In this document: positions 1 to 64,000 of the stretch, one piece after another | Position numbering within the stretch: the stretch's first letter is position 1 | How the letters are laid out: the number at the start of each line of letters is the position of its first letter | Source of the DNA: a virus | Lineage: Duplodnaviria > Heunggongvirae > Uroviricota > Caudoviricetes | IMG/VR virus record: IMGVR_UViG_3300028653_000011 | Direction: 5' to 3' (one strand) | Length of the DNA stretch: 64,000 nt | The notes under the pieces: model-generated | Told to the model about the DNA's origin: nothing | What the model saw: only the letters and a program-made list of their open reading frames with translations | Database searches by the model: none | Translations under genes and position numbers: made by a program

Positions 1-255
1 TTGTCGGTGCAGCACCAGGCGACGATCGACGCAGATCAACAGAAGTTTGCCCTTGATGCCGCGGCGACGACGTGCACCACTGACAAGAGCATCTTTAGCG
101 CGCAATTGACCGACGCACAGAAGCAGAACTTGATCCTGCAGGACGAGCTGAAACGTGAGTCATCGGGCCCAGGCGCGGGCACGTGGATCGGTCTCGGCGT
201 CGTCGGTGGCATCGTCTTGACGGTAGTGACCGCGTTTGCCGTGGGTAAGCTCTGA
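1..255 (+). CDS. 3' end of a CDS entering from upstream; C-terminal hydrophobic anchor
   Basis: Open frame from window edge to the stop at 253-255. C-terminal TM-like stretch GLGVVGGIVLTVVTAFAVG. Confidence 0.4.
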   Translation: MSVQHQATIDADQQKFALDAAATTCTTDKSIFSAQLTDAQKQNLILQDELKRESSGPGAGTWIGLGVVGGIVLTVVTAFAVGKL

Positions 256-289
256 CCAGCGACCTATTTACGTTGGTGAGGTCGTGCTC

Positions 290-661
290 ATGGCAAACTT
301 GTGGATCAAGGATCAGAACGGCGATCCCAGCGTCATTGTGACACTGGTCGCGGTGTCGTTTGTGGCGGTGACAGTGGGCTACGTGATGTCGCTGTTCGAT
401 CGCATCGGCACCGTGTCAATCAGGCCCTTCGACGTCGCGGCGTGTGGTGCTTATTTCGGGAGCGTGATGGCCGCCTTCGTGGGCCACCATTGGGTGACGA
501 CCAAGTACGTCAATGGTCAAGTCGTCACCGATGATTCGTCGGCGACCGTCACCACGACCCAATCAGGCAGCGGTAACACCGTCACCGCGACGACTGATGC
601 AACGTCGACGACCACGACGATGCCAGTGGTGCCAGGAACGAACCCCGGGGTCACGACATGA
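290..661 (+). CDS. hypothetical membrane protein (2 predicted TM helices, Ser/Thr-rich tail)
   Basis: ATG at 290 in frame with track ORF 236-661. Hydrophobic segments, T/S-rich C-terminus. ATGA overlap with the next gene. Confidence 0.4.
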   Translation: MANLWIKDQNGDPSVIVTLVAVSFVAVTVGYVMSLFDRIGTVSIRPFDVAACGAYFGSVMAAFVGHHWVTTKYVNGQVVTDDSSATVTTTQSGSGNTVTATTDATSTTTTMPVVPGTNPGVTT

Positions 662-1878
662 CGACCATTGTCACCGACGATGCCCTCCGCGAGATGGTGC
701 GCGAGGCGCTCTCCAACACGGGCTGGAGCAATGAGGACGCGGGCACTGCCAACGTCAACCCCGTCGTCGATCCGTCGAAGGCCGTCACCGACCCCGTCAA
801 CCCCAACTTCACGCCCCAGACCAAGACCGAGTTCGGCGTGGCGATCAATCAGCTAGTCAGGAACCTACCCGACACCGAGATGCCCGACCTGTATGGCGTC
901 GTCAAGAAGACGCTAGACCAGCGGACTGAAAAAGAAGAGGAACAAGCGATGGACAAGAAGGCAGTGCAAGGCGGTTCTCAAGAAGCGATCGATGACGCGA
1001 AGAAGAAGCAAGCTGAGGCGGTGATCCGCAAGGCCGTCCGCAAGGCGCTGGCTGAGGCACCCCTGCCCCCGGTCAAGAAGATCCCGATCGGTGTCCACGG
1101 CAAGGAATTCAACGATCGGGTCGAGAAGACGAAGGCCGGCCTCAAGAAGTCGTTGGGCACCGCGGCGGCTGAACTCGATAAGCCTGATCAAGAAGAACTT
1201 GATGCTGTTGCCGATGGCGGTAATGCACCTAAAGGGCGCAACAAGGCATACAAGCCCGGCGCGTTGGGGGGCATGCAGGACGTCGGCGGTCAGTCGTTTG
1301 AGGCCATTGCCAAGGAAGTGGGCATGTCGGTCGCCGGTGCCAAGCAGCTCGTCGACAAGTCACTGGAGAAGTTGAAGTGGCTGCACCGCCTGCCCGAAGA
1401 CGACCGTGACATCCTGATCCTCACCACCGCCAACGACTACATCAAGACGCTGGCGCAATCGGGCGAGCTGACGGCGCCCGACATTCAACTGATGAAGGAT
1501 CACCCGACGATCGTCACCGAGCTCGACGGTTTCCGCGAGTACCTGCACGACGTCATCACCAAGGCACGCAAGCCCGGCAAGAAAATCAACGCCTTCGGCG
1601 AGGGGACGGAGGCCGACGAGGTCAACCAGCTCAACGAGTCCGCCAAACGCTTGGTCACCACGTTGACCGAGGTCATCGGCAACCACGCCGTGGTGCAGGC
1701 CGACATGCGAGGCCCCTACATCGTCATCGAGGGCCGCGAAGCCCGCCCGCGTGATCCCAACAAGACGCAGTACGCCGCGGGCACCAAGGTGCGAGTGCAC
1801 CAGCGGGCCAGCAAGGGCGTGTCATTGGTGGAGATGCCCAACGGGGAACAGTGGACATTGAAGGGCATGAAGGGCTAA
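658..1878 (+). CDS. hypothetical protein with leader-family N-terminus and a sigma-70 region-4-like HTH
   Basis: N-terminal DDALREMVREAL. Internal SFEAIAKEVGMSVAGAKQLVDKSLEKLKWL aligns to the sigma70 region 4.2 HTH. 406 aa. Confidence 0.55.
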   Translation: MTTIVTDDALREMVREALSNTGWSNEDAGTANVNPVVDPSKAVTDPVNPNFTPQTKTEFGVAINQLVRNLPDTEMPDLYGVVKKTLDQRTEKEEEQAMDKKAVQGGSQEAIDDAKKKQAEAVIRKAVRKALAEAPLPPVKKIPIGVHGKEFNDRVEKTKAGLKKSLGTAAAELDKPDQEELDAVADGGNAPKGRNKAYKPGALGGMQDVGGQSFEAIAKEVGMSVAGAKQLVDKSLEKLKWLHRLPEDDRDILILTTANDYIKTLAQSGELTAPDIQLMKDHPTIVTELDGFREYLHDVITKARKPGKKINAFGEGTEADEVNQLNESAKRLVTTLTEVIGNHAVVQADMRGPYIVIEGREARPRDPNKTQYAAGTKVRVHQRASKGVSLVEMPNGEQWTLKGMKG

Positions 1879-1884
1879 ACGTCG

Positions 1885-2664
1885 ATGGACGGCATCACCA
1901 CATACGTGCCCAAGACGCAGGTCGTCGCCGCGGTACAATACGAGGTGCGCCTGATGCAGCCTCGCGCCAACATCGAGGTCGCCAAGCAACTGTGCTATGA
2001 AGCGGCAGCGAAAGGCGCCAAGCTCATCGTGCTGCCCGAGCTGTGCATCGGTGGGGCGGTGCTGAGGTCGACCGACGAGGCTTTCAAGGTATGCCAAGAG
2101 GCCGACGGGTGGCAGACGCAGGCCTTCGTGCCCATTGCCCAACGATTCAACGCCCACATTGTCTTCGGCTACACCCAGTGGTGTGAGGGCAAGTTCTACA
2201 ACTCGGCGGCGATGGTAGGACCGACAGGGTTGGTGGGTAACTGGCAGAAGCACAATCTTTTCGGCGGGGATAATTTGTGGGCGCAGCCAAGCGAACAAAC
2301 ACCACCCATCGTGCTGACCCCCGCGGGGCGCGTCGGTGTGCTGATCTGCCGTGACATCAGCAATCGCATGCGCGAGAGCTACGTCTTTCACCAACCCGGC
2401 CAGCGTTTCTACAAGCCCGGTCAGGTCGACGTCATTGCGTGCCCGGTCAATTGGGGCAGCGCCTTCTCATATCCCGCCAGTGAGTGGGTCGAGTTGGTCG
2501 AGCAGACGCGTGCCAACGTCATCGTCAGCAATCGGGTGGGCGAGGAACGCGACATGAGTTACAAGGGAGGCTCGGCGATCATTGACCGTGACCGCCGCAT
2601 CTGGACCAATGGCTCCAGTTTCACAGAAGCTGCCGTCGTGGGCGGCGTGGTGGTGTTGGGATAA
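1885..2664 (+). CDS. carbon-nitrogen hydrolase (nitrilase superfamily)
   Basis: Glu-Lys-Cys triad context (LIVLPE ... GVLICRDI). Typical CN-hydrolase length and motifs. Confidence 0.75.
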   Translation: MDGITTYVPKTQVVAAVQYEVRLMQPRANIEVAKQLCYEAAAKGAKLIVLPELCIGGAVLRSTDEAFKVCQEADGWQTQAFVPIAQRFNAHIVFGYTQWCEGKFYNSAAMVGPTGLVGNWQKHNLFGGDNLWAQPSEQTPPIVLTPAGRVGVLICRDISNRMRESYVFHQPGQRFYKPGQVDVIACPVNWGSAFSYPASEWVELVEQTRANVIVSNRVGEERDMSYKGGSAIIDRDRRIWTNGSSFTEAAVVGGVVVLG

Positions 2665-2720
2665 TGTCTGGCGCCTGAGCGGGTTGATTAAGCCCAGTCA
2701 GGCCGTCAATTGATCACCGC

Positions 2721-3179
2721 TTACCGAATGTGGACTTCTAGCCCCTGAGGGCCTTGGTGTTCTTGTGAGTGCTGACGATCCTGCTCTTGGCGCTCTTTGT
2801 CCTGTCGCTCTTTGTTCTGTTGCTCTTGCCTCTGTTGCTCCTGAAAATTACGGTCTTGTTGGTCACGTTCTTCGTGCTTGCGCGCCTCTTCTTGTTTCTG
2901 CTTGTCTTCTTGCACACGCTGCTGGCGAAGGCGCTCTGCCTGATTCGCTTGTTCCTGACGTTGCAGCGCTTGCTGAGCGCTGTTCTGTCGCTGTTGTTCC
3001 TGCTGAATCTGAAACTGACGATCGCGCTCGGTGTTGTCAACAACAACGGGCGGGGCTGCGGGCACGAACACCTGTTGTGGCGCCGGCACGGGTTCTGGCG
3101 TGGACTGAACGGGTGCTTGGCAACCGATTGCCACCGTCGACGCGGCGAGTAGTGAGAATAGAATTGACTTGAATTGCAT
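2721..3179 (-). CDS. Q/E/R-rich low-complexity lipoprotein
   Basis: Signal peptide plus lipobox (LLAASTVAIGC), followed by a QQEQQRQ coiled low-complexity region. Convergent with upstream gene. Confidence 0.45.
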   Translation of the reverse strand: MQFKSILFSLLAASTVAIGCQAPVQSTPEPVPAPQQVFVPAAPPVVVDNTERDRQFQIQQEQQRQNSAQQALQRQEQANQAERLRQQRVQEDKQKQEEARKHEERDQQDRNFQEQQRQEQQNKERQDKERQEQDRQHSQEHQGPQGLEVHIR

Positions 3180-3310
3180 GGTATTTCTCCATCGAATACT
3201 TAACTAAGTCAGTGCAATTGTTGTCCACTAATTCGCGATGAATTCTCAATCCGAGCATGTTGAAAGTTCGCGGAATCCTGACAGCGTACCACCCACGACC
3301 TACTTAGATC

Positions 3311-3721
3311 ATGAGCCAGCTGTCTCGCCTTCACGAGAACTTCATTGCCCAGTCCGAGCGACCCATGGACTTCGGTCGGTTACCCATCACTGCGCAGCAG
3401 GCCCAGTCCCCCGTGGTGCCCATGGATCGGTGGCAGGCGATCGACGGTGCCCTGCACAAGACGTACCGCTTTCGGGAATCCGAGCACCGCAACGAGTTCA
3501 TCGTCTCGTGGTTGGCCTACGAGCACCAGACGCAGCACCACGCCCGTTTGACCCTCGACGAGGGTGAGGTCAGCCTCCGCCTCCAGACCCGCGACACCCA
3601 GCGCATCACTGAACTCGATAAGGAAGCGGCTCGCTATGCCGACGTGTTGTACAAGGACCTCGTCTCGCGCCCAACTACGGTGACGTCGTCGGGTGATGAC
3701 CAAGACGCTGACACGTTGTAG
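3311..3721 (+). CDS. pterin-4a-carbinolamine dehydratase (PCD/DCoH)-like protein
   Basis: W..IDGAL.KTYRF ... EHQTQHHA ... VSLRLQTRD pattern matches the PCD fold signature (HHP replaced by HHA). Confidence 0.5.
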   Translation: MSQLSRLHENFIAQSERPMDFGRLPITAQQAQSPVVPMDRWQAIDGALHKTYRFRESEHRNEFIVSWLAYEHQTQHHARLTLDEGEVSLRLQTRDTQRITELDKEAARYADVLYKDLVSRPTTVTSSGDDQDADTL

Positions 3722-3730
3722 GATCGTGCT

Positions 3731-4150
3731 ATGGAGCTCAAGGCACAGTCACCCACGCTGATGATGAGCGAGGCCCTGAAGGGTCGCCTGACCGACGATG
3801 ACGGGGTCGTGGGTGAGGATACACCACCCGTCCTTGCGGTGACCGTCGTTGCCGTCATCAAGGTGGGTGACAAGCAGACGGCGATCGTGGGCCTGCTGAG
3901 GAGCGCGCTGTTCGACACGGACACGCCAGAGCTGGAGTTCAAGGTGCAGCTCTCCGATGCCCTCGACTTCGTCGCCGCCAAGTCGTTGTTGTTTCAAGGC
4001 TTTGAGCTGCACCACGGCGCCACCTGCGCCGTCGCTGTTGAAGGCCCCTTCATCGTCAAGGGTGCCCGGATCGATGACATCAACGTTGTTGAACAATTGT
4101 GCGTGCTGTGTTTGGGCCTCGAACGCACGATTCGCACCGTGACCGCCTAG
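3731..4150 (+). CDS. hypothetical protein
   Basis: 139-aa ORF in a co-directional run. No recognisable domain. Confidence 0.35.
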   Translation: MELKAQSPTLMMSEALKGRLTDDDGVVGEDTPPVLAVTVVAVIKVGDKQTAIVGLLRSALFDTDTPELEFKVQLSDALDFVAAKSLLFQGFELHHGATCAVAVEGPFIVKGARIDDINVVEQLCVLCLGLERTIRTVTA

Positions 4151-4159
4151 TTATTTGCC

Positions 4160-5230
4160 ATGAGTGGCATGGTACCTCGCACGGGTGAAGAGACGCTGAT
4201 CGACATGTCGACGACGGAAGATGACTGCATGGACAGCATGGACCTACAATCAATTGTCGATCGAAACATGGACATTGCCGTCCGGGACAATGGTTACACC
4301 GAGCTTGCCAGCATGTCTCCCGAAAACGCTGCCATTGACTTGTGTACCTATTCACAAGAACTTGAAAACTTTGACATCGACGACGTTGCAGCTTGTGTTA
4401 GTGTCTGGCGAGCGAGTCACAAGCAACTTGAGGATGCCAACCCGCCCATCGACATGTCGATGACGGAAGAGGATGATATAGACACCGAACGCTACGAAGC
4501 GACCGTCACCGTCGCTAAACCCGACGAGGCAGTGAAGAGCGCCAAGCAGTGGAACCTGCGGGCGACGCAAGCGACGGTGGGTCATTCACACGACGTCACC
4601 TTTGAAGGCAACTACGGCGACCTGATGAACTTTATGACGGCATATCTATCGATGTCGAGTGCCGACGCCGATACCTACGTGGATCGGGTACCGGATCGAC
4701 AACAGGAGAGCAGACAGATGACGAAACCGATGAACGAGACGATGGATGATGACATGGACGAAGGCTCTGCCGACGATGAGAAGTCGCCACGTGGTGATGA
4801 GCACGAGTGGCTTGACTTGCCTGACGGCAAGGTCTCACGTGAAGACGACGACGATTTTGCCTCAGGTGGCGGTGCTCTCGCGCCTCACATGAGCGAGACG
4901 ATGGATGACGACGACATGGACGAGGCCGGGCCGCCCCCGCCTCCGTCAACTGCGCCCCCGACGTCAACGCCGCCTCCGACGACCACGCCGCCGACCAAAC
5001 CCTCGTCGACTCCACCACCGTCGAGCACGCCGTCGTCGACCCCACCTACGCCGACCCCTCCCATAAAGACTGAGTCGACAGAGTTCGATCTGTTCATGGA
5101 TCGCATTGTCATCGACGAGGCACGCGTCCGTAAGGTCGATCTCCCGGAGAACAACCCGATGCGGCGCCTGGCCAAGAACTACCAAGAACGACCCATGGGC
5201 CGCACCCGGTTCGTCAAGCGGGGCACGTGA
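4160..5230 (+). CDS. highly acidic hypothetical protein with Pro/Thr/Ser-rich linker
   Basis: Repeated MDDDMDE / DMSMTEEDD motifs and a PPPPSTAPPTSTPPPTTTPPTKPSSTPPPSSTPSSTPPTPTPP tract. Confidence 0.5.
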   Translation: MSGMVPRTGEETLIDMSTTEDDCMDSMDLQSIVDRNMDIAVRDNGYTELASMSPENAAIDLCTYSQELENFDIDDVAACVSVWRASHKQLEDANPPIDMSMTEEDDIDTERYEATVTVAKPDEAVKSAKQWNLRATQATVGHSHDVTFEGNYGDLMNFMTAYLSMSSADADTYVDRVPDRQQESRQMTKPMNETMDDDMDEGSADDEKSPRGDEHEWLDLPDGKVSREDDDDFASGGGALAPHMSETMDDDDMDEAGPPPPPSTAPPTSTPPPTTTPPTKPSSTPPPSSTPSSTPPTPTPPIKTESTEFDLFMDRIVIDEARVRKVDLPENNPMRRLAKNYQERPMGRTRFVKRGT

Positions 5231-5919
5231 TGACAAAGCACGTCAAGTTGACCGACGCCAAGTCGCTGTTCGCCTACATTGACAACGTCTTCGCCGAGGG
5301 CATCAAGAGCACCCTGCACCAGAAGGCGTTGGCCGAGAAGGACAAGCAGGGCACGGGCGGGGGTTCAACCAACGCCAACGATGACCTGTTCGGTGCGGGC
5401 AGTGGTGGCGATGATCAGGGCGGCAGCGATCAAGGCACCGACGACCACACCGACAAACCCAGTTCATCGAAGACGATGGACGACGAGAACAGCAAGCTGA
5501 AGGACGCCGACGTCGAGCCCAAGGACATCGTCGACAAGCTGAACTCGATCAGGAGCGGCAAGTCGTTCAAGGACAGCGCCGTCAAAGGGGCGATGGACGA
5601 GTGGATCAACAGCCTGTCGAAGACTGAGCGCGTTGCGCTGTTCGCCTTCGTCCGCGGCATCGCCCAGATCGTCACCGGTGAAGTGCCCGCCAAGCAGGCT
5701 GAGGAGCCCGGCAAGCACCCGGCCGACATCAAGATGGACAAGACCAACGAACCACACACTAAGGAAGTGCGTCCCAATGTTATTAAGGGTGCTGGGGGCG
5801 ACAAGCCCGCAGGCAGCAAGCACTCGGGCGCCACGAGCCCACAGAAAAAATCGCACGGCACCGATGAGGAGAACACCGACGCGCCGATCAGCGCACCAAT
5901 TCAGGCGAAGCGGCGTTGA
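5227..5919 (+). CDS. acidic hypothetical protein
   Basis: ATGA overlap with the upstream gene. 230 aa, D/G/K-rich. Confidence 0.5.
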   Translation: MMTKHVKLTDAKSLFAYIDNVFAEGIKSTLHQKALAEKDKQGTGGGSTNANDDLFGAGSGGDDQGGSDQGTDDHTDKPSSSKTMDDENSKLKDADVEPKDIVDKLNSIRSGKSFKDSAVKGAMDEWINSLSKTERVALFAFVRGIAQIVTGEVPAKQAEEPGKHPADIKMDKTNEPHTKEVRPNVIKGAGGDKPAGSKHSGATSPQKKSHGTDEENTDAPISAPIQAKRR

Positions 5920-5950
5920 CCACACAACGTGGATGGTATAAGATTAGCGC

Positions 5951-6265
5951 ATGACTGACCCGCAATTCGTCGACATCCGCTACATCCCGCTGCCCATGGG
6001 CGGCACCCTCGAAGTCAAGGTGACGCAGCCGTTTCTCGATCGCCTGCGCGCCCACTTTGGGCTACTGGCACAACAACCCGTGGATGATGATCAGATCAGG
6101 ATGTACTTATACGGTGCAATGGACACGGCCGTCACCAAGGCCGAAGCTGAGGTCAACAAGGATGTCGTCGAACCCAAGCGAAGCAAGAAGAAGGCAAAGC
6201 GAGTCAAGGCGCCTGCTAAGGACGCTGGTAAACCTCGTGGTCGAAAGACGCGTAAGGGAAGCTGA
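5951..6265 (+). CDS. hypothetical protein with basic AT-hook-like C-terminal tail
   Basis: C-terminus KKKAKRVKAPAKDAGKPRGRKTRKGS. Confidence 0.45.
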   Translation: MTDPQFVDIRYIPLPMGGTLEVKVTQPFLDRLRAHFGLLAQQPVDDDQIRMYLYGAMDTAVTKAEAEVNKDVVEPKRSKKKAKRVKAPAKDAGKPRGRKTRKGS

Positions 6266-6266
6266 C

Positions 6267-6464
6267 GTGTCAGACGGCTCGCGGGTGCCCCACGGCTCCA
6301 GCAAGCACGTCAAAGATCTGGAGACGCGGATCAGGTCGCTGACCACGTGGCGAGACCGACAGAAGCGTGGGTCGGAAGCGCGTGCCAACTATAGTCGCCT
6401 CATTCAACGCCTGAAGGGTGAACTTGCCAGCGCTAAACGCGCGTCGGCGAAGAAGGACGACTGA
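6267..6464 (+). CDS. small basic coiled-coil protein (GTG start)
   Basis: GTG at 6267 two nt after the upstream stop, preceded by AAGGGAAG. 65 aa, R/K-rich. Confidence 0.3.
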   Translation: MSDGSRVPHGSSKHVKDLETRIRSLTTWRDRQKRGSEARANYSRLIQRLKGELASAKRASAKKDD

Positions 6465-6466
6465 AC

Positions 6467-7735
6467 GTGGGAGGTGCGAGCGGGCATCTTCGACATTTGC
6501 ACGACAACCTCGACCTGACGTTCGGGGAGTTGAAGGATGTGTTGTCGTCGGCGGCCGATGGCAAGCTCGAGCGCACCAGTGAAAAACTCGACGGGATCAA
6601 CCTAGTCTTCACGTGGGCGGGTGATCAACTGAAAGTAGCCCGCTCGGGCGGTGACATCAAGAGCGGCGGCATGGACGCTGTAGGTCTGGCGACCAAGTTT
6701 CAGGGGCGCGGCAACCTGGCCGACGCCTTCAACGGTGCCTTCAAGGTGCTCCGCGACGCGGTGGGCTCGCTGAGCGACGCCGTCCGAGCCAAGGTCTTCA
6801 ACGACGGCCGCACCTGGTACTCGATTGAGGTCATCTACTCCAAGAATCCCAACGTCATCAACTATGACGCCAACTACGTTGTCTTCCACGCCAGTCCCGT
6901 CTTCCACGTCTCACGCGCCGGCGAGGTCAAGAAGCTCGACTCTGCTCCCGGCGTGGCCTTGTTGGAGAAGCACGTCGACAACATGCAGCGTGCCCTGACG
7001 CAGCGTAGTTGGCAGGTCAGGGGCCCGGCTCTGGTTCGCCTCAAGAAGCTGAGCGACGGCAACGCCGTCAAACGTGCCTTCACCATGATCGGTCAGGCAC
7101 AGTCGATCGCCGGAGTGGGTGACGATGATACCCTCGGCGATTACCTCGCGGCGCGGATGACTGATGAAGTCGCGGGGCTCGACCTGCCACCCAAGGTCGC
7201 CAAAGCGGTGACGGCTCGGGCGGTGGGCAACCCGGGCGCACCGTCGTTGCTCAACCTGAAGAAGCTCGTCTCGCCCGACCAATATGCCGCCGTCAATCAC
7301 TTTGTCAAGGCATCGCCGGGCCTGCTGAAGAAGTTCATTGAGCCCATCGAGCGTGCCGTCCATGAGTTTGCGATTGAGGCCCTGCGTGGCATGCACTCCA
7401 CGCTCATCGGCAACAACGACGCCGAGGTGCAGCGCCTGCGGGGTGAGGTCGCCCGGGCCGTCAAGGCGATTGAAGCCAGCGGCGACGCCACGGCGATGGA
7501 CGTGTTGCAGAAGCAGATGACGAAGTTGGGTAGCATCGAGAATGTCAGCAGCGCGATGGAGGGCGTTGTCTTCACGTGGAAGGGCAACTCATATAAGTTC
7601 ACGGGTGGGTTTGCGCCTGCCAACCAGATCCTCGGCCTGTTCAAGTACGGGCGCAAGGGCGTAAAGATCCCCGTTCAAGAGGCCTATTTAAGGCACGCGG
7701 TCGCTCGGTTGGTCGCCAATGGGAGACACAGATGA
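6467..7735 (+). CDS. hypothetical protein (possible nucleotidyltransferase/ligase-like motifs)
   Basis: 422 aa. N-terminal EKLDGINLVF (KxDGxN-like) and C-terminal EGVVFTWKG...KFTGG resemble ligase motifs I and IV/V, but the spacing is atypical. Confidence 0.5.
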   Translation: MGGASGHLRHLHDNLDLTFGELKDVLSSAADGKLERTSEKLDGINLVFTWAGDQLKVARSGGDIKSGGMDAVGLATKFQGRGNLADAFNGAFKVLRDAVGSLSDAVRAKVFNDGRTWYSIEVIYSKNPNVINYDANYVVFHASPVFHVSRAGEVKKLDSAPGVALLEKHVDNMQRALTQRSWQVRGPALVRLKKLSDGNAVKRAFTMIGQAQSIAGVGDDDTLGDYLAARMTDEVAGLDLPPKVAKAVTARAVGNPGAPSLLNLKKLVSPDQYAAVNHFVKASPGLLKKFIEPIERAVHEFAIEALRGMHSTLIGNNDAEVQRLRGEVARAVKAIEASGDATAMDVLQKQMTKLGSIENVSSAMEGVVFTWKGNSYKFTGGFAPANQILGLFKYGRKGVKIPVQEAYLRHAVARLVANGRHR

Positions 7736-8541
7736 GGGTTAGGTTGGGCTTGTTGAGAGAGCAGATACGCGCCATTCTGACGGAGTCGCCCGCCTCAAAC
7801 GCATTTGAGAAGCACGTTGCATCAGCCGTAAAGGCCGCCCTTTCTGGGACAGGTGCCAAGATTGAACACGCTGGCTCTTCTGAGTACTCTGACATCCGCA
7901 TTGACATCCCGGGCATTGGGTCATCATTCCTCGAAGTGAAGCTGACGTCAGGTGACAACCTTGGCAACCCACGCCTGCAATACGATGGTAATCAGTGGAT
8001 CGTTGCCGGCGACAGTGGTTCGCCGCTGGCAGCCTATGCAGTAGAGTTCATGAATGAGTCACCCGAAGCGCAGGCCTTCATCAATGACCTCAAGGCGTTC
8101 CTGAAGACTGACACCGTCAGGTTACAAGGCAAGAAGCCCGGGTCGGTAACGTTGCCGCAGATCAAGGCGTTCTTAGCCAAACGACCCAACAAGAACATCG
8201 CTGAGCTTGACAGCGTCGATGCCGCCGCGTTGGCCACACAGCACTATGCCGTCGCCAAGAAGGAACCTGCTCACTACGTACAGGCAGGCGACGACTTCTA
8301 CCTCATGGGTAGTGCAGATCCATTGGACTTGAACCTGGTCAACGATGGGCAGATCCCCGTCCTCAGGGGCATGGGTCGGCTGGCGGTTCGCATTGCCGAT
8401 CGCAGCGCGCGCTATGAGGTACAAGTGTCAGTGAAGATGTGGAAGCACGATCCGAGCCCATTCTCGGCCATGCTGCCGACCTCTAAGGTCAATCCCTTCA
8501 CTGCACTGGCTAAGTCACTGAAGGCCCGCAAGCGCGGCTAA
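7732..8541 (+). CDS. leader-family hypothetical protein
   Basis: ATGA overlap with upstream gene. N-terminal MRVRLGLLREQIRAILTES. Confidence 0.55.
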   Translation: MRVRLGLLREQIRAILTESPASNAFEKHVASAVKAALSGTGAKIEHAGSSEYSDIRIDIPGIGSSFLEVKLTSGDNLGNPRLQYDGNQWIVAGDSGSPLAAYAVEFMNESPEAQAFINDLKAFLKTDTVRLQGKKPGSVTLPQIKAFLAKRPNKNIAELDSVDAAALATQHYAVAKKEPAHYVQAGDDFYLMGSADPLDLNLVNDGQIPVLRGMGRLAVRIADRSARYEVQVSVKMWKHDPSPFSAMLPTSKVNPFTALAKSLKARKRG

Positions 8542-8591
8542 GATCTGTACTTCACCGCACTATGTGGTAGACTGCTCTCGGAGGTGCAATC

Positions 8592-9407
8592 ATGCACTAT
8601 CGAGACACCGTTTGGTACACCAGCGCGGTCATGGACTTGAATGCTGAGATTGAGGACCTTGAGGCCCAAAAGTCGCAGCTAGCCGGCATCAAGTCCAACC
8701 TGCGCACGAAGACACAAAAAAACGTCCTGTTGAGCGTCAAGAATCGCCTGAAGAAGAGGCATAAGTGGGCTCACAAGCTGGAGATGGGTGACCTATCGTA
8801 CTTCAAGGCATACGAGCTAATCAGGATACTGGCGGAGCTTGAAGGTCGGTTGTGGTCACCTGCCGAATGCGCCACGTTGGGAGAACCGCGCGCATTGCAC
8901 GAGGGCCCGGGCGAGAAGGCGATCAAGATGCGGTTGGGTCTAACGCTATCATCGTCTACTGGCAGAGACCTGCCCAATGGCGAGATCAAGTGGCTCGACA
9001 ATGGTAAAGGCTCATTACAGGCGATGCAGGTGTCGCTGTGCGGTCAGAAAGCATGGGGCGCCTTCATCTTTGAACAGGCGGAAGCGGGCCTGTTCAGGGG
9101 TCTTGACCCCACTGTCAGGCAGGCGCTCAAGGACGGTGAAGTGCCCAAAAGGATGATCGACGTGCTACCTCTCAACGTTCACCGTGAGCTATGCATGGCA
9201 GTCTTGCCGGCAAAGGTGCTGGCGGGTTACGGTGACATCTACTGTGCCTTCAATTTCGGTTACATCGTAGTGCCTGCCGATGACCTCAATGCCTGGCGTT
9301 TAACAGGCATCTCCAAGGGCCGACCACGCTATGCACTGAACATTGACTATGTCGTCATTAAGTTGCTGATCTCATCGTCCGAGCAGCAACTTGACGTAGT
9401 GGCGTAG
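8592..9407 (+). CDS. hypothetical protein
   Basis: 271-aa ORF with GGAGG upstream. No domain recognised. Confidence 0.5.
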   Translation: MHYRDTVWYTSAVMDLNAEIEDLEAQKSQLAGIKSNLRTKTQKNVLLSVKNRLKKRHKWAHKLEMGDLSYFKAYELIRILAELEGRLWSPAECATLGEPRALHEGPGEKAIKMRLGLTLSSSTGRDLPNGEIKWLDNGKGSLQAMQVSLCGQKAWGAFIFEQAEAGLFRGLDPTVRQALKDGEVPKRMIDVLPLNVHRELCMAVLPAKVLAGYGDIYCAFNFGYIVVPADDLNAWRLTGISKGRPRYALNIDYVVIKLLISSSEQQLDVVA

Positions 9408-10004
9408 CAGCGCCTCGGCGCGGGGCTTGCGAGCCCTGTCGGTCGTCTTGATGTCCTTGGGCGGGTCTTTCGCTCGGGCCGACAATACGTTCCACACTAG
9501 GTCGCGGTCGATGGCTTTGGGCAGGTGCTTGGTGAAGTTGGCCTTGTCACCCGCTCCGAGCCATTGCCGCATCTGGGTGCCCGACACGTTGACGGTCTGT
9601 GACCGCTCGATGGGCCGGAGTTTAATCTGCCCGTGGGCGAGAAGGTTGCCTGCATACTTGCTCAAGGTGGCGTAGTTGGCCTTCAGGTCGTCGGGGTCGG
9701 AGTAGATGTTGAAGGTGTCAGTGGAACCTGCTGTGTCGGCATCGCCCAATTCTTTGTAGACGTGGCCGATGGGTGAGCCACCGTAGGTGACGGTGACGTT
9801 GGCGGGTAGACTGGGCTCGATCGTCTCGTCCCACAGCTTCTTCATGTCGGCGCCGACGATGGGCACCTCACCCGGCCGCGCCCGATCGCTCAACGACACG
9901 TAGAGGTGCACTTCATCGTTGTTGCGCGCGGCGATGTTGACAAGGGCACTATGGCCAGCCTGCCAGGGCTTGAATGATCCCGCGATGATGCCGATCTTTG
10001 CCAA
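9372..10004 (-). CDS. cytidylyltransferase-like nucleotidyltransferase (NMNAT/NadD-like)
   Basis: GSFKPWQAGH (HxGH motif) and VSGTQMRQ (ISSTxxR-like motif). 210 aa. Confidence 0.65.
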   Translation of the reverse strand: MAKIGIIAGSFKPWQAGHSALVNIAARNNDEVHLYVSLSDRARPGEVPIVGADMKKLWDETIEPSLPANVTVTYGGSPIGHVYKELGDADTAGSTDTFNIYSDPDDLKANYATLSKYAGNLLAHGQIKLRPIERSQTVNVSGTQMRQWLGAGDKANFTKHLPKAIDRDLVWNVLSARAKDPPKDIKTTDRARKPRAEALLRHYVKLLLGR

Positions 10005-10041
10005 GTGATAGTGTGCTCCTGTCCGTTATAAGGTAAGTACC

Positions 10042-10497
10042 ATGGACGACAAGAACAAGGTTCGCCGGAAGGCGACTTCATGTGGCGGTCTACCGTGGCG
10101 AGTTCACCTGGGTCGAGTGCAGGTGCTGTTAGTCAAGCAATTTTCACACAGTGACAACTGGGGCGTGCCTAAGGGTCACCTCAAACCCGGTGAATCGCTG
10201 GAGGACTGCGCACGGCGAGAAATTCGTGAGGAGACTGGCATCGACGTTGGGCTGACCGAGCGCCTGCCTGACATCACGACGGTGCACCGTGGTGAGGAAA
10301 AGACGGTGGTGCTGTGGCTAGCGCTGCCCACTGCCGACGTTGAACCCTATCACGACAACCCCGACAGTGAAGTCGCCGATGCGCGTTGGTTCAACATCGA
10401 TGCACTGCCCATGATTCACAACTACCAGCGCACCATTGTCAAACACGGCATCGAGGCGATCAAAGTTGATCTCAACAGCTACGTGCCATCGCCGTGA
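10042..10497 (+). CDS. NUDIX hydrolase
   Basis: Nudix box GHLKPGESLEDCARREIREETGI. Confidence 0.8.
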   Translation: MDDKNKVRRKATSCGGLPWRVHLGRVQVLLVKQFSHSDNWGVPKGHLKPGESLEDCARREIREETGIDVGLTERLPDITTVHRGEEKTVVLWLALPTADVEPYHDNPDSEVADARWFNIDALPMIHNYQRTIVKHGIEAIKVDLNSYVPSP

Positions 10498-10736
10498 ACC
10501 TCGTTGACCTAAAACCCGGCAGCGTGTTTTACTGCCCACACGGTGCCACGATGTGGAGTAAATCTGCGGGGACCGGCGCATCAAAGGCGTTGGGTAGACT
10601 AAACACCCGCGAGCTGTGTTTAGTGGTGGCCTTGACCAAGGAGTCTGTGCTGATCGTGACGTCAGCACCGCGCGCGGTGTGGATCGACAAGATCAGTCAA
10701 CACGGTGACAACGATCGCATCCGCAAGCTGTGGTGA
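10494..10736 (+). CDS. PGD-family small protein
   Basis: LKPGSVFYCPHG ... LCLVVAL ... AVWIDKI. ATGA-coupled. Confidence 0.4.
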   Translation: MNLVDLKPGSVFYCPHGATMWSKSAGTGASKALGRLNTRELCLVVALTKESVLIVTSAPRAVWIDKISQHGDNDRIRKLW

Positions 10737-10776
10737 TGTGCCTGTAACTTTGGTGTGCGTGGCATACTTATCAGCG

Positions 10777-11817
10777 ATGGCGTCCGACAAACTGCTACGT
10801 GAGTTCATCAGTGAGGTGGTGCTGCTCACTGAGGAGGGCGAAGGTGGGGGTGAATACGCTGACTTATCAATGGCAGATGCTACGGGCAGTCCCTACGGCA
10901 TGTCGTTCGGCTCCAACGACGACCTCTACAACACCTTCGTCAAACCCTTCACCGACGTGGTGGGCGTGGCCGCGGGCAAGACCAAGGCCCTGTCACAGAA
11001 GGGTCAAACCCTGGTACGCGTTGCCTTCGAGGCCGTGGCCACGACGCTGGTGCCCATCCTCCGCGACTCCTACGGCGAGATCTTCGAGAAGGAGAAAGAG
11101 GAACTCGACAAGATTCGTCGTGACTACCACGACGTCTTTCAGGCCACTTGGGATGCCTTCGAAGACCACGATGCGTTGCTGGCCGCATTCCTCCATGCGC
11201 CGGCGTCGTTCATCACGTCGCGATTGGCCAAGCAATCACCCAAGGTCGTCATCAAGATGATCAGCGTGCTGACGGGCGGCACCCTCGACACGTGGCTCGA
11301 TAAGGTGAAGAACGCCTTCGGTGTCGAGGGTGGCCCATCAGGTGCCAACAAGCCGGTGCACGGTGGTGACAGTGGGCCCATGGAGAGCACCCTGCATGAG
11401 GATGGGGGTAACCACCCACCCATTGAGCAGGTGCTGACCAGCGACAAGGTGAGGGCCCGTGTCGCCGATGCGCCGGTGACCAAGAAGTTGCAGCAACGTG
11501 GGACGGAGATCACGCGCGGCACCCTGGAGAAGGTCTACAAGCAGGCCAAGGGGGTGTTGGGTGCCAAGTCGCTGGAGCAATTGCAACAGTTGGTGCATAG
11601 ACCGCTCAAGGGCCTCGACAAGATGAAGGGCGTCCCACAACAGGAGCGTCAGGCGGCGGAACAGCAGATCTTGGCGGCGGCGAAAAAGTCGATGCGTGAA
11701 TTCTACACGAAAAACCTCGAGGGTCAGGTGAAGCAGGCGCTCGACCAGGGAGTGCCCGACGACTCGCCTTATATCAGTGACTACCGGCGCGTCATCAGCA
11801 AAATCAAAGCACTGTGA
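10777..11817 (+). CDS. leader-family hypothetical protein
   Basis: Internal ATG of track ORF 10705-11817. N-terminal MASDKLLREFISEVVLL closely parallels the NUDIX 24079 leader MASDRDLLRQLIREVL. Confidence 0.5.
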   Translation: MASDKLLREFISEVVLLTEEGEGGGEYADLSMADATGSPYGMSFGSNDDLYNTFVKPFTDVVGVAAGKTKALSQKGQTLVRVAFEAVATTLVPILRDSYGEIFEKEKEELDKIRRDYHDVFQATWDAFEDHDALLAAFLHAPASFITSRLAKQSPKVVIKMISVLTGGTLDTWLDKVKNAFGVEGGPSGANKPVHGGDSGPMESTLHEDGGNHPPIEQVLTSDKVRARVADAPVTKKLQQRGTEITRGTLEKVYKQAKGVLGAKSLEQLQQLVHRPLKGLDKMKGVPQQERQAAEQQILAAAKKSMREFYTKNLEGQVKQALDQGVPDDSPYISDYRRVISKIKAL

Positions 11818-11847
11818 TCGGTGTAGGATTACCTGAGGAGCACTCAC

Positions 11848-12168
11848 ATGGGCAATTGGACGATCGTGATCAAGGGCGTGGGCTGTCATCACAACATGGA
11901 CTACCTGGGCGACGCCGACCGCATGGCCGCCGAGTTCGTCAAGGCGCTGCGCAATGCGGGTCACAGCGTCTCGCACGCGGCAATCACCCACGGTGGTGAG
12001 ACCGACCTGTCACAGCCCACTGTCTACATCGACAATCAATCGACCAACAAGGGACCGCGGTGTGACAAGGAACTGCACCACACTGATGGTACAAAGCCCG
12101 AGCACTGTCGGTTGGTCGTGGCCCATGAGGGCGTCTGTCTCCCGCCGGTGAAGTGGGAGACGCTCTGA
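11848..12168 (+). CDS. hypothetical protein
   Basis: GAGGAG 9 nt upstream of the ATG. 106 aa, His/Cys-containing. Confidence 0.45.
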   Translation: MGNWTIVIKGVGCHHNMDYLGDADRMAAEFVKALRNAGHSVSHAAITHGGETDLSQPTVYIDNQSTNKGPRCDKELHHTDGTKPEHCRLVVAHEGVCLPPVKWETL

Positions 12169-12208
12169 TAGAGTGACCAAGTGTGCGGTGACGGTATAGA
12201 GTGACCGC

Positions 12209-12490
12209 ATGGCAAAGACAGCACCCGCAAAAGCAGTCGCAGAGATGATGCCCGACGAGATCACCGCCTTGCGCGCCGTGGTCAACGACTTCATGGGCCA
12301 AGTGAGTTCGATCGACAACGAGATTGAGACCCTGAAGGGGGATCGCAAAGAAGTCATCGAGTCCTTCAAAGACAAGCTCGATATGAAGACGTTGCAGACT
12401 GCGCTGAAGGTCATCAAGCTCCAGAACAGCATTGCGCACAAGGATGCCTATGACTTGTTCATGGAAGTCCTCGGCGATCCGGCCCAATGA
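12209..12490 (+). CDS. hypothetical protein
   Basis: TAGAGT -10-like hexamer 6 nt upstream. 93 aa. Confidence 0.45.
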   Translation: MAKTAPAKAVAEMMPDEITALRAVVNDFMGQVSSIDNEIETLKGDRKEVIESFKDKLDMKTLQTALKVIKLQNSIAHKDAYDLFMEVLGDPAQ

Positions 12491-12699
12491 ACCGCGGCAC
12501 CGCCTGCAATGACTGCATCAGGTGTGCAGAGATCAAGGTCGCCGCACGTGGGGTGCGCGCCACTCTTCTTGAACCTGAGTTGAATCGCATGTTCCTGTGT
12601 CCGACGTGTGGCAACAAGCGGTGTCCCAAGGCAACCTACCACGACAACAAGTGCACCGGCTCCAATGCGCCCGGACAGGAAGGCAGCGACTACAAATGA
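12487..12699 (+). CDS. small zinc-ribbon protein
   Basis: CNDCIRC ... CPTCGNKRC. ATGA-coupled on both sides. Confidence 0.45.
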   Translation: MNRGTACNDCIRCAEIKVAARGVRATLLEPELNRMFLCPTCGNKRCPKATYHDNKCTGSNAPGQEGSDYK

Positions 12700-14231
12700 G
12701 TGCCGATATTGAGTGGGATAAATCGGTGATCTTGAACGCTGACAATGAACATCTCCTTGCTTTGCCAGTCATGTCGTTCATCAAGGGATTGGTCGAGCGG
12801 TACGGCGCTAGCGTTGACACGTGTCTCGATGCCCGCAAGCACCGCAGCATCGTTGACTGCGACTTCGCTCGTTCACCCGAGGAGCTCGACTCATCATGGC
12901 GTGCGGCACCCCCACCTGCCGACCTCATCGATCGCCGCGTCGAGATCACCGGGCCGCCCACCCGCAAGGGCGTCATCAATGCTCTCAATTCGGGCGCTGA
13001 CGTCTTCATGGCCGACTTTGAGGACTCATGCTCACCGACGTGGGACAACCTGATCAGTGGTCAGGTCAATCTCTTCAATGCCGTTCGTCGCACCATTACC
13101 TACGACGATCCTACGACGGGCAAACACTACTCGCTCAATGACAAGCCAGCGGTGTTGATGGTCAGGCCCCGGGGCTGGCACCTCAAGGAGAAGCACGTCA
13201 GGCTCGATGGCAAGCCCGTGCCTGCGGCCCTGGTCGACTTCGGTCTCTATGTCTTCAACAATGCACACGAACTGTTGTCACGTGGGTCAGGCCCGTATCT
13301 GTACCTGCCCAAGATGGAGAGTCACCACGAGGCGAAGCTGTGGGACGATGTCTGTTCCTACGCAGAGCAGGTACTCAACCTGCCCATGGGCGCCATTCGC
13401 ACGACGTGCCTGATCGAGACGCTGCCTGCCGCCTTCTGTATGGACCGCATCATCTACGCCCTCCGCGACCGCATCGTGGGCCTCAACTGCGGGCGCTGGG
13501 ACTACATCTTCTCCTTCATCAAGAAGCGCCACGATGACCCGAGCGCGGTGTTACCCGATCGCTCGCTGTTGACGATGGACAAGGCATTCCTCAACGCCTA
13601 CGATGAGCTGTTGGTGCAGACGTGCCACAAGCGCGGCATCCACGCGATGGGCGGCATGGCGGCGCAGATCCCGATCAAGGGCAATGCCGAGGCCAATGAC
13701 GTCGCCATGGAGAAGGTACACACCGACAAGTTGCGTGAAGCAGCGATGGGCCACGACGGCACTTGGGTCGCCCACCCGGGTCTGATCCAGATCGCTCGTG
13801 AGGCCTTCAAGGACTGCGGGCCCAATCAGATCGATCGGCCACGCACCAATCGACCCATCACTCGCGACGAGCTGTTGTTGGTGCCGTCAGGTCCCTGCAC
13901 CGAGGAAGGCCTGCGCCACAACATCAGGGTTGGCATCCAATACCTCGAGGCGTGGTTGAGCGGCAATGGCTGCGTGCCCCTGTACAACCTGATGGAGGAC
14001 GCGGCGACGGCCGAGATCTCACGTGCCCAAATATGGCAGCAACTACACCACGGTGCGATCGTCGGCGGGCGCCCACTGACCTACGTCAGGTTGGCGGACA
14101 TCATCAGCCAAGAAACAATGCCACTGGTGGGCGCGCGGATCGACGATGCGATCAGGTTGTTCATGAAGGTTGCATGCGACCCGCACGAGTTCACCGACTT
14201 TCTGACGCTGCCCGCCTACGACATGCTGTAA
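12696..14231 (+). CDS. aceB: malate synthase A
   Basis: Collinear with E. coli AceB throughout (RRVEITGP, FMADFEDS, GLNCGRWDYIFS, MGGMAAQIP, GHDGTWVAHPGL, CVPLYNLMEDAATAEISR). ATG at 12696 overlaps the upstream stop. Confidence 0.9.
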   Translation: MSADIEWDKSVILNADNEHLLALPVMSFIKGLVERYGASVDTCLDARKHRSIVDCDFARSPEELDSSWRAAPPPADLIDRRVEITGPPTRKGVINALNSGADVFMADFEDSCSPTWDNLISGQVNLFNAVRRTITYDDPTTGKHYSLNDKPAVLMVRPRGWHLKEKHVRLDGKPVPAALVDFGLYVFNNAHELLSRGSGPYLYLPKMESHHEAKLWDDVCSYAEQVLNLPMGAIRTTCLIETLPAAFCMDRIIYALRDRIVGLNCGRWDYIFSFIKKRHDDPSAVLPDRSLLTMDKAFLNAYDELLVQTCHKRGIHAMGGMAAQIPIKGNAEANDVAMEKVHTDKLREAAMGHDGTWVAHPGLIQIAREAFKDCGPNQIDRPRTNRPITRDELLLVPSGPCTEEGLRHNIRVGIQYLEAWLSGNGCVPLYNLMEDAATAEISRAQIWQQLHHGAIVGGRPLTYVRLADIISQETMPLVGARIDDAIRLFMKVACDPHEFTDFLTLPAYDML

Positions 14232-14246
14232 ACAGAGAGGTGCGAC

Positions 14247-15629
14247 ATGGATGACATCAAACGACCCTACACTCCCGCTGACGTCAAGCGCCTGCAGGGC
14301 CGCACCCGAATCGTACACTCGCTGGCCGAGAATGGTGCCGGTCGATTACGTGCTATGATGGTGAACCAATCCGTGCGGGCGTTGGGAGCGCAGACTGGCA
14401 ACCAAGCGGTGCAGATGGTCAAGGCAGGATTGAAAGCCATATATGCGTCAGGTTGGCAAGTTGCCGCCGACGCCAACACGTCAGGCCAGACCTACCCAGA
14501 TCAGTCACTGTACCCCGTCGACAGCGTGCCCACCCTGGTCAGGCGCATCAACAATGCACTGCTCCGTGCCGAGCAGATCGATGCGATGGAAGAGGCAGAT
14601 GGCCAACGCAGCGAGAATCATCGTCACTGGTTAGCGCCCATCGTTGCAGATGCTGAGGCAGGCTTTGGCGGTCACCTCAACACCTATGAACTTGTCAAGG
14701 CGTTGATCGAGGCCGGTGCGGCAGGCATTCACCTCGAGGATCAGCTGTCGAGCGCGAAAAAATGCGGGCATTTAAATGGGAAAGTGCTCATCCCGACGTC
14801 TCAAGCGATCAACAACCTCGTCGCCGCCCGCCTCGCTGCCGACGTGCTCGAGGTGCCGACGGTCATCATTGCTCGCACCGATGCACTGAGTGCGCAATTG
14901 ATAACCAGTGATATTGACGAACGAGATCGCCAGTTCGTTGCACCAACTAGTCGCACTTCGGAAGGTTTCTACCACCTGACGGGCGATCCCATGCAGCGGA
15001 CGATCGCTCGTGGCCTCGCCTATGCGCCCTACGCCGACCTGCTGTGGTTCGAGACGTCAACGCCCGATTTGGCGCAAGCCAAGCAATTCGCTGAGGCGAT
15101 CCACGCACAGTTCCCGGGCAAGCAGTTGGCCTTCAATTGTTCGCCGTCGTTCAAGTGGCGCAAGCACCTGACGGACGATCAGATCGCCTCGTTTCAGGAT
15201 GACCTACACGCGATGGGTTATGTCTTCCTCTTTGTAACCCTCGCGGGTTGGCACGCCAATGCCAGCAGCGTCTTCGAACTGGCGCTCGATTATCACCAGC
15301 GTGGCATGGGTGCCTACGTCAAGTTGCAGGATCGGGAATTCACGCTCGAACAAGCGGGCTACACCGCCGTCAAGCACCAGCGCGAAGCCGGCACCTCATA
15401 CTTCGACGCGATCGTTAGTGTCATCACCGGCGGTACTTCGTCGACGTTAGCGATGAAGGGCTCGACTGAGGCCGAGCAGTTCTCTGAACATGCAACCCCG
15501 TACGGGGTAGGATTACCCTATGGCGAAGAAGTCGAAGAAGAAGCGGGAAAAGACGGTGGTGTGCACGGATGTCGGGCAAGCGAAGTTCGCGCCCCAGCAG
15601 ACGTACGCCCTGACGCTGACCCGGTTTGA
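14247..15629 (+). CDS. aceA: isocitrate lyase, with a ~45-aa C-terminal extension
   Basis: KKCGHLNGK catalytic motif, [22 protein letters not shown], ends ...GSTEAEQF like AceA. The frame then continues ~45 aa further and overlaps the next gene. Confidence 0.9.
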
Positions 15630-16038
15630 GGTCCTCCACCTACGCGACCTGTTTAGCATCACGTTGCCCACCGACGTCAAGCAGACGGTGAGCCAGGGAT
15701 TGGCCGCCGTCGAGGATCGAGAGATCGTCGAAGCCAAGCTGTGGCGCAAGGTCGCCACCTTGTGTCAAGCGGCGGCAGTGCCGACTGACGATGCGGCCCC
15801 TGACTTCGTCTGCGCGGCGTCGCAGGCACCCCCGGTCGGCGTCTTCAGGCTGGCGCACGATCCGCAGGAGGGTCAGGAGAATCAGTCACCAACCGGGAGC
15901 GTGTTGGATAACATCGTGACCGGTGATGAGAACGTTGATGATCCGGGTGACGACGACCCGTTCATGGGCGCCACGCCGTCATGGCCCACCGGTGAACCGA
16001 TCGGACAACGTACACCAAAGAAGGCGAAGCAGCCGTGA
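15520..16038 (+). CDS. hypothetical protein (Lys-rich N-terminus, acidic C-terminus)
   Basis: [12 protein letters not shown]-terminus. Overlaps the aceA tail in another frame. Confidence 0.45.
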
Positions 16039-16553
16039 CCGCCTACAAGATCGGCCAGCTGATCTATGTGGTTCTTCGTGGCCAGAACACGGTGTACCCG
16101 ATGATGATCACCGAGGTCATCAGCAAGCAGACGATGGAAGGTGACAGCATCACCTACATGGTCGCCGGGGGTTCAGGTACGGGCGCGCAGGTACTGCCGA
16201 TCGACAAGGTAGACGGTGAGATCTTCACGTCGGCGGCCGAAGTCAAGCGGATGTTACTCGAGCGGGCGACCAACGGCATCAACCAGCTGGTCAACAACGC
16301 CGTCACTAAGGCGAAGGAGTGGTACCCGACTGCAACAGAAGCGACGACTGAGGGGTGGAAGTCCAATACTGAACCTCCTCACAAGAGCATCCATGCGCCT
16401 GGGCCGCAGATCAAGGCGCGAGGTGCCAAGTCGACCAAGGCGCGCGAAGAAGTGCCGCCCGTGACTGAAGAATTACCCGTCGATGGTGATGGCGTCACAG
16501 TGCAGATGCCCGACGGCACTGTCGCCCGCGTCAAGCTACCCGCCTCGATGTGA
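16035..16553 (+). CDS. hypothetical protein
   Basis: GTGA-coupled. 172 aa. Confidence 0.45.
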   Translation: MTAYKIGQLIYVVLRGQNTVYPMMITEVISKQTMEGDSITYMVAGGSGTGAQVLPIDKVDGEIFTSAAEVKRMLLERATNGINQLVNNAVTKAKEWYPTATEATTEGWKSNTEPPHKSIHAPGPQIKARGAKSTKAREEVPPVTEELPVDGDGVTVQMPDGTVARVKLPASM

Positions 16554-16574
16554 TGGGAGCCGATAGTTAGCTAC

Positions 16575-16895
16575 ATGAAGACGACAGTGGGCAAGTTGAA
16601 GCAGTTCATCACAGAAGCGATGGACATTCCGCAGTTCAAGTCGATCAAGGGGTTGTCACGCTTTGTACACAACAAACATGCACACGGTACCGTGGTGACT
16701 CGGGAAGCGATCGCCTTCACCAATCCTCCTCCCGAAGCAGTCAGGTTCACCGTCGGCGCTGGTTATTTGGTCGGTTGGAACACTGATGACCCACGACAAC
16801 GTAACATTGATTGGGAGCTCCACATCAATGAGCCGGGTGGGTTTACCGATGGACCACCTTGGGAATACAAGTGGGTGAAAGTGGGGACGGGATGA
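16575..16895 (+). CDS. leader-family small protein
   Basis: N-terminal MKTTVGKLKQFITEA. Confidence 0.55.
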   Translation: MKTTVGKLKQFITEAMDIPQFKSIKGLSRFVHNKHAHGTVVTREAIAFTNPPPEAVRFTVGAGYLVGWNTDDPRQRNIDWELHINEPGGFTDGPPWEYKWVKVGTG

Positions 16896-17155
16896 AGACG
16901 ACAGTCGGCAAGCTTCGTAACCTCTGTGCTGAGGCGGTCTCGGCGCACCCCGACTACTTGAAAAAGGAAGCGCTGCGTGAGGCCCTCCAACAAATCATCA
17001 CCACGTCGGTAGCATCAGGTGATGTAGCGACCCAAGAAAGGCTCGATGGCCTCTTCGGCGACCTATCGATGGCACTGAACGCCTTGAAAGGCGTTCCCTT
17101 TGACGTGTGGGTGAAGATGGCGACGAAAGCGACGAAGGTGAGGAAGTCCCGTTGA
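16892..17155 (+). CDS. leader-family small protein (paralog of 16575)
   Basis: ATGA-coupled. N-terminal MKTTVGKLRNLCAEA. Confidence 0.5.
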   Translation: MKTTVGKLRNLCAEAVSAHPDYLKKEALREALQQIITTSVASGDVATQERLDGLFGDLSMALNALKGVPFDVWVKMATKATKVRKSR

Positions 17156-17538
17156 GTGATAACACGACGCCGGCGACGACGCTCTTCTACGTGTGGTTGA
17201 CGACCTTCGACACCAGCTATGTCGATCAACTGTGCCTCAAGCTGATCAAACGTGGCTTTGTGGTGGGGGCGATGGGCCGCAAGTTGTTCACTGAACACGA
17301 AGATAATGCCGTCAGCGTCGTTGCGTTGTCGATCCACCGTCATCCGGTGAGTGAAGAAGAGAAACGAGACTACACCGCGACGGGTATCCACGCCGAGATC
17401 ACCGACGTGTTGCGGACACTGAAGGCCAAGTGGGCCAGCATGGTGGTGTCAGTCACCGCAGGCTGCACGTGGAACATCGGTAATGTTCGGGTGACTGCCG
17501 CCGAACGCGCCGTCGAATTGACCAAGAAGTTGAACTGA
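17107..17538 (+). CDS. hypothetical protein
   Basis: 143-aa ORF with acidic N-terminus. Start uncertain. Confidence 0.35.
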   Translation: MGEDGDESDEGEEVPLSDNTTPATTLFYVWLTTFDTSYVDQLCLKLIKRGFVVGAMGRKLFTEHEDNAVSVVALSIHRHPVSEEEKRDYTATGIHAEITDVLRTLKAKWASMVVSVTAGCTWNIGNVRVTAAERAVELTKKLN

Positions 17539-17540
17539 AC

Positions 17541-17957
17541 ATGCGTGACGCGGGTTGGCTGGTGCTGGCGATCGTGGGTTGGGGTTGTTGGCCCGTCACC
17601 CAGGCGCTGGCGACTCGCTACATGCACCCGTTGTCAGTGCAGTTGACCAACGTTTGCATCTGTGGCGCGCTGGCGCCCATCCTCTACGTGTGGATGCGAT
17701 CGAACGCTCAAGTGGGCAGCTTCAACGTGCCCGGGGTGTTGTGGACGCTGGCGTCGACAGTGCTAGCGGGCATGGCGGGCCTCGGCTTTCTGTTCGCCAC
17801 CAAGCAACGACCCGCCAGTGAAGTGCTGTCGTACACTCAAGTCTACCCGGCCCTATCATTCATCATGTGTTGGGTGACACTGGGCGAGACGTTCACACTG
17901 GTGAAGGTCATCGGCGCGGTGCTGTTGGTCGCCGGTTGCGTCGTCATGAACCAGTGA
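17541..17957 (+). CDS. small 4-TM membrane protein (DMT/EamA-like)
   Basis: Four hydrophobic helices, C-terminal ...GAVLLVAGCVVM typical of small DMT-type transporters. Confidence 0.4.
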   Translation: MRDAGWLVLAIVGWGCWPVTQALATRYMHPLSVQLTNVCICGALAPILYVWMRSNAQVGSFNVPGVLWTLASTVLAGMAGLGFLFATKQRPASEVLSYTQVYPALSFIMCWVTLGETFTLVKVIGAVLLVAGCVVMNQ

Positions 17958-18044
17958 GGGTGCAAAAGTGCGGTGGTGTGAGGTAGGATGGTCACATGGC
18001 ATTATTGTTCACCAGCTGCCGACGGTGTGATAGAGTAGTACTCG

Positions 18045-18227
18045 ATGGCCACCAAGCTGCTCTTCACCCAGGTATATCACGGATTCGAGGCCTTTGCCGA
18101 CTACTTTCGTGACGTGCACGAAGCAGTCGATGCCGACTTCAACCCGGCGATGAAGGACATCCCGGGCGAGTTTCAAGGCAAGGTCACCGTCACAATCACC
18201 TACGAACCTGAGGACGACAACACATGA
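18045..18227 (+). CDS. small hypothetical protein
   Basis: TAGAGT 10 nt upstream of the ATG. 60 aa. Confidence 0.3.
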   Translation: MATKLLFTQVYHGFEAFADYFRDVHEAVDADFNPAMKDIPGEFQGKVTVTITYEPEDDNT

Positions 18228-18793
18228 GCGCGAAGCTGTCAACGGAGAAACTGAAGGAATTGATCGGCACCTGGCTGGCGACCGATGCGGCCCGACATGA
18301 CCTGAAGCACCACTCCGACCTCGACAATCCCGACGAGATGACGGTGGATTGGGCCAATGGCGACGTTGAAGTGACGCGGCTACAATACGTGTGCCGACTG
18401 TACGGTGCACCACTCGACTCAACGTTGGTGCAGCTCGAGGAGTTCATCTGGCACATGTGGTGCGATGGTTCGCAGTGGAAGCGCTGTGAGAAGCGCCAGT
18501 TGAAGGACGAGGCCGAGGACACCTTCACACAGGTGGAGTACATCGGCGAGTGGAAAAAGGGTCTGCCTGGCAACCAGCAGGCACGTCGCACTGTCGAATC
18601 GTTCCCGTGCGACCTGATGGGCGAGCACAACCCGGAGCTGGTCACCAAGTTCTTCAATGACCTGAAAGCGGCACAGAAGTGCATCTATCGCACGTTCGTG
18701 CCCAACAACCAGCTCGCCGACAACTACCGTCTCGAAGTGATCACCACACCCGATGACACTGAAGTCGTGGGCTGGTGGGTGACGGTGGACTGA
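18224..18793 (+). CDS. hypothetical protein
   Basis: ATGA-coupled. 189 aa. Confidence 0.5.
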   Translation: MSAKLSTEKLKELIGTWLATDAARHDLKHHSDLDNPDEMTVDWANGDVEVTRLQYVCRLYGAPLDSTLVQLEEFIWHMWCDGSQWKRCEKRQLKDEAEDTFTQVEYIGEWKKGLPGNQQARRTVESFPCDLMGEHNPELVTKFFNDLKAAQKCIYRTFVPNNQLADNYRLEVITTPDDTEVVGWWVTVD

Positions 18794-18794
18794 C

Positions 18795-19010
18795 ATGAGT
18801 AAGCAACGCTTTGAAGAACAGGTCGGCATTGAGCTGACGCGCTGTGGCAAGGTGATGCCGCTCGGTGGCAACCTGTCACTGCGTGGTGCTGCAGGCGCGA
18901 CCGAGACGCGGTTGGGTTATGAGTGCAGCAAGTGCTTCCGTCGAGTTGCCGTCGTCAATTGCTGGCCTCCACCGGGCAACACTATCTACTTGAACGATGA
19001 GGAGCCGTGA
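18795..19010 (+). CDS. small Cys-containing (zinc-ribbon-like) protein
   Basis: C..C ... CSKCF ... C pattern. 71 aa. Confidence 0.4.
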   Translation: MSKQRFEEQVGIELTRCGKVMPLGGNLSLRGAAGATETRLGYECSKCFRRVAVVNCWPPPGNTIYLNDEEP

Positions 19011-19339
19011 TGACCGATCGCTTCACCTGGGACTCCGACGGCGTCCTCAACTATGCCTTCACCGGCGCGGCACTTGACGAACAATGGTCACGTGAATTGT
19101 CACAGATGCATCACTTGTCGTACGATGAGGGCGGTGCCGTCAAGTTCCTGAAGGCGCGCCTGGGCAGGCAGAAGTTCTGTTGGCAGGGGTCATCTGTTCG
19201 CAATTGGGTCTGGGAGGGCGACGATTGGCGTGCCTTCGCCTCGACCCGCGGCGTCTCGTTCGAGGTACGCACGGGCTCGACGGTTGAACAGGCCTTCGCT
19301 GCGTGGCAGGACTTCAAGCGAAAGGTGGGACTAACATGA
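19007..19339 (+). CDS. hypothetical protein
   Basis: ATGA-coupled. 110 aa. Confidence 0.45.
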   Translation: MMTDRFTWDSDGVLNYAFTGAALDEQWSRELSQMHHLSYDEGGAVKFLKARLGRQKFCWQGSSVRNWVWEGDDWRAFASTRGVSFEVRTGSTVEQAFAAWQDFKRKVGLT

Positions 19340-19587
19340 TTCACTATAGGTCAGGTGACGTACCCATGGTCGGCGATCGGGTGATGATTTCGCCCGAGTC
19401 GCCACGCGTTCGAACAGGACGAAGGGCAGCAAAGAGCGAAGGCACCGTAACACAATTGGGTTGTGACTTGTGTGATCCGATGCCAGACTTAGTCTTCGTC
19501 GATTGGGACGATGAGATTGGGTCGACAATGCCGACAAGCGACACCATGTTGAGTGATCTGATTCTAGTGAAGAGAGGTTCAACATGA
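19336..19587 (+). CDS. small hypothetical protein
   Basis: ATGA-coupled at both ends. MIHYRSGDVPMVGDRVMI... weakly PGD-family-like. Confidence 0.35.
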   Translation: MIHYRSGDVPMVGDRVMISPESPRVRTGRRAAKSEGTVTQLGCDLCDPMPDLVFVDWDDEIGSTMPTSDTMLSDLILVKRGST

Positions 19588-20420
19588 GCATCCTCGTTCT
19601 CGACGGCGCAAATTTGCTACACCGCGCCCGCAGTGGCTTTCAATTGGGTGACTTCGCAACCGTCTACAACTTCTTCCGCCAGCTACGCCCGTTGGTCGAC
19701 CAATTCAAACCTACGAGGGTCTATATGACACTCGAGGGGGCACCCAAGCGGCAACTGGCGCTGCTCCCGGAGTACAAGGCCCACCGCATCATCGACGTCA
19801 CCACTGACGAGGGTGCCAAGAAGCAGGCGTCACTCGTCGACTTTCGCCGGCAGTCTGCGCTGATCGTTGAGCTGGTGTCCGCACACTTTCCCATCAGCGT
19901 CATCCGTCATCCCGATTTTGAGGGGGACGACGTGATCATGTCTATCGTGAACCGTTCGTCGTCAAGTGCTGAGTTCATCATTGTGTCGACCGACAGCGAC
20001 TTCACACAGATGTTGCAGAATGGCGTCGGCAACGTGCGCCTCTACAACCCGGTGACCAAGAAGTTCGTCGAGGCACCCGTCGATTATTCTTACGTGCTGT
20101 GGAAAGCACTACGAGGCGATGGCTGTGACAACATCCCGGCACTGGTCACTGAAGCGAAGGCACTGGAGCTGGTTCATGATCCTGAGTCGCTTGAGGGAAT
20201 GCGCCTGATGCCGGCCTTCGCCGAACAGTTCGAGCGCAACTATAAGCTCATCGCCTTGTGCACGTTGACGGATGCCGAGGCGATGCAGACGCAGTCGTCT
20301 GCGCCCACCCGCGACTGGGACGCGGTGAAGGCCAAGTTTGATGAGTGGGCCTTCAAGTCGCTGACCAAGGACGGCACCTGGGACAAATTTGTGGCGACGT
20401 TTGAACCCCTGTGGGGGTGA
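19584..20420 (+). CDS. 5'-3' exonuclease / flap endonuclease (T4 RNase H, T5 D15 family)
   Basis: PIN/FEN motifs LVLDGANLLHRA, FEGDDVIMSIV, IIVSTDSDFTQML, KALRGDGCDNIPAL. Confidence 0.85.
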   Translation: MSILVLDGANLLHRARSGFQLGDFATVYNFFRQLRPLVDQFKPTRVYMTLEGAPKRQLALLPEYKAHRIIDVTTDEGAKKQASLVDFRRQSALIVELVSAHFPISVIRHPDFEGDDVIMSIVNRSSSSAEFIIVSTDSDFTQMLQNGVGNVRLYNPVTKKFVEAPVDYSYVLWKALRGDGCDNIPALVTEAKALELVHDPESLEGMRLMPAFAEQFERNYKLIALCTLTDAEAMQTQSSAPTRDWDAVKAKFDEWAFKSLTKDGTWDKFVATFEPLWG

Positions 20421-20453
20421 CGTCGAGCCCACCTACCCTCAACGGAGTGGACG

Positions 20454-20669
20454 ATGCGACAGTGGCAGCGTGCGATCGGCTGGTTATGGGCAGCGCCGTT
20501 GACGGCGTGTGGCCTGCTCTACGTCAACCTCTTCACCCTGTTGGGTTGGTACCGGCGCCAACAGAAGGTCATCGTCGACACCCTCTGGGTTGATACTTAT
20601 GAGGATGCGATTAAAACTCGGTACGTTGAAACGACTCATCAGGGAGGCTTCGATGGCATCTGCTGTTGA
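20454..20669 (+). CDS. small membrane protein; N-terminal TM helix paralogous to 21015
   Basis: WAAPLTACGLLYVNLFTLLGWYR shared at nucleotide and protein level with 21015. Possibly a truncated duplicate. Confidence 0.35.
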   Translation: MRQWQRAIGWLWAAPLTACGLLYVNLFTLLGWYRRQQKVIVDTLWVDTYEDAIKTRYVETTHQGGFDGICC

Positions 20670-20958
20670 TCTGTTGTCACAATGGGCAAAGAGATACGAT
20701 TTCGAACCTTCTTCGGGAAAAGAGTGTGAACGCTATCTCGAAGACATGGCAGAAACAGAAATTCCCAAAGTTTGTTTTTATGACAACAATAGCACAGTTC
20801 ATGAACCACCGATTGCTTGGGTTGCAGCTGATGATCGGATCATGATCGTCAGCGACGGAAGTGGTCCCACGGGCGTATTCTGTCGCGAAGTTTCGAAAGA
20901 CGAACTTGAAGCGGCACTTCAACCTGACGCGGCGCCAACTGACATCACTCCGGAGTGA
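20599..20958 (+). CDS. leader-family hypothetical protein
   Basis: Internal ATG of track ORF 20509-20958. N-terminal MRMRLKLGTLKRLIREAS. Confidence 0.4.
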   Translation: MRMRLKLGTLKRLIREASMASAVDLLSQWAKRYDFEPSSGKECERYLEDMAETEIPKVCFYDNNSTVHEPPIAWVAADDRIMIVSDGSGPTGVFCREVSKDELEAALQPDAAPTDITPE

Positions 20959-21014
20959 TGGACACGTTTACTTCTGACCTCTGACGCGCTCGGCGGGCCT
21001 ACATATCGCAGGAG

Positions 21015-21509
21015 GTGTGTCCCATGTCCAAGGTCACGCAAGTAGCGGGCTACGTTTGGGCAGCACCGTTGACGCTGCTCGGTCTCATCTACGTCAACCT
21101 CTTCACCTTGTTGGGCTGGTACCGGCACCTGGGCACCTTCGGCGATGCACTGGCTTGGGAACCCAAACCGCACTGTTTGCCGCCGTGGTTGGCACGCCAC
21201 TGGCACCTACGAGCGGGCCAATCACTGGGTAACGTCGCTGTCCTCAATGTCAACCTCGCCACCCACACGGGTCAATTGGCACTGCACCACGAGCAGGACT
21301 GCATCAGGCAGGCGATGACGTTGGGCCCGCTGTACCCGGTCGCCTATGCCGTAGTGTGGGCAGCGATGAAGGCGGCGTGCCCGCGGTCGAACCCCCACTT
21401 CTCGCACCCGTTCGCCGTCGAGGCACGTCGAGCCGCGGGTCAGCTCATTGACGTTGAGGGTGCCTACGAGAAGCTACGGGCACACCATCACCCCGCGAAA
21501 GGCGACTGA
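21015..21509 (+). CDS. hypothetical protein with N-terminal TM helix
   Basis: WAAPLTLLGLIYVNLFTLLGWYRH. 164 aa. Confidence 0.5.
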   Translation: MCPMSKVTQVAGYVWAAPLTLLGLIYVNLFTLLGWYRHLGTFGDALAWEPKPHCLPPWLARHWHLRAGQSLGNVAVLNVNLATHTGQLALHHEQDCIRQAMTLGPLYPVAYAVVWAAMKAACPRSNPHFSHPFAVEARRAAGQLIDVEGAYEKLRAHHHPAKGD

Positions 21510-21556
21510 TCGGCCTATTTCGGCCTGAGGTCTTCAGACTGAGGGTATTTAGCGGC

Positions 21557-21808
21557 ATGGCCCGCATTGCCCTGACACCTGACCGCCTCAAGCACATCAT
21601 CAAGGAAGAGCTCGCACAGGCCCCCGTCGCAGGCGCGGGCATCGGCAAGCTACTGAGCGATCTCGTCGGCACCTTCGAGGCCAAGCTGAGCCAACAGTAC
21701 CCGGGTGACGTCGTCAAGCGCGAGGCCGCTGATCTCAAGACGCAGATCGAGGCGTTGCTCCGTGCCGCGGTGACCAAGGTCAAAACCGCACAGGGGAAGG
21801 CGTCGTGA
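21557..21808 (+). CDS. leader-family small protein
   Basis: MARIALTPDRLKHIIKEELAQA. 83 aa. Confidence 0.5.
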   Translation: MARIALTPDRLKHIIKEELAQAPVAGAGIGKLLSDLVGTFEAKLSQQYPGDVVKREAADLKTQIEALLRAAVTKVKTAQGKAS

Positions 21809-22395
21809 GGACGTCAGCTGCAGGCATACAATTTATAACGCATGAAGAAGGCGTCGTGCTCCACACTTACAATGATGTCGGTGGGAAAGCAACGATCGGA
21901 ATTGGCCACCTGCTCGGCCCGGGTGAGTCGTATCCCAACGGCATCACCCTTGCACAGGCACAGGCCATGCTCGCGAACGACCTTGCCCGGTTCGAGGCCG
22001 CCATCAGCGGCGGCGTCAAGGTGACGATCACCCAACACATGTTCGACGCGCTCGCCAGCTTTACGTACAACCTGGGCACCGGCGCACTCGCCTCCTCTAC
22101 ACTCCTCAAGCTCCTCAACAAGGGTGACTTCGCCGGTGCGGCCGCCCAATTTCCGGCCTGGGACAAGGTCGACGGCGTGCCCAATGCCGAGATCCTCGGC
22201 CGGCGCAAGCGTGAAGCTGCACTGTTCTTGACCCCCGATGCGGCCCACGTCGCTCCCCCGCCCGCGCCGCCTGTTCCCACCCCTCCCGTGCCGCCGAGTA
22301 TTCCTGCGGTCCCCGTGGCGCCTCCACCCGCGCCCACCAATGCATTCGCCGACTTCTTTGCGATGATCTTGAGACTGTTCACCGGAGGCAAGTGA
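21805..22395 (+). CDS. T4-type lysozyme (GH24 endolysin) with Pro-rich linker and C-terminal amphipathic helix
   Basis: EEG...D...TIGIGHLL catalytic region collinear with T4 lysozyme. C-terminus APPPAPPVPTPPVPP...AFADFFAMILRLFTGGK. Confidence 0.85.
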   Translation: MRTSAAGIQFITHEEGVVLHTYNDVGGKATIGIGHLLGPGESYPNGITLAQAQAMLANDLARFEAAISGGVKVTITQHMFDALASFTYNLGTGALASSTLLKLLNKGDFAGAAAQFPAWDKVDGVPNAEILGRRKREAALFLTPDAAHVAPPPAPPVPTPPVPPSIPAVPVAPPPAPTNAFADFFAMILRLFTGGK

Positions 22396-23255
22396 TGACG
22401 CAGACATACCGCAAGACGTGGCGACCTGATAGCACCCAACCACTGCCCGCAGGCCAAGCCGCATTCCACGACCTGCCACTCGGGGCGGCTAACCTCGCCT
22501 CGGTGCTGGCGGCGGGCGCTGCTGTGCCCAATCAGATCGTGGAACAGGGTGGCATCCTCGACCTCAGGCCCCTGTGCCCACCAATTGACAACCAGTACCA
22601 AGTGTCCGACTGCGTTGCCGATGCCACGTGTTCGGCGTTGGAGTTCTGTCAGATCCGCAATGGCCTGCCCTTCGTCAAGCTGTCACGCCTGTTCATGTAC
22701 TACAACGCTCGATTGCAGACGCAGGACACCGCCAACGATGCAGGCACCTACATCAGGTTGGCCTTTAGCACTCTCGCGTCGCTGGGCACCTGTCCTGAGT
22801 CCACGTGGGCCTATGACACCTCAATGATCTTCACCCGCCCGTCGTGGGAGAGCTACCGCGAGGCGTATCCCAACAAGGTCACCAACTTCTACTCGATCAG
22901 CCAGCTGTTGATCGCGGCGAACAACATCATCAATCCCAATTCGTTGACGGCCTCCATCAAGCAAGCACTGCAGGCGATCCACCCGGTCGTCTTCGGCATG
23001 ACCGTTGATGAAGGTTACGACAACACGGGTCGCGACGGCATGGTGGCGATGCCGGCATCGAAGCGCATCAGTCCCGGTGGCCACGCACAGATGATCTGTG
23101 GCTACAACGACAACCTACAGCGATGGATCGTCAAGAACAGCTGGGGCACTGGTTGGGGCGACGGGGGATACTGCTACGTGCCCTATGCCTACTTGGGTGC
23201 GTCCGGCGTCGACGACATCTGGGTGCCGACGCTGGCACCGGGCCAGCGGGCGTGA
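22392..23255 (+). CDS. papain-like cysteine peptidase (C1 family)
   Basis: GGHAQMICGY (His motif) and NSWGTGWGDGGYCYV (Asn-Ser-Trp motif), plus an upstream QxxxxDC region. Confidence 0.85.
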   Translation: MMTQTYRKTWRPDSTQPLPAGQAAFHDLPLGAANLASVLAAGAAVPNQIVEQGGILDLRPLCPPIDNQYQVSDCVADATCSALEFCQIRNGLPFVKLSRLFMYYNARLQTQDTANDAGTYIRLAFSTLASLGTCPESTWAYDTSMIFTRPSWESYREAYPNKVTNFYSISQLLIAANNIINPNSLTASIKQALQAIHPVVFGMTVDEGYDNTGRDGMVAMPASKRISPGGHAQMICGYNDNLQRWIVKNSWGTGWGDGGYCYVPYAYLGASGVDDIWVPTLAPGQRA

Positions 23256-23587
23256 CACACCTGCTGCGCACCTTCATCCACGAGGCATTGCTCCACGAGC
23301 TGCGCCGTGACCACAAGTTCATCACCCACCTGCGGACTTCTGGGTTGGGCGAGCCCGGGTCGAAGGAAGGCTTTGAAGCGCGACGACTGGCGGATGATTG
23401 GCTGCGCGACGTGGAATTAGAGCTGGGTCGGCCCCTGCGACCCGCTATCAAGGCAGGCGTCCGCAAGTTCGTCGAGCGGCGGTGGGCAGGCCTCCGCGCA
23501 CGTTTCAAGGGCGATGAACAGGCGGCGCAACAAACGCTTTCCAACTTGCTCAATACCAAGTACGTTGACCTGAGGACGGGAGACTAA
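23252..23587 (+). CDS. leader-family small protein (GTG start overlapping upstream stop)
   Basis: GTGA overlap. N-terminal (M)THLLRTFIHEALLHELRR. Confidence 0.45.
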   Translation: MTHLLRTFIHEALLHELRRDHKFITHLRTSGLGEPGSKEGFEARRLADDWLRDVELELGRPLRPAIKAGVRKFVERRWAGLRARFKGDEQAAQQTLSNLLNTKYVDLRTGD

Positions 23588-23588
23588 G

Positions 23589-24089
23589 ATGGGCATCAAG
23601 ATCTTGCGACACTACACTAGCAGTGCACGGCCTCTCATACAGATCGCGGCGTGGGCAGCCGTCGCCGGCACGGTGACGCTGGCACTGGCCACGTGCACGT
23701 CGTGTCACAGCACCGGGGTGCTCATCGTGCCCACCAACCCGCCGACCATCACCGATCAATCGGCATGTGCACAGGCGTGTGGCAACCTCGTGGCACTGGG
23801 TTGCGTGGAAGGCACGCCCATCGACACTCACCAGACGTGTAAGGTCGACGCCGACTGCTTGGGAGTGACAGGCGTCCACGATGAATATCAGACGTGCTCC
23901 GTCGCCTTCACCTGCATGGTCACCTGCGTCAACTTCTGCACCGCGACGGAGAACACCGGCGTGTGGCTCGACCCCACGTGTGCGGCCAAGATCACTTCGT
24001 GTGACCAACTGAGCACCTGTCCGGGCCCACAGACGGCGGGCACCAGCTGCACCGGCCCGGGCTGCAAGGTGGCGCCGAGTGGCAAGTGA
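23589..24089 (+). CDS. Cys-rich lipoprotein
   Basis: Signal peptide plus lipobox (LALATC). More than 20 Cys in 166 aa. Confidence 0.55.
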   Translation: MGIKILRHYTSSARPLIQIAAWAAVAGTVTLALATCTSCHSTGVLIVPTNPPTITDQSACAQACGNLVALGCVEGTPIDTHQTCKVDADCLGVTGVHDEYQTCSVAFTCMVTCVNFCTATENTGVWLDPTCAAKITSCDQLSTCPGPQTAGTSCTGPGCKVAPSGK

Positions 24090-24651
24090 CCGTGACCTGT
24101 TGCGGCAATTGATCCGCGAAGTTCTCACCGACTTCAACACCAAGACGCTCGGCAAGGACGGCGTTGCGGGCAACGTCTTCAACACGGGCCTGACGACGGG
24201 CGGTGCGGGTGTGTTGAAGCAGAACGGCAACATCCTCGATGATGAGGATGCCGACGAACAGCACGACGAACAGAGCACACAGCGGGCGGCGTGCTGTTTA
24301 ATCGTGGGCCACGATGGGACAGTGCTGTGCGTGTCACGGAAGGATGATCCCACCGCTTGGGGCATGCCGGGAGGGAAGGTTGATCCCGGCGAAGACGACG
24401 AGACTGCTGCGGGTCGAGAGTTGACGGAAGAAGTGGGCCTGACAGCGACGGCGCTGCACCCGGTCTTCACTATGCGCGACAGGCAGGGGTTCACAACGAC
24501 AACATTTGCCTGTGAAGTTGACGGCCAGATCAACACCAGCGAATCGGGCGTCATCAGGTGGGTGCACCCGAGCCTGTTGTGCAATGATGCCCACTCGCCG
24601 TTCGCTGCGTATAATCGGGCCCTGTTTGCCGAGCTGGGAGTGAAAACTTGA
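24079..24651 (+). CDS. NUDIX hydrolase with leader-family N-terminus
   Basis: Nudix box GGKVDPGEDDETAAGRELTEEVGL. N-terminal MASDRDLLRQLIREVL. Confidence 0.8.
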   Translation: MASDRDLLRQLIREVLTDFNTKTLGKDGVAGNVFNTGLTTGGAGVLKQNGNILDDEDADEQHDEQSTQRAACCLIVGHDGTVLCVSRKDDPTAWGMPGGKVDPGEDDETAAGRELTEEVGLTATALHPVFTMRDRQGFTTTTFACEVDGQINTSESGVIRWVHPSLLCNDAHSPFAAYNRALFAELGVKT

Positions 24652-24693
24652 ACTGACTTGGGGTAGGATCAGATCTAAGAGGGTCGTCGCTCC

Positions 24694-25452
24694 ATGAAGT
24701 CGATTGTACTGGCAACGTCACTGGCGCTGATCACGGTGGGTTGTGGTGGCACTGCTTCTCCGGGTGGGAGCGCAGCGCTGTGCGTTCACGACGTCAACCG
24801 AGCAACTCCCAACGGTTGGTTGTTGAAGTCGCCTGTCGTGCGCTTCGACTTCTGGGGTTCGTACTGGCAACAATTGCAACCCGCCGACGTGGGCAGCGAC
24901 GAGGCACCCACCGTCGACGGTGCACAGGATGAGCTGAACACTTGGGATAGGCTGCTCAACCAGGGACCCATCAACGTGTTGCAGAGGCTGACCGAGTACG
25001 GCATCGGTGCACCCATTATGTCTGACGTCATGGTCATCGACAACGTCAACGTCGTCAACTCCTTCGTCGATGCCACCGTCGGCGATGAACTCAATGCCGA
25101 GATCCAACGTGGCGACATCGCTGCACCCTCCGTTGACGGCGAGACGCTGTACGTCGTGGTGTTGCCGCCCAACGTGCTGTCGGCATACATGATCGCACAA
25201 GGCGCCGGCGGTTACCATTCCTGGGCCACCTACGGCACCACCAAGTATGCCTTCGCCATCGTCAAATTCCGTGATGACATAGCCCTTTCACACGAGATCT
25301 ATGAGGCGGTGACTGATCCGGGCGACGGCTCGGGTTACATTGAACGCAACAGCGGGAAAGAAATCGGTGACTTCTGCGAGCAATCGAGCGAGATCATCAA
25401 TGGCTACAACGTCCAGAAGGTGTGGTCACAGGCCGCGTGTCAGTGTGAATGA
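24694..25452 (+). CDS. lipoprotein of unknown function
   Basis: Signal peptide plus lipobox (LALITVGC). 252 aa. Confidence 0.55.
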   Translation: MKSIVLATSLALITVGCGGTASPGGSAALCVHDVNRATPNGWLLKSPVVRFDFWGSYWQQLQPADVGSDEAPTVDGAQDELNTWDRLLNQGPINVLQRLTEYGIGAPIMSDVMVIDNVNVVNSFVDATVGDELNAEIQRGDIAAPSVDGETLYVVVLPPNVLSAYMIAQGAGGYHSWATYGTTKYAFAIVKFRDDIALSHEIYEAVTDPGDGSGYIERNSGKEIGDFCEQSSEIINGYNVQKVWSQAACQCE

Positions 25453-25667
25453 GGAGAAATGTGATGAGCGTCAAAGAAGACTACAGTACTGAACACATGT
25501 TGCAACAGGCGGAAGATGACGGCATCGCGGTGACGAGTGTCACTGACCGTCACATGTTCATCTTCACCAAGCGCCACGTTGAAGGCCTATTGAAGACGAT
25601 GGCCGACTCGGGCAACGATAAGTGTATGGTCTTCGTCAAGCGCCCCGTCGCTGGCAACGGCAACTGA
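25449..25667 (+). CDS. small hypothetical protein
   Basis: ATGA-coupled. 72 aa. Confidence 0.35.
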   Translation: MRRNVMSVKEDYSTEHMLQQAEDDGIAVTSVTDRHMFIFTKRHVEGLLKTMADSGNDKCMVFVKRPVAGNGN

Positions 25668-25668
25668 C

Positions 25669-26139
25669 GTGAACATCTTCGTCGTCGATGAAGATCCAAT
25701 TCTGGCCGCGCGCGACCTGTGCAACAAACACGTGGTCAAAATGTTGCTGGAGAGCGCTCAACTGCTAGTCACCGCTTTCCCACCCGGGACTACGCGCTAC
25801 AAGCACACGCACGTCAATCACCCGTGTGCCAAGTGGGTGCGCGCATCATTGTCGAACTATGAGTGGCTGTTGAAGCACGCTTGTGAGCTCTGCAATGAAT
25901 ACACGCGGCGTTACGGCAAAGTTCACAAGACCGAGGAAGTGATCGCTTCGCTCGAAGAAGCTCCCACGCTCGATGATGTCGGGTTGACGTCCTTCGTGCA
26001 GGCAATGCCCGACAAGTACAAGGGACCCAATGCAGTCGCGGCATACCGCGCCTATTACGTCGGTGACAAGGCACGCTTTGCCAAGTGGGCACCTCGTGCT
26101 GTGCCTCCTACGTGGTGGCCTCATGAGGAGACACCGTGA
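25669..26139 (+). CDS. hypothetical protein
   Basis: 156 aa with a conserved-looking HTHVNHPCAKW...CELC region. No confident family. Confidence 0.5.
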   Translation: MNIFVVDEDPILAARDLCNKHVVKMLLESAQLLVTAFPPGTTRYKHTHVNHPCAKWVRASLSNYEWLLKHACELCNEYTRRYGKVHKTEEVIASLEEAPTLDDVGLTSFVQAMPDKYKGPNAVAAYRAYYVGDKARFAKWAPRAVPPTWWPHEETP

Positions 26140-26318
26140 AAAATACGGGCTTCTTTCTCCGCTTTCTTCGTGGGTTCACGTGCAAACACGAGTGGGGCAA
26201 CGTCGTCGAAATCGTTCACGACGAAGGTGACCTCATTCGCGACTGGCTCGGTTCGAGCTACACCAGACACACGTACATCTGCAATCAGTGTGGCAAGGAA
26301 AAGACATGGACACGTTGA
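26136..26318 (+). CDS. small Cys/His protein
   Basis: GTGA-coupled. CKHEW...CNQCGKE. Confidence 0.35.
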   Translation: MKNTGFFLRFLRGFTCKHEWGNVVEIVHDEGDLIRDWLGSSYTRHTYICNQCGKEKTWTR

Positions 26319-27370
26319 CGAAAGAGCCTGGTTTCACCCGTTCACTGCGGGAAGAGTTGGTGCAGGTGTCGCCCGACTTTCAGGTTCGGGTGCACCGGCC
26401 GGGGGCGTTGTCCGACGCTGAGTTGATGGCACTGACGATGCGGCACGATGCTGACCCGGCGATGTATCACCCGGAGCCCGTTAATGCCAGTGGAGTATCG
26501 ATCCTGGGCGACGTCACCCCTGCCGACGAGGCGATGGGCATGAGCGCGATCAAACGCGGTGAAGTTGCCATGGTGGTACTGGCGGGCCGGGCCCCCAAGT
26601 TGCTTGCCAAGATCCCGGGCGTTGACACCAGCATGCTGGCGTGGAAGCTGATGCAGGGCGGCGACATGCCCGTGTGGATCATGGTGGCGCCTGACCAATT
26701 GGCGCCGGCGGAGCACCACATCAAGCAATTGGTGCTGTCACCCAACCTCAGGGGCACCCTCTTCACGCAGTTCGAGGGGTACCGCCTGACACCCGACAAT
26801 AGGATGGCATGGGTGGCACCGGGGGTGCCCGACTTGGGCCCGTTGGGCAACGGTGACCTGGGCCCGGCACTGCACGAGGCAGGCATCCTCGCCGAACACC
26901 CCAACGTCAAGTGGGTCTTCATCTGCAACGTCGACAACGTCATGGCGTCGCCGCACGAGGGCCTCATCGGCCTTCACATCAGGCACCGGGCACCCATCAC
27001 CTGTGAGGTCGTCGACCTGCACCCGGACGATCGGGGCGGCGTGCTGGCTCGCGTCGAGGGTTATCGTCAGCTCGCCGAGGATTGGCGGTTACCGTCAGGT
27101 TTTGCGAAGCCGGGCATGTTCTATAGCACTAACACCATGCTCGTCAACGTCGAGGTGTTGCAGACCCACTTTGCATGGCGCTGGCACCGCATCCGGCGGG
27201 AAGTGGGCAATCGACTGGTGGTGCAGCACGAGCGCTTGCTCCAGCAGTACACCGAGGAATTCGGTGCCGTCTACGTGCGGGTACCGAGGGACATGCGGTA
27301 CGTGTCGGCCAAGACGACGGCGGGTCTCGAAGAAGCGGGTAAGGCAATCCTACGAACGAGGCACCCATGA
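26306..27370 (+). CDS. UDP-sugar pyrophosphorylase-like nucleotidyltransferase (UDPGP family)
   Basis: GPLGNGDLGPAL resembles the UAP1 PDGNGGLYRAL motif. The ~350-aa architecture fits. AAGGAAAAG SD before the ATG at 26306. Confidence 0.6.
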   Translation: MDTLTKEPGFTRSLREELVQVSPDFQVRVHRPGALSDAELMALTMRHDADPAMYHPEPVNASGVSILGDVTPADEAMGMSAIKRGEVAMVVLAGRAPKLLAKIPGVDTSMLAWKLMQGGDMPVWIMVAPDQLAPAEHHIKQLVLSPNLRGTLFTQFEGYRLTPDNRMAWVAPGVPDLGPLGNGDLGPALHEAGILAEHPNVKWVFICNVDNVMASPHEGLIGLHIRHRAPITCEVVDLHPDDRGGVLARVEGYRQLAEDWRLPSGFAKPGMFYSTNTMLVNVEVLQTHFAWRWHRIRREVGNRLVVQHERLLQQYTEEFGAVYVRVPRDMRYVSAKTTAGLEEAGKAILRTRHP

Positions 27371-27723
27371 TCCTCTCACTCGTCGCTGTCGTGGCGGCAT
27401 CGGCATTCGGTTCTGTCGTCATCATCACCAAGTCGGCGCTGGCATTCGCCAACGTCTTCGACAAGCGCGAGCGTGAAGACGACAGTGGCGTGAAGCTGTA
27501 CCCATTCGAGCACGTGGTCAATGGAAAAACTCGCTGTGTAGTGTGTGGTTACTACGCTAGTAATGCCACTAGTGGCAATCCTGCATTGGGACCAGGGGCA
27601 CCGCGTGCGTGCGAGGATGATACTTGCAGTGCTCGGTGGGATGACATCGCTCACCTTCACATGACGTGTCGTTCGTGCCGCAGCGCGTGGTTGATGAGGA
27701 CGGCACCGGCTGACCTCACGTGA
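27367..27723 (+). CDS. membrane-anchored Cys-rich protein
   Basis: N-terminal TM (ILSLVAVVAASAFGSVVII), CVVCGYY...CRSCRSAW. ATGA-coupled. Confidence 0.45.
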   Translation: MILSLVAVVAASAFGSVVIITKSALAFANVFDKREREDDSGVKLYPFEHVVNGKTRCVVCGYYASNATSGNPALGPGAPRACEDDTCSARWDDIAHLHMTCRSCRSAWLMRTAPADLT

Positions 27724-28139
27724 GGATACCACCCGTTTCACCCTACGGCCTCATTCAGGAGACGCTGTGGCCCGACGAATGGTTGATCCTCGTCACCGGC
27801 ACCATGCTCAATTGCACCACGCGCAAGCAGGTTGAACGGGTGCTGCCCGACTTTCGTTGTCGGTGGCCCACCCCTCAGGTCTTTGTCACCGCCTCATACG
27901 ACGACGTCTTTGAGTTGATCAAGCCACTGGGTTTCGGCAACAGGCGCACGGGCAACCTGTTGAAGATGACGCGTGCCTACCTGATGACCGACTGGCACCA
28001 CGCCCGTGAACTGCCCGGCGTCGGCGAGTACGGTGCACGCAGTTGGGAGATCTTCTGCTTGGGCGTGTTGGGCACGACGCCACCGAAGGATCATGCCTTG
28101 CTACAGTATTGGGACTGGGCGGTGACCTTACCGAGCTGA
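27720..28139 (+). CDS. HhH-GPD DNA glycosylase, MBD4 glycosylase-domain-like
   Basis: WLILVTGTMLNCTTRKQV ... LPGVGEYGARSWEIFC ... PKDHALLQYWDW parallels the MBD4 catalytic domain (LLIATIFLNRT ... LHGIGKYGNDSYRIFC ... PEDHKLNKYHDW). Confidence 0.6.
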   Translation: MRIPPVSPYGLIQETLWPDEWLILVTGTMLNCTTRKQVERVLPDFRCRWPTPQVFVTASYDDVFELIKPLGFGNRRTGNLLKMTRAYLMTDWHHARELPGVGEYGARSWEIFCLGVLGTTPPKDHALLQYWDWAVTLPS

Positions 28140-29003
28140 CAACGGGCCGATGATCTTGTTGTGCTCGAGGAAGCCACGAATGGTGTCGTGGCAGGTGAAC
28201 AGCGAGATGTCAGGCACGTTCCTCTTGAAGCTGTCGGCGGTGCCGATGAGGTCGCCTGCAGCATTGAAGGCCGGGCCACCCGAGTTGCCGAAGAAGACGG
28301 CCGCTGACACCTGCACGTAGTCGTGAGGTTTACCTTCATTGTTGGTGTACTCTGACAGGTGCCCCGACACGTAACCGTGGGTGTATGTCCACCACATGCC
28401 CGCCGGCATGCCGATGATGTGAACCTCGTCGCCAGGTGAAGGTGTGGTCGACATCAGGTGAGCAATGGGATGATCACCAGGATCCTTGACGCGGATCAAC
28501 GCTAGGTCATTGTACATGTCGACGGCGATGCACGCGCTGTCATGGTACGTTTGTTGTGAGTCGGCGATGTCGCCGCGCGTTGAGTATATCACGGGTTGAC
28601 CCACCGGCGTCCACTCCGTCAACTGAGGAGGCGGTGCCGTCGTCACTCCGTTGATCTGGTCGATCATTTGTTTCAGGATCGCCGTCGCGTCGAGCGGTGG
28701 CTTAGCGTCGGCGGGCTTGCCGATGTCATCAATGCAGTGTTCGGCCGTCAGGATGACGTTGGCACTGACCCACACGCCGGTGCAGTAGGAGTGCAGCTTG
28801 GCACCGCGCCCTGCGTTGATCGGCTCGATGACGTTGCCCTCACTGTCGGCGTAGTGTACCAGGGCGACGGTCTCATACTCCAGTTGGGCGATCATCTCGG
28901 CATGTGTCAATGGAGGTGGTGTAGCAATGGTGATGTAGTGGTAGGCATGTGTACAGCAAGCGGGTAGAAAGGCAATGCCCAACCAGGCCAACAACTTCTT
29001 CAT
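28128..29003 (-). CDS. trypsin-like serine protease (S1 family) lipoprotein
   Basis: Signal plus lipobox (FLPACC). Catalytic LTAEHC and GNSGGP motifs. Confidence 0.8.
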   Translation of the reverse strand: MKKLLAWLGIAFLPACCTHAYHYITIATPPPLTHAEMIAQLEYETVALVHYADSEGNVIEPINAGRGAKLHSYCTGVWVSANVILTAEHCIDDIGKPADAKPPLDATAILKQMIDQINGVTTAPPPQLTEWTPVGQPVIYSTRGDIADSQQTYHDSACIAVDMYNDLALIRVKDPGDHPIAHLMSTTPSPGDEVHIIGMPAGMWWTYTHGYVSGHLSEYTNNEGKPHDYVQVSAAVFFGNSGGPAFNAAGDLIGTADSFKRNVPDISLFTCHDTIRGFLEHNKIIGPLSAR

Positions 29004-29088
29004 TCACTGCACCTCTGATCTATACTATGGCGTCTCGTGCGCACCTACACCACATTGTCACCGGGATGTAACACAATGAACGGGGAGC

Positions 29089-29118
29089 GTGTACGGGTGT
29101 GATGTCATACAGTAGAGT
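29089..29118 (+). promoter_or_regulatory. promoter-like element upstream of nei (GTGTACG-N17-TAGAGT)
   Basis: Same -35-like / 17-nt spacer / TAGAGT architecture, 19 nt before ATG 29137. A TAGAGTGTTG context also lies upstream of 43947. Confidence 0.35.
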
Positions 29119-29136
29119 GTTGAATGGAGCACTACA

Positions 29137-29991
29137 ATGCCAGAGGGACCTGAACTTCGAAAAAGTCGCGATGACCTACAATTCTTGGTCGGTCGCTACA
29201 TCACCCGCGTTGAGGCGGTGGGCGGACGCTATGCGAAGGTGCCGCCCGTTGGTCTCAACGACTTCACTGGCTCAAGCAAATGTGCCGAGTGCCTCTACCT
29301 GAAGGAGTACGGTCGCATCGAGGAAGTCGAGGTCAAGGGCAAGTTCATGTGGTGGAGCATTCGAGCGGCGTGGTCGCTGTGGTGCACCTACGGCATGACG
29401 GGCAGGTGGAGCACCACCCGAGACGATAAGCACTGTGCTGTGGTGCTGACCCACCGTGGTGCTGCAGGCGACGAGGCCTGCGTCTACTTCAATGATCCAC
29501 GGCACTTCGGCACCCTGAAGTTCGTCTATGACCGTGACGGCGACAAGACGCAGGCCAAGCTCGACGCGCTGGGTCCCGACATGTTGGGCTCACCGCCGGC
29601 CCCTGAACAATTCATCGCCCGGCTGGGCAAGAAACCCAATCGCACCCTGGCCGAGGCGCTGATGGACCAATCTGTCGTCTCGGGAGTGGGCAATTACGTC
29701 AAGGCCGAGGGCCTCTACATGGCCGCACTATCGCCACACCGCACCGTCGCCGAGTGTTCGGTCGCCGAACTGATGCACTTGGGCACGCGGTTGACCCAGG
29801 TCATGATGGAATCGTACACGTCTGGTGGCGCGACGATCAGCACCTACCGCACCGTCGACGGCACCAAAGGTGGGGCGCAGCGACGCTTTGCGGTGTATGG
29901 TAATATGACGGACCCGATGGGTCACCCGGTGATCAAAGAGGCGACCAAGGACGGGCGCACTACCCACTGGTGCCCGGCGATCCAAAAGTGA
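29137..29991 (+). CDS. nei: Nei/Fpg-family DNA glycosylase (endonuclease VIII-like, degenerate zinc finger)
   Basis: N-terminal MPEGPELRK, H2TH motif LMDQSVVSGVGNYVKAEGLYMAALSP. C-terminus retains WCP but lacks the second Cys pair. Confidence 0.85.
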   Translation: MPEGPELRKSRDDLQFLVGRYITRVEAVGGRYAKVPPVGLNDFTGSSKCAECLYLKEYGRIEEVEVKGKFMWWSIRAAWSLWCTYGMTGRWSTTRDDKHCAVVLTHRGAAGDEACVYFNDPRHFGTLKFVYDRDGDKTQAKLDALGPDMLGSPPAPEQFIARLGKKPNRTLAEALMDQSVVSGVGNYVKAEGLYMAALSPHRTVAECSVAELMHLGTRLTQVMMESYTSGGATISTYRTVDGTKGGAQRRFAVYGNMTDPMGHPVIKEATKDGRTTHWCPAIQK

Positions 29992-30000
29992 ACCCCAACC

Positions 30001-30237
30001 ATGCATGACAACATCATCTCCTTCATCAGATCACTGTCACAGGGTCGTTGCTCGTGCTACCAGATCGGTGGCAGCCTGAGCATCGGCACCTATGACCCAT
30101 TGACGGGTGCTGAGACGCCGTTCAAGTCAACGCCCGGGACGACGATCAAGTGCCAGCGTTGCAAGGCGAGGGCGATGCTCGAGGCCGATGGCATTGAGTA
30201 CGAAAAGGTCGATCACTTGCCGGTGTACACGACGTGA
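30001..30237 (+). CDS. small zinc-ribbon-like protein
   Basis: CSCYQ ... CQRCKAR. 78 aa. Confidence 0.4.
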   Translation: MHDNIISFIRSLSQGRCSCYQIGGSLSIGTYDPLTGAETPFKSTPGTTIKCQRCKARAMLEADGIEYEKVDHLPVYTT

Positions 30238-30253
30238 GAGAAAGAACTACACC

Positions 30254-31045
30254 ATGACCAAGCCCAACAAGACCGAGATCATCTTCGTCGTCGACCGCAG
30301 TGGATCGATGAGCAACATTGCCGTGGCCATGAGCGCCGGCTTTGACGAGTTCATCAACAAACAGAAGTCAGTGCCGGGGGAGTGCCTGGTGACGGCCACA
30401 CAGTTCGACGACAAGTATGAAGTGTTGTACACCGCGAAGCCGCTGGTCGAAGTGCCGGCCTACGTGCTGGTGCCTGGCGGCATGACGGCGCTGTACGACG
30501 CCATTGCACAGACGATCACCGCGACGGGCACGCGCCTCAATCTGATGCCCGAGACCGAACGTCCGAGCCAAGTCCTCTTCGTCATCATCACTGACGGCGG
30601 CGAGAACTCATCACGAGAATTTGCAGGCGAAGCGGGTCGACAACGCGTGCACAGCATGATCACTCACCAGCGCGCCAAGTACAGCTGGGAATTCGTGTTC
30701 TTGGGCACCAACCAGGACGCCATTGCCACGGGCACCTCGCTCGGCGTCAGTGCGACCAACTCTGTCACCTACGTCTGTTCGTTGACGGGCAGTCAGAACT
30801 TGATGCGTGGGTTGTCGGCAAACGTGGGTGCATACCGCCAGTCGAATCAGGCGACGATGGACAACCTCTACAATCAAGCGTCGTACGATTCGCTGATGAC
30901 TGACGATGCGGTTGAACCGCAACCCACCTTGTGGACGGGCCCGATGATAATTCCCGGCGGTGCGGTGCCCAACATCACCTGTGCGCCGACGATCCTACCG
31001 GGCACCACAATTGGCACTGTCACCGTCAATCCGCCTAAGCGTTGA
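30254..31045 (+). CDS. von Willebrand factor A domain protein
   Basis: MIDAS motif IIFVVDRSGSM, with a downstream T and D residues. ATG at 30254 inside track ORF 30107-31045. Confidence 0.75.
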   Translation: MTKPNKTEIIFVVDRSGSMSNIAVAMSAGFDEFINKQKSVPGECLVTATQFDDKYEVLYTAKPLVEVPAYVLVPGGMTALYDAIAQTITATGTRLNLMPETERPSQVLFVIITDGGENSSREFAGEAGRQRVHSMITHQRAKYSWEFVFLGTNQDAIATGTSLGVSATNSVTYVCSLTGSQNLMRGLSANVGAYRQSNQATMDNLYNQASYDSLMTDDAVEPQPTLWTGPMIIPGGAVPNITCAPTILPGTTIGTVTVNPPKR

Positions 31046-31079
31046 GTGGCGGTGTAAAACGCCCGGTTGTGGGCTTACA

Positions 31080-31301
31080 ATGGAGTTCATGACCAAGGAA
31101 GAGTTTCTCGAGCACGTGAGAGACGCCATCGACAATGTCAACTCGCCCGGTGGTGAGTATGCTGCCTTCATTGTTGAAGGGGAGCAAAATGCTCGCAACA
31201 TGGCACAGCACGATCCCGTGCTCGGCCAGAAGGTCACCCGCGTCGTCGAGGCCATGAAAGACCTCGGCACCTACCTCAAACACCGCGGCGAATCTCAATA
31301 A
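31080..31301 (+). CDS. small hypothetical protein
   Basis: MEFMTKEEFLEHVRDAIDNV. 73 aa. Confidence 0.4.
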   Translation: MEFMTKEEFLEHVRDAIDNVNSPGGEYAAFIVEGEQNARNMAQHDPVLGQKVTRVVEAMKDLGTYLKHRGESQ

Positions 31302-31312
31302 CACGTCTCGTC

Positions 31313-31513
31313 ATGGAGGATGCACTCACAGTACGAGCGTGCCTCAACTTGCTGCGTGCAGGTCACAAGCGCCTCGTCAGGAACACCCTCCGAAATAAGG
31401 GTACCGTCGTGCTTGAAGCCTGTGGTACCCGTTTGATCACCCCCGAAGAAGCGACGACGTTATTCATGTTACAGCGCACTCCCTGGTACGTGAGAGTGTG
31501 GTGGGTCAAGTAA
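31313..31513 (+). CDS. small hypothetical protein
   Basis: 66-aa ORF in the co-directional run. Confidence 0.35.
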   Translation: MEDALTVRACLNLLRAGHKRLVRNTLRNKGTVVLEACGTRLITPEEATTLFMLQRTPWYVRVWWVK

Positions 31514-31528
31514 CCATTCAAGAGAGGA

Positions 31529-32491
31529 TTGTCCATGTTGAACCGTAGTTTTACGATCGTGGCACTGTTGGGCACGTTGGCCTTCAATGCAGGCTGTTCG
31601 AGCCAAGACGTGCCGCCTGCACACAAGGGGCGCATGTTCGAGAAGACGGGCATGTTGAAGTTCTACACCGGAGGCAAGGGGTTTGATGGGCCAGTGTTGG
31701 GCCCGGGCACCTATTTCACCGGCGTGTATCCCGAAGTCAGGATCGTCGATTGCTCGACGCGGACGTTCAAGGAACCCATGACGTCGATGACGAAGGACGG
31801 CGTCCAATTCGCGCTCGATGTCTACATCACCGTCAGTGCCAACTGCGACAATGATCAGGCCACCGAGATCCTGCTCAATAAGCTGGCCCCCACGGGCAAA
31901 GTCGACGCACCGAACCCGGGTGCCGGTGCAGGTAACGGCGTTCCCGACGAGAAAGATCCCGTTGAGACTGATGCTGACCGTGCCATCACTTCGAGGCAGG
32001 TGTACAGCACCTTCGTGCGCCCCGCGTTGGGCGAAGCGGTGCGGCAGGCGATCGCCAGCTACGACGCCAACGACATCAACTCCCACCGGGAAGAACTGTT
32101 CGGCCGCATCAAGACGAAGCTCGACTCTGACCTGAAGGGTTCACCATCGCTGGTCACCGTCGTCAACTTCAACCTGTCCAACTTCAAGCTGCCCGATGAG
32201 ATGGCCAACGCCGCCGCCGACCGAGCGACACAACAGGTGCTCCGCGACAAGTCGGTCGCTGAACAGGAACGCATCAAGGTTGAGACGGCGACGGCACTGT
32301 TGCAGGTCGACAAGACCGCCGCCGAGGCACAAGCTGAAGCACGTAAGATCGATGTGGTCGGTGCTGCGCTGCACCGCAATCCCGAGTACTACGTCCGCGA
32401 CGTCTATTACTACGCCGCGGAGCACGGAGGCAGCGTGATGCTACCGACGAATCCCAACGTCATCCTGTCGATGACGCCCGGACACAAGTAG
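31529..32491 (+). CDS. SPFH/band-7 (prohibitin/HflC-like) domain lipoprotein
   Basis: Signal plus lipobox (FNAGC). SPFH-like core and a C-terminal Ala/Glu/Gln-rich coiled region. Confidence 0.6.
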   Translation: MSMLNRSFTIVALLGTLAFNAGCSSQDVPPAHKGRMFEKTGMLKFYTGGKGFDGPVLGPGTYFTGVYPEVRIVDCSTRTFKEPMTSMTKDGVQFALDVYITVSANCDNDQATEILLNKLAPTGKVDAPNPGAGAGNGVPDEKDPVETDADRAITSRQVYSTFVRPALGEAVRQAIASYDANDINSHREELFGRIKTKLDSDLKGSPSLVTVVNFNLSNFKLPDEMANAAADRATQQVLRDKSVAEQERIKVETATALLQVDKTAAEAQAEARKIDVVGAALHRNPEYYVRDVYYYAAEHGGSVMLPTNPNVILSMTPGHK

Positions 32492-32499
32492 AGAACGCC

Positions 32500-32778
32500 A
32501 TGGTCGTCGCCGATGTCATTGCGCTGTTCGTCGTCCTGGGCCTGTTCGGCCTGGGCGGCAAGACGATCTTCTCGGCGTGGAATTCGTTGCGCGAGCGCCA
32601 TAAGGAGAAGGTCGTTGACCACGACCGCATGCGGAATGAACTACGTGCTGCTCTCAATTCGCGTGACTACAAGCAGCTCGAGGACTTTCTCATCGTCTGG
32701 GACGCCGACATCAATAGCGTCACCCGAGACGTCATCAGACAACGCATCAACGAACTGATCAGCGAGCACGGGCTATGA
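32500..32778 (+). CDS. small membrane protein
   Basis: N-terminal TM VIALFVVLGLFGLGG. 92 aa. Confidence 0.45.
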   Translation: MVVADVIALFVVLGLFGLGGKTIFSAWNSLRERHKEKVVDHDRMRNELRAALNSRDYKQLEDFLIVWDADINSVTRDVIRQRINELISEHGL

Positions 32779-32954
32779 GCACCAAGCTCCCCGACGTGGC
32801 GTCCGTCTTCCTGCAGCTCGACGCCGCGCTGTGCCTACTGTCGCGCGCCAAGGGTGAGAAGCCGCCGGCACAGTACTTCGACCAACGCTCAAAGCACGTC
32901 TGTCGACTGACGCTCGACGGTCACACTTATCAGTTAGTCATTACCGAAGTCTAG
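32775..32954 (+). CDS. small hypothetical protein (59 aa, below track cutoff)
   Basis: ATGA overlap with the upstream stop. Translates MSTKLPDVASVFLQLDAALCLLSRAKGEK... Confidence 0.35.
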   Translation: MSTKLPDVASVFLQLDAALCLLSRAKGEKPPAQYFDQRSKHVCRLTLDGHTYQLVITEV

Positions 32955-32962
32955 GAGAGAAC

Positions 32963-33187
32963 ATGATTGATTCGCTAGGAACACGATGGGTAAAGTGCGT
33001 GCGTGCAAGCAACACGCAGGGGCAGCTCCACGTCGGGAACATCTACCATGTGCGCGGTGAGATCGGTGCCTACACCTACTTCGATGGAATGCAGGACGGA
33101 TTTCTCACGCGGCGGTTCGTCGACTGCGATCCACCACCGGCACGAGGTTCGACCTTAAAGTCGAGGAGGGCTCGTGCCCGACGCTAG
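32963..33187 (+). CDS. small hypothetical protein
   Basis: 74 aa. GAGAGAAC upstream of the ATG. Confidence 0.35.
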   Translation: MIDSLGTRWVKCVRASNTQGQLHVGNIYHVRGEIGAYTYFDGMQDGFLTRRFVDCDPPPARGSTLKSRRARARR

Positions 33188-33410
33188 GGAAGTGCGCGCA
33201 CCCGATTGCGAAGGTTGGTGGCTACGGGGCAAGGGTGGCTTCAATGTCAAGCTGTTCTTCGTCCAGGGCTTCGACGACGGCACGCCTCTCAGCATTTGGG
33301 ATGAAGACATTGAAGATTTCATCCCGGTGACCAAGTACGTCAAACCCCTAGTACGTTGGTGGGGGCCCATCGTCCACACGTTGAGCGATGAAAAGTTGAG
33401 CTCTACATAG
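33174..33410 (+). CDS. small hypothetical protein
   Basis: 78-aa ORF overlapping the previous gene by 14 nt. Confidence 0.3.
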   Translation: MPDAREVRAPDCEGWWLRGKGGFNVKLFFVQGFDDGTPLSIWDEDIEDFIPVTKYVKPLVRWWGPIVHTLSDEKLSST

Positions 33411-33618
33411 GGGTGCAAATGAAGTGTTTGATCTACATCGTCGGAACAATGAACATTCTGATCTGGGGGTGGTGAAGTGCGAAGATCAGCGTTGGTTTTG
33501 CACCATCAATGGGGTCAACATTGGGTCGACGTCATCGCTGCGATGCTAGGATTGCCCGTAGAGCTGATGTTCATCGCAATGAGCGTCTACATCATGTTGC
33601 CAGTGGCGAGAGAATGAT

Positions 33619-33786
33619 ATGAGGAGCAAACTTACGGCGCCACAGTGTACTGACCCCAACTGCAAGTACAACATACGTGGCATTCGCCACACGTGTGGAC
33701 AGTGCAGCTTTTTGTCCGAAGTGAAGTGTGCTTGCTATGAGAAGAACGTGAAACGGGGTCTCAAGGCACATGTTGACAATGAGTGA
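33619..33786 (+). CDS. 55-aa Cys-rich micro-protein (zinc-finger-like)
   Basis: MRSKLTAPQCTDPNCKYNIRGIRHTCGQCSFLSEVKCACYEKN... in an AT-richer intergenic island. GAGAGAATGAT upstream. Confidence 0.3.
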   Translation: MRSKLTAPQCTDPNCKYNIRGIRHTCGQCSFLSEVKCACYEKNVKRGLKAHVDNE

Positions 33787-33806
33787 CGTGAATGATAGGT
33801 TAAGAC

Positions 33807-34571
33807 ATGTGCACCCTCATCGTCCTCAGTGAAGCGATCGATGGTTACCCACTCGTCGTCGCCGCCAATCGCGATGAGCACTATGATCGGCCTTCGCTGC
33901 CGCCTGCAATCACCGGTGATGTCATCTGCCCGCGTGATCTCCACAAGGGTGGCACGTGGCTGGGCGTGGCTCGTGGTGGCTGGTTCGCCGGGTTGACCAA
34001 CCAAGTCGACGCCCACCAACCGCACCTGCTGGCGTCACGAGGCCACGTCGTTGATGCTTGCCTCAAGGCCGGCAATCACCTGGCCGTGGCCCAATACCTG
34101 CAGGGGCTTGATCGTGGCGTCTACAACAACTTCAACCTGGTCTTTGGCAGGCCCGGCGCCATTTTTTTGTGCCGTGTCTGGGGGCTGCACGCGCTGGAGA
34201 TGCTCGTGGTGCCTGCAGGAACCAGCGTCTTCACCAATGATTGTTGGGACGGGCAGTTTCAGGCCAAGGCCGAGCGCGCCCGCGAATTGACCACCCACCT
34301 CGCCGGCGCAGTACCGATCCACGACGTCAAGAACGCGTTGTTCGCAGTGCTGTCAGACCACCAACACGGTGACGATCCTCGTCAATCGATGTGCATCCAT
34401 GCCGACGGTTGGGGCACTCGTAGCACCTCGATCATCACAGTGTCCAATGAGGGGGCCGTGGAGTACTACTATTCAGATGGTGCACCGTGTAGGAGTCCCG
34501 GTGTTGCATGTGTGGGCGTTCTATCGATTGATGACGAACTCATCACTGACGCAGACCTGAAGAAACCCTGA
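33807..34571 (+). CDS. NRDE/TANGO2-family protein
   Basis: N-terminal MCTLIVL (Cys2) and AANRDE motif. Length ~250 aa typical of the family. Confidence 0.8.
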   Translation: MCTLIVLSEAIDGYPLVVAANRDEHYDRPSLPPAITGDVICPRDLHKGGTWLGVARGGWFAGLTNQVDAHQPHLLASRGHVVDACLKAGNHLAVAQYLQGLDRGVYNNFNLVFGRPGAIFLCRVWGLHALEMLVVPAGTSVFTNDCWDGQFQAKAERARELTTHLAGAVPIHDVKNALFAVLSDHQHGDDPRQSMCIHADGWGTRSTSIITVSNEGAVEYYYSDGAPCRSPGVACVGVLSIDDELITDADLKKP

Positions 34572-34768
34572 TGCAGGACAACTACTCAATCCACTCGCGG
34601 CCCATCACTCACAAGGTCGAGAAGGACGTCGTCATGACGTTGACCAGGGCACAAGCCGACATCCAACGCTTCAAAGAACGCTTGGGTTCCAACGTGCTCA
34701 TCACTCTGACGATCACTGCACACCTACCCACGAGGCCCGTGCTCAATGAAGACAACGCAACAGAGTGA
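34571..34768 (+). CDS. small hypothetical protein
   Basis: 1-nt overlap coupling. 65 aa. Confidence 0.35.
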   Translation: MQDNYSIHSRPITHKVEKDVVMTLTRAQADIQRFKERLGSNVLITLTITAHLPTRPVLNEDNATE

Positions 34769-35429
34769 CGTCATCGAACAAGCCAGCGATCGCCGACACC
34801 TGAAGGGTTATGGCAAGAACTTCAAACCATTGGTCGCCGCCGGCTCGTGGGTGATCAGCGGATTCCGTTACGGCAGGTCGAAGTGTGCCTGTTGTGGGCG
34901 ACCCATTCACCACGTATTGCAGTTGACCAACGAGAGCCACGACGATTCGATCAAGGTGGGCAAGTTCGACGCGAGCGGACAGTCATTTTCGAAGACGATC
35001 GACATCGGCATTGTCTGCGGGCCCAAGGTCTTCACCGAATCATGCGTCGGCTTCTACGATGACCCTACACGTGAGTGGGAGCGCCAGATCAAGACGTGGC
35101 GCGACTTCATCACCTACACCATTCTCTGCGTCAAGAACGCTGACACTTGGGCGCGGGTACCTGAAGAGATCAGAGGAGCCATTGACCTCTACCTTGAGAA
35201 GGGATACAAGGTTGACTTGCAGCACAGCGGTAAATGGTGTCTCATCAAGGATTGCAAGAAGCGCTATCTCAAGATCAAGCGCTCGCCCGGGGTGATGCCG
35301 CAGGTGCAAGTGCTTCTCATGTATGCGCGCTCGTTGATCAGCGTTGCAAAGCGTCAGGGACTGATCCCACTCAACTGGAGACTCGGTGACGACATGAACC
35401 TGATCAAGGACATCGAGGTGTGCACGTGA
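34746..35429 (+). CDS. hypothetical Cys-containing protein
   Basis: MKTTQQSDVIEQA N-terminus (leader-like), CACCGRPIHH motif. 227 aa. Confidence 0.5.
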   Translation: MKTTQQSDVIEQASDRRHLKGYGKNFKPLVAAGSWVISGFRYGRSKCACCGRPIHHVLQLTNESHDDSIKVGKFDASGQSFSKTIDIGIVCGPKVFTESCVGFYDDPTREWERQIKTWRDFITYTILCVKNADTWARVPEEIRGAIDLYLEKGYKVDLQHSGKWCLIKDCKKRYLKIKRSPGVMPQVQVLLMYARSLISVAKRQGLIPLNWRLGDDMNLIKDIEVCT

Positions 35430-35515
35430 GTGCCTCGCGCTCGTGGACTGACCTATTGTTTACCGACAAGGCACCATCACCACCATCACCACCATCAACT
35501 AGGAAGACAGCTCAC

Positions 35516-36787
35516 ATGGCAGACGACAGTGATTCTAAGTTGATGCACGAATCGACGTCCCTCTATGATGAAGTCAGGCGTGCCCTGGGCGTCAACCACG
35601 TCAAACGAGCCTTTGCGTTGGGCACCGAACTGTTCGGTGCGGCGACTCCATTCCTCGACAAGCCCACGTGGTGGAATGCGGCCAAGTCTGTCTTTGCCAT
35701 GGGCAAAGTGATGGTCGAAGACGTCGAAGTGTACAGCGACGACTACTTCGGGGGTGACGAGTGGACCGAACCCTACAATCCTGACTTCAACCAGACGTTG
35801 CTCCACGTGCTGCAAAAGTTCCCGTATGAGCGCATCAAGACGGCCGAGGACAACACCTTTGTCAGGTTGGTCACCCTGCCCAATGGAATCAGGGTGGGAT
35901 GGACATACACGGGCAAGATGCAGATGGTCGACCACATCTACGTCAAGACCGATCAAGTTGACATGGCGCGCGACTTCATCAAGAAGTTGTTGTGGGCTCA
36001 ATTTGAGGGCAAGTCGCTCGTCATGCGGAAGAATAACCGGGTGATGATGACCGGTGATGAAGCGCGTGTCATCTTTGAGGTCGACAATGCCTTCGAATCG
36101 AAGTTGTCACAGCGCGCGACCGACTACGCCGAGTACCTCAAGAAGCCACTGACGGCAGGGGTGCCGCGGTCGGTGATGTTCTATGGCCCACCAGGCACCG
36201 GCAAGTCGACGCTGGCGCGGACGATCGTGGAGCTGATGAACCTCAGGTCATTCCGCATCAGGATCGCTGACCTTGGCGGGCTCGATAACTCCACGTTGTT
36301 CGAGGCCATCAACATCTTCGAACCCGACGCCGTCATCCTTGACGACTTTGATCGGGCTAACGGCCAAGCGCAGTTGCTCGAGACGCTGGAGTTTTTTCAA
36401 CAGCGCGTCAAGCTGGTCATTGTCACCGTCAACAATAGGATGGAACTTGATGAGGCACTGCTGCGACCGGGACGCATTGATGAACTGGTCCTCATTGACA
36501 AGATGGACAATGAGGTCGTCAAGCACGTGTTGGGCGACTACGTCGACGGTTTCGACGTGGTGAAGGATTGGCCCATCGCATTCATTGCAGAATATGTTGT
36601 CCGTCGCACCTACCTCTCGGCAGAAGAGGCGGCAACGTCTGTCAAGGAATTGACAGAACGCGTCAATCGTCTCGCATGTTATCGTGATGAGAATGACGTG
36701 CAGCGGATGGTAAAGTTGATGACCGCGAAGAACAAGAAGGCCAAGCGCAAGACGTTGAATGAGAATGGAGGTAGTGGCCCTTTTTGA
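35516..36787 (+). CDS. AAA+ family ATPase
   Basis: Walker A GPPGTGKST, Walker B VILDDFD, sensor-2 LLRPGRID. AGGAAG SD before the ATG at 35516. Confidence 0.8.
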   Translation: MADDSDSKLMHESTSLYDEVRRALGVNHVKRAFALGTELFGAATPFLDKPTWWNAAKSVFAMGKVMVEDVEVYSDDYFGGDEWTEPYNPDFNQTLLHVLQKFPYERIKTAEDNTFVRLVTLPNGIRVGWTYTGKMQMVDHIYVKTDQVDMARDFIKKLLWAQFEGKSLVMRKNNRVMMTGDEARVIFEVDNAFESKLSQRATDYAEYLKKPLTAGVPRSVMFYGPPGTGKSTLARTIVELMNLRSFRIRIADLGGLDNSTLFEAINIFEPDAVILDDFDRANGQAQLLETLEFFQQRVKLVIVTVNNRMELDEALLRPGRIDELVLIDKMDNEVVKHVLGDYVDGFDVVKDWPIAFIAEYVVRRTYLSAEEAATSVKELTERVNRLACYRDENDVQRMVKLMTAKNKKAKRKTLNENGGSGPF

Positions 36788-37053
36788 CGCGCGGCGGGAG
36801 GCCGGTACCTGAGTCACACGAACCGCTGGTAATGTCTTTTGATGACGCCGCAGACAACGCACTCAAAGGAGACCTTTCCGAGGCTGATAAAGATGCCATA
36901 CGCCAGACACGTCAAAGGCTAAAAGAAGCCGGTTACCATCTCGACCTTAGTGAGCGCGGCTACGGCAAGGTGCCTGCACGTCCACACACCAAGCGACTAC
37001 GTAAAGTCCGTATGAAGGTCAAGCGTCTATTGTCACGGACGACTGATAAGTAG
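36784..37053 (+). CDS. small basic hypothetical protein
   Basis: Coupled to the AAA+ stop. K/R-rich C-terminus. Confidence 0.3.
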   Translation: MTRGGRPVPESHEPLVMSFDDAADNALKGDLSEADKDAIRQTRQRLKEAGYHLDLSERGYGKVPARPHTKRLRKVRMKVKRLLSRTTDK

Positions 37054-37181
37054 TACTATGCAGTCATGGCTCACTTTCGACACCCCACCCCTGTAAATCA
37101 CCATTGTGCCTACGCTCACCACGTGTCAGTGCGGTGTCATTGGGATTCAGGCACCCATTAGTCAGAGGTTGCAGGCTACTT

Positions 37182-37439
37182 ATGATCTTGATGGCTACAC
37201 GCAATCCCGGATTCCCTGACCGTACCGAAAAATACACGGAGTTTCAACTCTATGTGGGTCGCGGTAACGTTGTAGTTGACTTTACTGAGTGCAAGTTGAG
37301 GCGATACGCCGCGGCGGCAATCGACCCACAGCAGAAATTGACGCTGTGTGCCATGATCGACGACTACCTCGCTGGTCACATTGCCATCGCGTGGAAGCGC
37401 GGCGTGCCGATCTGGCTGAAGGTGACCAAGAACGCCTGA
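37182..37439 (+). CDS. small hypothetical protein (not GroES-like)
   Basis: 85-aa ORF immediately upstream of GroEL. No GroES mobile-loop or fold signature. Confidence 0.35.
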   Translation: MILMATRNPGFPDRTEKYTEFQLYVGRGNVVVDFTECKLRRYAAAAIDPQQKLTLCAMIDDYLAGHIAIAWKRGVPIWLKVTKNA

Positions 37440-37464
37440 TTGAACAATCGGCCTAATCAGGTGT

Positions 37465-39126
37465 ATGATTGAGGCCATGAACGACAATACCACGCACGTC
37501 ATCTTTGCCGCGGACGCTCGTAAGCAACTGTGGGCCGGCATGAAGATTGCTGCCGATGCCGTCACCACGACGTTGGGCCCTAAAGGTCGCACCGTCATCA
37601 TCCAGCGCGCTAACCAATCCCCTCTGGTGACGAAGGACGGGATCACCGTCGCCAAGTCGATCAAGTTGAAAGATCCCGTCAAGCGGATGGGCGCCGAACT
37701 GATCCTCGAAGCTGCCAATCAGACCAATGAGGTCGCCGGTGACGGCACCACGACGGCCACGTGCCTGACGGCCGCGCTCGTCGCCGAAGGTTTGAAGCTG
37801 GTCGAAGGCGGCTTTAGCCCACTCGAGCTGTGCAAGGGCATTGAGGCAGCGACCGGGTTGGTGCTCGCCGCCCTCAAACAACAGGCGGTGCAGGTGTCAA
37901 CCAGTGCTGCGGTCGCCCAAGTCGGTACCATCAGTGCCAACGGTGATGCACAGATCGGCAAGTTGATCGCCGATGCCATGGAACACGTGGGCCGCGACGG
38001 CATCATCACCGTCGAGGACGCCAAGGGCATGGCCACGTCAATGTCAATCGCTGATGGCATGCAGTTTGAACGCGGCTACATTAGCCCCTACTTCGTCACC
38101 GATGCAGAACGGATGCGGGCGACGTACGATGATGCCTTTGTCCTCGTCACTGACAAGAAGATCAGCAGCCTCAAGGAACTGATCCCACTGCTCGAGCGAG
38201 TGGTGCGGTTACAGAAGGGCCTGCTGATCATCGCTGAAGATGTCGACGGTGATGCACTGACGGGCCTCGTCCTCAACCGCGTCAAGTCAGGCCTGCCCGT
38301 TGTCGCCATCAAGGCACCCGGTTACGGCCTGCACCGACAAGAGCTACTGCACGACATCTGCGTCATGACGGGTGCAACCCTCGTCTCCAGTGCCAACGGC
38401 CTGACACTCGACAAGGTCACTGACGCCAACTTGGGACGTGTCAAGCGCTTCAACACCGACGCGAAGTCGACGACGCTCGTCGGGACGGGTGCTCAAAAGA
38501 CGCACATTGACACCCACGTGGTTGAACTGCGCAAGCAGCTCGAGGACATCACTCTGGGGCAGGATGAGGTGACCAAGCTGAAGGTTCGCATTGCCAAGTT
38601 GGCCTCGGGCGTCGCCGTCATCCGCGTCGGCGGCGCGACCGAAGTCGAGATGACAGAGCGGCGCTTCCGCGTCGAGGATGCATTGAACGCGACGAAAGCG
38701 GCCGTCGAAGAGGGCATTGTGCCCGGTGGCGGCATGGCCTTCTACCACGCCGTCCATGCAGTGAAGAGTACGACGGTCGATGAAGCCACCGGCGCCCACG
38801 ATGAGCAGGCAGGCATGGGTGTCGTCTATCGGGCGTGCCTCGCGCCGCTCAAGCGCATCATTGAGAATGCAGGTGCCAGCTCTCCCGTGGTGCTGGCGGA
38901 ATTGGCGCGCAGGGATGCCGCGGCACCGCTCATCAATGACAACATGGGTTACAACGCGGCGACGGGTGAATACGTCGACCTCGTCACTGCCGGCGTCGTC
39001 GATCCTGTCAAGGTGGCACGGACTGCACTGAAGAACGCAGCATCAGTTGCTGTCACCTTCCTCAGCCTCGACGCCGTGGTGTATGATGAACAGGTCACCA
39101 AGGAGCAACACGCTGATGAACAGTGA
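37465..39126 (+). CDS. groL: chaperonin GroEL (Hsp60), lacking C-terminal GGM repeats
   Basis: Collinear with E. coli GroEL (AGDGTTTAT, VGTISANGD, GYISPYF, LLIIAEDVDGDAL, AAVEEGIVPGGG). C-terminus ends ...KEQHADEQ. Confidence 0.95.
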   Translation: MIEAMNDNTTHVIFAADARKQLWAGMKIAADAVTTTLGPKGRTVIIQRANQSPLVTKDGITVAKSIKLKDPVKRMGAELILEAANQTNEVAGDGTTTATCLTAALVAEGLKLVEGGFSPLELCKGIEAATGLVLAALKQQAVQVSTSAAVAQVGTISANGDAQIGKLIADAMEHVGRDGIITVEDAKGMATSMSIADGMQFERGYISPYFVTDAERMRATYDDAFVLVTDKKISSLKELIPLLERVVRLQKGLLIIAEDVDGDALTGLVLNRVKSGLPVVAIKAPGYGLHRQELLHDICVMTGATLVSSANGLTLDKVTDANLGRVKRFNTDAKSTTLVGTGAQKTHIDTHVVELRKQLEDITLGQDEVTKLKVRIAKLASGVAVIRVGGATEVEMTERRFRVEDALNATKAAVEEGIVPGGGMAFYHAVHAVKSTTVDEATGAHDEQAGMGVVYRACLAPLKRIIENAGASSPVVLAELARRDAAAPLINDNMGYNAATGEYVDLVTAGVVDPVKVARTALKNAASVAVTFLSLDAVVYDEQVTKEQHADEQ

Positions 39127-39466
39127 TACTCGCACTCAACAATTGTTAGCAATTGACATCGCCGACGCGGCGCTGCACGCCTACGAAAAGAGGCGAGTGG
39201 CGTGGGGCACTGCATTGGGTGGCGTCATTAGCGTGGCGATGATGACGGTACTCGGGGTGCTGGTGGGTGCCAGTGGTTACTTCATTGCCGGCCTCATCGT
39301 CACTACACAGGTATTCCGCACTCTGTGGTTGGGGTACAAGGCGTTTCGCGCGGGCCAGGAGTGTGATCGGTTGCAATGTGAAGCGGCCTTCGCGAAGGTC
39401 GGCATACCGTTCAATCACGTGGATGCTGATGTCGATGATCTCTTAGGCGAACAACCTCCCCAATAA
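39116..39466 (+). CDS. small membrane protein (2 TM)
   Basis: ATG at 39116 overlapping the GroEL 3' end. GGVISVAMMTVLGVLVGASGYFIAGLIV. Confidence 0.45.
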   Translation: MNSDTRTQQLLAIDIADAALHAYEKRRVAWGTALGGVISVAMMTVLGVLVGASGYFIAGLIVTTQVFRTLWLGYKAFRAGQECDRLQCEAAFAKVGIPFNHVDADVDDLLGEQPPQ

Positions 39467-39475
39467 GTATGACAT

Positions 39476-39700
39476 GTGCAGCCCGGTGAATTGGTCGTCA
39501 AGCGCGTCAGGTGGAGCGTGGACGCCGAGTGCATGGGGTTTGTCGTCGCCCACGCCGCCGGTGATGTCGATGAGTGTTTGGTGATGTGGACGATGGGTGA
39601 CCAACGCATCATGTTCAAGTGGCACCTGACCGACGCGTTGATGGCGGTCGACACGTCTAACGTTGCCGAAGTGAGGGGCAGATGCGACCTCGGTTCTTGA
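39476..39700 (+). CDS. PGD-family small protein
   Basis: QPGELVVKRV ... GFVVAHA ... CLVMWTMGD. Confidence 0.45.
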   Translation: MQPGELVVKRVRWSVDAECMGFVVAHAAGDVDECLVMWTMGDQRIMFKWHLTDALMAVDTSNVAEVRGRCDLGS

Positions 39701-39906
39701 CGGGTGACCTGATCTTGCATACCGGGTGGGATCGTCTGTCGTGGTGTCGGACGATTGCCATGGTCGTCTCCGTGATGCCGGCTAATGACGTGCCTGACGC
39801 ACAGATCAGAGGCATTGAAGCACAACCATGGATCTACTACGTGCTCGACGTCAATACCAACATCATCAACGGTCCACTAACGTCATCGGAGATGGACAGT
39901 GCTTAG
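39682..39906 (+). CDS. PGD-family small protein
   Basis: FLTGDLILHTG ... IAMVVSV ... WIYYVLD. Confidence 0.45.
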   Translation: MRPRFLTGDLILHTGWDRLSWCRTIAMVVSVMPANDVPDAQIRGIEAQPWIYYVLDVNTNIINGPLTSSEMDSA

Positions 39907-40258
39907 GTCGTGGCGACCCGGTGATTTAGCGATCGTCTGTGGCAATAGCCTCATCAGTCGACTCAACAGCAATGTGGCACAGTGGACATTCGGTCACAAG
40001 CTTGTCATCATCGTCGGCGGAGTCAACAGGTGGGTTAGTTCTTCTGACGATGAAGATGTCGTGCAATGTTACATCGTCATGGTGTCTCACACAGACTACG
40101 GTGCACACGCTCCAGGTGGCAATCTCAATCCCATCACATGGCCCCACGTCGTGCCGCTAGTCAGTGGCTTGTACTCGGTACCGAGCGACAGGCTGCTCGA
40201 TCTGACGGAGTTCAGTGAACCAGGCCGCCTGTTTGGCACCCAGAGGCTGCGAGATTAA
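39899..40258 (+). CDS. PGD-family small protein
   Basis: WRPGDLAIVCGNS ... KLVIIVGG ... CYIVMVSH. Confidence 0.45.
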   Translation: MLRSWRPGDLAIVCGNSLISRLNSNVAQWTFGHKLVIIVGGVNRWVSSSDDEDVVQCYIVMVSHTDYGAHAPGGNLNPITWPHVVPLVSGLYSVPSDRLLDLTEFSEPGRLFGTQRLRD

Positions 40259-40264
40259 TTGTCG

Positions 40265-40528
40265 TCACCTAGGTGTAAGCAACTGCCAGTTATACTTGAG
40301 GTTTTCAAGTGACGACGAGAAGATGAAGATCTTGTCGAGCGCTAAGACGTCGAACCTCACGCTCTCCCGTACACGACCGATAAACATGACGGCCATCACC
40401 AGCCCGGTGAATCCTGGGTAAATAACATCACCGTGGTCGCCCCTGTACCAGTGCGATTCCCACGCCCGCATCGGATGTAGGGCGGCAATTAGGTCACCCG
40501 GTTGCAGCGTCAAAGGCCGCGGCGTCAC
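40265..40528 (-). CDS. PGD-family small protein
   Basis: LQPGDLIAALHP ... GLVMAVMFIG ... VLALDKIF. Confidence 0.45.
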   Translation of the reverse strand: MTPRPLTLQPGDLIAALHPMRAWESHWYRGDHGDVIYPGFTGLVMAVMFIGRVRESVRFDVLALDKIFIFSSSLENLKYNWQLLTPR

Positions 40529-41055
40529 TTGAGTCTGAAAGATCGCAACACATCACCGCACACCACACCGGCGCCCGATCGTTCCGAATCGGCCTTGCAG
40601 GCGATGACATAACCCAGGTGCGTTGACGCTTGGCCAATGCCCACGATGCCGAAACCCAACTTGGCGTCGGTGACAATGATCGTCATCGATGCCGGCGAGC
40701 CCCCGACGTCAATCATGTTACGTTTGATGAAGGAGGGTGTGCCTTGCACCAGTCGCGGCGCCTGCATCGCCACGTTCCCAGCGAACTGTTCAGGCGTCTC
40801 CTCTTCATCCATGCCCCGCGCGGTGACGATGACACCCGTGGGTGAACGGGTGCTCGGCCCGGGAGCGTGCGCACGGGTGGCCTCAGCATTGTCTTGATCG
40901 ATGATCCAACCATCGGGGAACGTCATTGACCAATTTGCGTGATTGATGACGACGCGTGCAGGCGTAGCAGCGGCGCTTGCCGGGCTAGAGTGTTGGTGCG
41001 TACAGCAGGCAGTCGTGACGACCAGTAATGCTAGAGCACTCAATCGCTTCATCAT
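40525..41055 (-). CDS. lipoprotein of unknown function
   Basis: Signal plus lipobox (LVVTTACC). 176 aa. ATGA-coupled. Confidence 0.55.
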   Translation of the reverse strand: MMKRLSALALLVVTTACCTHQHSSPASAAATPARVVINHANWSMTFPDGWIIDQDNAEATRAHAPGPSTRSPTGVIVTARGMDEEETPEQFAGNVAMQAPRLVQGTPSFIKRNMIDVGGSPASMTIIVTDAKLGFGIVGIGQASTHLGYVIACKADSERSGAGVVCGDVLRSFRLK

Positions 41056-41375
41056 GGCTCAACACTACATGGGGGGCGGACAATTGTCCAAAGGTTGTCG
41101 TATCCCTCCCAATCGAGCTCAAGTATCGTCATCTCACACCAACCATGACCTGACATCAACCCATTGACTAATTGCCCGATCGATGAACGCTCGTAGTAGG
41201 CGAGAGTGGCCTGTTCTTCGCTGGAGATGATGAACGCATGGTTGCCACTGACGTGGAAGACGATCATGTCCCCCGGGCGCACGGGCAACACCTTGCGGGC
41301 GAGGCCGTCCATCGCTCGGCGCAGTTCAGGGCGCACGGTGGAAGACTCGCCAGCGTTTTCCGCGCTCATCATCAA
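41052..41375 (-). CDS. PGD-family-like small protein
   Basis: VRPGDMIVFHVSGNHAFIISS. Confidence 0.4.
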   Translation of the reverse strand: MMMSAENAGESSTVRPELRRAMDGLARKVLPVRPGDMIVFHVSGNHAFIISSEEQATLAYYERSSIGQLVNGLMSGHGWCEMTILELDWEGYDNLWTIVRPPCSVEP

Positions 41376-41568
41376 ACAACACTAGCACCTTGACATATTC
41401 ACCGATGATGACTGTCACCACGTTGTAGCGACCCTCAACACGTTTTTCAACATTGACAATGAAGGCCAATATGGGCTTGCCGGTCGTCGCGCGGAAATCA
41501 ATGAGCAAGTGGCCCGGTAACAATGGAAGATCAGCGGCCATCTTTCGTAAGTAATCGTTCGAGTTCAC
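41326..41568 (-). CDS. PGD-family small protein
   Basis: LLPGHLLIDFRATTGKPILAFIVNV ... VVTVIIGEY. Confidence 0.45.
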   Translation of the reverse strand: MNSNDYLRKMAADLPLLPGHLLIDFRATTGKPILAFIVNVEKRVEGRYNVVTVIIGEYVKVLVLFDDERGKRWRVFHRAP

Positions 41569-41879
41569 AGCGCAATGTCACGTTGATCGGGGGCCGTGGC
41601 CGTGGGTGCCGGGGGCGTGATTGTGGTCGCGGTCGGGGCGGCGTACGGTGCACACTTGCACACGACGTTGTTGTCGATGATGTGGAGCGAAGTGTGGGGC
41701 GGACACGTGGCCACGTCGTGCTGTTCAGGTTCAACATTGACAATGACGTCAACGCACGCATTGCGCTCGTCCAGCCTTTCAACGCCGCGTCCCAACACGA
41801 ACGTCAACCCAATTATAACCGTGGCGATGAAGGAAACGATCAGGCCATCAGTGACAGGTTTGAAAGACTTTGCCCACAT
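41565..41879 (-). CDS. small membrane-anchored protein
   Basis: Internal ATG with GAGGAG 8 nt upstream. TM LIVSFIATVIIGLTFVLG, PTATT-rich tail. Confidence 0.35.
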   Translation of the reverse strand: MWAKSFKPVTDGLIVSFIATVIIGLTFVLGRGVERLDERNACVDVIVNVEPEQHDVATCPPHTSLHIIDNNVVCKCAPYAAPTATTITPPAPTATAPDQRDIAL

Positions 41880-41892
41880 GTTCAAGCTCCTC

Positions 41893-42183
41893 TTACAGCA
41901 CGCACCATGAACGATTGCGATCATTGTCATCGAGGAGTAATTCGTGCACTCGTTCCTCGAACAATGCTAACACTGACCAAGTCATCTCATTGATGAAACC
42001 TCGACGTTGTTGATGTTGACACGAGATGATCAAACCCACGGTATACATCGGTGTCAACCATGGATCACGGTTTAGATCAATGCGCCTAGTCACGGTCTTA
42101 AGTAGTGAACCGGGCTGCATCTGATCAGAGTGTAATCCACGTAGGAAGGATGTACTGTGATTGAGATGGAATTGATGTCTCAA
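41893..42183 (-). CDS. PGD-family-like small protein
   Basis: MQPGSLLKTV ... YTVGLIISCQ. Confidence 0.35.
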   Translation of the reverse strand: MRHQFHLNHSTSFLRGLHSDQMQPGSLLKTVTRRIDLNRDPWLTPMYTVGLIISCQHQQRRGFINEMTWSVLALFEERVHELLLDDNDRNRSWCVL

Positions 42184-42525
42184 GAGCGTACTTCAATCGT
42201 GCTTGAGGGCCATGTGACCCTGTCACGACCCAACTACACGACGCCGTTGTCGGCGATTGAATTGGCTCACATCAAGGCGGGCGAACCGCTGGCGATTGCC
42301 GCGGGGCGTAATCCCACCACCAACGGCATCACCTTCTTGCTGGCCTCAGGTGAACTCAGGGAGTTGGCTAATGCCAGCAGCCTAGGAATTCCTGATGGCG
42401 CTGTCAGGCCCACCGATCACGGTCAAACGCTCGCTGTAGACTGGTACGCCGGCGACTTTGAGATTGACGTGGGCTATGCAATTGATCATAGTGCCATCAT
42501 TGGCTTAGATTCTCAAGAGAGGTAA
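42157..42525 (+). CDS. hypothetical protein
   Basis: 122-aa ORF. Confidence 0.4.
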   Translation: MIEMELMSQERTSIVLEGHVTLSRPNYTTPLSAIELAHIKAGEPLAIAAGRNPTTNGITFLLASGELRELANASSLGIPDGAVRPTDHGQTLAVDWYAGDFEIDVGYAIDHSAIIGLDSQER

Positions 42526-42534
42526 CAGAAGTAC

Positions 42535-42894
42535 ATGTTCAACGCATTCCTCGTCGCGTTAGCGCTGTTGGCACCGACGTATCAACCCACGCAGCAGGCA
42601 TTCAAAGCGGGTGACATTCAGCCTGATCACACTCGCACCTACGTGATGCCGGCGACCAAGCGTGGCTATTACTACTCGGTCAATGTCAGGGGCCTTTCCA
42701 AGGGCGGTGATGTCGACTGCTACTTGTTGACCAAGAACACCGAAGGCAAAGGTTTTGTCATCAAGTACACTGATGAGAGCACGGCCAACAAGTGCAGCTT
42801 TGGTTTCTACGCGTCGGGCAATGACACGTACAAGTTGTGGTTGGTCAACAACGGTACCAGCGATGATGCCTTTGATGTCACCGTCACTCAGTGA
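42535..42894 (+). CDS. secreted beta-rich hypothetical protein
   Basis: Signal peptide MFNAFLVALALLAPTYQ. 119 aa. Confidence 0.5.
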   Translation: MFNAFLVALALLAPTYQPTQQAFKAGDIQPDHTRTYVMPATKRGYYYSVNVRGLSKGGDVDCYLLTKNTEGKGFVIKYTDESTANKCSFGFYASGNDTYKLWLVNNGTSDDAFDVTVTQ

Positions 42895-42912
42895 GCGCGC
42901 CTATCTATAGCA

Positions 42913-43179
42913 ATGAGGCTCACCCTACGTCGTCTACGACGATTGATACGAGAATTCGGTGTTGACGACACACTACGGAATGATGCTGGCTTCTTCATGG
43001 CAGGCGGCCTGAGTTCAGCGCACCGTGACCGTGAGAATACGTTGATGGATCCACCGCCCGGGTTGGGCAGTGACGCAGAAGAGACAGATGACGCAGAGAA
43101 GGATGGAGACATTGAAGACAAATCACAGTTCGCAGTCAGGGTTGACGACAAACGAGGCGGGCCGGGACGATCGGCTTGA
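42913..43179 (+). CDS. leader-family small protein
   Basis: MRLTLRRLRRLIREFG N-terminus, acidic C-terminus. Confidence 0.45.
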   Translation: MRLTLRRLRRLIREFGVDDTLRNDAGFFMAGGLSSAHRDRENTLMDPPPGLGSDAEETDDAEKDGDIEDKSQFAVRVDDKRGGPGRSA

Positions 43180-43180
43180 A

Positions 43181-43375
43181 ATGCAGGGTAAGGTCGAAGA
43201 GTGCATGCCGGGCACGCTGTTCCGGGTGCGCTGCGACAACGGGCACCTCGTCCTGTGTACCTTGAGCGGCAAGTTGAGGCAGAACCGCATCAGAATACTG
43301 GCCGGTGACGCGGTGACGTGCGAGTGCAGTCCGTATGATGTCTCGAGGGGTCGCATCACCTGGAGACGTACGTAA
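43181..43375 (+). CDS. infA: translation initiation factor IF-1 (bacterial type, S1-like fold)
   Basis: MQGKVEECMPGTLFRVRCDNGHLVLCTLSGKLRQNRIRILAGDAVTCECSPYDVSRGRITWR is collinear with E. coli IF1. An in-frame N-terminal extension to 43070 is possible. Confidence 0.85.
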   Translation: MQGKVEECMPGTLFRVRCDNGHLVLCTLSGKLRQNRIRILAGDAVTCECSPYDVSRGRITWRRT

Positions 43376-43380
43376 TCACC

Positions 43381-43572
43381 GTGAAGTGGTTGCTCTATGT
43401 CTTGATTTTCACTGGCGCAGGTGTGTTGGGTTCCACCTGCACTTGGTTAGCATCGCGTGGTCGTACGTTCGATGCGGGTGTATTGACGTGGATGACGGTA
43501 TGCACCACGTGGTTCATCCTCACTGACCTGCAGCTCGAACGTGCTGACACAACCAATCACCGTGTGACGTAG
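43381..43572 (+). CDS. small membrane protein
   Basis: Two hydrophobic segments. 63 aa. Confidence 0.4.
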   Translation: MKWLLYVLIFTGAGVLGSTCTWLASRGRTFDAGVLTWMTVCTTWFILTDLQLERADTTNHRVT

Positions 43573-43623
43573 TAAGGCTAGGACGTTGTTGTACTACTGG
43601 TTGATCGAACGTAGTATGGCAGT

Positions 43624-43893
43624 ATGAAATACGTCATCACTGCCCTGGTCGCCATGACGCTCGTTGCCTGCGCTTCAGGTCCCGTCTTCAATGAGGGTGC
43701 CGATCATGAAGAAGGCGCCGACATCCCGTGCCAGACACCCGGACAACCCCGTGCACAATTGGGTTGGCATGCATGTCGCCGTGGGCCCGTTGCCTGTTGC
43801 CCCGACGGTTATTCGTGCTCGGCCGACGATTTCGTGCCGCGTGCTGACGGCGCCTGTCGTTGGTGGGCCCCCACGGCGACGTCCCAATATTAA
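43624..43893 (+). CDS. small Cys-rich lipoprotein
   Basis: Signal plus lipobox (LVACAS). 8 Cys in 89 aa. Confidence 0.5.
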   Translation: MKYVITALVAMTLVACASGPVFNEGADHEEGADIPCQTPGQPRAQLGWHACRRGPVACCPDGYSCSADDFVPRADGACRWWAPTATSQY

Positions 43894-43946
43894 GGGAGAA
43901 CGCGGTTGAGCCGCGACCTAATTAGAGTGTTGGGTAGGACGAGCAC

Positions 43947-44330
43947 ATGAAGACAACACTACGTCGCTTGAAGCAGGTCATCCGAGAAGCCGCGGGTGAA
44001 GAGCACCTCAAGTCTTACGAGAACGTCACAGTGGGTGACTGGTACAAGGAACGTCCTGAACCTCGCTTTCGTGGTGCACAGCCCGAAGCAGCCGACGTCG
44101 CACAGTTGGTCGACCTGTATTGGCGTGACTTTGGTGGCACTCACGGCAAGTTGTTGATGGCGACGCGACGTTTTCCCAGCGGGCACAGCACCAACAGCAG
44201 GTACGACGTGTGGATGGAGAAGTTTGAGGGCCCGGCGACGCCCGAAGAGGTCACCCAAGCGAAGGCACACGGTGATGCCAAACAGCGTCACATGGCTCGC
44301 ACGATCGACACCTCACGCGAGGGCACCTGA
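43947..44330 (+). CDS. leader-family protein
   Basis: MKTTLRRLKQVIREAAGEE. TAGAGT promoter-like hexamer upstream. Confidence 0.55.
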   Translation: MKTTLRRLKQVIREAAGEEHLKSYENVTVGDWYKERPEPRFRGAQPEAADVAQLVDLYWRDFGGTHGKLLMATRRFPSGHSTNSRYDVWMEKFEGPATPEEVTQAKAHGDAKQRHMARTIDTSREGT

Positions 44331-44599
44331 TGGGCGGGTTGATGCCTTACATCAGGCTCATCAACAGGAACAACCTGCGCGGTGACTATGGGTCAGAACT
44401 GACGGATCACTTCGACGCAAGGCTCACGCACCTCAATTGCATTCGGGGTGACATGCGGCGCTTTGAACGAGACTGTCGTTCCGAAGAGATGTTGCACCAG
44501 TACGCTCAACGAACGGGCCTCACCACTGACCAAGTGAAAGCCGTCCTCGATGCGTTGCTCGAGGCACCGTACGGTGATCCTGATTACACCCGAGCGTGA
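44330..44599 (+). CDS. small hypothetical protein
   Basis: 1-nt overlap coupling. 89 aa. Confidence 0.4.
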   Translation: MGGLMPYIRLINRNNLRGDYGSELTDHFDARLTHLNCIRGDMRRFERDCRSEEMLHQYAQRTGLTTDQVKAVLDALLEAPYGDPDYTRA

Positions 44600-45226
44600 T
44601 CAGCGCTTCACCCAGCAACCCCACAGCGCCCGCCTCATCACGTCCTCAGCGAAGGGCTCACAGCCATTGGCGGTCAGTGCGTCCTTGACGTTGCACCACT
44701 GTGATTCATACGACGGCCAGTCACCCACCAACGCCTGATCCTTGAGGTCATCGGGGTGCTTGACGTAATCATGGCACATGATGAGGTCACCCGCCTTCAG
44801 GTAGGCGCAGAACTCATTGACCTCGCGTTCCTTGGCACCCCCGTCGCAGAAGACGAGCGCCTGTATGGGTTGCGTCAAGAGCAACCGTAGGTACGTGCGC
44901 TGCACAGTGAACACGTCACCCAAGATGCGATTGACGTTGGTGCCCAAGTCGAAGACAGTGGGCACGGTGTCCTTGATGTCGAAGGTGTAGATGGGTGAGT
45001 GAGTGCTGATGTCATGGTCACGCAAGATCCGGGTGAAGCCTCCGTACAGAGTACCGATCTCAACGATCAGGCGGGGCGTGCCCATGGGCAACATCGCATT
45101 GAGCTGATCCAACGCTTCAAAGATTCGCCGTGATTGGGAGACACGCGTGCCCCTGTAGCGAAATAGGAAGCCACAGCCCGGGTTCTCATCGGGTGTCACG
45201 TACTGCATTAGATCGGCGCTCTTCAT
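44600..45226 (-). CDS. class I SAM-dependent methyltransferase-like (TylF/MycF-type fold)
   Basis: LIVEIGTLYGG (motif I-like), VFCDGG ... CHDY pattern. Confidence 0.45.
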   Translation of the reverse strand: MKSADLMQYVTPDENPGCGFLFRYRGTRVSQSRRIFEALDQLNAMLPMGTPRLIVEIGTLYGGFTRILRDHDISTHSPIYTFDIKDTVPTVFDLGTNVNRILGDVFTVQRTYLRLLLTQPIQALVFCDGGAKEREVNEFCAYLKAGDLIMCHDYVKHPDDLKDQALVGDWPSYESQWCNVKDALTANGCEPFAEDVMRRALWGCWVKR

Positions 45227-45266
45227 GTGGTCATCCTACACGGTGTTCGCGCGCTTGTCATCCACA

Positions 45267-46052
45267 TCAATACGTGTAGACGTCATCGCCGATCGGGAAC
45301 AGTTTACGTTCAAAGCGTGACTCGCCACTGTGAACGGCACGCGCCTTGACGCTGACCAACCTCTCATCGGGCAGCACATAGGCCCACAGCTCGCCGCCAA
45401 AGCAACAACCACCGTCGAGGCCCACCGCTTTCGGGGTGATCAATGGCCTATTGAGGACGCTGTGACCGAAGAAGATGCGCTCAGGCCCGTCCCAAAAGTG
45501 GTGCCAAAAGCGCCAACCTTCGTTGGGAGGAATGCGACTCGGCCACATCGACTTGTCGTTGATCCTCATCTGACCATCGGCACCAAAGTCGTAGGGACAG
45601 ATGCACTGTATGTGGGTCAAGTGACGCACGGACTGGCGTTCGATGGGCACCCCTGGGAAGACGCCGGCATGGACGGCGACGGCGTTGAACTCTGGTAGAC
45701 GCAGGTACAGTGGCAACCGCCTGAAGTAGTCGTAGTGCTCGGGACGGAGCTGTGACCGGGTGACGACGTGAGACGGGGGTAGCTGACTCGGCAGCTTACC
45801 AGTGCGTGCCAGTACGTCTTCATGATCGAGGTGCCGGTGTTCATGGTTGCCCAGGATGCAGGCGGGTTTGCCTTGTCGCGCTTCGATCCGCATCGCCAGG
45901 TCAACGCACTTGCCGCTCTCGGGACCTCGGTCGACGGTATCACCGAGGAAGATGACCCAGTCTTCAGGACGCGCCTTGCACTTGTCGAGCAGTTCTTGTT
46001 GTTCTGCATAACAACCTTGAACATCACCCACTAGAATTGTGCGCATTGCCAT
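45267..46052 (-). CDS. metallophosphoesterase (PPP family; ApaH / lambda-phosphatase-like)
   Basis: GDVQGC, LGDTVDRGP, GNHE motifs. Confidence 0.8.
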   Translation of the reverse strand: MAMRTILVGDVQGCYAEQQELLDKCKARPEDWVIFLGDTVDRGPESGKCVDLAMRIEARQGKPACILGNHEHRHLDHEDVLARTGKLPSQLPPSHVVTRSQLRPEHYDYFRRLPLYLRLPEFNAVAVHAGVFPGVPIERQSVRHLTHIQCICPYDFGADGQMRINDKSMWPSRIPPNEGWRFWHHFWDGPERIFFGHSVLNRPLITPKAVGLDGGCCFGGELWAYVLPDERLVSVKARAVHSGESRFERKLFPIGDDVYTY

Positions 46053-46894
46053 TTGAACCCATATGCTGTTTCTTTTTCACCAGTCAAACACGCCTTAATT
46101 GTATCTTTATGGGCACCAATACCCAGCTCTTTTAGAGCTAACACAGCGTGTTTAATTGATGAAAAGGTGGCGACGATATTGCCATTTAATGATAATTGAT
46201 CAACTGCAATCCATGATGATTTCGTTTTCACTTTTGGAACATGAACGTCATCACCCGCCACTCTCCAATAAAAACCATGACTCAACATTACATGACCTAT
46301 TTTAACAGGAATCACTCGTTGGGTGGCTTTTGTTAATCCTTGTTCACTTAACCATATTTGTACTGCGCTTCGAGAATCGTGTAATTCTAAAAACTGTCCA
46401 TCAGTTGACCAACGTTCAATGCGTACTTTTTGTTGATTAGCACCTTGAGATCTATTTTGAATTTCTTCATCAGTGTACGGTGCTTTACGCCAACCAACGT
46501 GACTTCTATATTTATGTGCTTGACGAATTTTCTCATTTGTTTCAGGCGTTGGTTTCTTATGCGTTTGTGGCTTTCTCGTATAGAAGTCTTGTCCACCTAC
46601 AGTAAGATTGTAACCATATCCACCCATTCTGATGTTAGTATTTAATTTTGCGATCCAATAACGTTCACGATCATTGAGTTGTTCATCAGAACATTCTTCA
46701 ATGACTTCATATTTGAAATTTTCAAATCCATGTTTGATTAACGCACCCAAAATTGGTCTGCCCAATTTATTGTACTTTTTATGATGCGTTGCACCGTATT
46801 TGTAATTGCGCCAATGTATTTCTGGATCGACTTTTGATTGACCAACATACAGCTTATCATTGAGAATATTAAGAATCTTATAAATGTGACTCAT
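46031..46894 (-). CDS. GIY-YIG homing endonuclease
   Basis: IYKILNILNDKLYVGQS ... ERYWIAKLNT ... YN. The basic C-terminal half is a probable DNA-binding region. Confidence 0.85.
   Translation of the reverse strand: MSHIYKILNILNDKLYVGQSKVDPEIHWRNYKYGATHHKKYNKLGRPILGALIKHGFENFKYEVIEECSDEQLNDRERYWIAKLNTNIRMGGYGYNLTVGGQDFYTRKPQTHKKPTPETNEKIRQAHKYRSHVGWRKAPYTDEEIQNRSQGANQQKVRIERWSTDGQFLELHDSRSAVQIWLSEQGLTKATQRVIPVKIGHVMLSHGFYWRVAGDDVHVPKVKTKSSWIAVDQLSLNGNIVATFSSIKHAVLALKELGIGAHKDTIKACLTGEKETAYGFKWQCAQF
46031..46894 (-). mobile_element. free-standing homing-endonuclease gene in a low-GC island
   Basis: Marked drop in GC (~40% by eye) confined to this ORF, against ~60% flanks. Confidence 0.6.
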
Positions 46895-46911
46895 TCTACC
46901 TTTAATATACT

Positions 46912-47202
46912 CTAGTTGACGTCATACTTCGATGCAGGCCAAGCCACGTCCTTGGCGACATCGATGCCCCGTGACGAATTGTCGGCGTAGGTAGGATCGA
47001 AGATCAGCACCTTGAGTGACTTAGGTAGTTCGGGACGTGCACTCACCGCGTACGTCGCTGCGATGGCCACGGGAGGTAGTTGCGGTGGCGCTTCGGGCGA
47101 TGCATCCGCGAAATTACCGATGAATTGGGCCAACTTCGGAAAGTCAGCGAGGTACAACCAGACCTGAAGCTTGTCGATGATTCGTCTTAGCATGGAATCC
47201 AT
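46912..47202 (-). CDS. hypothetical protein
   Basis: 96-aa ORF. Confidence 0.4.
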   Translation of the reverse strand: MDSMLRRIIDKLQVWLYLADFPKLAQFIGNFADASPEAPPQLPPVAIAATYAVSARPELPKSLKVLIFDPTYADNSSRGIDVAKDVAWPASKYDVN

Positions 47203-47325
47203 TGTACTCTGGCACTGCCCACAGTATTATCTGACCATGAGTGATGCAGTCGTCTATGTTGGCCTACCCGTGTTGCTGGGGTTGGCGATCCTCATCGACA
47301 GGATCCGCGACGGCAAGAGGAAACG

Positions 47326-47580
47326 ATGAAACGACCCAAGACGATTGAGGAACGCACGGCACTGGCGTATACGTGGTGGGACTTGTCGAACGCGCTGTGG
47401 CTCGCCTTCGCGTGGACGGTATTGGTCGGCTTGTTGCTAGTCTGCGTGGCGTTCGGCGTGGGTCTGACATTGGGCGAACGTACCGGGCGCTACAACCAAC
47501 GGTGCCTCGCCGCCGGGGGTGAAGTGCTAGCCACTGGCGCCTGTGGTCACATCACCTATGTCAAGGTTGGCACGCCGTGA
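47326..47580 (+). CDS. small membrane protein
   Basis: TM WLAFAWTVLVGLLLVCVAFGVGL. 84 aa. Confidence 0.4.
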   Translation: MKRPKTIEERTALAYTWWDLSNALWLAFAWTVLVGLLLVCVAFGVGLTLGERTGRYNQRCLAAGGEVLATGACGHITYVKVGTP

Positions 47581-47807
47581 AGATGTCGGAGCTGCGCCGC
47601 CTCAAGGCCGAAGTCGATGAGGTCATCGTGCTTCGCGACAACCTGCAGGCAGTGCAGGCCCGTTGCACCGAACTGCTCAATGCCTACCGCACCATGCGCT
47701 ACGTACTCGAGGAGTGCGACAGGTGGTTCAGTTGCGGTACCGTCGGTCGGAGCGGTGCTATCCTGCATGACAAAGTCAAGCAAGCACTATCGGAGCCCAA
47801 TCGATGA
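47577..47807 (+). CDS. small hypothetical protein
   Basis: GTGA-coupled. 76 aa. Confidence 0.4.
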   Translation: MKMSELRRLKAEVDEVIVLRDNLQAVQARCTELLNAYRTMRYVLEECDRWFSCGTVGRSGAILHDKVKQALSEPNR

Positions 47808-47926
47808 TCGTCGTCATCGCCGCGATGCTGTCAGGCATTCCCCTCATCACCTTTTGCATCCTCATCGTGGTCGACATGATCGATCAGTGGCGCGCAAAGA
47901 AACAACGTGCGCGCAAGGCTAAGTGA
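47804..47926 (+). CDS. 40-aa TM micro-protein
   Basis: ATGA overlap. MIVVIAAMLSGIPLITFCILIVVDMIDQWRAKKQRARKAK. Confidence 0.3.
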   Translation: MIVVIAAMLSGIPLITFCILIVVDMIDQWRAKKQRARKAK

Positions 47927-48067
47927 GTGGGTCAAGGCGCTGGCGCTGCGCCTGAGGTGCAGCTTGGGCTGGCACGACTACGAACTGTTATTCGATCTCG
48001 ACACCGACAGTGATGATGCTTTCGGTGAACTGTGGCACTGCAAACACTGTGAAAAGGAAGCACCAAC

Positions 48068-48313
48068 GTGGCCATTATGAAGACGCTGTGGCACTGGTTT
48101 CACCCCGTCAATCGAGCGCCGGTCGCGCTGTTCGCGGGTGGTGAAGTATTCACCAACTTCGTGGCGATCGGCGCCTACACCAAGCACCCGTGGTTGACAG
48201 GCACCTGCCTCGTCGGTGCAGTGCTGTGCCTAGGCGCCTGCGTAATGATGTGCATCAAGGCAATGAAGGCACTGTACTCACAACCCTACGTCGAAGAACT
48301 GGAGACGCCGTGA
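48068..48313 (+). CDS. small membrane protein (holin-like size and topology)
   Basis: Two TM segments. 81 aa. Confidence 0.4.
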   Translation: MAIMKTLWHWFHPVNRAPVALFAGGEVFTNFVAIGAYTKHPWLTGTCLVGAVLCLGACVMMCIKAMKALYSQPYVEELETP

Positions 48314-48414
48314 AAGTCATCGTTGTGCTGGCCATTCTGGTCGCCCTATTCTTTGCCTTCGTCTACCGTGAGGAGAAGCCCAAGCCCAAGACGATGCGCG
48401 ATCGCTTAGATTAA
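48310..48414 (+). CDS. 34-aa TM peptide
   Basis: GTGA overlap. (M)KVIVVLAILVALFFAFVYREEKPKPK... Confidence 0.25.
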   Translation: MKVIVVLAILVALFFAFVYREEKPKPKTMRDRLD

Positions 48415-48415
48415 C

Positions 48416-48628
48416 GTGAGCGTCCACTATGCTCACGTCGATGCCCGCGACATCAGGCCAGGGGACCTGCTGTTCGACCTGCAGGCACAACACCTACCAA
48501 GCATCGGTAGTATGCTGACGACGCGCGTTGCACAGTGCCTGTTGCTGGTGATTGGCAACCTGGAGTTAGAGGCACCAGACGTTCGCAAGGGTGCTACTTC
48601 TTGGTCGTCAACAATAGCGGGCAGGTGA
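48416..48628 (+). CDS. PGD-family small protein
   Basis: IRPGDLLFDLQAQH ... CLLLVIGNLE. Confidence 0.4.
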   Translation: MSVHYAHVDARDIRPGDLLFDLQAQHLPSIGSMLTTRVAQCLLLVIGNLELEAPDVRKGATSWSSTIAGR

Positions 48629-48745
48629 CCGAGAGGTTCTGCTATTTTGGCTCGGGCAATGACGTGGTGAGAGTTGATGATCGATGATCTCAATAATCGT
48701 CGATGATTTTCTGATTGCGTACACTACTTACTAGTGGAGTAAGCA

Positions 48746-48922
48746 ATGAAAACATCGATTGTATTCGCAGCATTGGGCATCATCTTTCTAGCATCGGCGT
48801 GTGACGTAGGTCTTAGGACGCGGCCCGTTCACGTTGAGGGACAAGTTGAGGTCAGACACGACCGTGACAACCATGACCACGGTGACCACGATCGCGGTGA
48901 CCACCACGACGATCACCGCTAA
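48746..48922 (+). CDS. 58-aa His/Asp-rich lipoprotein (putative metal binding)
   Basis: GGAG 8 nt upstream. Signal plus lipobox (FLASAC). C-terminus HDRDNHDHGDHDRGDHHDDHR. Confidence 0.35.
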   Translation: MKTSIVFAALGIIFLASACDVGLRTRPVHVEGQVEVRHDRDNHDHGDHDRGDHHDDHR

Positions 48923-48937
48923 GACATCAGAAAGTAC

Positions 48938-48988
48938 ACGCAACGTGCCTAATTATTGACCATGAGGGTCAGGTTAGGCACGTTGCGT
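48938..48988. other. perfect 15-bp inverted repeat (hairpin) enclosing the start codon of the 48962 gene
   Basis: ACGCAACGTGCCTAA - 21-nt loop containing ATG 48962 - TTAGGCACGTTGCGT. Confidence 0.7.
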
Positions 48989-49276
48989 CGTTACTTGCAC
49001 GAGGCGTTGTTGGCCGAAGTCTGGCCCGGGCAACCTTATGGCCGCAACACGTTAAGTCCTGACATCAATAACCGTGAGCAAATTGGTGCGCTCACCGCAA
49101 AAGCTCTCGACACAGTTGACGACCCAGATGGTTTACCCGATCACCTGAAGGAGCCCCTCGTTTCCCGAGAGGACTGTGAAGGGCCAGTGCCGCCCACCGC
49201 CGAGCCCGTGACAATCCACAGTGATCCATTTGCGAGGGACTTCTCGCCGGCACCGACAGCTGGCATCAATCGCTAA
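48962..49276 (+). CDS. leader-family protein
   Basis: MRVRLGTLRRYLHEALLAEV (alternative TTG start at 48956). Confidence 0.5.
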   Translation: MRVRLGTLRRYLHEALLAEVWPGQPYGRNTLSPDINNREQIGALTAKALDTVDDPDGLPDHLKEPLVSREDCEGPVPPTAEPVTIHSDPFARDFSPAPTAGINR

Positions 49277-49609
49277 TCACTTCGCCAACTTGTCGAACAA
49301 CGGCAAGTCACCATTCTTGGTGATGCACTTGTCCTCATAGGGTGCCCACACCCGCCTGTACAACTCCGTCGCCACGTTGGTCAACACGCCCGACACTGTG
49401 GCCACGACGTGGTACCTGACCACACCGAACCTCACGTTGATGACCTGCATCACGAGCCTCGTGATGGTGTAATTGAGCACCCCCGCGAAGTCAGCGCTGT
49501 CGAACGGAGGACCGTCAGCGCCGGCGACCTCCACTACTACACCCGCTAGGTTGTCGATCAACGCGTCAAGTGGTGCTCGCTGTTCCTGCTTGATGTAGGG
49601 CATGACCAA
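49277..49609 (-). CDS. hypothetical protein
   Basis: 110-aa ORF, convergent with upstream gene. Confidence 0.4.
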   Translation of the reverse strand: MVMPYIKQEQRAPLDALIDNLAGVVVEVAGADGPPFDSADFAGVLNYTITRLVMQVINVRFGVVRYHVVATVSGVLTNVATELYRRVWAPYEDKCITKNGDLPLFDKLAK

Positions 49610-49633
49610 TCATCACCCACGTGCACACGGTGT

Positions 49634-49900
49634 TCACTCGGTGACGATCCGCCTGATCCAACCCAACGAACCCGTGTGCCAGATCACCGTGGGCCCGGGT
49701 CCCAGCAACTGATACATGTACCAGCCACCCACCGTTGCCATCTTATAGTCACGCGCCAACAGCAACCACGGTACCGCCCGATCGATGCCGGCGTTCGGAT
49801 CTATGGAGAAGATGGTCCACCCATCGCCGTTCGGATTGGCGATAAAGAAGAAGAATGTCCCAACCTCGATGTTAGCGGGGGAAAATTCACGATCACGCAT
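49634..49900 (-). CDS. hypothetical protein
   Basis: 88-aa ORF with C-terminal GSLGWIRRIV. Confidence 0.4.
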   Translation of the reverse strand: MRDREFSPANIEVGTFFFFIANPNGDGWTIFSIDPNAGIDRAVPWLLLARDYKMATVGGWYMYQLLGPGPTVIWHTGSLGWIRRIVTE

Positions 49901-50120
49901 TGAATGCCATCATTGTTGACTTGCACTCATAGTCGGTGTAGTGACGTAGTTTACACTCGTCAGTGAAGACCGTGACGGTAGCCTTTGCGAGGTTGCCCAC
50001 AGATCTGTCAGTGAACGGCTCAACACCGATGACCAGCGCGGTGATCCACTCGATGTTGGAGGCAGAGCTCTGCAAGCTCTGCAACATGTCGCCCGGTTTC
50101 AGGTTCTTTGCCGACCTCAC
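49893..50120 (-). CDS. PGD-family small protein
   Basis: LKPGDMLQSLQSS ... ALVIGVEP. Confidence 0.4.
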   Translation of the reverse strand: MRSAKNLKPGDMLQSLQSSASNIEWITALVIGVEPFTDRSVGNLAKATVTVFTDECKLRHYTDYECKSTMMAFNA

Positions 50121-50329
50121 TTGACAACCTCACACCATGTGCCGATATAGGCGTAACTATATGCCTCAACCTTGCCATTGTCAACCACAATGGTCACCCT
50201 ATCATCAAAACTATTGACGTCAGGGTCATCGGGCACCGCAATGACGAAGGCGAAGTGCCATGGCACCAAGTCGCCTTTACCACGGTAGTGTATCCGACGC
50301 AGGAGATTACCTGGCACGGGCAGCATCAT
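50117..50329 (-). CDS. PGD-family small protein
   Basis: PVPGNLLRRIHYRG ... AFVIAVPDD. Confidence 0.4.
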   Translation of the reverse strand: MMLPVPGNLLRRIHYRGKGDLVPWHFAFVIAVPDDPDVNSFDDRVTIVVDNGKVEAYSYAYIGTWCEVVK

Positions 50330-50652
50330 GCATGCCTGTCATTGATGACACGTAATTCACAGTCGCTCGACGACACCCAAATTGGTCGGCCCTTCCACAG
50401 GACGAGGTGTGCAGTGATAGCTCCGAGGTTGAACTTGATCTTCGGGGGCGCCAACTGCTGGCTGGCGATGTAGAGGCAATAGGTACCCGCGGGGATGACT
50501 CCCACCATGATGGCATCTACCTCAGTTCTTGTCTTCGCGCGATCGAACAACTCTGGCACACGCTTGGCTTTGATCGAGAACGAATCACGGAGTTGCCAGA
50601 GCTGTACTAGGTTGCCCGTCTTGAGATCGGTCACTGTCCGACTCCGCACCAC
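50326..50652 (-). CDS. PGD-family small protein
   Basis: LKTGNLVQLWQL ... AIMVGVIPAG ... LVLWKGRPIWV. Confidence 0.4.
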   Translation of the reverse strand: MVRSRTVTDLKTGNLVQLWQLRDSFSIKAKRVPELFDRAKTRTEVDAIMVGVIPAGTYCLYIASQQLAPPKIKFNLGAITAHLVLWKGRPIWVSSSDCELRVINDRHA

Positions 50653-50980
50653 ACTCGCGAGCGTATTGCCTGATGAAGTCGTCCAAGTGCAGGCGTATGG
50701 TGCAGAGATCTAATAGTGTCAGTCGGCGCAAACCACGGGTGCCTAGTACGACAAATGAGTCGATGCTGTCGCCTACGGGACTGGTCACGTCGAACGCCGC
50801 ACGGAAAGCGTAGCGATGGTTGGCATAGCTCGTTGATTCGAGAGCATCCTTCTTGACGACCTGATAGATGACGTGGTTCTTTAATTGCGACAACTTGTCG
50901 TCGACCGTGTAGACGCAGAGATCTCCTAGTTGTAGTTCGCACGATTCAAGCGTCCCCTTTAGCGATCCCGGTGCTGCCAT
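50585..50980 (-). CDS. PGD-family-like protein (boundaries uncertain)
   Basis: LQLGDLCVYTVDD. Overlaps the downstream gene by 68 nt in another frame. Confidence 0.3.
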   Translation of the reverse strand: MAAPGSLKGTLESCELQLGDLCVYTVDDKLSQLKNHVIYQVVKKDALESTSYANHRYAFRAAFDVTSPVGDSIDSFVVLGTRGLRRLTLLDLCTIRLHLDDFIRQYARECGAESDSDRSQDGQPSTALATP

Positions 50981-51005
50981 CCTCAGATCTTACACCACGC
51001 TCAGG

Positions 51006-51353
51006 TCACCGCGTGTAAGGGTGTGTAAGGGTGTGTAAGGGTGTGTAAGGGTGTGTAAGGCCGAGGAAGTCTGCGGGCACTTGAAGCGCCGCGGCGAGCT
51101 TGCGTCTAAACACGTTCACATCATCATCGTCGAACAGCATGGGCATGCGTGACCACAGCACCTTCACCTGCTCGACACCATCGTCGTCATTGACCACGGC
51201 ACTGACCACGACACCCAAGGAAGTATGGCGAAAGCTAACGTCACAGACGAGGTCACCGGGACGGGGTTGCCACGCCAGCCGCTCGAACTCGTTTACCTGT
51301 TGTCGACGATCGACGTGAACTATCAACGTCGTCCACGTGGTTGCCAGCTTCAC
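51006..51353 (-). CDS. PGD-family small protein with C-terminal LTHPYTP repeats
   Basis: PRPGDLVCDVSF ... GVVVSAVV ... VKVLWSRMP. Its 3' end is encoded by the 10-bp tandem repeat. Confidence 0.45.
   Translation of the reverse strand: MKLATTWTTLIVHVDRRQQVNEFERLAWQPRPGDLVCDVSFRHTSLGVVVSAVVNDDDGVEQVKVLWSRMPMLFDDDDVNVFRRKLAAALQVPADFLGLTHPYTPLHTLTHPYTR
51010..51060. repeat. tandem repeat, 10-bp unit GTGTAAGGGT, about 5 copies
   Basis: gtgtaagggtgtgtaagggtgtgtaagggtgtgtaagggtgtgtaagg. The unit contains the GTGTAAG -35-like heptamer. Confidence 0.85.
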
Positions 51354-51362
51354 TGCATCACC

Positions 51363-51782
51363 CTATACCACGTCACACACAAGTTCAGCGCACTCCAACT
51401 CACCGTCATTGATCCAGAACAGCTTGCCCTGTCTCAGGCAGACGTGCCACCGCTTAGGGACGCGCCCGCATCCGTCGTCGCCCGCAATGGGCATGAACTG
51501 TGGCACGGGCACTTCATGTGGACCCACGTCATCGGTGCTGACGATGACAAAGGTGTCGCCCGTCGTCATCGACAAGGTGGTGTATTTGTATGAGAAGCCT
51601 CGCTCGACCAGGCGAAAGGGCCACCAACCGCGCGCGACGCCGCAGGTGAATGTCCACATCCACAATTGACAGGGCTTTACGACCACAACACCCAGACATA
51701 ATACGACGGGTATCGTGCGCGGGAAGGTGGGCGCCCAATGACGAGGCCCAAGCGCCTTGGGATCAACTCCGTGGATCGACAC
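51363..51782 (-). CDS. PGD-family-like protein (true start possibly the internal Met at 51569)
   Basis: MTTGDTFVIVSTDD ... WHVCLRQGKLFWINDGEL. Confidence 0.3.
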   Translation of the reverse strand: MSIHGVDPKALGPRHWAPTFPRTIPVVLCLGVVVVKPCQLWMWTFTCGVARGWWPFRLVERGFSYKYTTLSMTTGDTFVIVSTDDVGPHEVPVPQFMPIAGDDGCGRVPKRWHVCLRQGKLFWINDGELECAELVCDVV

Positions 51783-51864
51783 ACCAGCGCGCCGGGTGCG
51801 ATGTCACGAGCCCCTTGAAGCGCGGCGCACTTCGGCTCATGCGCCACAATCAACGCAAACTGGT

Positions 51865-52623
51865 TCACCTCTTCGAGCACGTCAGCACCTCACAGCCGTC
51901 GTCGGTGATCAACACCGTGTGCTCAAACTGTGCACTCCAACCCTTGTCGTAAGTCCGCACTGTCCAGCCGTCGGCCTCCACGTAGACGTCACGCGCTCCC
52001 AAGCACAGGATGGGTTCGATGGTGAAGACATCACCCACCTTCAGCACCGTCTGGTCGCCGCAGGCCCAGTGATTGACGTGTGGCTTGGTGTGGAACAGGG
52101 TGCCGATGCCGTGACCACCGAACTCACGCACCACGGTGCAGCCCCCTGCCCTTGCCAGTGGTTCAATCGCTTGGCCAATCGCACCCAACCTCACCCCGGG
52201 CCCGACAATGCCCACCGCCGTTTCCAACGCCAGCCGGGTCAGTTCCACCAATCGCCGTGCGTCGGGTGACGGGGTGCCCACGTAGAAGGTGGCGCTGCAA
52301 TCGCCGAAGTGGCCGTCAAGGATCGTCGTCACGTCGATGTTGATGATGTCGCCGTCGCATAGGACGAGTGCACCTGGGATGCCGTGACAGACGACGTCAT
52401 TGACGCTGGTGCAGACGCTGCGCGGGAAGCCGTGGTAGTTGAGCGGTGCCGGGATGCCGCCCCGCGCGACGGTGTGATCGTGGACAAAGTCGTTGAGGGC
52501 GGCCGTCGTCGAGCCCGGGCGAACGATGGCACCCGCCGCCTGCAGCGTGTCCGCCGCCGAGGCACATGCCTTACGCATCTTGCTTAGGTCGAAGGACTGC
52601 ACCTCTCTAACATATTCAATCAC
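51865..52623 (-). CDS. map: methionine aminopeptidase, type I
   Basis: Collinear with bacterial MAP. Metal ligands in DGDIINIDV, GHGIG, EP context. 252 aa. Confidence 0.9.
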   Translation of the reverse strand: MIEYVREVQSFDLSKMRKACASAADTLQAAGAIVRPGSTTAALNDFVHDHTVARGGIPAPLNYHGFPRSVCTSVNDVVCHGIPGALVLCDGDIINIDVTTILDGHFGDCSATFYVGTPSPDARRLVELTRLALETAVGIVGPGVRLGAIGQAIEPLARAGGCTVVREFGGHGIGTLFHTKPHVNHWACGDQTVLKVGDVFTIEPILCLGARDVYVEADGWTVRTYDKGWSAQFEHTVLITDDGCEVLTCSKR

Positions 52624-52629
52624 CGCGCA

Positions 52630-52929
52630 CTATACATCATCATCCTGTACCTGAGCAAACCGCGGTGATGAGATGACATTGGTGTATTCGGTCCGAACCC
52701 AACCCCATTTCACCTGAGCACCATGGGTGCCGATGATCCAGACCAACACCCAGTCCAAGTGCCGGTTGATGCCGATTACAAGAGCGCTGGTGCCGCCCGG
52801 CGCTCCGCCAATGTGAGCGCGCACGGCGGGCTTGGTATAAAGCAACGCGTAGCCATTGAACACGACGACATCACCAGGTAGCGCCCGTCGCCCGTGAAAA
52901 TGTAGACGGAGGCGCTTGGTGAACGTCAC
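52630..52929 (-). CDS. PGD-family small protein (array 1, member 1)
   Basis: ALPGDVVVFNGY ... ALVIGINR ... WVLVWIIG ... WGWV. Confidence 0.5.
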   Translation of the reverse strand: MTFTKRLRLHFHGRRALPGDVVVFNGYALLYTKPAVRAHIGGAPGGTSALVIGINRHLDWVLVWIIGTHGAQVKWGWVRTEYTNVISSPRFAQVQDDDV

Positions 52930-53159
52930 GTCGGCACCAATATGATGCCGCGTTCAACGATCCAACCCAGCGTATTGCCCCACAACGCGTAGACAAAACC
53001 GTCTCGGTGAGCGATGACGACGCCCATGACGCTTGGCTCAACGTGGCCCACACAGTCGTTAACGCCCACATCGACCGACGCCCACACGGCCACCTTGAGA
53101 GAGGTCCAACGTGCGTCGAGTTGCACGAAGTCGCCGGGTAACCATTCGTGATCTATCAT
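52926..53159 (-). CDS. PGD-family small protein (array 1, member 2)
   Basis: WLPGDFVQLD ... GVVIAHRDG ... YALWGNTLGWIV. ATGA-coupled. Confidence 0.5.
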   Translation of the reverse strand: MIDHEWLPGDFVQLDARWTSLKVAVWASVDVGVNDCVGHVEPSVMGVVIAHRDGFVYALWGNTLGWIVERGIILVPT

Positions 53160-53395
53160 ACGGGCGCCACGACGGTGTTGTCAACCCATGCCATGATGGC
53201 CAACTCCGACCAAAAGACACAGACGAGGAACTGGTCACATTGGCCGATGACGAGGCCCAACGCCCCCGCGGTGGGACGACCTACACGATCGTGATTGGTG
53301 ACATCGTTGGAGGCCCACAGTGAAAAGATGTTGTTGCGTGGCAATGGCACCACCTTGACAAGGACACCGGGTAGTAACAGTGACCCGTTGTTCAC
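53156..53395 (-). CDS. PGD-family small protein (array 1, member 3)
   Basis: LLPGVLVKVV ... GLVIGQCD ... VFWSELAIMAWV. Confidence 0.5.
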   Translation of the reverse strand: MNNGSLLLPGVLVKVVPLPRNNIFSLWASNDVTNHDRVGRPTAGALGLVIGQCDQFLVCVFWSELAIMAWVDNTVVAPV

Positions 53396-53658
53396 GGCAA
53401 GAACCTCAACTCATCATTGAACAGCCAACCCACCTGGTCATCAACGAGGCACAGCGAATAGCATGTGCCCTTATTTTTCGGTGACTCTATGGCAATGACC
53501 AGCGCTACCATGTGATTTTTAGCCGCGATGCCCCGACCGTTCCACCATGCTTGGCGTTCATCGAGGTTCTCATAGAGCGCAGCACCCGGTCGCACGCCAT
53601 ATAACTTCCCCGGCCTTGTGGTGAGGCGTGAGTAATGTGACCTAGTCATCTTCACCAT
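53392..53658 (-). CDS. PGD-family small protein (array 1, member 4)
   Basis: RPGAALYENL ... ALVIAIES ... CLVDDQVGWLF. Confidence 0.45.
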   Translation of the reverse strand: MVKMTRSHYSRLTTRPGKLYGVRPGAALYENLDERQAWWNGRGIAAKNHMVALVIAIESPKNKGTCYSLCLVDDQVGWLFNDELRFLP

Positions 53659-53662
53659 TGCA

Positions 53663-53908
53663 TCACACCTTACGCAGGTAGCCGTCCGACACGTAGCCCA
53701 ACACCGACGGCATTGACCACAACACGTAGGTGTAGTCCCGCCGACGATTGATGACGAGGCCTAGGCCACCCGGCATCACCACGCCTAGGCGACTGCGCAC
53801 GACGAGGAGCTCGCCGGCGCTAACGGAGCTCCATACCGAAACGGGCTCATCACCGCGAACCAACACGATGTCACCGGGTGCGGGTGGCCTGTCGATGTAA
53901 CTCATCAC
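53663..53908 (-). CDS. PGD-family small protein (array 1, member 5)
   Basis: PAPGDIVLVRGD ... GLVINRRRD ... YVLWSMPSVLGYV. Confidence 0.5.
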   Translation of the reverse strand: MMSYIDRPPAPGDIVLVRGDEPVSVWSSVSAGELLVVRSRLGVVMPGGLGLVINRRRDYTYVLWSMPSVLGYVSDGYLRKV

Positions 53909-53936
53909 GAAGTGCTTTCGGACTGAGTGTAGCTCA

Positions 53937-54248
53937 TTACTTGACCCTCACCAAGAACTTGACCAGCGTCCAGCCCTTTTTCATTGATGCACTGTCAAAG
54001 ACAAACGCCCATGCAACGTCTTTTTCATGTCGCCCGTCGACATCGGTGATGGTTCGCTCTGCCAACAATAATCCGAACTTGAATGTCCCGGTCGCTGACA
54101 CCATGCGAGGTACAAACACCGACGGCAATGGTTGATCCCACGTACCATGACCACCCACGTGTACGCTCCTCACCAGGTCACCCGTACGTAGTAACTTGCG
54201 GCCCATCAGTGCCTTCCGACGACGCGAAGGGCCGAGCCCCAGACCCAT
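53937..54248 (-). CDS. PGD-family small protein (array 1, member 6; possible internal start at 54206)
   Basis: LRTGDLVRSVHVGG ... FGLLLAER ... WAFVFDSASMKKGWTLV. Confidence 0.45.
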   Translation of the reverse strand: MGLGLGPSRRRKALMGRKLLRTGDLVRSVHVGGHGTWDQPLPSVFVPRMVSATGTFKFGLLLAERTITDVDGRHEKDVAWAFVFDSASMKKGWTLVKFLVRVK

Positions 54249-54544
54249 TTAATCCGCGGCTTACTGGTGTTCACTAGCACCAAGGTGGGATGCGAGGTGT
54301 AATCGGAATAAAGGCTCGGTACGGCGATCACCGCGAGGACGAGGGCATGCTTCTCGACGAACATTAAGGCACCTTCAATAAGCCCCGTCAAGAGGGCACG
54401 CGCTGGCACTTCCGTACCAAACACCGTGACTTGTCGACCCGGGATGGGATTCAGCCTCACATCGTCCCACAGCGCCACGGGGTGTTTACACGCGACGATG
54501 TCACCGGGCCTAATGTCGATCACGTGTTTGATGACATCGATCAC
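54206..54544 (-). CDS. PGD-family small protein (array 1, member 7)
   Basis: IRPGDIVACKHP ... LVLAVIAV ... IKWVWGSAL. Confidence 0.5.
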   Translation of the reverse strand: MIDVIKHVIDIRPGDIVACKHPVALWDDVRLNPIPGRQVTVFGTEVPARALLTGLIEGALMFVEKHALVLAVIAVPSLYSDYTSHPTLVLVNTSKPRIKWVWGSALRVVGRH

Positions 54545-54816
54545 GGCGCGGCCTCGATGCTCTCGAGCAGCACCCAGCCCAGCTTGCCGTCGTCATACAA
54601 CACGTAGACGACGGTGTCACCACCCTTCTTGTGCATGGTGATGACCAGCGCCTTGGCATTGAGGCGACCCTGCAACCCACCGGCGAACAGGTTGCTGTCG
54701 TCACCACCGTTGATGTGACTAAAGATGATGCGCGGCATGTAGGGCACGGGCACCACCAGGTCGCCGGGCTTGATGCAGGCATCAGGCGACCATTGGTCAG
54801 CTTTGGCGTCGATCAT
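54541..54816 (-). CDS. PGD-family small protein (array 1, member 8)
   Basis: IKPGDLVVPVPY ... ALVITMHKK ... YVLYDDGKLGWVL. Confidence 0.5.
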   Translation of the reverse strand: MIDAKADQWSPDACIKPGDLVVPVPYMPRIIFSHINGGDDSNLFAGGLQGRLNAKALVITMHKKGGDTVVYVLYDDGKLGWVLLESIEAAP

Positions 54817-55199
54817 GGCACTTTCTTCAGGTCAGCTGCCCACATATAGCCAACCTCGCCACCGAGGAGTACGAGCACCAAGCCCAGATTGGCTCCATTC
54901 CATGGAGCACCTAACCCGCATCGGGAAATGACGAAGATCAACCTCCCGTCGATTGGTACGGACCTCACACAATCACCCAAGATGAATGCATCTTCGCCTA
55001 GGTCCTGGTTGGTGTCGGGATCACGTAGTCGGACACGTTCAATGCTCGGGCTAAAGGCTCCAGGTTGGCCGCGCGACCCCATCGTCACCCAATCACCGTG
55101 ATCAAATTGAGTGCGGAGGGTGTACATCGGTTCTTCACGATTGTAAGGCCCATGACGTGGGCCTTTGCTACGGTACATGACGACTTGGGACGGCATCAC
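54813..55199 (-). CDS. PGD-family-like protein (array 1, member 9, divergent)
   Basis: ILGDCVRSVPIDG ... LIFVISR ... LGLVLVLLGGEVGYMW. Confidence 0.4.
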   Translation of the reverse strand: MMPSQVVMYRSKGPRHGPYNREEPMYTLRTQFDHGDWVTMGSRGQPGAFSPSIERVRLRDPDTNQDLGEDAFILGDCVRSVPIDGRLIFVISRCGLGAPWNGANLGLVLVLLGGEVGYMWAADLKKVP

Positions 55200-55519
55200 C
55201 GCGATCCTAGGCGATCATCCCACCAACCGTCGTTGTACGAGCCACCGTCGGGCCCGCCGGGCCGCATCGAACCCGGCGTGATGCCATGGCCACAGTCGGT
55301 GAAGCGGTGCAGGCGTTCCCACTGGTTGCCGTTGTTGACGAAGACGCCGACGACGACGCAGTCCTGCCCGTGGAGCGAGAACTCGGCCTCAACGCGCAGG
55401 GTGACGTTGGCACCCGTCGCGCGGGGCGGGTCGGGCGGAGCAGGCGCCGGCGTACGTACGAGAAAGCTGGCGAGTACAATTCCAGCTAAGCCCAGGCCAC
55501 TGATCCACAGCCCGTGCAT
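55196..55519 (-). CDS. membrane-anchored beta-rich protein
   Basis: Internal ATG at 55519. Signal-anchor LWISGLGLAGIVLASFLV. The upstream R-rich extension looks spurious. Confidence 0.4.
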   Translation of the reverse strand: MHGLWISGLGLAGIVLASFLVRTPAPAPPDPPRATGANVTLRVEAEFSLHGQDCVVVGVFVNNGNQWERLHRFTDCGHGITPGSMRPGGPDGGSYNDGWWDDRLGSR

Positions 55520-55634
55520 GATGGTGTTGTATGCCTTCACTTTGACACCTCTCTCCGCAACCCCCACCCGCGTACCACGCACGTGAAGATGAGGCTTCCG
55601 ACCACGGCGGGCGCCAGTGTTGCCAACCACGGGA

Positions 55635-55922
55635 TCACGCGGGCACCATGGGAGGCGGGGGCGACGTCGGACAGGTGTTCGGGTTCGACGCCTCGCACAG
55701 TACATCGCGCTCGGGCAGGGTGTACTCCGTCGTCACCTCATCCCAAGTGTCCTCGGGCACCAATTCTTGGCCCGTCGGAGTGGTGACGATCGACAGCATG
55801 TCACTGTCTATGTCAATGTCGACCGACGATGGTAGCTTACCACGCACGCTCCTGAAGGGTTCATCGAGCTGATTGATGTCAACCATCGGCGTCTCCTCGG
55901 GTGCGGGGTACCAAGTATTCAT
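55635..55922 (-). CDS. acidic hypothetical protein
   Basis: 95 aa, D/E-rich. Confidence 0.35.
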   Translation of the reverse strand: MNTWYPAPEETPMVDINQLDEPFRSVRGKLPSSVDIDIDSDMLSIVTTPTGQELVPEDTWDEVTTEYTLPERDVLCEASNPNTCPTSPPPPMVPA

Positions 55923-56118
55923 CGAGGCTGACGCCGTCCTTCAATGCCCACACGATGCAGTTCGGGCAGGCCTCAATGACCTTGCTGGTGGCGTAGAAGG
56001 TGATGGCGCGGGCAGCGTCCTTGAAGACGAAGTCTTTCGTCTCGATGTCACGGCCACAATAGGCACGACCGCTATAGCGTTGAATGCAGGCCTGCGGCGT
56101 CTTGTGAGGTGTGGTCAT
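55879..56118 (-). CDS. small Cys-containing protein
   Basis: C..C ... CPNC. 79 aa. Confidence 0.35.
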   Translation of the reverse strand: MTTPHKTPQACIQRYSGRAYCGRDIETKDFVFKDAARAITFYATSKVIEACPNCIVWALKDGVSLDEYLVPRTRGDADG

Positions 56119-56405
56119 GTGACAGCCGCCGACCGATTGCGCAGCGCCTCGAGCTCCCCTAGGTCATATGACCCGGTGTTATCGACGTCGGTGTCGCGGA
56201 CTGTCACCGCCGCATGCTCGGCAGTTGGGTGCGCCTGCATGAAGAGCCGTGCTGCCTCGCGGCGTCCATCGCGGACTTGGTTGGTCAGCAGCTTGCTCAG
56301 CGATTGTGCCAGCGGCTCGCCGTTGGTGTCCAGCGACATCGGATCGACGCCGGCTTGAAACAACCAGAGGTGGCTCATGGCCAGGTGACGGCGTTCAGCG
56401 CTCAT
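56115..56405 (-). CDS. small protein, SHLW paralog 1
   Basis: GGAGG 8 nt upstream. RRHLAMSHLWLFQAGVD, paralogous to 57596-57868. Confidence 0.4.
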   Translation of the reverse strand: MSAERRHLAMSHLWLFQAGVDPMSLDTNGEPLAQSLSKLLTNQVRDGRREAARLFMQAHPTAEHAAVTVRDTDVDNTGSYDLGELEALRNRSAAVT

Positions 56406-56658
56406 CGGAGACCTCCGGGTCTGCATTGGTGTCGTCATCGACGCCATCGTTGGTGTGGTGGCGCTGCTCCTTGCGGGGGTATTCGCCGTTCTCGTCGGGC
56501 AGTTGAAACTTGATGTAGGTCGGTGCGCTGTCGGCACCCTCTTCGGGGATGTTGGAGACGCAGATGACCTTGATCGGGCCCATGTTGAAGGAGAAACTCA
56601 ACGTCTCGGTACCCCGACGCGTCGGCCTGATGACATTGTTGACAACGATCTGTTTCAT
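56395..56658 (-). CDS. small hypothetical protein
   Basis: 87 aa with acidic C-terminus. Confidence 0.35.
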   Translation of the reverse strand: MKQIVVNNVIRPTRRGTETLSFSFNMGPIKVICVSNIPEEGADSAPTYIKFQLPDENGEYPRKEQRHHTNDGVDDDTNADPEVSDER

Positions 56659-57191
56659 GTTGCACGTCCTTTCTTGGCGGCCTTTTCGGCCTCAATCACT
56701 GCCTTGGGTCGATTTTTGGTGCCCTTCGGGCGCCCTTTTCCTCGTTTGCCGGGTTGTGGCACAGTTGGCTGCACCTTCACTTCGGTGACGATGAAGGGAC
56801 TGCCCTTCGCCGGCGCCAACTTGAAGCACGCCAGTCCGTCCTTGAACGAGGCCCACCGTGCCCGCGGCGACCTGAAGTCGGAGTCCTCATCGTACAGCGA
56901 CACCATGCCGGTGTCATCATCGATCGACCTGACGCGGCCGACGATCGTCTCCAACCACGGCAGGCCCTTCAACAGGGAGGTGCGGGTGTCGACGACGATG
57001 CGATCACCGACGTCGAACAGGACGACTGACGAGCCGTCGCCTAACACGGCGATGCCGTCCTTCAGGTGCTCGATGGGAGGGCGCTTCGACTGCCAGCGCT
57101 GGTGGCGTTCGGCGCGGGATAGACCCACGTCGGCATCGGGTTTTGAATCGTCAGCATCGCCGAGCGACCCTGACACAGGGGTCTCATTCAT
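56655..57191 (-). CDS. AT-hook DNA-binding protein
   Basis: C-terminus PQPGKRGKGRPKGTKNRPK. AAGGAG SD. Conserved promoter-like element just upstream. Confidence 0.5.
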   Translation of the reverse strand: MNETPVSGSLGDADDSKPDADVGLSRAERHQRWQSKRPPIEHLKDGIAVLGDGSSVVLFDVGDRIVVDTRTSLLKGLPWLETIVGRVRSIDDDTGMVSLYDEDSDFRSPRARWASFKDGLACFKLAPAKGSPFIVTEVKVQPTVPQPGKRGKGRPKGTKNRPKAVIEAEKAAKKGRAT

Positions 57192-57222
57192 TGCAATCTC
57201 CTTCGCAGCAGTTCCAACCTAT

Positions 57223-57258
57223 GATCTAACTGTACCACGGACGTGACCGAACTTACAC
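57223..57258 (-). promoter_or_regulatory. bipartite promoter-like element, copy 1 (GTGTAAG-N17-TACAGTTAGATC), reading leftwards
   Basis: Minus-strand sequence GTGTAAG ttcggtcacgtccgtgg TACAGTTAGATC, about 30 nt upstream of the SD of gene 56655-57191. Confidence 0.4.
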
Positions 57259-57444
57259 CCAGGAGTTGACGAGCGAACGTTCGAAGTGAGTCAGCATCCA
57301 CGTAGCATCCAGCACCTTGACCAAGTTGGCAGGGTCTTTCACCCCGTATGCTTGCCTCTTGACGCCATTGGGGAGCGTGAACTCGACCCGGTTGGTCGTG
57401 GGATCAATGACGGTAAAAGTTGTCGTTGCTGCTCTCTTCACCAT
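57253..57444 (-). CDS. small hypothetical protein
   Basis: 63 aa. Its ATG directly abuts copy 2 of the promoter-like element. Confidence 0.4.
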   Translation of the reverse strand: MVKRAATTTFTVIDPTTNRVEFTLPNGVKRQAYGVKDPANLVKVLDATWMLTHFERSLVNSWV

Positions 57445-57480
57445 GATCTAACTCTACCACGGTTCACCAGGGACTTACAC
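57445..57480 (-). promoter_or_regulatory. bipartite promoter-like element, copy 2 (GTGTAAG-N17-TAGAGTTAGATC), with upstream palindrome
   Basis: Minus strand GTGTAAG tccctggtgaaccgtgg TAGAGTTAGATC then ATG. Adjacent palindrome GAATTATAC-TCGAG-GTGTAATTC at 57488-57510. Confidence 0.45.
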
Positions 57481-57595
57481 CGTCCACGAATTATACTCGA
57501 GGTGTAATTCCTCGGGCCGCCCATGTGGGCGAGGTATGATACCCCGTCCCAGCACCCGTGACGACACGGTGGGCGGTCTGTGGGTGGTGGTTCCG

Positions 57596-57868
57596 TCACC
57601 AGGTGGGCCTGGCATACTGTCGGGTGGGCATGTCATCCCAGTCGTCCGGGGCACCCACGGGATGCGTGGTCGAACGTGACAGGACGTCACGGGAGACGCT
57701 TGGTGCGTTCCTGACGGCGTCTCTTCGCGCATCGTCGAGGAGGATCGCCAGTGAACCCGCGATGGCGGTGACTTCGGCCTCTGACTTGCCGTCATCGAGG
57801 CCCGTCTGGTAGATCCACAGGTGGGACAGCGCAAGGGTGCGAACATCGTGACGATTGTTCTTCATCAT
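57596..57868 (-). CDS. small protein, SHLW paralog 2
   Basis: MMKNNRHDVRTLALSHLWIYQTGLDD. A degenerate copy of the promoter element lies at 57869-57905. Confidence 0.4.
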   Translation of the reverse strand: MMKNNRHDVRTLALSHLWIYQTGLDDGKSEAEVTAIAGSLAILLDDARRDAVRNAPSVSRDVLSRSTTHPVGAPDDWDDMPTRQYARPTW

Positions 57869-57934
57869 GAATGTACAGTACCACACTTGACCACGGCGCT
57901 TGCACTCTGCGCGGGAGGGTGGTACAATTGAAGC

Positions 57935-58126
57935 ATGAGAACCACGTTGATCACATTCGTGGCACTCGTCATCACGTGTGTCATCGTCTCGTATGCCTGT
58001 GTCTACTCGCCGCCCAATTCCCTGCCCAACGGACACTCGCGGTGCGAGTACAACGCTGATTGTAGGCCACCCCAACAGTGTGACAGGGGCCTGTGTACCC
58101 TCGAACCCCATGACGTGGGGCGCTGA
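57935..58126 (+). CDS. small secreted Cys-rich protein
   Basis: Signal-anchor ITFVALVITCVIVSYA plus 6 Cys. GTGGTACAATTGAAGC (plus-orientation -10-like copy) immediately upstream. Confidence 0.4.
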   Translation: MRTTLITFVALVITCVIVSYACVYSPPNSLPNGHSRCEYNADCRPPQQCDRGLCTLEPHDVGR

Positions 58127-58517
58127 TCACGTGCGCTCACTGAAGTGCGGGGGCGTTGACGTCTACGTAGACAGCTATTACACCCGTGGCACAGGCAGCA
58201 CCTTCATCGGTGGTAACTTCTCGCTCGACAGTGCGATTGACTATGCTCGCCGCTCGCTTGAACTCCTATGGGGACCCAATCGTCACAGCGTCGTGGTGCC
58301 GCCCAAGGTGACAGCAGGCGGGCGCATTCCACAGCGCACGTTGATGATGTGGCTGCACTCCGACGAGCGGCCCATGGAACACCCAGGCGACGATGGATCA
58401 CACCTGTTCCTCATCTGGTTTGCTGACGATGATCCCATCGATGCACTGCAGGACGCGGTGCGGCACCTCGATGGCATGGGTGGCTGGTGGCCACACGCGA
58501 AGGGTTACGTGCTATGA
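58110..58517 (+). CDS. hypothetical protein
   Basis: Internal ATG of track ORF 57978-58517, overlapping the upstream stop. 135 aa. Confidence 0.4.
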   Translation: MTWGADHVRSLKCGGVDVYVDSYYTRGTGSTFIGGNFSLDSAIDYARRSLELLWGPNRHSVVVPPKVTAGGRIPQRTLMMWLHSDERPMEHPGDDGSHLFLIWFADDDPIDALQDAVRHLDGMGGWWPHAKGYVL

Positions 58518-58708
58518 GCACCGGCGATAGGTTGAGACAACTGGCGATGGCGTGGCGCAAACAAGTGGCTAGCGATGCGTTGAGTCACGTGGGTAGCAAT
58601 AGCGAGATCCGCCGGGCGAGGGGCGAACGCCTGCTGATGTGCGCAGGCGAACTTGAGGCGCTGGCGAGAGAAGTCGACAAGGCAGTCACGTCAACCGATT
58701 GCTCCTGA
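58514..58708 (+). CDS. small hypothetical protein
   Basis: ATGA-coupled. 64 aa. Confidence 0.3.
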   Translation: MSTGDRLRQLAMAWRKQVASDALSHVGSNSEIRRARGERLLMCAGELEALAREVDKAVTSTDCS

Positions 58709-58961
58709 TGTAGCAGGTGCGGCCTACACACACGATCTGGCAATACGAGTGGTGTACCCCCGACATGGTGATGACTGCCAACACTAGCGCTAGTTCACCA
58801 TTGCACCACACGCTGCGCGCCACGACTCCCGCGCCGTATCCTACAGTATAGAACGGAAACGGGCGGGTGTAGCCCCAGCCCTTGGCCACGTACAGTTCCC
58901 CGGGTTTGCGGATCAAGTCAACGTCAGGGGTATTGAGTTCAGTGGGCATGCACGTCCTCAA
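58686..58961 (-). CDS. PGD-family small protein (array 2, member 1)
   Basis: RKPGELYVAKGWGY ... GVVARSV ... LALVLAVI. Confidence 0.4.
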   Translation of the reverse strand: MRTCMPTELNTPDVDLIRKPGELYVAKGWGYTRPFPFYTVGYGAGVVARSVWCNGELALVLAVITMSGVHHSYCQIVCVGRTCYIRSNRLT

Positions 58962-59247
58962 AGAATTGGTGATAGCCCCAACCCAGCTTGCCTGTCGGTG
59001 TCAACACCAACACCTCGAGCGTGCCATTGGAGTTCACCGCGACGGCGACAGCTAACACCACTTTGAGTGGCTCTATGCGATCGATGATTGGGTTGGCACT
59101 GAGTGCAGAGATGCCTATGCGCGCGCTGACGTTGACATAAGAGTCCTGATCAGGCAACCTGCTGCGTATGCGAACCAGCATGCCTGGGAGAATGCGGCCA
59201 TGCGGCGCCATCACCTCACCAACCACTTCAACACCCCGATGTACCAT
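58939..59247 (-). CDS. PGD-family small protein (array 2, member 2)
   Basis: Internal ATG. ILPGMLVRIRS ... VVLAVAVAV ... VLVLTPTGKLGWGY. Confidence 0.45.
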   Translation of the reverse strand: MVHRGVEVVGEVMAPHGRILPGMLVRIRSRLPDQDSYVNVSARIGISALSANPIIDRIEPLKVVLAVAVAVNSNGTLEVLVLTPTGKLGWGYHQFFEDVHAH

Positions 59248-59516
59248 GCTTGGCGAAAGTCGCAGGTCCAGTACCAGTAGGGGCTGGTGCACCCGCCGCC
59301 CAAGTATTCTCGACCGTGACCCATAATTTTGCCGCGCCCGTCCTTGACCCATGACTCATTGCTGGTGAGGGTGCGGTCACATGCCGGGCACGTCAATTCT
59401 GTGTTGATGAAGTACGTCATCTCTGCACCGTGCGCACGTTCTTGCTCCATACCCAACCCAGCGTGTTCTTCGACGTCAAGATCAACACTTCTTCCGGCGG
59501 GATGCGAGGCTGACAA
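59211..59516 (-). CDS. small Cys-rich protein (zinc-ribbon-like)
   Basis: CPACDRT ... GGGCTSPYWYWTCD. 101 aa. Confidence 0.35.
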   Translation of the reverse strand: MSASHPAGRSVDLDVEEHAGLGMEQERAHGAEMTYFINTELTCPACDRTLTSNESWVKDGRGKIMGHGREYLGGGCTSPYWYWTCDFRQAWYIGVLKWLVR

Positions 59517-59683
59517 ACGTTGATGACGAGCGCGATGTCACTTGCGTGCAGGAAGCCGACGCCAAGATTGTCCTCCGTTCGCATGCCCGGATACTGCGTC
59601 ATGCAACACCGATAGTCGTAGTCATACCCAACCAGCAGGGTGACGAGTGAGCCGGGCGTGATCACGGGCGGTGAAGGTTGCAC
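59417..59683 (-). CDS. PGD-family small protein (array 2, member 3)
   Basis: ITPGSLVTLLVG ... ALVINVCQ ... LILTSKNTLGWVW. Confidence 0.5.
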   Translation of the reverse strand: MQPSPPVITPGSLVTLLVGYDYDYRCCMTQYPGMRTEDNLGVGFLHASDIALVINVCQPRIPPEEVLILTSKNTLGWVWSKNVRTVQR

Positions 59684-59976
59684 TGATCACGGGGAATGTC
59701 GCAGTTGCAATTGCCGGGAGCGACGCGCCGCCTGAACAGCTTCCAGATGCGCTCCTCCTCGTGATCGACCTGTGGTTCACCCACCACGACGGCGAGCTCA
59801 ACGTTCTCAATTGGTTCACCATCGATGATTTCAAAGCGATTGCGATTCCAATACCCAGGCACGTCGACGAGCGTGTAGACGCGCGTGGCACCATCATCTT
59901 CGAGGACGCTGTAGACGTGACCCTCGGTCAGCTTGTCGGAGGCCAACCCACTGACATCAATGCACTTGACCTTCAT
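59662..59976 (-). CDS. small hypothetical protein (possibly a distant family member)
   Basis: 104 aa. HVYSVLEDDG ... VYTLVDVPGYW. Confidence 0.35.
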   Translation of the reverse strand: MKVKCIDVSGLASDKLTEGHVYSVLEDDGATRVYTLVDVPGYWNRNRFEIIDGEPIENVELAVVVGEPQVDHEEERIWKLFRRRVAPGNCNCDIPRDQCNLHRP

Positions 59977-60013
59977 GGTTCAATCCTATGCCAATTGCAG
60001 GGCACTTTGCACC

Positions 60014-60292
60014 TCACACCGGACACAACTTGCGCGCATCGATCCACCCCAAGATCCCACCCACCATGACCAGCGTTTCAGGACGCCATGCTACGTCTGG
60101 CTCAACGTAGATGATGAAGGCAACATCGATGTCTGGTAACATTTCGTAGAGAACAGGATTGTCGCCGTGAACCACGCCCCTTTTCGGAGTGACGCGTTTG
60201 ATGCCCTCCGTTCGGCTAGTGACAAAGGTGCCGGGCACAAGGCGAGTAGTGCTCATTTCGACACCACGTTGAGCCATGATTGACTCATCCAA
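60014..60292 (-). CDS. PGD-family small protein (array 2, member 5)
   Basis: LVPGTFVTSRT ... AFIIYVEPD ... LVMVGGILGWI. Confidence 0.5.
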   Translation of the reverse strand: MDESIMAQRGVEMSTTRLVPGTFVTSRTEGIKRVTPKRGVVHGDNPVLYEMLPDIDVAFIIYVEPDVAWRPETLVMVGGILGWIDARKLCPV

Positions 60293-60546
60293 CCTACCCT
60301 GTTCAACGCTGACACGTAGACGATGACCTCGAGAGTATATGAGTCCGACGCACCTAGAATGAGCACCAACGAGCCGAGCGCGATCGCCGTGGGGATGTTA
60401 CCGTAATCACTGTCACTGATCGTGCCACGTGGCCACAACTGACACCACACGCGCGTCACTGCTAGTTGGCCGATCAACGCGACGGATACAGTGTTCACCG
60501 GCGCTCCAAGTGCTCGACGCGTTGAATCACCGACGTGTAGATCCAA
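60253..60546 (-). CDS. PGD-family small protein (array 2, member 6)
   Basis: ALGSLVLILGAS ... EVIVYVSALNRVGWM. Confidence 0.45.
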   Translation of the reverse strand: MDLHVGDSTRRALGAPVNTVSVALIGQLAVTRVWCQLWPRGTISDSDYGNIPTAIALGSLVLILGASDSYTLEVIVYVSALNRVGWMSQSWLNVVSK

Positions 60547-60752
60547 CCCACCGCGCTAGTTAGTGACTCAATGACCTGTGCCCGTCGGTCGCCGCCGGTA
60601 TCGAACGTAATCGCAATGACAAGACCAAAGTTGAAGTCACACAGGCGTCGTCTATGTCCCATATCACCATAGACGCCCGGACGCCAAGAAGACGCGTGAA
60701 GTGATGTCGGGTACCAGATCAGGTCACCAGGATGGAAAATGCGGGTCACCAC
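60495..60752 (-). CDS. PGD-family small protein (array 2, member 7)
   Basis: FHPGDLIWYPTS ... GLVIAITFD ... VIESLTSAVGWIY. Confidence 0.5.
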   Translation of the reverse strand: MVTRIFHPGDLIWYPTSLHASSWRPGVYGDMGHRRRLCDFNFGLVIAITFDTGGDRRAQVIESLTSAVGWIYTSVIQRVEHLERR

Positions 60753-60756
60753 AATC

Positions 60757-61074
60757 TTATCCTACACCGACAACTATTTCGGTTACACCGTGCCAGTGGG
60801 TGCCACGTCCCATCACCTCTTCACTGATTTCGTGAATGTACAGACGACCGCGCATTAATAGGATCAATTCGATTACGTCGTCGGACCGCAATCTTCGCCT
60901 GCTGATGATCATGGCAAGGGTGTCTGCGTTGAACACCGTGAACCTGCCCAGCGTGAAGTGATTGAGAGGTCGATTATCAACGAGTCGTGCATGCATCATC
61001 GTCAGGGAAGTGATGAGGTCACCCGGTTCAAACTTCATGGGGTGATCACCTTGATGAAGGTGCTGTTGATCCAA
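60757..61074 (-). CDS. PGD-family small protein (array 2, member 8)
   Basis: FEPGDLITSLTMM ... LAMIISRR ... ELILLMRGRLYI. Confidence 0.5.
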   Translation of the reverse strand: MDQQHLHQGDHPMKFEPGDLITSLTMMHARLVDNRPLNHFTLGRFTVFNADTLAMIISRRRLRSDDVIELILLMRGRLYIHEISEEVMGRGTHWHGVTEIVVGVG

Positions 61075-61340
61075 CCCATGCCCTGCGCGGTGACGATGAA
61101 GACATAATGTCCCATCACCGTCGCCATAACTGTGCTAGCGACGATTCCGACGTAGAGCGAATCAATGTACGTGTAATGACTGTCGTACACGTGGCCGGAT
61201 ACATCCGTATGAACGATGATGCACACGTCGCCCGGATAGTATGCGTGTCCCATGATGCGCGGGGGCAGTGCCGTCCACGAATAACCTGGGTGCCTGAAGG
61301 TCACCAGCGCGCCCGGTGTGGCCTGAGCGGGGGTGATCAT
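61035..61340 (-). CDS. PGD-family small protein (array 2, member 9)
   Basis: Internal ATG with ATGA overlap. ATPGALVTFRHPG ... VCIIVHTD ... FIVTAQGMGWI. Confidence 0.45.
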   Translation of the reverse strand: MITPAQATPGALVTFRHPGYSWTALPPRIMGHAYYPGDVCIIVHTDVSGHVYDSHYTYIDSLYVGIVASTVMATVMGHYVFIVTAQGMGWINSTFIKVITP

Positions 61341-61609
61341 GCGCGCACCAGGTCGGTGGGAAACACCCACCCCACGCGATGGCCGAGCAAGACACAGATC
61401 CATTGAGTGCCTGGTGAAAAGATGTGGGATACGTCCTTCACGTAATTGATGACGAGGCACCGTTTACCACGGCGATACCATCGGAGGCCACTACTATTTT
61501 CCCCGGGATGAGTGATCCTGACTGCAACATCCTCGCCGTGTCGCCGCGCGTGCGACGACCCATGGAGGCAACACAGCGTCCCGGGCAGGAATTGCTCCTC
61601 ATGGGTCAT
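61337..61609 (-). CDS. PGD-family small protein (array 2, member 10)
   Basis: FLPGTLCCLHGS ... CLVINYVKD ... ICVLLGHRVGWVF. Confidence 0.5.
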   Translation of the reverse strand: MTHEEQFLPGTLCCLHGSSHARRHGEDVAVRITHPGENSSGLRWYRRGKRCLVINYVKDVSHIFSPGTQWICVLLGHRVGWVFPTDLVRA

Positions 61610-61662
61610 CGAGTTCTTTTCATCCTATCACACCATGGCGTCGACTTGCACGGTACACTCAA

Positions 61663-61938
61663 TCAGAGCGGTTCCAGGTCAGTAAGAAAGACCCAACCCA
61701 GCGAGGCATCGGCAAATAACAAGCAGACCCATCTCGTGGATGACAGGCCAAACCGCCAACTGTTGATGACCAGACACACCACGCCAGCAGCATACCAGAC
61801 GACGACGCGTTCCATCGGCAGGCCTTGGTGGGTGCCCAGATCGGGGTGCACGATCCGAACGGCAATCTTGTCACCATAGTCTCTTCGGAGGCACGCTAGT
61901 GTGCCGGGCAGCAACTTCTCCTCGTTGGTCATTGTCAT
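61663..61938 (-). CDS. PGD-family small protein (array 2, member 11; close paralog of member 10)
   Basis: Internal ATG with ATGA overlap. LLPGTLACLRRD ... CLVINSWRF ... VCLLFADASLGWVF. Confidence 0.5.
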   Translation of the reverse strand: MTMTNEEKLLPGTLACLRRDYGDKIAVRIVHPDLGTHQGLPMERVVVWYAAGVVCLVINSWRFGLSSTRWVCLLFADASLGWVFLTDLEPL

Positions 61939-62150
61939 CTGTTTTCGAGGAAGTACACTGAAACCCAAACCAAGCGCTCCGCGTGCAGGACGAGAACATA
62001 GTCCAGGAGGGCGTCCCATTGCTGAACAATGAGGCACGCGTCACCTGCCTCGTGTGCGTGTCCCAGCGCCAACGTCTTGCGATCTTTCCACCCAATCCAC
62101 GCGTGCATGAAGACTGCCAGCATTCCGGGAATGACGTCATGCGGCGTCAT
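61935..62150 (-). CDS. PGD-family small protein (array 2, member 12)
   Basis: VIPGMLAVFMHA ... ACLIVQQWD ... LVLHAERLVWV. Confidence 0.5.
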   Translation of the reverse strand: MTPHDVIPGMLAVFMHAWIGWKDRKTLALGHAHEAGDACLIVQQWDALLDYVLVLHAERLVWVSVYFLENR

Positions 62151-62422
62151 GCCAACACCAAGTCACTGTCGAAGATCCACCCAACAATGCCGTCTGACGT
62201 TAGCACACAGATCCACCAGATGTTGGCTGACCACACGTAGTCAATGATCAAACCAGCAGTGCCACACCGGGCATATATCACCAGTGATGGTACCTCATCT
62301 TTGGGGTGCCTAGTGCGGATGCTGACCGTTACCAACTTCCTCTTATTGTAGAGAAAGATCAACGTCCCACGTGCATGGATCGTAGGCTGCACAAAGGGTG
62401 CTGGGGTTGGTGTGGAGATCAT
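62147..62422 (-). CDS. PGD-family small protein (array 2, member 13)
   Basis: ARGTLIFLYNK ... GLIIDYVWS ... ICVLTSDGIVGWIF. Confidence 0.5.
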   Translation of the reverse strand: MISTPTPAPFVQPTIHARGTLIFLYNKRKLVTVSIRTRHPKDEVPSLVIYARCGTAGLIIDYVWSANIWWICVLTSDGIVGWIFDSDLVLA

Positions 62423-62694
62423 GGAACATCACTCGTCTTCGCTATGCGAACGGCGCGGAAGATCGCTCCGATCACGTGGCTGCCTTCGAGCGCGCGAGAT
62501 AACCCATTACAGTTCAACCACGTCAGGATGCCTTCGGCGCGGGCGACCAACAGGTTAACGCCACCGATGAGCACGAAGCGATGCTCGACGGATGACCATA
62601 TCTCTTCATGCGTGACAACCTCATTGCCGTTACGGGTGTACACCCACTTGATGAGGTCGCCGGGCTTCAATTCACTCGGCGTCATCAGGTGCAA
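62419..62694 (-). CDS. PGD-family small protein (array 2, member 14)
   Basis: LKPGDLIKWVYT ... FVLIGGVN ... GILTWLN. Confidence 0.5.
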   Translation of the reverse strand: MHLMTPSELKPGDLIKWVYTRNGNEVVTHEEIWSSVEHRFVLIGGVNLLVARAEGILTWLNCNGLSRALEGSHVIGAIFRAVRIAKTSDVP

Positions 62695-63463
62695 CCCAAT
62701 CCTGACCCTTGGTGAATGAACCGCGGTTCTCGATGCCCGTCTTGGTCAAGGCGACGACGAACGTTTTCCCGCTACAACCCCACCTGTTCTTGCTGACCTC
62801 GAACAACAGGCCCCCAAACGTCGGGCTCTTCTTGTTCTCGTCGTACGACAGGTGGGCATGGACGTCGATGGCGTGGCGGATGGTGTTCTTGCCCGCGAAT
62901 TCTCCACCCTTGGTACATTGTCCCACGAAGATGCAGAAGGCGAAGTTCTGCTGGCACCAGGCGACCAACATCTCAGTGCAGCGCACCGGGGTGTTGCCCG
63001 TCGTCCCACCGTCCTTGTACTTCATGTCGTTCAACGTCTGCAGTGAATCTTGCAGTAGGACGATGACCTTGCCCGGGTTGGCCTTCTTGACGCCGTCGAG
63101 GAACTTCAACAGCTTAGGCAGGTTAGTCTCCTCGGCGACCATGAAGTCGTGCTTCAACTGCAACCGTTCAACGGCCAGCTTGGCCTGAAACAGGCTCTCT
63201 TCGCCCGTGTTGTAGACGACGATGTGACCCGCACCCGTCAGCGTCGACGCCAACTGGCGCACCAGCGTTGACTTGCCGGTGCCCGGGCCACCCGTCAGCA
63301 TCAGCGTCGTCGTCGCGGTGAAGCCACCTTCGCCGCCCAACGCCTCGTCGATCCAATCGAGGCCCGTCGAGTGCTTGACCCGCAGTTCGGGTGGCACCGC
63401 GATGGTGCTGATCTTCGTCCCAGCCTTGAAACCACGCCCAACGTGCAGATTCATCTCGGCCAT
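62672..63463 (-). CDS. RecA-superfamily ATPase (RadA/Sms- or Sak4-like)
   Basis: GLDWIDEALGGEGGF ... LMLTGGPGTGKSTL (Walker A), with a Walker B-like hydrophobic stretch ending in D. Confidence 0.6.
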   Translation of the reverse strand: MAEMNLHVGRGFKAGTKISTIAVPPELRVKHSTGLDWIDEALGGEGGFTATTTLMLTGGPGTGKSTLVRQLASTLTGAGHIVVYNTGEESLFQAKLAVERLQLKHDFMVAEETNLPKLLKFLDGVKKANPGKVIVLLQDSLQTLNDMKYKDGGTTGNTPVRCTEMLVAWCQQNFAFCIFVGQCTKGGEFAGKNTIRHAIDVHAHLSYDENKKSPTFGGLLFEVSKNRWGCSGKTFVVALTKTGIENRGSFTKGQDWVAPDDAE

Positions 63464-63487
63464 TGTCTCGGCATCTCCGTCGGTTGA

Positions 63488-63523
63488 GATCTAACTCTAC
63501 CAGGTTCGTGGTGGAACTTGCAC
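63488..63523 (-). promoter_or_regulatory. bipartite promoter-like element, copy 3
   Basis: Minus strand GTGCAAG ttccaccacgaacctgg TAGAGTTAGATC, 24 nt upstream of the RecA-like ATG. Confidence 0.4.
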
Positions 63524-63525
63524 TA

Positions 63526-63639
63526 TCACCGAGCCAGGATGAACATGCCCAGTGCGACCCACGAGGCGCCACAGACGACGAGGGCAGCGCTCCAGAACAT
63601 CACCATCTCGGCCCGACTTGCCTTTGCTTCCTTCATCAT
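63526..63639 (-). CDS. 37-aa TM micro-protein
   Basis: MMKEAKASRAEMVMFWSAALVVCGASWVALGMFILAR. Its ATG abuts promoter-element copy 4. Confidence 0.3.
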   Translation of the reverse strand: MMKEAKASRAEMVMFWSAALVVCGASWVALGMFILAR

Positions 63640-63675
63640 GATCTAATCCTACCACGGTCGCCGGCGAACTTGCAC
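63640..63675 (-). promoter_or_regulatory. bipartite promoter-like element, copy 4, with upstream palindrome
   Basis: Minus strand GTGCAAG ttcgccggcgaccgtgg TAGGATTAGATC. Palindrome GAATTATAC-CCCGGG-TGTAATCC at 63683-63705. Confidence 0.4.
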
Positions 63676-63849
63676 TGTCCCCGAATTATACCCCGGGTGT
63701 AATCCTAGCCTGCCTGTCCCGGGACACCCCCGGACCCACCCAGGTGCGGCCCGACGGCCCACAGGACGGCCCAGGTCACCTTGCCACGGGCGGGAGGCAG
63801 TTCCACCCCTTCGATTATTGTGGGTGCCCGGTGACAAGGCACGTGGACG

Positions 63850-63885
63850 GTGTAAGTCCCCGGTGAATCGTGGTAGAGTTAGATC
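63850..63885 (+). promoter_or_regulatory. bipartite promoter-like element, copy 5, plus orientation (strand switch)
   Basis: Plus strand GTGTAAG tccccggtgaatcgtgg TAGAGTTAGATC, immediately followed by ATG 63886. Near-identical inverted copy of the 57445-57480 element. Confidence 0.45.
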
Positions 63886-64000
63886 ATGGTAGCAAATAGG
63901 TCTCGCCTCAACGTGCCCATCCACAGTGCTCGCAAGTTCAGGTGGAGCAACGATTTCACCGGCAGTGCCGAGGTGTCTGACTTCAGCCGAACAATCAGCT
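63886..64000 (+). CDS. 5' end of a plus-strand CDS running off the window
   Basis: ATG at 63886 directly after the promoter-like element. Open to the window end (MVANRSRLNVPIHSARKFRW...). Confidence 0.3.
   Translation, partial: MVANRSRLNVPIHSARKFRWSNDFTGSAEVSDFSRTIS

Follow-up and report, generated by a model that had tools for sequence, protein, structure and literature searches.

The stretch of viral DNA analysed here (64,000 nt; hereafter the window) is very probably an internal accessory region of a complete, circularly permuted genome of ~359.2 kb, that of a huge (jumbo), uncultured tailed phage whose contractile-tail genes are of the T4-superfamily type. The observations behind this reading are the gene content, the identity of the contig, the tail and replication genes on that same contig, and synteny with relatives.

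Genome context and gene organisation

The whole window corresponds to approximately positions 86,001–150,000 of ENA contig k141_2233850 (359,321 bp). Identity between the window and the loci taken from this contig is 100% except for one 10-nt indel, a tandem copy-number variant (GGGTGTGTAA, 51022–51051) of which the window has one copy more. Proteins identical to those of the window are encoded both on this contig and on a 359,340-bp JGI contig (Ga0265319_1000002) with a different start point, and the coordinate offsets between the two resolve into a single circle of 359,211 bp, the assemblies being mutual circular permutations. The genome was found again in at least ten samples, where the longest of the contigs in the 0.2–1 Mb range was 361,059 bp. 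It is therefore a complete, circularly permuted metagenomic genome of ~359.2 kb from an uncultured phage, and its gene content was read for ~151 of the 359 kb, including the flanks of the window.

These assemblies bear directly on whether the DNA is part of a bacterial chromosome, as an integrated giant prophage or genomic island, which we regard as very unlikely. In its favour are the many bacterial-type genes (aceBA, groEL, infA, map and dnaE) and the existence of temperate huge phages, but the contigs from at least ten independent samples all end at ~359–361 kb with none exceeding 1 Mb, the two assemblies are permutations of a single unit, and integrase, attachment junction, rRNA, tRNA and ribosomal-protein operon are all absent from the parts read. 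Likewise, neither the flanks nor the ~151 kb of genome contained housekeeping operons, integration junctions or core genes of nucleocytoplasmic large DNA viruses (NCLDV), any of which would have spoken against the original prediction of a huge-phage segment.

The window holds 129 deposited gene calls and ~10 plausible uncalled ORFs (~130–140 genes), slightly fewer than the ~150 short ORFs first estimated, although many are indeed short (median product 104 aa; 60 genes <100 aa; coding density 87%). Pfam domains were found in ~25 of the 129 products, leaving roughly 80% unannotated, in keeping with the earlier description of the genes as mostly ORFans. The ATGA coupling reported at the outset is also evident, with 25 four-base start/stop overlaps (17 ATGA, 8 GTGA) and seven one-base overlaps among 117 same-strand junctions. 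GTG serves as start codon in 17% of genes. Five strict lipobox candidates (starting at 24694, 31535, 40525, 43624 and 48746) and a looser one (28128) together make up ~4% of window genes, confirming the presence of lipoproteins. The gene organisation is thus prokaryote-type, as judged from coding density, four-base overlaps, GTG starts and lipoboxes. The lipoboxes had prompted the proposal of a diderm host but do not establish one, since monoderms have lipoproteins too and the analysis yielded no signal pointing to a host. Searches of the window found no tRNA genes, no Rfam families at gathering score and no ribosomal or core bacterial operons among the Pfam matches, as had been stated.

Tail and replication genes on the contig and in relatives

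Several phage hallmark genes had been expected in the window, which was not borne out: no capsid, portal, terminase or tail families occur within the 64 kb, and its phage-typical genes are accessory ones. These comprise an endolysin of the phage lysozyme type (21856–22395, +; Pfam Phage_lysozyme 5.2e-33, phrog_7 endolysin 1.4e-41), a T4 endoV-type Pyr_excise protein (25669–26139; Pfam), a 5'-3' exonuclease of the FEN/RNase H type (19584–20420, +; Pfam 5_3_exonuc_N 8.8e-18), a GIY-YIG homing endonuclease (46031–46894, −) and a VWA-domain protein (30254–31045, +; phrog_7371 3.2e-58) of a family common in large actinophages and also present in myxophage Mx1 (tblastn 37–44%). Two PHROG matches (phrog_246 8.7e-28; phrog_314 1.7e-26) belong to the segment 45267–46894, which holds this endonuclease and a PPP-family (ApaH/NinI-like) metallophosphatase (45267–46046, −; Pfam Metallophos 2.7e-14). 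A lone 'portal' PHROG match in the window is attributed, from member counts given without member names, to the two NUDIX proteins rather than to a portal, because two members match, as with four NUDIX PHROG families.

The contig does carry tail genes outside the window: matches were obtained for a tail tube (phrog_4542, 1.4e-27), for the T4-type hub of the baseplate (both Pfam PF12322 and phrog_150, 1e-17), for a wedge subunit of the baseplate (phrog_7145, 3.5e-8) and, weakly, for a tape measure (phrog_1533, 5.8e-5). This contig also encodes a homing endonuclease. The replication genes of this genome are DnaE, RNase_T, a PolA fragment, RecA_N (a RecA/UvsX-like recombinase), FEN and DnaB_C, with RNR, ThyX, ThyA, TK, TMK and dCMP deaminase for nucleotide metabolism. 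As to the hallmarks sought along the full contig, DnaE provided the polymerase, while no genes for capsid, portal, terminase or prohead protease were seen in the ~151 of 359 kb read. No tail sheath was found in the part of this genome that was read, the locus stopping just before the expected position, and we infer its presence from synteny with relatives.

In those relatives, whose DnaE is 55–73% identical, two sheaths (phrog_23; 7e-48 and 3e-56), the tube (2e-28), an adaptor (1e-11) and the hub occur in conserved order, with DnaE and sheath co-occurring on contigs of 369, 309, 151 and 140 kb. The adaptor, of the head-tail type (phrog_211, 1e-11), adjoins the sheaths, as does a protein of the head-and-packaging category annotated as 'virion structural protein' (phrog_10356), and one relative encodes a gp32-like SSB. 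The syntenic IMG/VR relatives are long contigs (110–369 kb), the GC content of sheath-bearing loci ranges from 31 to 66%, and one IMG/VR fragment has a DnaE 100% identical to that of this phage. Judged by these sequence comparisons, the phage belongs to a clade of uncultured IMG/VR phages that is widespread and uses a bacterial-type DnaE for replication. Cultured phages are all distant (≤38% identity for tail proteins; 26–32% for DnaE).

Since no capsid, portal or terminase gene came to light, since DnaE and DnaB are plasmid- or chromosome-like replication genes, and since tube, baseplate and sheath by themselves also occur in tailocins, a non-viral extrachromosomal element (a megaplasmid or phage-plasmid hybrid with a captured tailocin or contractile-injection-system module) was considered. 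We give it very little credence in view of the relatives' head-tail adaptor and phrog_10356 protein beside the sheaths, the UvsX-like recombinase, the relative's gp32-like SSB, the endolysin and homing endonucleases, an extensive set of nucleotide-metabolism genes as is typical for large lytic myoviruses, the cataloguing of fragments and relatives in IMG/VR, and the absence of plasmid partition and conjugation families among the Pfam matches. From the tail and replication genes that this contig carries, together with the relatives' sheaths and head-tail adaptor, we therefore conclude that this is a contractile-tail-type huge phage, neither a giant eukaryotic virus nor a bacterial island; the ~359-kb genome and its syntenic relatives likewise uphold the initial huge-phage reading.

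A mosaic of cellular-type genes

All 12 cellular-type genes named in the original prediction are present at the domain level, and the accessory genes do form a mosaic of bacterial and eukaryote-like types. A group I chaperonin GroEL (37465–39126, +; Pfam Cpn60_TCP1 1.9e-69, phrog_5725 5.9e-146) shares at most 46% identity with GroELs in phage records, and no GroES was detected adjoining it. Translation-related genes encode an IF-1-like S1 domain protein (43103–43375, +; Pfam eIF-1a 1.6e-23) and methionine aminopeptidase (MAP, M24; 51865–52623, −; Pfam Peptidase_M24 6.4e-47). Malate synthase (aceB; 12696–14231, +; Pfam MS_TIM-barrel 1e-102) and isocitrate lyase (aceA; 14247–15629, +; Pfam ICL 1.2e-101) form a pair (12696–15629) assigned by sequence to the glyoxylate shunt. 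Many bacterial genomes have aceB and aceA likewise adjacent, with identities to the window proteins of 50–59% and 60–65%, and huge phages with this pair have been described before.

A DNA-repair glycosylase cluster (25669–29991) begins with the Pyr_excise gene and continues with a UDPGP nucleotidyltransferase (26306–27370, +; recognised at the Pfam domain level, with no PDB sequence match and no confirmation of the UAP1-like identity first proposed), a 139-aa MBD4-like glycosylase (27720–28139, +; PDB MBD4 domain, E 1.5e-27), a Trypsin_2 lipoprotein protease (28128–29003, −; Pfam domain) bearing the looser lipobox, and a zincless Nei (29137–29991, +). The best full-length PDB matches of Nei are 3a45/3a46/3vk7, which we take to be mimivirus Nei1, and no CxxC...CxxC zinc finger is visible in the PDB-match alignment. 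Together with a TANGO2/NRDE family protein (33807–34571, +; Pfam 2.9e-29, PDB TANGO2 homolog 4e-11), the MBD4-like protein and Nei retain the eukaryote flavour first ascribed to them, whereas the C1 cysteine peptidase (Peptidase_C1; 22395–23255, +) looks bacterial-type, its best PDB match being the cysteine protease 3ois (E 4e-25), presumably bacterial xylellain. The endolysin and this peptidase form a lysis-type pair (21856–23255, +). A nucleocytoplasmic large DNA virus, or giant virus of eukaryotes, would account for the mimivirus-like Nei, the glycosylase whose best matches are mammalian MBD4, TANGO2, the C1 peptidase and the glyoxylate-shunt genes, but is effectively refuted by the phage tail tube and T4-type baseplate hub and wedge on the same contig, a polymerase that is bacterial DnaE and not PolB, bacterial-type GroEL, IF-1 and MAP, four-base overlaps, GTG starts and lipoboxes indicative of bacterial expression, contractile sheaths in relatives, and the absence of NCLDV core families from the Pfam matches listed in ~151 kb. 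In favour of the giant-virus reading, isocitrate lyase and malate synthase also appear in a paper on giant-virus metabolism (PMC9270025).

The huge-phage window further encodes a pterin-4a-carbinolamine dehydratase (PCD/DCoH) family protein (3311–3721, +; Pfam Pterin_4a 2.7e-11), which is uninformative as to a eukaryotic flavour, a carbon-nitrogen hydrolase of the nitrilase superfamily (1885–2664, +; Pfam CN_hydrolase 6.8e-25), and a cytidylyltransferase/NMNAT-like protein (9372–10004, −; phrog_3462/3041/395 at ~1e-4) adjoined by a NUDIX hydrolase (10042–10497, +; Pfam NUDIX). A 422-aa nucleotidyltransferase (6467–7735, +) has a ligase-type KxDG motif (EKLDGIN) and is probably an RNA/DNA-ligase-like enzyme; it has no PDB or PHROG matches, and its homologs in Microcystis phage Mel-JY01 and in uncultured phages of 462–484 kb are 26–29% identical. 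There are also an SPFH/Band_7 lipoprotein (31535–32491, +; Pfam Band_7 1.7e-18; lipobox …FNAGC), an AAA+ ATPase (35516–36787, +; Pfam AAA 9.8e-15, phrog_7485) and a RadA/Sms-like RecA-fold ATPase (62672–63463, −; PDB RadA 1.7e-15, phrog_26214).

Lineage-specific leader and SH3-like proteins

Two side findings are new and concern lineage-specific systems. The first is an N-terminal leader of ~14 residues ending in [I/L/V]-x-E (consensus M-K-x-T-x-x-x-L-[KR]-x-h-[ILV]-x-E), carried by 18 of 249 proteins (~7%; ~1 expected, P 2e-16), with the Glu at residue 14 in ten of the 18. Among the ORFs of relatives, 30 of 542 carry the tag where 4.5 would be expected. Two neighbouring small proteins (16575–17155, +) have near-identical tags (MKTTVGKLKQFITE|A and MKTTVGKLRNLCAE|A), a 406-aa ORFan with a weak sigma-70 region-4-like HTH (658–1878, +) begins with …ALREMVRE|A, and a second NUDIX hydrolase (24079–24651, +) with …LLRQLIRE|V; further tagged window genes start at 7732, 10777, 21557, 23252, 42913, 43947 and 48962. 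The tag resembles the T4 capsid-targeting sequence (CTS), the T4 rules used for this comparison being those of PMC9026906, and no match emerged when the short tag was compared with annotated phages by tblastn. By analogy, we infer that the leader may be a T4-CTS-like propeptide for prohead targeting, which a gp21-type protease would cut after the Glu, although a head-specific role is not obvious because one tagged gene of the relatives lies within the tail module.

The second is a family of small stand-alone SH3-like paralogs, 60–130 aa long and at least 37 in number, which lie in tandem arrays and were identified by iterative HMM over 83 kb. The window has 23 HMM-confirmed members: three in a first block with an 'xPGD(L/I)V' motif (39899–41372; members 39899–40258, +; 40265–40528, −; 41052–41372, −), one at 10494–10736, and 19 in the main tandem array (51006–62685, −), which extends to ~70 kb in window coordinates and is interspersed with MAP and a few unrelated genes. 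The motif was recognised by eye only in genes near the first block (39476, 39682, 41326 and 41893) and in small ORFs at 49634–50980. An AlphaFold model of the family is all-beta (pLDDT 90) and scores TM 0.55–0.66 against SH3/SH3b folds. These proteins may be binding modules that have diversified to interact with the host or to counter its defences.

Going by family membership, the region may be a host-takeover and auxiliary block that keeps the infected cell productive. GroEL, IF-1 and MAP would act in protein folding and translation, and aceBA, probably captured as a unit, would direct carbon flow via the glyoxylate shunt. The two NUDIX, NMNAT-like and nitrilase-family enzymes may serve nucleotide- and NAD-related chemistry, and the three glycosylases (endoV-type, MBD4-like and zincless Nei) may repair the phage genome by base excision. 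The endolysin, C1 peptidase and five or six lipoproteins may have envelope and lysis functions. The T4-CTS-like leader and the SH3-like arrays would overlie this block. Huge tailed phages are already known; it is the N-terminal tag and the family of tiny SH3-like proteins that merit follow-up.

Genome unit and phage identity

Two long metagenomic contigs encode a GroEL identical to that of the window, ENA ERZ27245402 k141_2233850 (359,321 bp; hereafter the ENA contig) and JGI 3300028563 Ga0265319_1000002 (359,340 bp). An exact-GroEL look-up returned contigs of 0.2–1 Mb in at least ten sample blocks and none above 1 Mb; the longest contig carrying proteins of this phage is 361,059 bp. The start points of the ENA and JGI contigs differ, with an offset of −122,758 at GroEL and +236,453 at the RNR gene, values that only a circular or circularly permuted unit of 359,211 bp can explain, and each contig has a terminal overlap of ~110–130 bp. 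Because the two contigs are permutations of one such unit, found across sample blocks, we regard this as a complete, recurrent and free-standing genome. As a single replicon of at least 200 kb it falls within the range of huge (jumbo) tailed phages. A metagenome scan returned a 2.3-kb fragment and relatives, the full-length JGI contig not being among its results. The window corresponds to positions ~86,001–150,000 of the ENA contig, except for one extra 10-nt tandem copy at 51,022–51,051. The copy number of the repeated unit, GGGTGTGTAA, is a population polymorphism, and the additional copy puts the 3′ end of a small minus-strand gene (51006–51353) into another frame.

The original prediction described the window as part of a huge phage with a mosaic of bacterial and eukaryote-like accessory genes, a reading that the 359-kb unit and the tail genes on the same contig support. 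Its statement that the window itself holds several phage hallmark genes was not borne out, as none of the 128 products compared with PHROGs and Pfam could be placed in a capsid, portal, terminase or tail family. The phage-typical genes in the window are accessory ones, comprising an endolysin, a T4 endoV-type glycosylase, a FEN, a GIY-YIG homing endonuclease and a VWA protein of family phrog_7371, and its large ORFans have no PHROG family. One PHROG family annotated as portal was matched by two window proteins, just as four NUDIX families were, and this match was attributed to the two NUDIX proteins. An HK97-fold major capsid protein, portal and large terminase were likewise not found within the 151 kb of the genome read. 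The proposed search of the contig for a DNA polymerase did succeed, with a 1,178-aa DnaE (Pol III alpha; PHP and DNA_pol3_alpha domains) located upstream of the window as the replicative polymerase, accompanied in the genome by DnaB and RecA/UvsX. Also upstream of the window are genes for an Fe-SOD, dCMP deaminase, CCA-adding-type nucleotidyltransferase, thymidine kinase, ThyA, an epimerase, a DnaJ-WGR protein, a DnaQ-like exonuclease and a TnsA-like nuclease.

Positions 9.3–50.1 kb of the ENA contig were read via protein identifiers from exact-sequence clusters of the IMG/VR fragment L067. Proteins of this fragment recur on contigs of up to 359,348 or 361,059 bp, which places L067 in this phage population; blastn found no overlap between it and L039, an 11.8-kb IMG/VR fragment with a DnaE 100% identical to that of this phage. 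Within 9.3–29.6 kb lie a 162-aa tail tube protein (phrog_4542, 1.4e-27), a 297-aa baseplate hub (Pfam PF12322 T4_baseplate; phrog_150, 1e-17), a 1,293-aa tape-measure-like protein (phrog_1533, 5.8e-5) and a 97-aa LysM wedge subunit (phrog_7145, 3.5e-8). Proteins of 1,072 and 973 aa follow the tape-measure-like protein in the 9.3–50.1 kb stretch, which further encodes an HNH homing endonuclease, a PolA fragment, RecA_N, a Vsr-like nuclease, FEN, DnaB_C, RNR, ThyX, TMK and MT-A70. Gene order throughout is collinear with that of a 369-kb relative, and judging from syntenic relatives the sheath is expected just past the stretch read; none of the IMG/VR sheath loci of similar GC matched the contigs of this phage. 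The tail and replication modules carry insertions of homing endonucleases (HNH and GIY-YIG) and of the Vsr-like nuclease, at 1828–3483 of contig locus L172, 5999–6799 of contig locus L170 and 46031–46894 of the window.

A chromosomal island or plasmid is very unlikely; the gene tables of the parts read showed no cellular core (rRNA or ribosomal-protein operons) and no chromosomal junction. A giant eukaryotic virus is excluded by the combined tail, replication and contig evidence, and no NCLDV core gene (B-family DNA polymerase, double-jelly-roll MCP, A32 ATPase, VLTF3 or D5 primase-helicase) was found among the Pfam and PHROG matches in the 151 kb.

Relatives and nearest cultured phages

Megablast of 25 kb against 50,697 phage records gave zero nucleotide matches, and there is no close sequenced relative among these records. 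When used as an IMG/VR probe GroEL recovered relatives at ≤46% identity only, and DnaE was the productive marker, identifying relatives with 55–73% identical DnaE on contigs of 110–369 kb, one of which (GC 47%) is syntenic with the present contig around DnaE. In the 369-kb relative, DnaE is preceded upstream by RNA-repair-like genes, then by DnaB, RNR, ThyX, TMK and a methyltransferase, and further upstream by FEN, dUTPase, a UvsX-like recombinase (phrog_97, 3e-68) and a gp32-like SSB. Its baseplate block comprises a hub (phrog_150, 1.8e-17), a LysM wedge (phrog_7145, 6e-8) and proteins of 992–1,249 aa. Past this block are two ~1,050-aa tail-sheath paralogs (phrog_23, 7e-48 and 3e-56), and the tail module is completed by a tail tube (phrog_4542, 2e-28) and a head-tail adaptor (phrog_211, 1e-11). 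A sheath search returned 56 IMG/VR loci with a GC content from 31 to 66%, and DnaE and sheath occur together on single contigs of 369, 309, 151 and 140 kb.

Two adjacent, diverged sheath paralogs of ~1,000–1,060 aa were present in all relatives examined (L075:1352–7796, L122, L125, L140 and L142), far longer than the PHROG sheath profile that they match (~500 aa). Such a double-sheath arrangement is unusual. Homing endonucleases are numerous around DnaE in the relatives (upstream regions of L040, L041, L046 and L053), and in another relative, L021, the DnaE region consists of three consecutive ORFs, possibly split by a homing-endonuclease-type insertion.

By tail proteins the nearest cultured phages are Microcystis phage Mel-JY01 (~38%), the Flavobacterium vB_FspM_immuto phages and Bacillus phage SP-15, beyond which further matches, which read as T4-like, occur in Escherichia, Klebsiella and Synechococcus phages. 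Mel-JY01 (190 kb), immuto (160 kb) and SP-15 (222 kb) carry homologous tube, hub and sheath genes in one block at 28–38% identity; Mel-JY01 also has a homolog of the 422-aa ligase-like protein of the window, and the immuto phages encode a GroEL 41.5% identical to that of the window. However, these genomes are smaller, described as about half the size or less of the ~359-kb unit, identity is low, and no close counterpart of the DnaE region was among the matches listed, the relationship not being at family level. Huge phages known from metagenomes (≥200 kb) resemble this one in that they too exceed 200 kb, lack sources other than metagenomes, consist mostly of unannotated genes and carry translation-related and metabolic accessory genes.

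Accessory gene content of the window

GC content is 56–60% over the whole window, in which no tRNA, tmRNA or Rfam family at gathering score was found. Gene calls deposited for identical metagenomic contigs, on which the gene counts rest, place 129 genes in the window at a coding density of 87%, with a median product of 104 aa and 60 genes of <100 aa. Same-strand junctions overlap by four bases in 25 of 117 cases (17 ATGA, 8 GTGA) and by one base in seven, and the gaps hold approximately ten further plausible small ORFs. A Pfam domain is present in only ~25 products, and lipobox candidates number five strict and one looser. A search for conserved intergenic promoter or terminator motifs found none. 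The small-ORF arrays run on downstream of the window to ~169 kb.

Several individual ORFs merit description. An uncalled ORF at 43624–43893 begins with a textbook lipoprotein signal (MKYVITALVAMTLVAC...) and looks more plausible as a gene than the deposited call it overlaps in a different frame (43706–43909). A 356-aa ORFan (4160–5230), for which no homolog was found among the phage records searched, combines strongly acidic Met/Asp-rich repeats (...ETMDDDMDE...) with a long Pro/Thr/Ser tract (PPPPSTAPPTSTPPPTTTPP...). A called 127-aa ORF at 2769–3310 is composed nearly entirely of Leu, Phe and Val (VLTILLLALFVLSLFVLLLL...), and no intergenic stretch in the window is richer in AT than the one after it (3153–3310, GC 0.42); the ORF could be a very hydrophobic membrane peptide, or else a regulatory region wrongly called as a gene.

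The cellular-type genes named in the original prediction are present at the domain level, both the bacterial-type ones (malate synthase, isocitrate lyase, GroEL, IF-1, M24 methionine aminopeptidase, Metallophos and Trypsin_2) and the remainder (Pterin_4a, Peptidase_C1, UDPGP, TANGO2, HhH-GPD and Fapy/H2TH). The eukaryotic flavour ascribed to some of them stands for three and fails for one. A 139-aa glycosylase aligns along its full length (residues 3–134) to the MBD4 catalytic domain (1.5e-27), the next-best family being an archaeal G-T mismatch enzyme at just 8e-3, and from this alignment the protein is assigned to the MBD4-type HhH-GPD family. The Nei protein aligns over its full length to PDB entries 3a45, 3a46 and 3vk7 (1e-29), which we take to be mimivirus Nei1; it has an N-terminal PEGPE and Pfam matches to Fapy_DNA_glyco (2.6e-12) and H2TH (2.3e-13), and its aligned C-terminal region contains a single Cys, the four-Cys zinc finger being absent, features that identify it by sequence as a zincless-finger (NEIL1-type) enzyme. 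Unlike the enzymes with which they were compared, both are bacteriophage-encoded. The TANGO2 protein matches a solved TANGO2 homolog (4e-11). The C1 peptidase is the case that fails, its nearest PDB entry being the cysteine protease 3ois (4e-25), presumably the bacterial xylellain. For the UDPGP protein, which may or may not be a UAP1/AGX-type UDP-GlcNAc pyrophosphorylase, there is the Pfam match, whereas no sequence in the PDB matched at 1e-5.

Three DNA glycosylases of different superfamilies, the T4 endoV-type Pyr_excise, the MBD4-like HhH-GPD and the zincless Nei, lie within 4.3 kb of each other (25669–29991), a cluster that might reflect base modification of the phage DNA or its proneness to damage. 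Relatives of some of these enzymes are best known from eukaryotes and giant viruses.

Malate synthase (12696–14231; Pfam 1e-102) and isocitrate lyase (14247–15629; 1.2e-101) are separated by 15 nt, an adjacent glyoxylate-shunt pair in a huge phage genome. Many bacterial operons have aceB and aceA in this order and at this spacing. Identities of 50–59% and 60–65% are spread over many phyla, and consequently carry no donor or host signal; assignment of a host or donor from isocitrate lyase, at 60–67% identity to many phyla, was uninformative. A 367-kb ‘Terriglobales’ contig, at first thought to be a possible mis-binned relative, proved to be an ordinary bacterial locus. The pair is already known in huge phages; according to a preprint on a huge-phage collection, adjacent isocitrate lyase and malate synthase genes occur in 20 huge phages, and those encoding malate synthase come only from marine, soil and plant-related habitats (bioRxiv 10.1101/2025.02.27.640493).

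Taken by gene content, the window appears to be an accessory and host-takeover block. Going by family membership, it would provide for proteostasis and translation (GroEL, an AAA+ ATPase, IF-1 and methionine aminopeptidase), carbon metabolism (aceB-aceA), nucleotide and NAD-related reactions (two NUDIX hydrolases, an NMNAT-like and a nitrilase-family enzyme), DNA repair (the endoV-type, MBD4-like and zincless Nei glycosylases, FEN and a RadA-like ATPase), nucleic-acid end-joining (the ligase-like enzyme) and functions in the envelope or lysis (endolysin, C1 peptidase, Band_7, the Trypsin_2 protease and other lipoproteins).

A shared N-terminal leader and an SH3-like paralog family

A number of otherwise unrelated proteins of this phage start alike, for example with MKTTVGKLKQFITE, MKTTLRRLKQVIRE or MRVRLGTLRRYLHE, each followed by A. 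The consensus of this N-terminal tag spans ~14 residues, M-K-x-T-x-x-x-L-[KR]-x-h-[ILV]-x-E. Scored as the pattern [LVI][KR]x[LIVMFY][LIVC]xE ending within the first 30 residues, it is present on 18 of 249 proteins in the 151 kb, compared with approximately one predicted by the internal rate (P 2e-16) and a mean of 0.6 (maximum 5) in shuffled N-termini, with Glu as residue 14 in ten of the 18. The tag is kept in relatives down to 36% GC, where 30 of 542 ORFs carry it versus 4.5 expected, a few being double-counted as the loci overlap. Tagged genes start in the window at 658, 7732, 10777, 16575, 16892, 21557, 23252, 24079, 42913, 43947 and 48962, and outside it at contig loci L019 (6114–7202, minus strand, and 17858) and L170 (2199, 12542, 12910, 13161 and 13510). 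Among the tagged products are several ORFans, alongside a NUDIX hydrolase, the DnaJ-WGR protein and a 406-aa protein that has a weak sigma region-4-like HTH. The DnaJ-WGR protein, 362 aa in length (L019:6114–7202, minus strand; ENA ~72.1–73.2 kb), joins the tag to a DnaJ (J) domain and a WGR domain, and has a conserved 581-aa homolog in the relative L021. No match to a 32-aa tagged N-terminus was found by tblastn against annotated phages, and the tag is not mentioned in the accessible portion of the huge-phage collection preprint (bioRxiv 10.1101/2025.02.27.640493).

A short leader on unrelated proteins that ends in L/I-x-E is also a feature of the T4 capsid-targeting sequence (CTS) of IPI-III and Alt, for which the first 10 residues of IPIII are enough for head incorporation and the protease gp21 cuts after L/I-x-E (PMC9026906). 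The carriers here are enzymes (NUDIX and the J-domain protein) as well as ORFans, T4 likewise having the tagged Alt. The present tag differs in being ~14 rather than 10 residues long and in having far more carriers (18 in 151 kb). Moreover, replication in this phage is DnaE-based, not built on a T4-like gp43 PolB, and neither a protease nor a scaffold was seen in the loci read, nor any cleavage of the tag. By analogy with T4, a propeptide that would target proteins to the prohead is the role we tentatively consider most likely, because the tail module is T4-superfamily-like. The head cargo would then include the NUDIX hydrolase, the J-domain protein and the sigma-region-4-like protein.

The second lineage-specific feature is a family of mini-proteins of 60–130 aa with the common pattern xPGD(L/I)V ... 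W ... GLVI ... VLV ... GW. Iterative HMM searches identified at least 37 members within 83 kb, of which 23 are in the window, mostly in minus-strand tandem arrays (10494–10736, 39899–41372 and 51006–62685), the family continuing to ~70 kb in window coordinates (contig loci L008/L173). An AlphaFold model of one member is confident and all-beta (pLDDT 90, pTM 0.79), and the structures ranked highest for it by Foldseek are SH3 or SH3b domains without exception, although the matches are weak (TM 0.55–0.66, E 3e-3 to 5e-2); the predicted fold is a five- to six-stranded SH3-like barrel. No Pfam or PHROG match was found for the family, and its eight matches among 5.8 billion proteins represent this population and a few short relative contigs. 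Jumbo Bacillus phage G, with ~35 zinc-ribbon copies (PMC7824862), is similar in having dozens of tandem, fast-diverging, small single-domain paralogs in one huge genome, but the predicted fold here is SH3-like instead of a zinc ribbon, and members occur nowhere beyond this population and a few close relatives in the proteins searched. The expansion is not mentioned in what is accessible of the huge-phage collection preprint (bioRxiv 10.1101/2025.02.27.640493). It is possible, if somewhat doubtful, that the tag is a clade-wide capsid-targeting leader that loads a broad modular cargo for injection, with the SH3-like arrays forming a second, rapidly diversifying host-interaction arsenal.

As an identity call, the result is ordinary, being another metagenomic huge phage, and its most conspicuous metabolic genes (aceBA) were described in such phages before. 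Its complete, recurrent genome, in a large clade without a cultured member and with a DnaE replisome and duplicated sheaths, makes a good reference for that clade. The repair trio (endoV-type, MBD4-like and zincless Nei) raises the question of gene flow between phages and giant viruses, or of modified bases in the phage DNA. It is the tag and the SH3-like expansion that add to an otherwise familiar kind of phage, and both lead to experiments, the tag providing a concrete prediction of which proteins get packaged and injected. If this prediction is true, the capsid-targeting principle of T4 would extend to distant huge phages and supply a sequence rule for mining injected effectors, and the injected proteome of an uncultured phage would be readable straight from its genome sequence.

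What the first reader, a model, noticed from the sequence alone, without database searches (positions are those of the whole stretch)
9372..10497. Divergent NMNAT-like adenylyltransferase / NUDIX pair, plus a second, leader-tagged NUDIX: a candidate NAD+/ADP-ribose salvage or anti-defence module
A cytidylyltransferase-fold enzyme with HxGH and ISSTxxR-like motifs (9372-10004, minus) is transcribed divergently from a NUDIX hydrolase (10042-10497). A second NUDIX (24079-24651) carries the putative packaging leader. Phage NMNAT plus Nudix combinations are known to rebuild NAD+ from ADP-ribose or NMN. Several abortive-infection systems work by NAD+ depletion, so a virus-encoded NAD+ reconstitution route is a plausible counter-defence. 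A packaged NUDIX could act immediately on entry.
Basis: inference. Interest (0 to 1): 0.6.

Follow-up and report, generated by a model that had tools for sequence, protein, structure and literature searches.

The report
NadR-like adenylyltransferase partnered with RNA ligase
The three genes are real, but the NMNAT-like enzyme belongs to a large uncharacterised phage family whose constant partner is an RNA-ligase-like protein, not the Nudix next door, so it is more likely part of a possibly virion-delivered RNA-end toolkit than a stand-alone NAD+ salvage pathway.

Summary
All three ORFs exist at the stated coordinates, in a ~359-kb soil jumbo-phage genome. The 210-aa minus-strand protein is a HIGH-motif nucleotidyltransferase. 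It is homologous over its whole domain to NadR-type NMN adenylyltransferases (hhalign 97.6%, E 4.5e-12), but it falls far below every curated family threshold and part of the NMN pocket is deleted. Both Nudix proteins have canonical Nudix boxes. Nudix-B is T4 NudE-like; Nudix-A cannot be assigned to a subfamily.

No Nampt, PnuC or ribosylnicotinamide-kinase gene was found in the 64-kb window. The other ~295 kb of the genome was not examined.

The divergent pairing with Nudix-A holds in six syntenic genomes and is absent in more distant relatives.

The best reading is a new variant of a known kind, an RNA-ligase-coupled, probably capsid-targeted adenylyltransferase.

The parts
9372..10004 (-). 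NT: a 210-aa NadR/NadM-like HIGH-superfamily nucleotidyltransferase. It is the only minus-strand gene in a long plus-strand block.
9375..9416 (-). C-terminal tail of the NT (EALLRHYVKLLLGR). It carries the same helix motif as the N-terminal 'leaders', and its coding sequence overlaps the 3' end of the convergent 271-aa gene.
   Evidence: Conserved in most family members. Best motif-HMM score in the window (the window's own instances were in the training set). Predicted helix at residues 195-207.
10005..10041 (.). 37-bp divergent intergenic spacer between the NT and Nudix-A.
   Evidence: Sequence. No sigma-70-like promoter found. A 27-43 bp spacer is conserved in five other genomes.
10042..10497 (+). 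Nudix-A: a 151-aa Nudix hydrolase with a canonical Nudix box and no assignable subfamily.
   Evidence: Pfam NUDIX 2e-22. All NCBIfam hits fall far below their cut-offs. Best PDB matches are Dcp2, Ap4A hydrolase, DIPP and GPP hydrolase. Phage matches include the Bcep781 portal-Nudix fusion.
6467..7735 (+). 422-aa RNA-ligase-like nucleotidyltransferase and recurrent fusion partner of the NT. It has motif I E-K40-L-D-G and EGVVF...YK377, and its C-terminal tail (AYLRHAVARLV) carries the same tag motif.
7732..8541 (+). 269-aa protein with the N-terminal tag LLREQIRAILTE. It has a possible PD-(D/E)xK-like motif, judged by eye only.
   Evidence: No family hit.
8592..9407 (+). 271-aa protein convergent with the NT. 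It is the NT's most frequent fusion partner, sitting N-terminal of the NT in 10 of 39 multidomain representatives.
   Evidence: BLAST of fusion proteins against window ORFs. Census. Alignment A4 shows invariant GxGE and D. No PDB or Pfam match.
10494..10736 (+). 80-aa ORF between Nudix-A and the 346-aa gene. A gene of this size is called at the same position in relatives.
10777..11817 (+). 346-aa protein with the N-terminal tag DKLLREFISEVVLLTE. Its homologues are fused C-terminal of the NT in P0090, P0130 and P0226.
   Evidence: No family or phage-database hit.
24079..24651 (+). Nudix-B: 190 aa. It consists of the tag (residues 7-16), an acidic low-complexity linker, and a T4 NudE-like Nudix domain (residues ~68-188).
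   Evidence: Pfam 7e-18. 35-37% identity to the NudE of T4-like Acinetobacter phages. Lies 1.7 kb downstream of a phage lysozyme (21856-22395) and a C1 peptidase.

Best explanation
The minus-strand gene encodes a divergent member of the NadR/NadM branch of HIGH-motif adenylyltransferases (shown). It belongs to a large family seen only in phage genomes and phage-like metagenomic contigs. The 'cytitidyltransferase' of T4-like cyanophages is a distant member.

The family's constant partner is an RNA-ligase-like (KxDG) enzyme, which here is the 422-aa gene at 6467-7735. Two further neighbours, the 271-aa and 346-aa proteins, are also partners. This is shown by repeated independent gene fusions and by conserved gene order.

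The following steps are inferred. The NT uses ATP to adenylylate a 5'-phosphorylated nucleotide-like acceptor. The most likely reaction is NMN to NAD+, but part of the NMN pocket is remodelled. It would do this where the ligase-like enzyme works on broken RNA ends, either supplying or regenerating the dinucleotide consumed in end-healing chemistry.

Several module proteins and Nudix-B share a short amphipathic helix tag, LLRxxIRxxL, often followed by L-x-E. I infer that this tag is a T4-type capsid-targeting and cleavage signal, so that these enzymes would be loaded into the head and act immediately after injection.

Nudix-A is a clade-specific add-on to this module. It probably clears dinucleotide or ADP-ribose-type by-products, or 5'-cap-like ends. 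Nudix-B is an independent NudE-type hydrolase carrying the same tag.
For: NT identity:
- Homology to NadR NMNAT over the full domain, with PPAT and NadD controls far weaker.
- S37 and R41 are conserved, as is the Y101-x-D103-x-x-D106 spacing that matches F110/S112/D115 of the NAD-bound phage NadR Bas30_86.

Coupling to the ligase-like enzyme:
- The 422-aa neighbour has the KxDG motif and the ligase fold.
- Of 39 multidomain representatives, 5 carry its homologue. Another 8 carry other KxDG-motif domains, read by eye: 6 of the P0195 type (5 with the motif; weak Pfam RNA_ligase hits in two), the DUF6267 fusion P0150, and P0156. Ten carry the 271-aa homologue and 3 the 346-aa homologue. None carries a Nudix box.
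- Both domain orders occur. The cultured phage Mel-JY01 carries an NT-ligase fusion.
- DUF6267 (KxDG motif) sits immediately upstream of the cytidylyltransferase in P-SSM4, S-RIM44 and S-SZBM1.

RNA-repair setting: Thg1 lies within ~7 kb of the NT in four relatives.

Virion link:
- The S-SZBM1 cytidylyltransferase is homologous to this family (93.6%). It was detected in CsCl-purified virions (PMC9146016).
- It starts MRFRQFIIEAV, and the P-SSM4 homologue starts MKKFSAFLKEA.
- The tag is conserved in orthologues and sits at domain junctions in fusions.
Against: - No enzyme that would consume NAD+ in RNA repair (KptA/Tpt1, sirtuin, 2H, macro) was found in the window.
- The segment holding the NMN contacts E80 and P84 of Bas30_86 is deleted in this family, so NMN may not be the substrate.
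- DUF6267 is called ligase-like only from its KxDG motif (one search found nothing).
- The tag is C-terminal on the NT and on the ligase-like protein, unlike a classical N-terminal capsid-targeting sequence.
- The virion evidence comes from one distant homologue, with 2 peptides.
- The tight divergent NT-Nudix-A pair is conserved in six genomes at 50-60% protein identity. Some direct NT-Nudix coupling therefore remains possible.
Confidence: 0.5

Rival explanations
1. The NT is a true NMNAT and Nudix-A an ADP-ribose or NAD pyrophosphatase, together forming a split NadM-Nudix. They would rebuild or regulate NAD+ as a counter-defence against NAD+-depleting immunity, in the manner of NARP2 or NARP3.
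Against: No Nampt, PnuC or ribosylnicotinamide kinase lies in the window, whereas every NadM-bearing phage surveyed has NadV (PMC9503650). Nudix-A has no NadM-type or ADP-ribose-pyrophosphatase signature. Curated NMNAT thresholds are missed by a wide margin. Part of the NMN pocket is deleted. No NT-Nudix fusion occurs among 39 multidomain family members, whereas ligase-like fusions are frequent. Nudix is absent next to the NT in L007, L012 and L024.
Confidence: 0.15
2. The NT acts directly on RNA 5' ends. It would transfer NMN onto pppA-RNA (post-transcriptional NAD capping) or adenylylate 5'-phosphate RNA to AppRNA for the ligase. Nudix-A would be the matching decapping or de-adenylylating enzyme.
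For: The NT is covalently fused to RNA-ligase-like domains in both orders. NMNAT chemistry (AMP transfer to a 5'-phosphate) is formally the same as ligase steps 1 and 2. The remodelled acceptor pocket could accommodate something other than NMN. Nudix-A's nearest solved relatives include Dcp2 decapping enzymes and Ap4A hydrolases. No post-transcriptional NAD-capping enzyme is known (PMC8131947).
Against: This is purely inferential. E. coli NadR and NadD showed no capping activity (unpublished data cited in PMC8131947). The ligase-like partner keeps its own catalytic lysine and so needs no outside adenylylation. No RNA-binding domain was identified in the NT.
Confidence: 0.1
3. The gene cluster and the fusions reflect co-packaging, not shared chemistry. 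The tagged proteins would be a mixed cargo of injected enzymes whose genes cluster, and sometimes fuse, because they share expression timing and a capsid-targeting tag. The NT would have an independent small-molecule role.
For: The tag appears on functionally unrelated proteins: the 406-aa protein with weak sigma-region-4 hits, Nudix-B, and the 111-aa ORF. The tag lies at fusion junctions, followed by L-x-E. An NT homologue was detected in virions. Mel-JY01's fusion lies beside terminase and prohead-protease genes.
Against: The NT pairs with KxDG ligase-like proteins of at least three unrelated sequence families, in very distant phage groups. That is hard to explain without a functional link.
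Confidence: 0.12
4. The NT is not an NAD enzyme at all. It would be a cytidylyl- or adenylyltransferase for another phosphorylated acceptor, such as a sugar or polyol phosphate, phosphopantetheine or FMN, serving nucleotide-sugar or cofactor synthesis.
Against: Profile comparison clearly favours NadR over PPAT and NadD. The motif is KP-x-(H/Q)-x-GH without the Asp of the FDP-type motif seen in PPAT, NadD and GCT. The ligase association is not explained.
Confidence: 0.1

Closest known systems
NadR-type NMN adenylyltransferase domain (E. coli NadR; phage Bas30_86 of NARP3, PDB 9X6F/9X6H)
   Same: Same fold and the same two nucleotide-binding motifs. Profile-profile homology covers the whole domain (97.6%). 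S37, R41 and the (F/Y)-x-(S/D)-x-x-D motif are conserved.
   Different: No ribosylnicotinamide-kinase domain and no PnuC partner. A 6-residue deletion removes the stretch where Bas30_86 E80 and P84 contact NMN. It scores 26.5 bits against a 341-bit curated cut-off. It has an extra lysine/proline-rich linker and a C-terminal tag helix.
Bifunctional NadM-Nudix (Synechocystis slr0787, Francisella 2qjt; Vibrio phage KVP40 NatV) working with NadV/Nampt = NARP2
   Different: Here the two are separate, divergently transcribed genes. Nudix-A is not of the NadM or ADP-ribose-pyrophosphatase type. No NadV was found in the window. The family never fuses with a Nudix.
'Cytitidyltransferase' (T4-GC 190) plus upstream DUF6267 gene of T4-like cyanophages (P-SSM4, S-RIM44, S-SZBM1)
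   Same: Homologous NT (93.6% to SSZBM1_140). It shares the C-terminal D-x-x-F...(L/M)P motif. A KxDG-motif protein is encoded immediately upstream. The N-terminus resembles the tag. The function is unknown.
   Different: The ligase-like partner belongs to a different sequence family (DUF6267 versus the 422-aa family; no detectable similarity). In cyanophages the NT is co-directional with its neighbours and the tag-like motif is N-terminal. A MazG gene, not a Nudix, lies nearby.
ATP-dependent RNA ligases (Rnl2/Rnl5/REL1/Trl1) and their phage RNA-repair partners (RlaP, Thg1, KptA)
   Same: The partner protein has the ligase nucleotidyltransferase fold, motif I KxDG and motifs IV and V. Some family fusions add a Pol-beta-like GDxD domain. 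Thg1 lies nearby in relatives.
   Different: It has a large helical insertion (residues ~199-354) and no known C-terminal ligase domain. No Pfam RNA-ligase or RlaP (PF10127) hit was found. In the literature read here, no HIGH-type NT has been described as an RNA-repair component.
T4 NudE (gene e.1) family of phage Nudix hydrolases
   Same: The Nudix domain of Nudix-B is 35-37% identical to the NudE of T4-like Acinetobacter phages. It lies close to the phage lysozyme gene, as reported for NudE-type genes (PMC9503650).
   Different: It carries a 65-residue N-terminal extension made of the tag and an acidic linker.
T4 capsid-targeting sequence of internal proteins (MKTYQEFIAE, cleaved at L/I-x-E by gp21; from my own knowledge)
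   Same: A short N-terminal amphipathic motif, hydrophobic-x-(E/Q)-(F/L)-I-x-E, often followed by L-x-E, found on several unrelated enzymes.
   Different: Here it also occurs at C-termini and at internal domain junctions. Neither cleavage nor packaging has been shown for this phage.

Membership tests
NadR/NadM-type NMN adenylyltransferase | (T/H)xGH nucleotide-binding motif after strand 1 | tested here: met
   KPWQAGH here, KPYHAGH in most homologues, with H18 invariant. Gln replaces the first His or Thr in this sequence.
NadR/NadM-type NMN adenylyltransferase | SxTxxR (ISSTxxR-type) motif in the C-terminal subdomain | tested here: met
   VSGTQMR, with S141, G142, T143 and R146 invariant. It aligns to PISATMIR of phage NadR.
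NadR/NadM-type NMN adenylyltransferase | Homology to the NMNAT domain over its full length, stronger than to sister HIGH families | tested here: met
NadR/NadM-type NMN adenylyltransferase | Score above curated family thresholds (TIGR01526, PF01467) | tested here: not met
   TIGR01526 scores 26.5 bits against a cut-off of 341.15, and only over residues 3-42. Pfam gives only Citrate_ly_lig at 19.2 bits against a cut-off of 20.9.
NadR/NadM-type NMN adenylyltransferase | Conservation of NMN/NAD-contact residues (Bas30_86 K10, S37, E80, P84, G89, F110, S112, D115; PMC13464706) | tested here: inconclusive
   S37 is invariant. Y101, D103 and D106 match the spacing of F110, S112 and D115. K10 aligns to Ser. 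The E80-P84 segment falls in a 6-residue deletion.
NadR/NadM-type NMN adenylyltransferase | NMN + ATP -> NAD+ activity | not testable with these tools
   Needs biochemistry.
NARP2 (Nampt/NadV + NMNAT) | A nicotinamide phosphoribosyltransferase in the same genome | tested here: inconclusive
   None was found in the 64-kb window. All six ORFs of 400 aa or more were scanned: four have clear assignments (malate synthase, isocitrate lyase, AAA ATPase, GroEL), one is the RNA-ligase-like 422-aa protein, and one has only weak sigma-region-4 hits. No PRTase family appears. About 295 kb of the 359-kb genome was not examined.
NARP3 (PnuC + NadR with RNK domain) | PnuC transporter gene adjacent, and a kinase domain fused to the NMNAT | tested here: not met
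   The NT is a 210-aa single domain plus tail. No PnuC gene lies in the window.
NadM-type or ADP-ribose-pyrophosphatase Nudix (for Nudix-A) | Specific relationship to ADPRase or NadM Nudix clades, with a Pro 15-16 residues after the Nudix box (Bessman-lab signature, from my own knowledge) | tested here: not met
   ADPRase and NadM-Nudix models score 15-24 bits against cut-offs of 79-449. The best solved relatives are Dcp2, Ap4A hydrolase and DIPP. The Pro lies at +9, read directly from the sequence.
T4 NudE-type Nudix (for Nudix-B) | Nudix box, closest similarity to phage NudE, and linkage to the virion lysozyme or late genes | tested here: met
   Complete Nudix box. 35-37% identity over residues 68-188 to the NudE of Acj9, Acj61 and Ac42. 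Lysozyme at 21856-22395 lies 1.7 kb upstream. These criteria follow PMC9503650.
ATP-dependent RNA ligase (for the 422-aa partner) | Lysine nucleotidyltransferase motif I KxDG plus motifs IV and V | tested here: met
   E39, K40, D42, G43, E365, G366 and K377 are invariant in 37 homologues.
ATP-dependent RNA ligase (for the 422-aa partner) | Ligase adenylyltransferase fold | tested here: met
ATP-dependent RNA ligase (for the 422-aa partner) | Detectable membership of a curated RNA-ligase family | tested here: not met
   No Pfam, PHROG or PDB sequence hit.
Capsid-targeted (T4 CTS-type) internal proteins | Presence in virions and N-terminal cleavage by the prohead protease | not testable with these tools
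   Indirect evidence only. A distant NT homologue was detected in S-SZBM1 virions, and an L-x-E follows many tags.

The most novel reading that the evidence does not exclude
The NadR-like enzyme, physically coupled to an RNA ligase in many phages, may work on RNA 5' ends rather than on free NMN. It could install or exchange an NAD- or App-type cap (post-transcriptional NAD capping, or pre-adenylylation for ligation). Nudix-A would be the matching decapping enzyme. The whole toolkit would be injected from the capsid through a shared targeting tag.
Probability: 0.1. Interest if true: 0.85.

Novelty: new variant of a known kind. Interest (0 to 1): 0.55.

Why it matters
Phage NAD+ reconstitution (NARP1, NARP2, NARP3) is a current topic, and an NMNAT-like gene next to a Nudix would routinely be filed under it. 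This case shows that a very large NadR-related family does not fit that scheme. The family has 1,024 cluster representatives at 50% identity, and it includes the long-unexplained 'cytitidyltransferase' found across T4-like cyanophage genomes. Its conserved partner is an RNA-ligase-like enzyme, and at least one member is a virion protein.

If the coupling is functional, it ties NAD-type adenylyl transfer to RNA end repair or RNA 5'-end modification during the first moments of infection. That would give a concrete candidate for the missing post-transcriptional NAD-capping or AppRNA-forming activity.

The work also yields a testable short peptide tag that may direct enzymes into jumbo-phage capsids.

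Tried and rejected
- Megablast of 25 kb of the window and tblastn of the NT against 50,697 phage records found nothing. tblastn of the 346-aa protein also found nothing.
- Pfam, PHROG and NCBIfam gave only sub-threshold hits to the N-terminal 40 residues of the NT.
- Profile searches of the PDB for the 422-aa and 271-aa families gave no meaningful hit. Nor did a per-member Pfam scan of the 271-aa family alignment. The PD-(D/E)xK reading of the 269- and 271-aa proteins therefore rests on motifs seen by eye.
- The Pol-beta-like C-terminal domain in some fusions is not detected as RlaP (PF10127).
- I tested whether the ligase-like protein resembles NAD+-dependent LigA, including its domain Ia. 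hhalign aligned only motif I, at 0.6% probability, so there is no support for NAD+ dependence.
- DUF6267 showed no profile similarity to the 422-aa family and no PDB hit.
- No sigma-70-like promoter was found in the divergent spacer.
- The AlphaFold-database Foldseek library was unavailable.
- SSZBM1_139, the second virion-detected neighbour in cyanophage S-SZBM1, is not related to the 346-aa protein.
- A whole-genome search for NadV, KptA or PnuC was not feasible, because only +/-10 kb around a gene can be fetched per look-up.
Full report
**The observation**

The three ORFs exist exactly as described.
- The NT lies at 9372-10004 on the minus strand. It is 210 aa, starts with TTG, and has an AGGAG 11 nt upstream.
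- Nudix-A lies at 10042-10497 on the plus strand (151 aa). It is divergent from the NT across a 37-bp spacer.
- Nudix-B lies at 24079-24651 on the plus strand (190 aa).

The window has ~58% G+C and no tRNA genes. It has no DNA-level match in 50,697 phage records. It corresponds to positions ~86,001-150,000 of a 359-kb metagenomic contig that was assembled independently, at 359,321 and 359,340 bp, from different samples. The phage lysozyme, GroEL and co-directional gene blocks indicate a jumbo phage.

**The nucleotidyltransferase**

Curated libraries see only its first ~40 residues, and always below threshold:
- Pfam Citrate_ly_lig scores 19.2 bits against a cut-off of 20.9.
- TIGR01526 (NadR NMNAT) scores 26.5 bits against a cut-off of 341.
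- The PHROG NMNAT family scores 6.8e-5.

It has 75 close homologues, all unannotated and metagenomic, on contigs of up to 357 kb. Their alignment shows an invariant H18 in KP-x-(H/Q)-x-GH, plus VS-x-SDR, YGGSP, YSDP-x-D and VSGT-x-MR. A Lys/Pro-rich linker and a conserved C-terminal E-x-LLR-x-Y-V-R-x-x-L tail follow.

Profile-profile comparison decides between these options.
- Against an alignment of E. coli NadR plus five phage NadR NMNAT domains, the family scores 97.6% (E 4.5e-12) over 155 columns.
- In matched single-sequence tests, NadR gives 86%, PPAT 6.5% and NadD 0.9%.

I mapped the residues that contact NMN/NAD+ in the NARP3 enzyme Bas30_86 (PMC13464706). S37 and the F110/S112/D115 pattern are retained, here as Y101, D103 and D106. 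The E80-P84 loop falls in a 6-residue deletion.

The protein is therefore a genuine but divergent relative of NadR/NadM NMNATs. Its ATP site is intact and its acceptor pocket is partly remodelled.

**The Nudix proteins**

Both have complete Nudix boxes and strong Pfam scores. Neither reaches any NCBIfam equivalog threshold.

Nudix-A's nearest solved relatives are Dcp2, Ap4A hydrolases, DIPP and a geranyl-diphosphate hydrolase. Its phage matches include the portal-Nudix fusion of Burkholderia phage Bcep781.

Nudix-B's catalytic domain is 35-37% identical to the NudE of T4-like Acinetobacter phages. It lies 1.7 kb downstream of the lysozyme gene. Iyer et al. 2022 describe this same pattern for NudE-type Nudix genes, which they predict to be head-packaged (PMC9503650).

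**The NAD+-salvage model**

The window contains no Nampt/NadV, PnuC, ribosylnicotinamide kinase, PRPP-synthetase-like or NadE gene. All six ORFs of 400 aa or more were scanned. Four have clear assignments: malate synthase, isocitrate lyase, AAA ATPase and GroEL. One is the RNA-ligase-like 422-aa protein. The 406-aa ORF has only weak sigma-region-4 hits. The precomputed Pfam tables list nothing relevant.

In surveyed phages every NadM comes with NadV. NARP2 is defined as Nampt plus Nmnat. NARP3 is defined as PnuC plus NadR with a kinase domain. None of these definitions is met in the window. The remaining 295 kb could not be examined.

**What the NT is actually linked to**

A profile search of 1.84 billion cluster representatives found 1,024 relatives, 306 of them at E below 1e-30. 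Of the best 150, 39 are multidomain. I compared their extra domains with the window's ORFs and with each other:

| Extra domain | Representatives | Position relative to the NT |
|---|---|---|
| Homologue of the 271-aa ORF (8592-9407) | 10 | N-terminal |
| Homologue of the 422-aa ORF (6467-7735) | 5 | N-terminal |
| P0195-type domain (KxDG motif in 5 of 6; weak Pfam RNA_ligase hits in P0167 and P0195) | 6 | N-terminal |
| DUF6267, KxDG motif (P0150) | 1 | C-terminal |
| Another KxDG-motif domain (P0156) | 1 | N-terminal |
| Homologue of the 346-aa ORF (10777-11817) | 3 | C-terminal |
| Nudix box | 0 | - |

Five of the six P0195-type fusions, plus P0187, also carry a GDxD, Pol-beta-like C-terminal domain.

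The linkage extends to cultured phages.
- Microcystis phage Mel-JY01 encodes a 639-aa HIGH-NT/ligase-like fusion beside its terminase and prohead-protease genes.
- DUF6267 homologues occur in 466 phage records, mostly cyanophages. In P-SSM4, S-RIM44 and S-SZBM1 the DUF6267 gene sits immediately upstream of the 'cytitidyltransferase'.
- The 'cytitidyltransferase' is itself homologous to this family (93.6%; BFVD hits).

The NT-ligase pairing has therefore arisen, or been kept, with at least three unrelated ligase-like families and in both domain orders. That is strong evidence for a functional link.

**The NT-Nudix-A pair**

The tight divergent pair, with a 27-43 bp spacer, is present in six genomes that also share overall gene order. 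It is absent in three other contexts:
- the more distant relative L007, where the neighbour is a non-Nudix 137-aa protein;
- L024;
- the triple fusion in L012, where the NT runs straight into the 346-aa homologue.

The adjacency may reflect co-regulation within one clade, but it is not a property of the family. In every stand-alone case the NT gene is inverted relative to its neighbours.

**The tag**

The motif LLR-x-x-I-R-x-x-L occurs at these positions:
- the N-termini of the 406-aa, 269-aa, 346-aa and Nudix-B proteins, and probably the 111-aa ORF at 23252-23587;
- the C-termini of the NT and of the ligase-like protein.

It is conserved in orthologues from other genomes. It lies exactly at domain junctions in the fusions. 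It is very often followed by L-x-E and a flexible stretch.

This resembles the T4 capsid-targeting sequence and the gp21 cleavage rule (my own knowledge). The cyanophage homologues begin MRFRQFIIEAV and MKKFSAFLKEA. The S-SZBM1 enzyme was the only enzyme detected in CsCl-purified virions (PMC9146016). Packaging is thus plausible for Nudix-B and also for the NT module. It is not shown for this phage, and the C-terminal position of the tag on the NT is atypical.

**Mechanism**

Shown:
- the fold and family of the NT;
- the ligase-like nature of its partner;
- the recurrent fusions;
- the lack of salvage partners in the window.

Inferred:
- that the NT makes NAD+ or a related adenylylated dinucleotide in support of RNA-end processing by the ligase-like enzyme;
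- that Nudix-A removes dinucleotide or ADP-ribose-type by-products, or cap-like 5' ends;
- that the tagged proteins are delivered from the capsid.

NAD+-dependent RNA repair by phage KptA or sirtuin systems with RNA ligases and Nudix enzymes is documented as a prediction. No such NAD+ consumer was found here, which is the main weakness of this reading. A more radical possibility is not excluded: the NT may act directly on RNA 5' ends, given that no post-transcriptional NAD-capping enzyme is known.

**Verdict**

The NMNAT-like label is reasonable at superfamily level. The NAD+-salvage or anti-defence module is at best a minority reading (~0.15).

The finding is better described as a new variant of a known kind: a NadR-related adenylyltransferase family coupled to RNA-ligase-like enzymes and probably capsid-targeted. 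Nudix-A is a clade-specific neighbour, and Nudix-B is an ordinary NudE-type hydrolase carrying the same tag.

Noticed in passing
window 685-711, 7753-7779, 10795-10821, 24100-24126 (N-terminal); 9375-9416 (-) and ~7680-7732 (C-terminal); weaker candidates at ~23261, ~42.9 kb and ~21.5 kb: A short amphipathic motif, LLRxxIRxxL, often followed by L-x-E, marks the N-termini of at least four or five unrelated proteins and the C-termini of the NT and the RNA-ligase-like protein. It is conserved in orthologues and sits at domain junctions in fusion proteins from other genomes. It may be a capsid-targeting and cleavage signal, or a docking helix.
   Followed up: partly
window 12696-14231 and 14247-15629 (+): The phage encodes both glyoxylate-shunt enzymes side by side: malate synthase (Pfam 1e-102) and isocitrate lyase (1e-101). 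Isocitrate lyase is also present in a 357-kb relative (L002). This is an unusual pair of auxiliary metabolic genes for a phage.
   Followed up: no
window 9372-10004 (-), and L001, L002, L007, L008, L022, L023, L024: In every stand-alone case the NT gene is inverted relative to all of its neighbours. In the window genome, L002 and L008 its 3' end overlaps the convergent upstream gene by 36-82 nt, and in L001 by 4 nt. The reason is unexplained; it could be separate timing or antisense control.
   Followed up: partly
window 25669-26139, 27720-28139, 29137-29991 (+): A cluster of DNA base-excision-repair genes: pyrimidine-dimer glycosylase (Pyr_excise), an HhH-GPD glycosylase (weak hit) and Fpg/Nei (Fapy_DNA_glyco). 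A UDP-glucose-pyrophosphorylase-like gene lies among them at 26306-27370.
   Followed up: no
window 35420-36787 and 37465-39126 (+): An AAA+ ATPase and a full-length GroEL-type chaperonin (PHROG 5.9e-146) are encoded next to each other.
   Followed up: no
window 21856-25452 (+): A phage lysozyme is followed by a papain-like C1 peptidase (22395-23255), a Cys-rich 166-aa protein with a hydrophobic N-terminus (23589-24089), Nudix-B, and a lipoprotein-like 252-aa protein (24694-25452).
   Followed up: no
window 46001-48000; 45267-46894 (-): A low-G+C patch (48.5% against ~58% elsewhere) coincides with a weak GIY-YIG endonuclease hit next to a calcineurin-like phosphoesterase. This probably marks a mobile or recently acquired segment. 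Gene orientation also switches around here.
   Followed up: no
window ~43088-43375 (+) and 51865-52623 (-): Translation-related host-like genes: a small eIF-1a/IF1-fold protein (PF01176) and an M24 methionine-aminopeptidase-like protein (6.4e-47).
   Followed up: no
window 658-1878 (+): The 406-aa tagged protein has weak sigma-70 region 4 hits (E 0.002-0.003). It may be a tagged transcription factor.
   Followed up: no
L029 (Synechococcus phage S-SZBM1 OL473597) 989-4671; L026 (P-SSM4) 4016-6080: In T4-like cyanophages the DUF6267 gene (KxDG motif) lies next to the cytidylyltransferase, downstream of MazG, gp41 and UvsX. SSZBM1_140 and its neighbour SSZBM1_139 were both detected in purified virions. 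This suggests that a long-unexplained cyanophage gene pair encodes virion-associated proteins.
   Followed up: partly
L007 (Logan SRR26556827 contig) 77-547 and 1050-1574: A more distant NT homologue lacks a Nudix neighbour, but NADAR and a weak AAA_28 (NadR-kinase-like) gene lie 8-10 kb away, alongside thymidylate kinase, ThyX, NT5C and ribonucleotide reductase.
   Followed up: no
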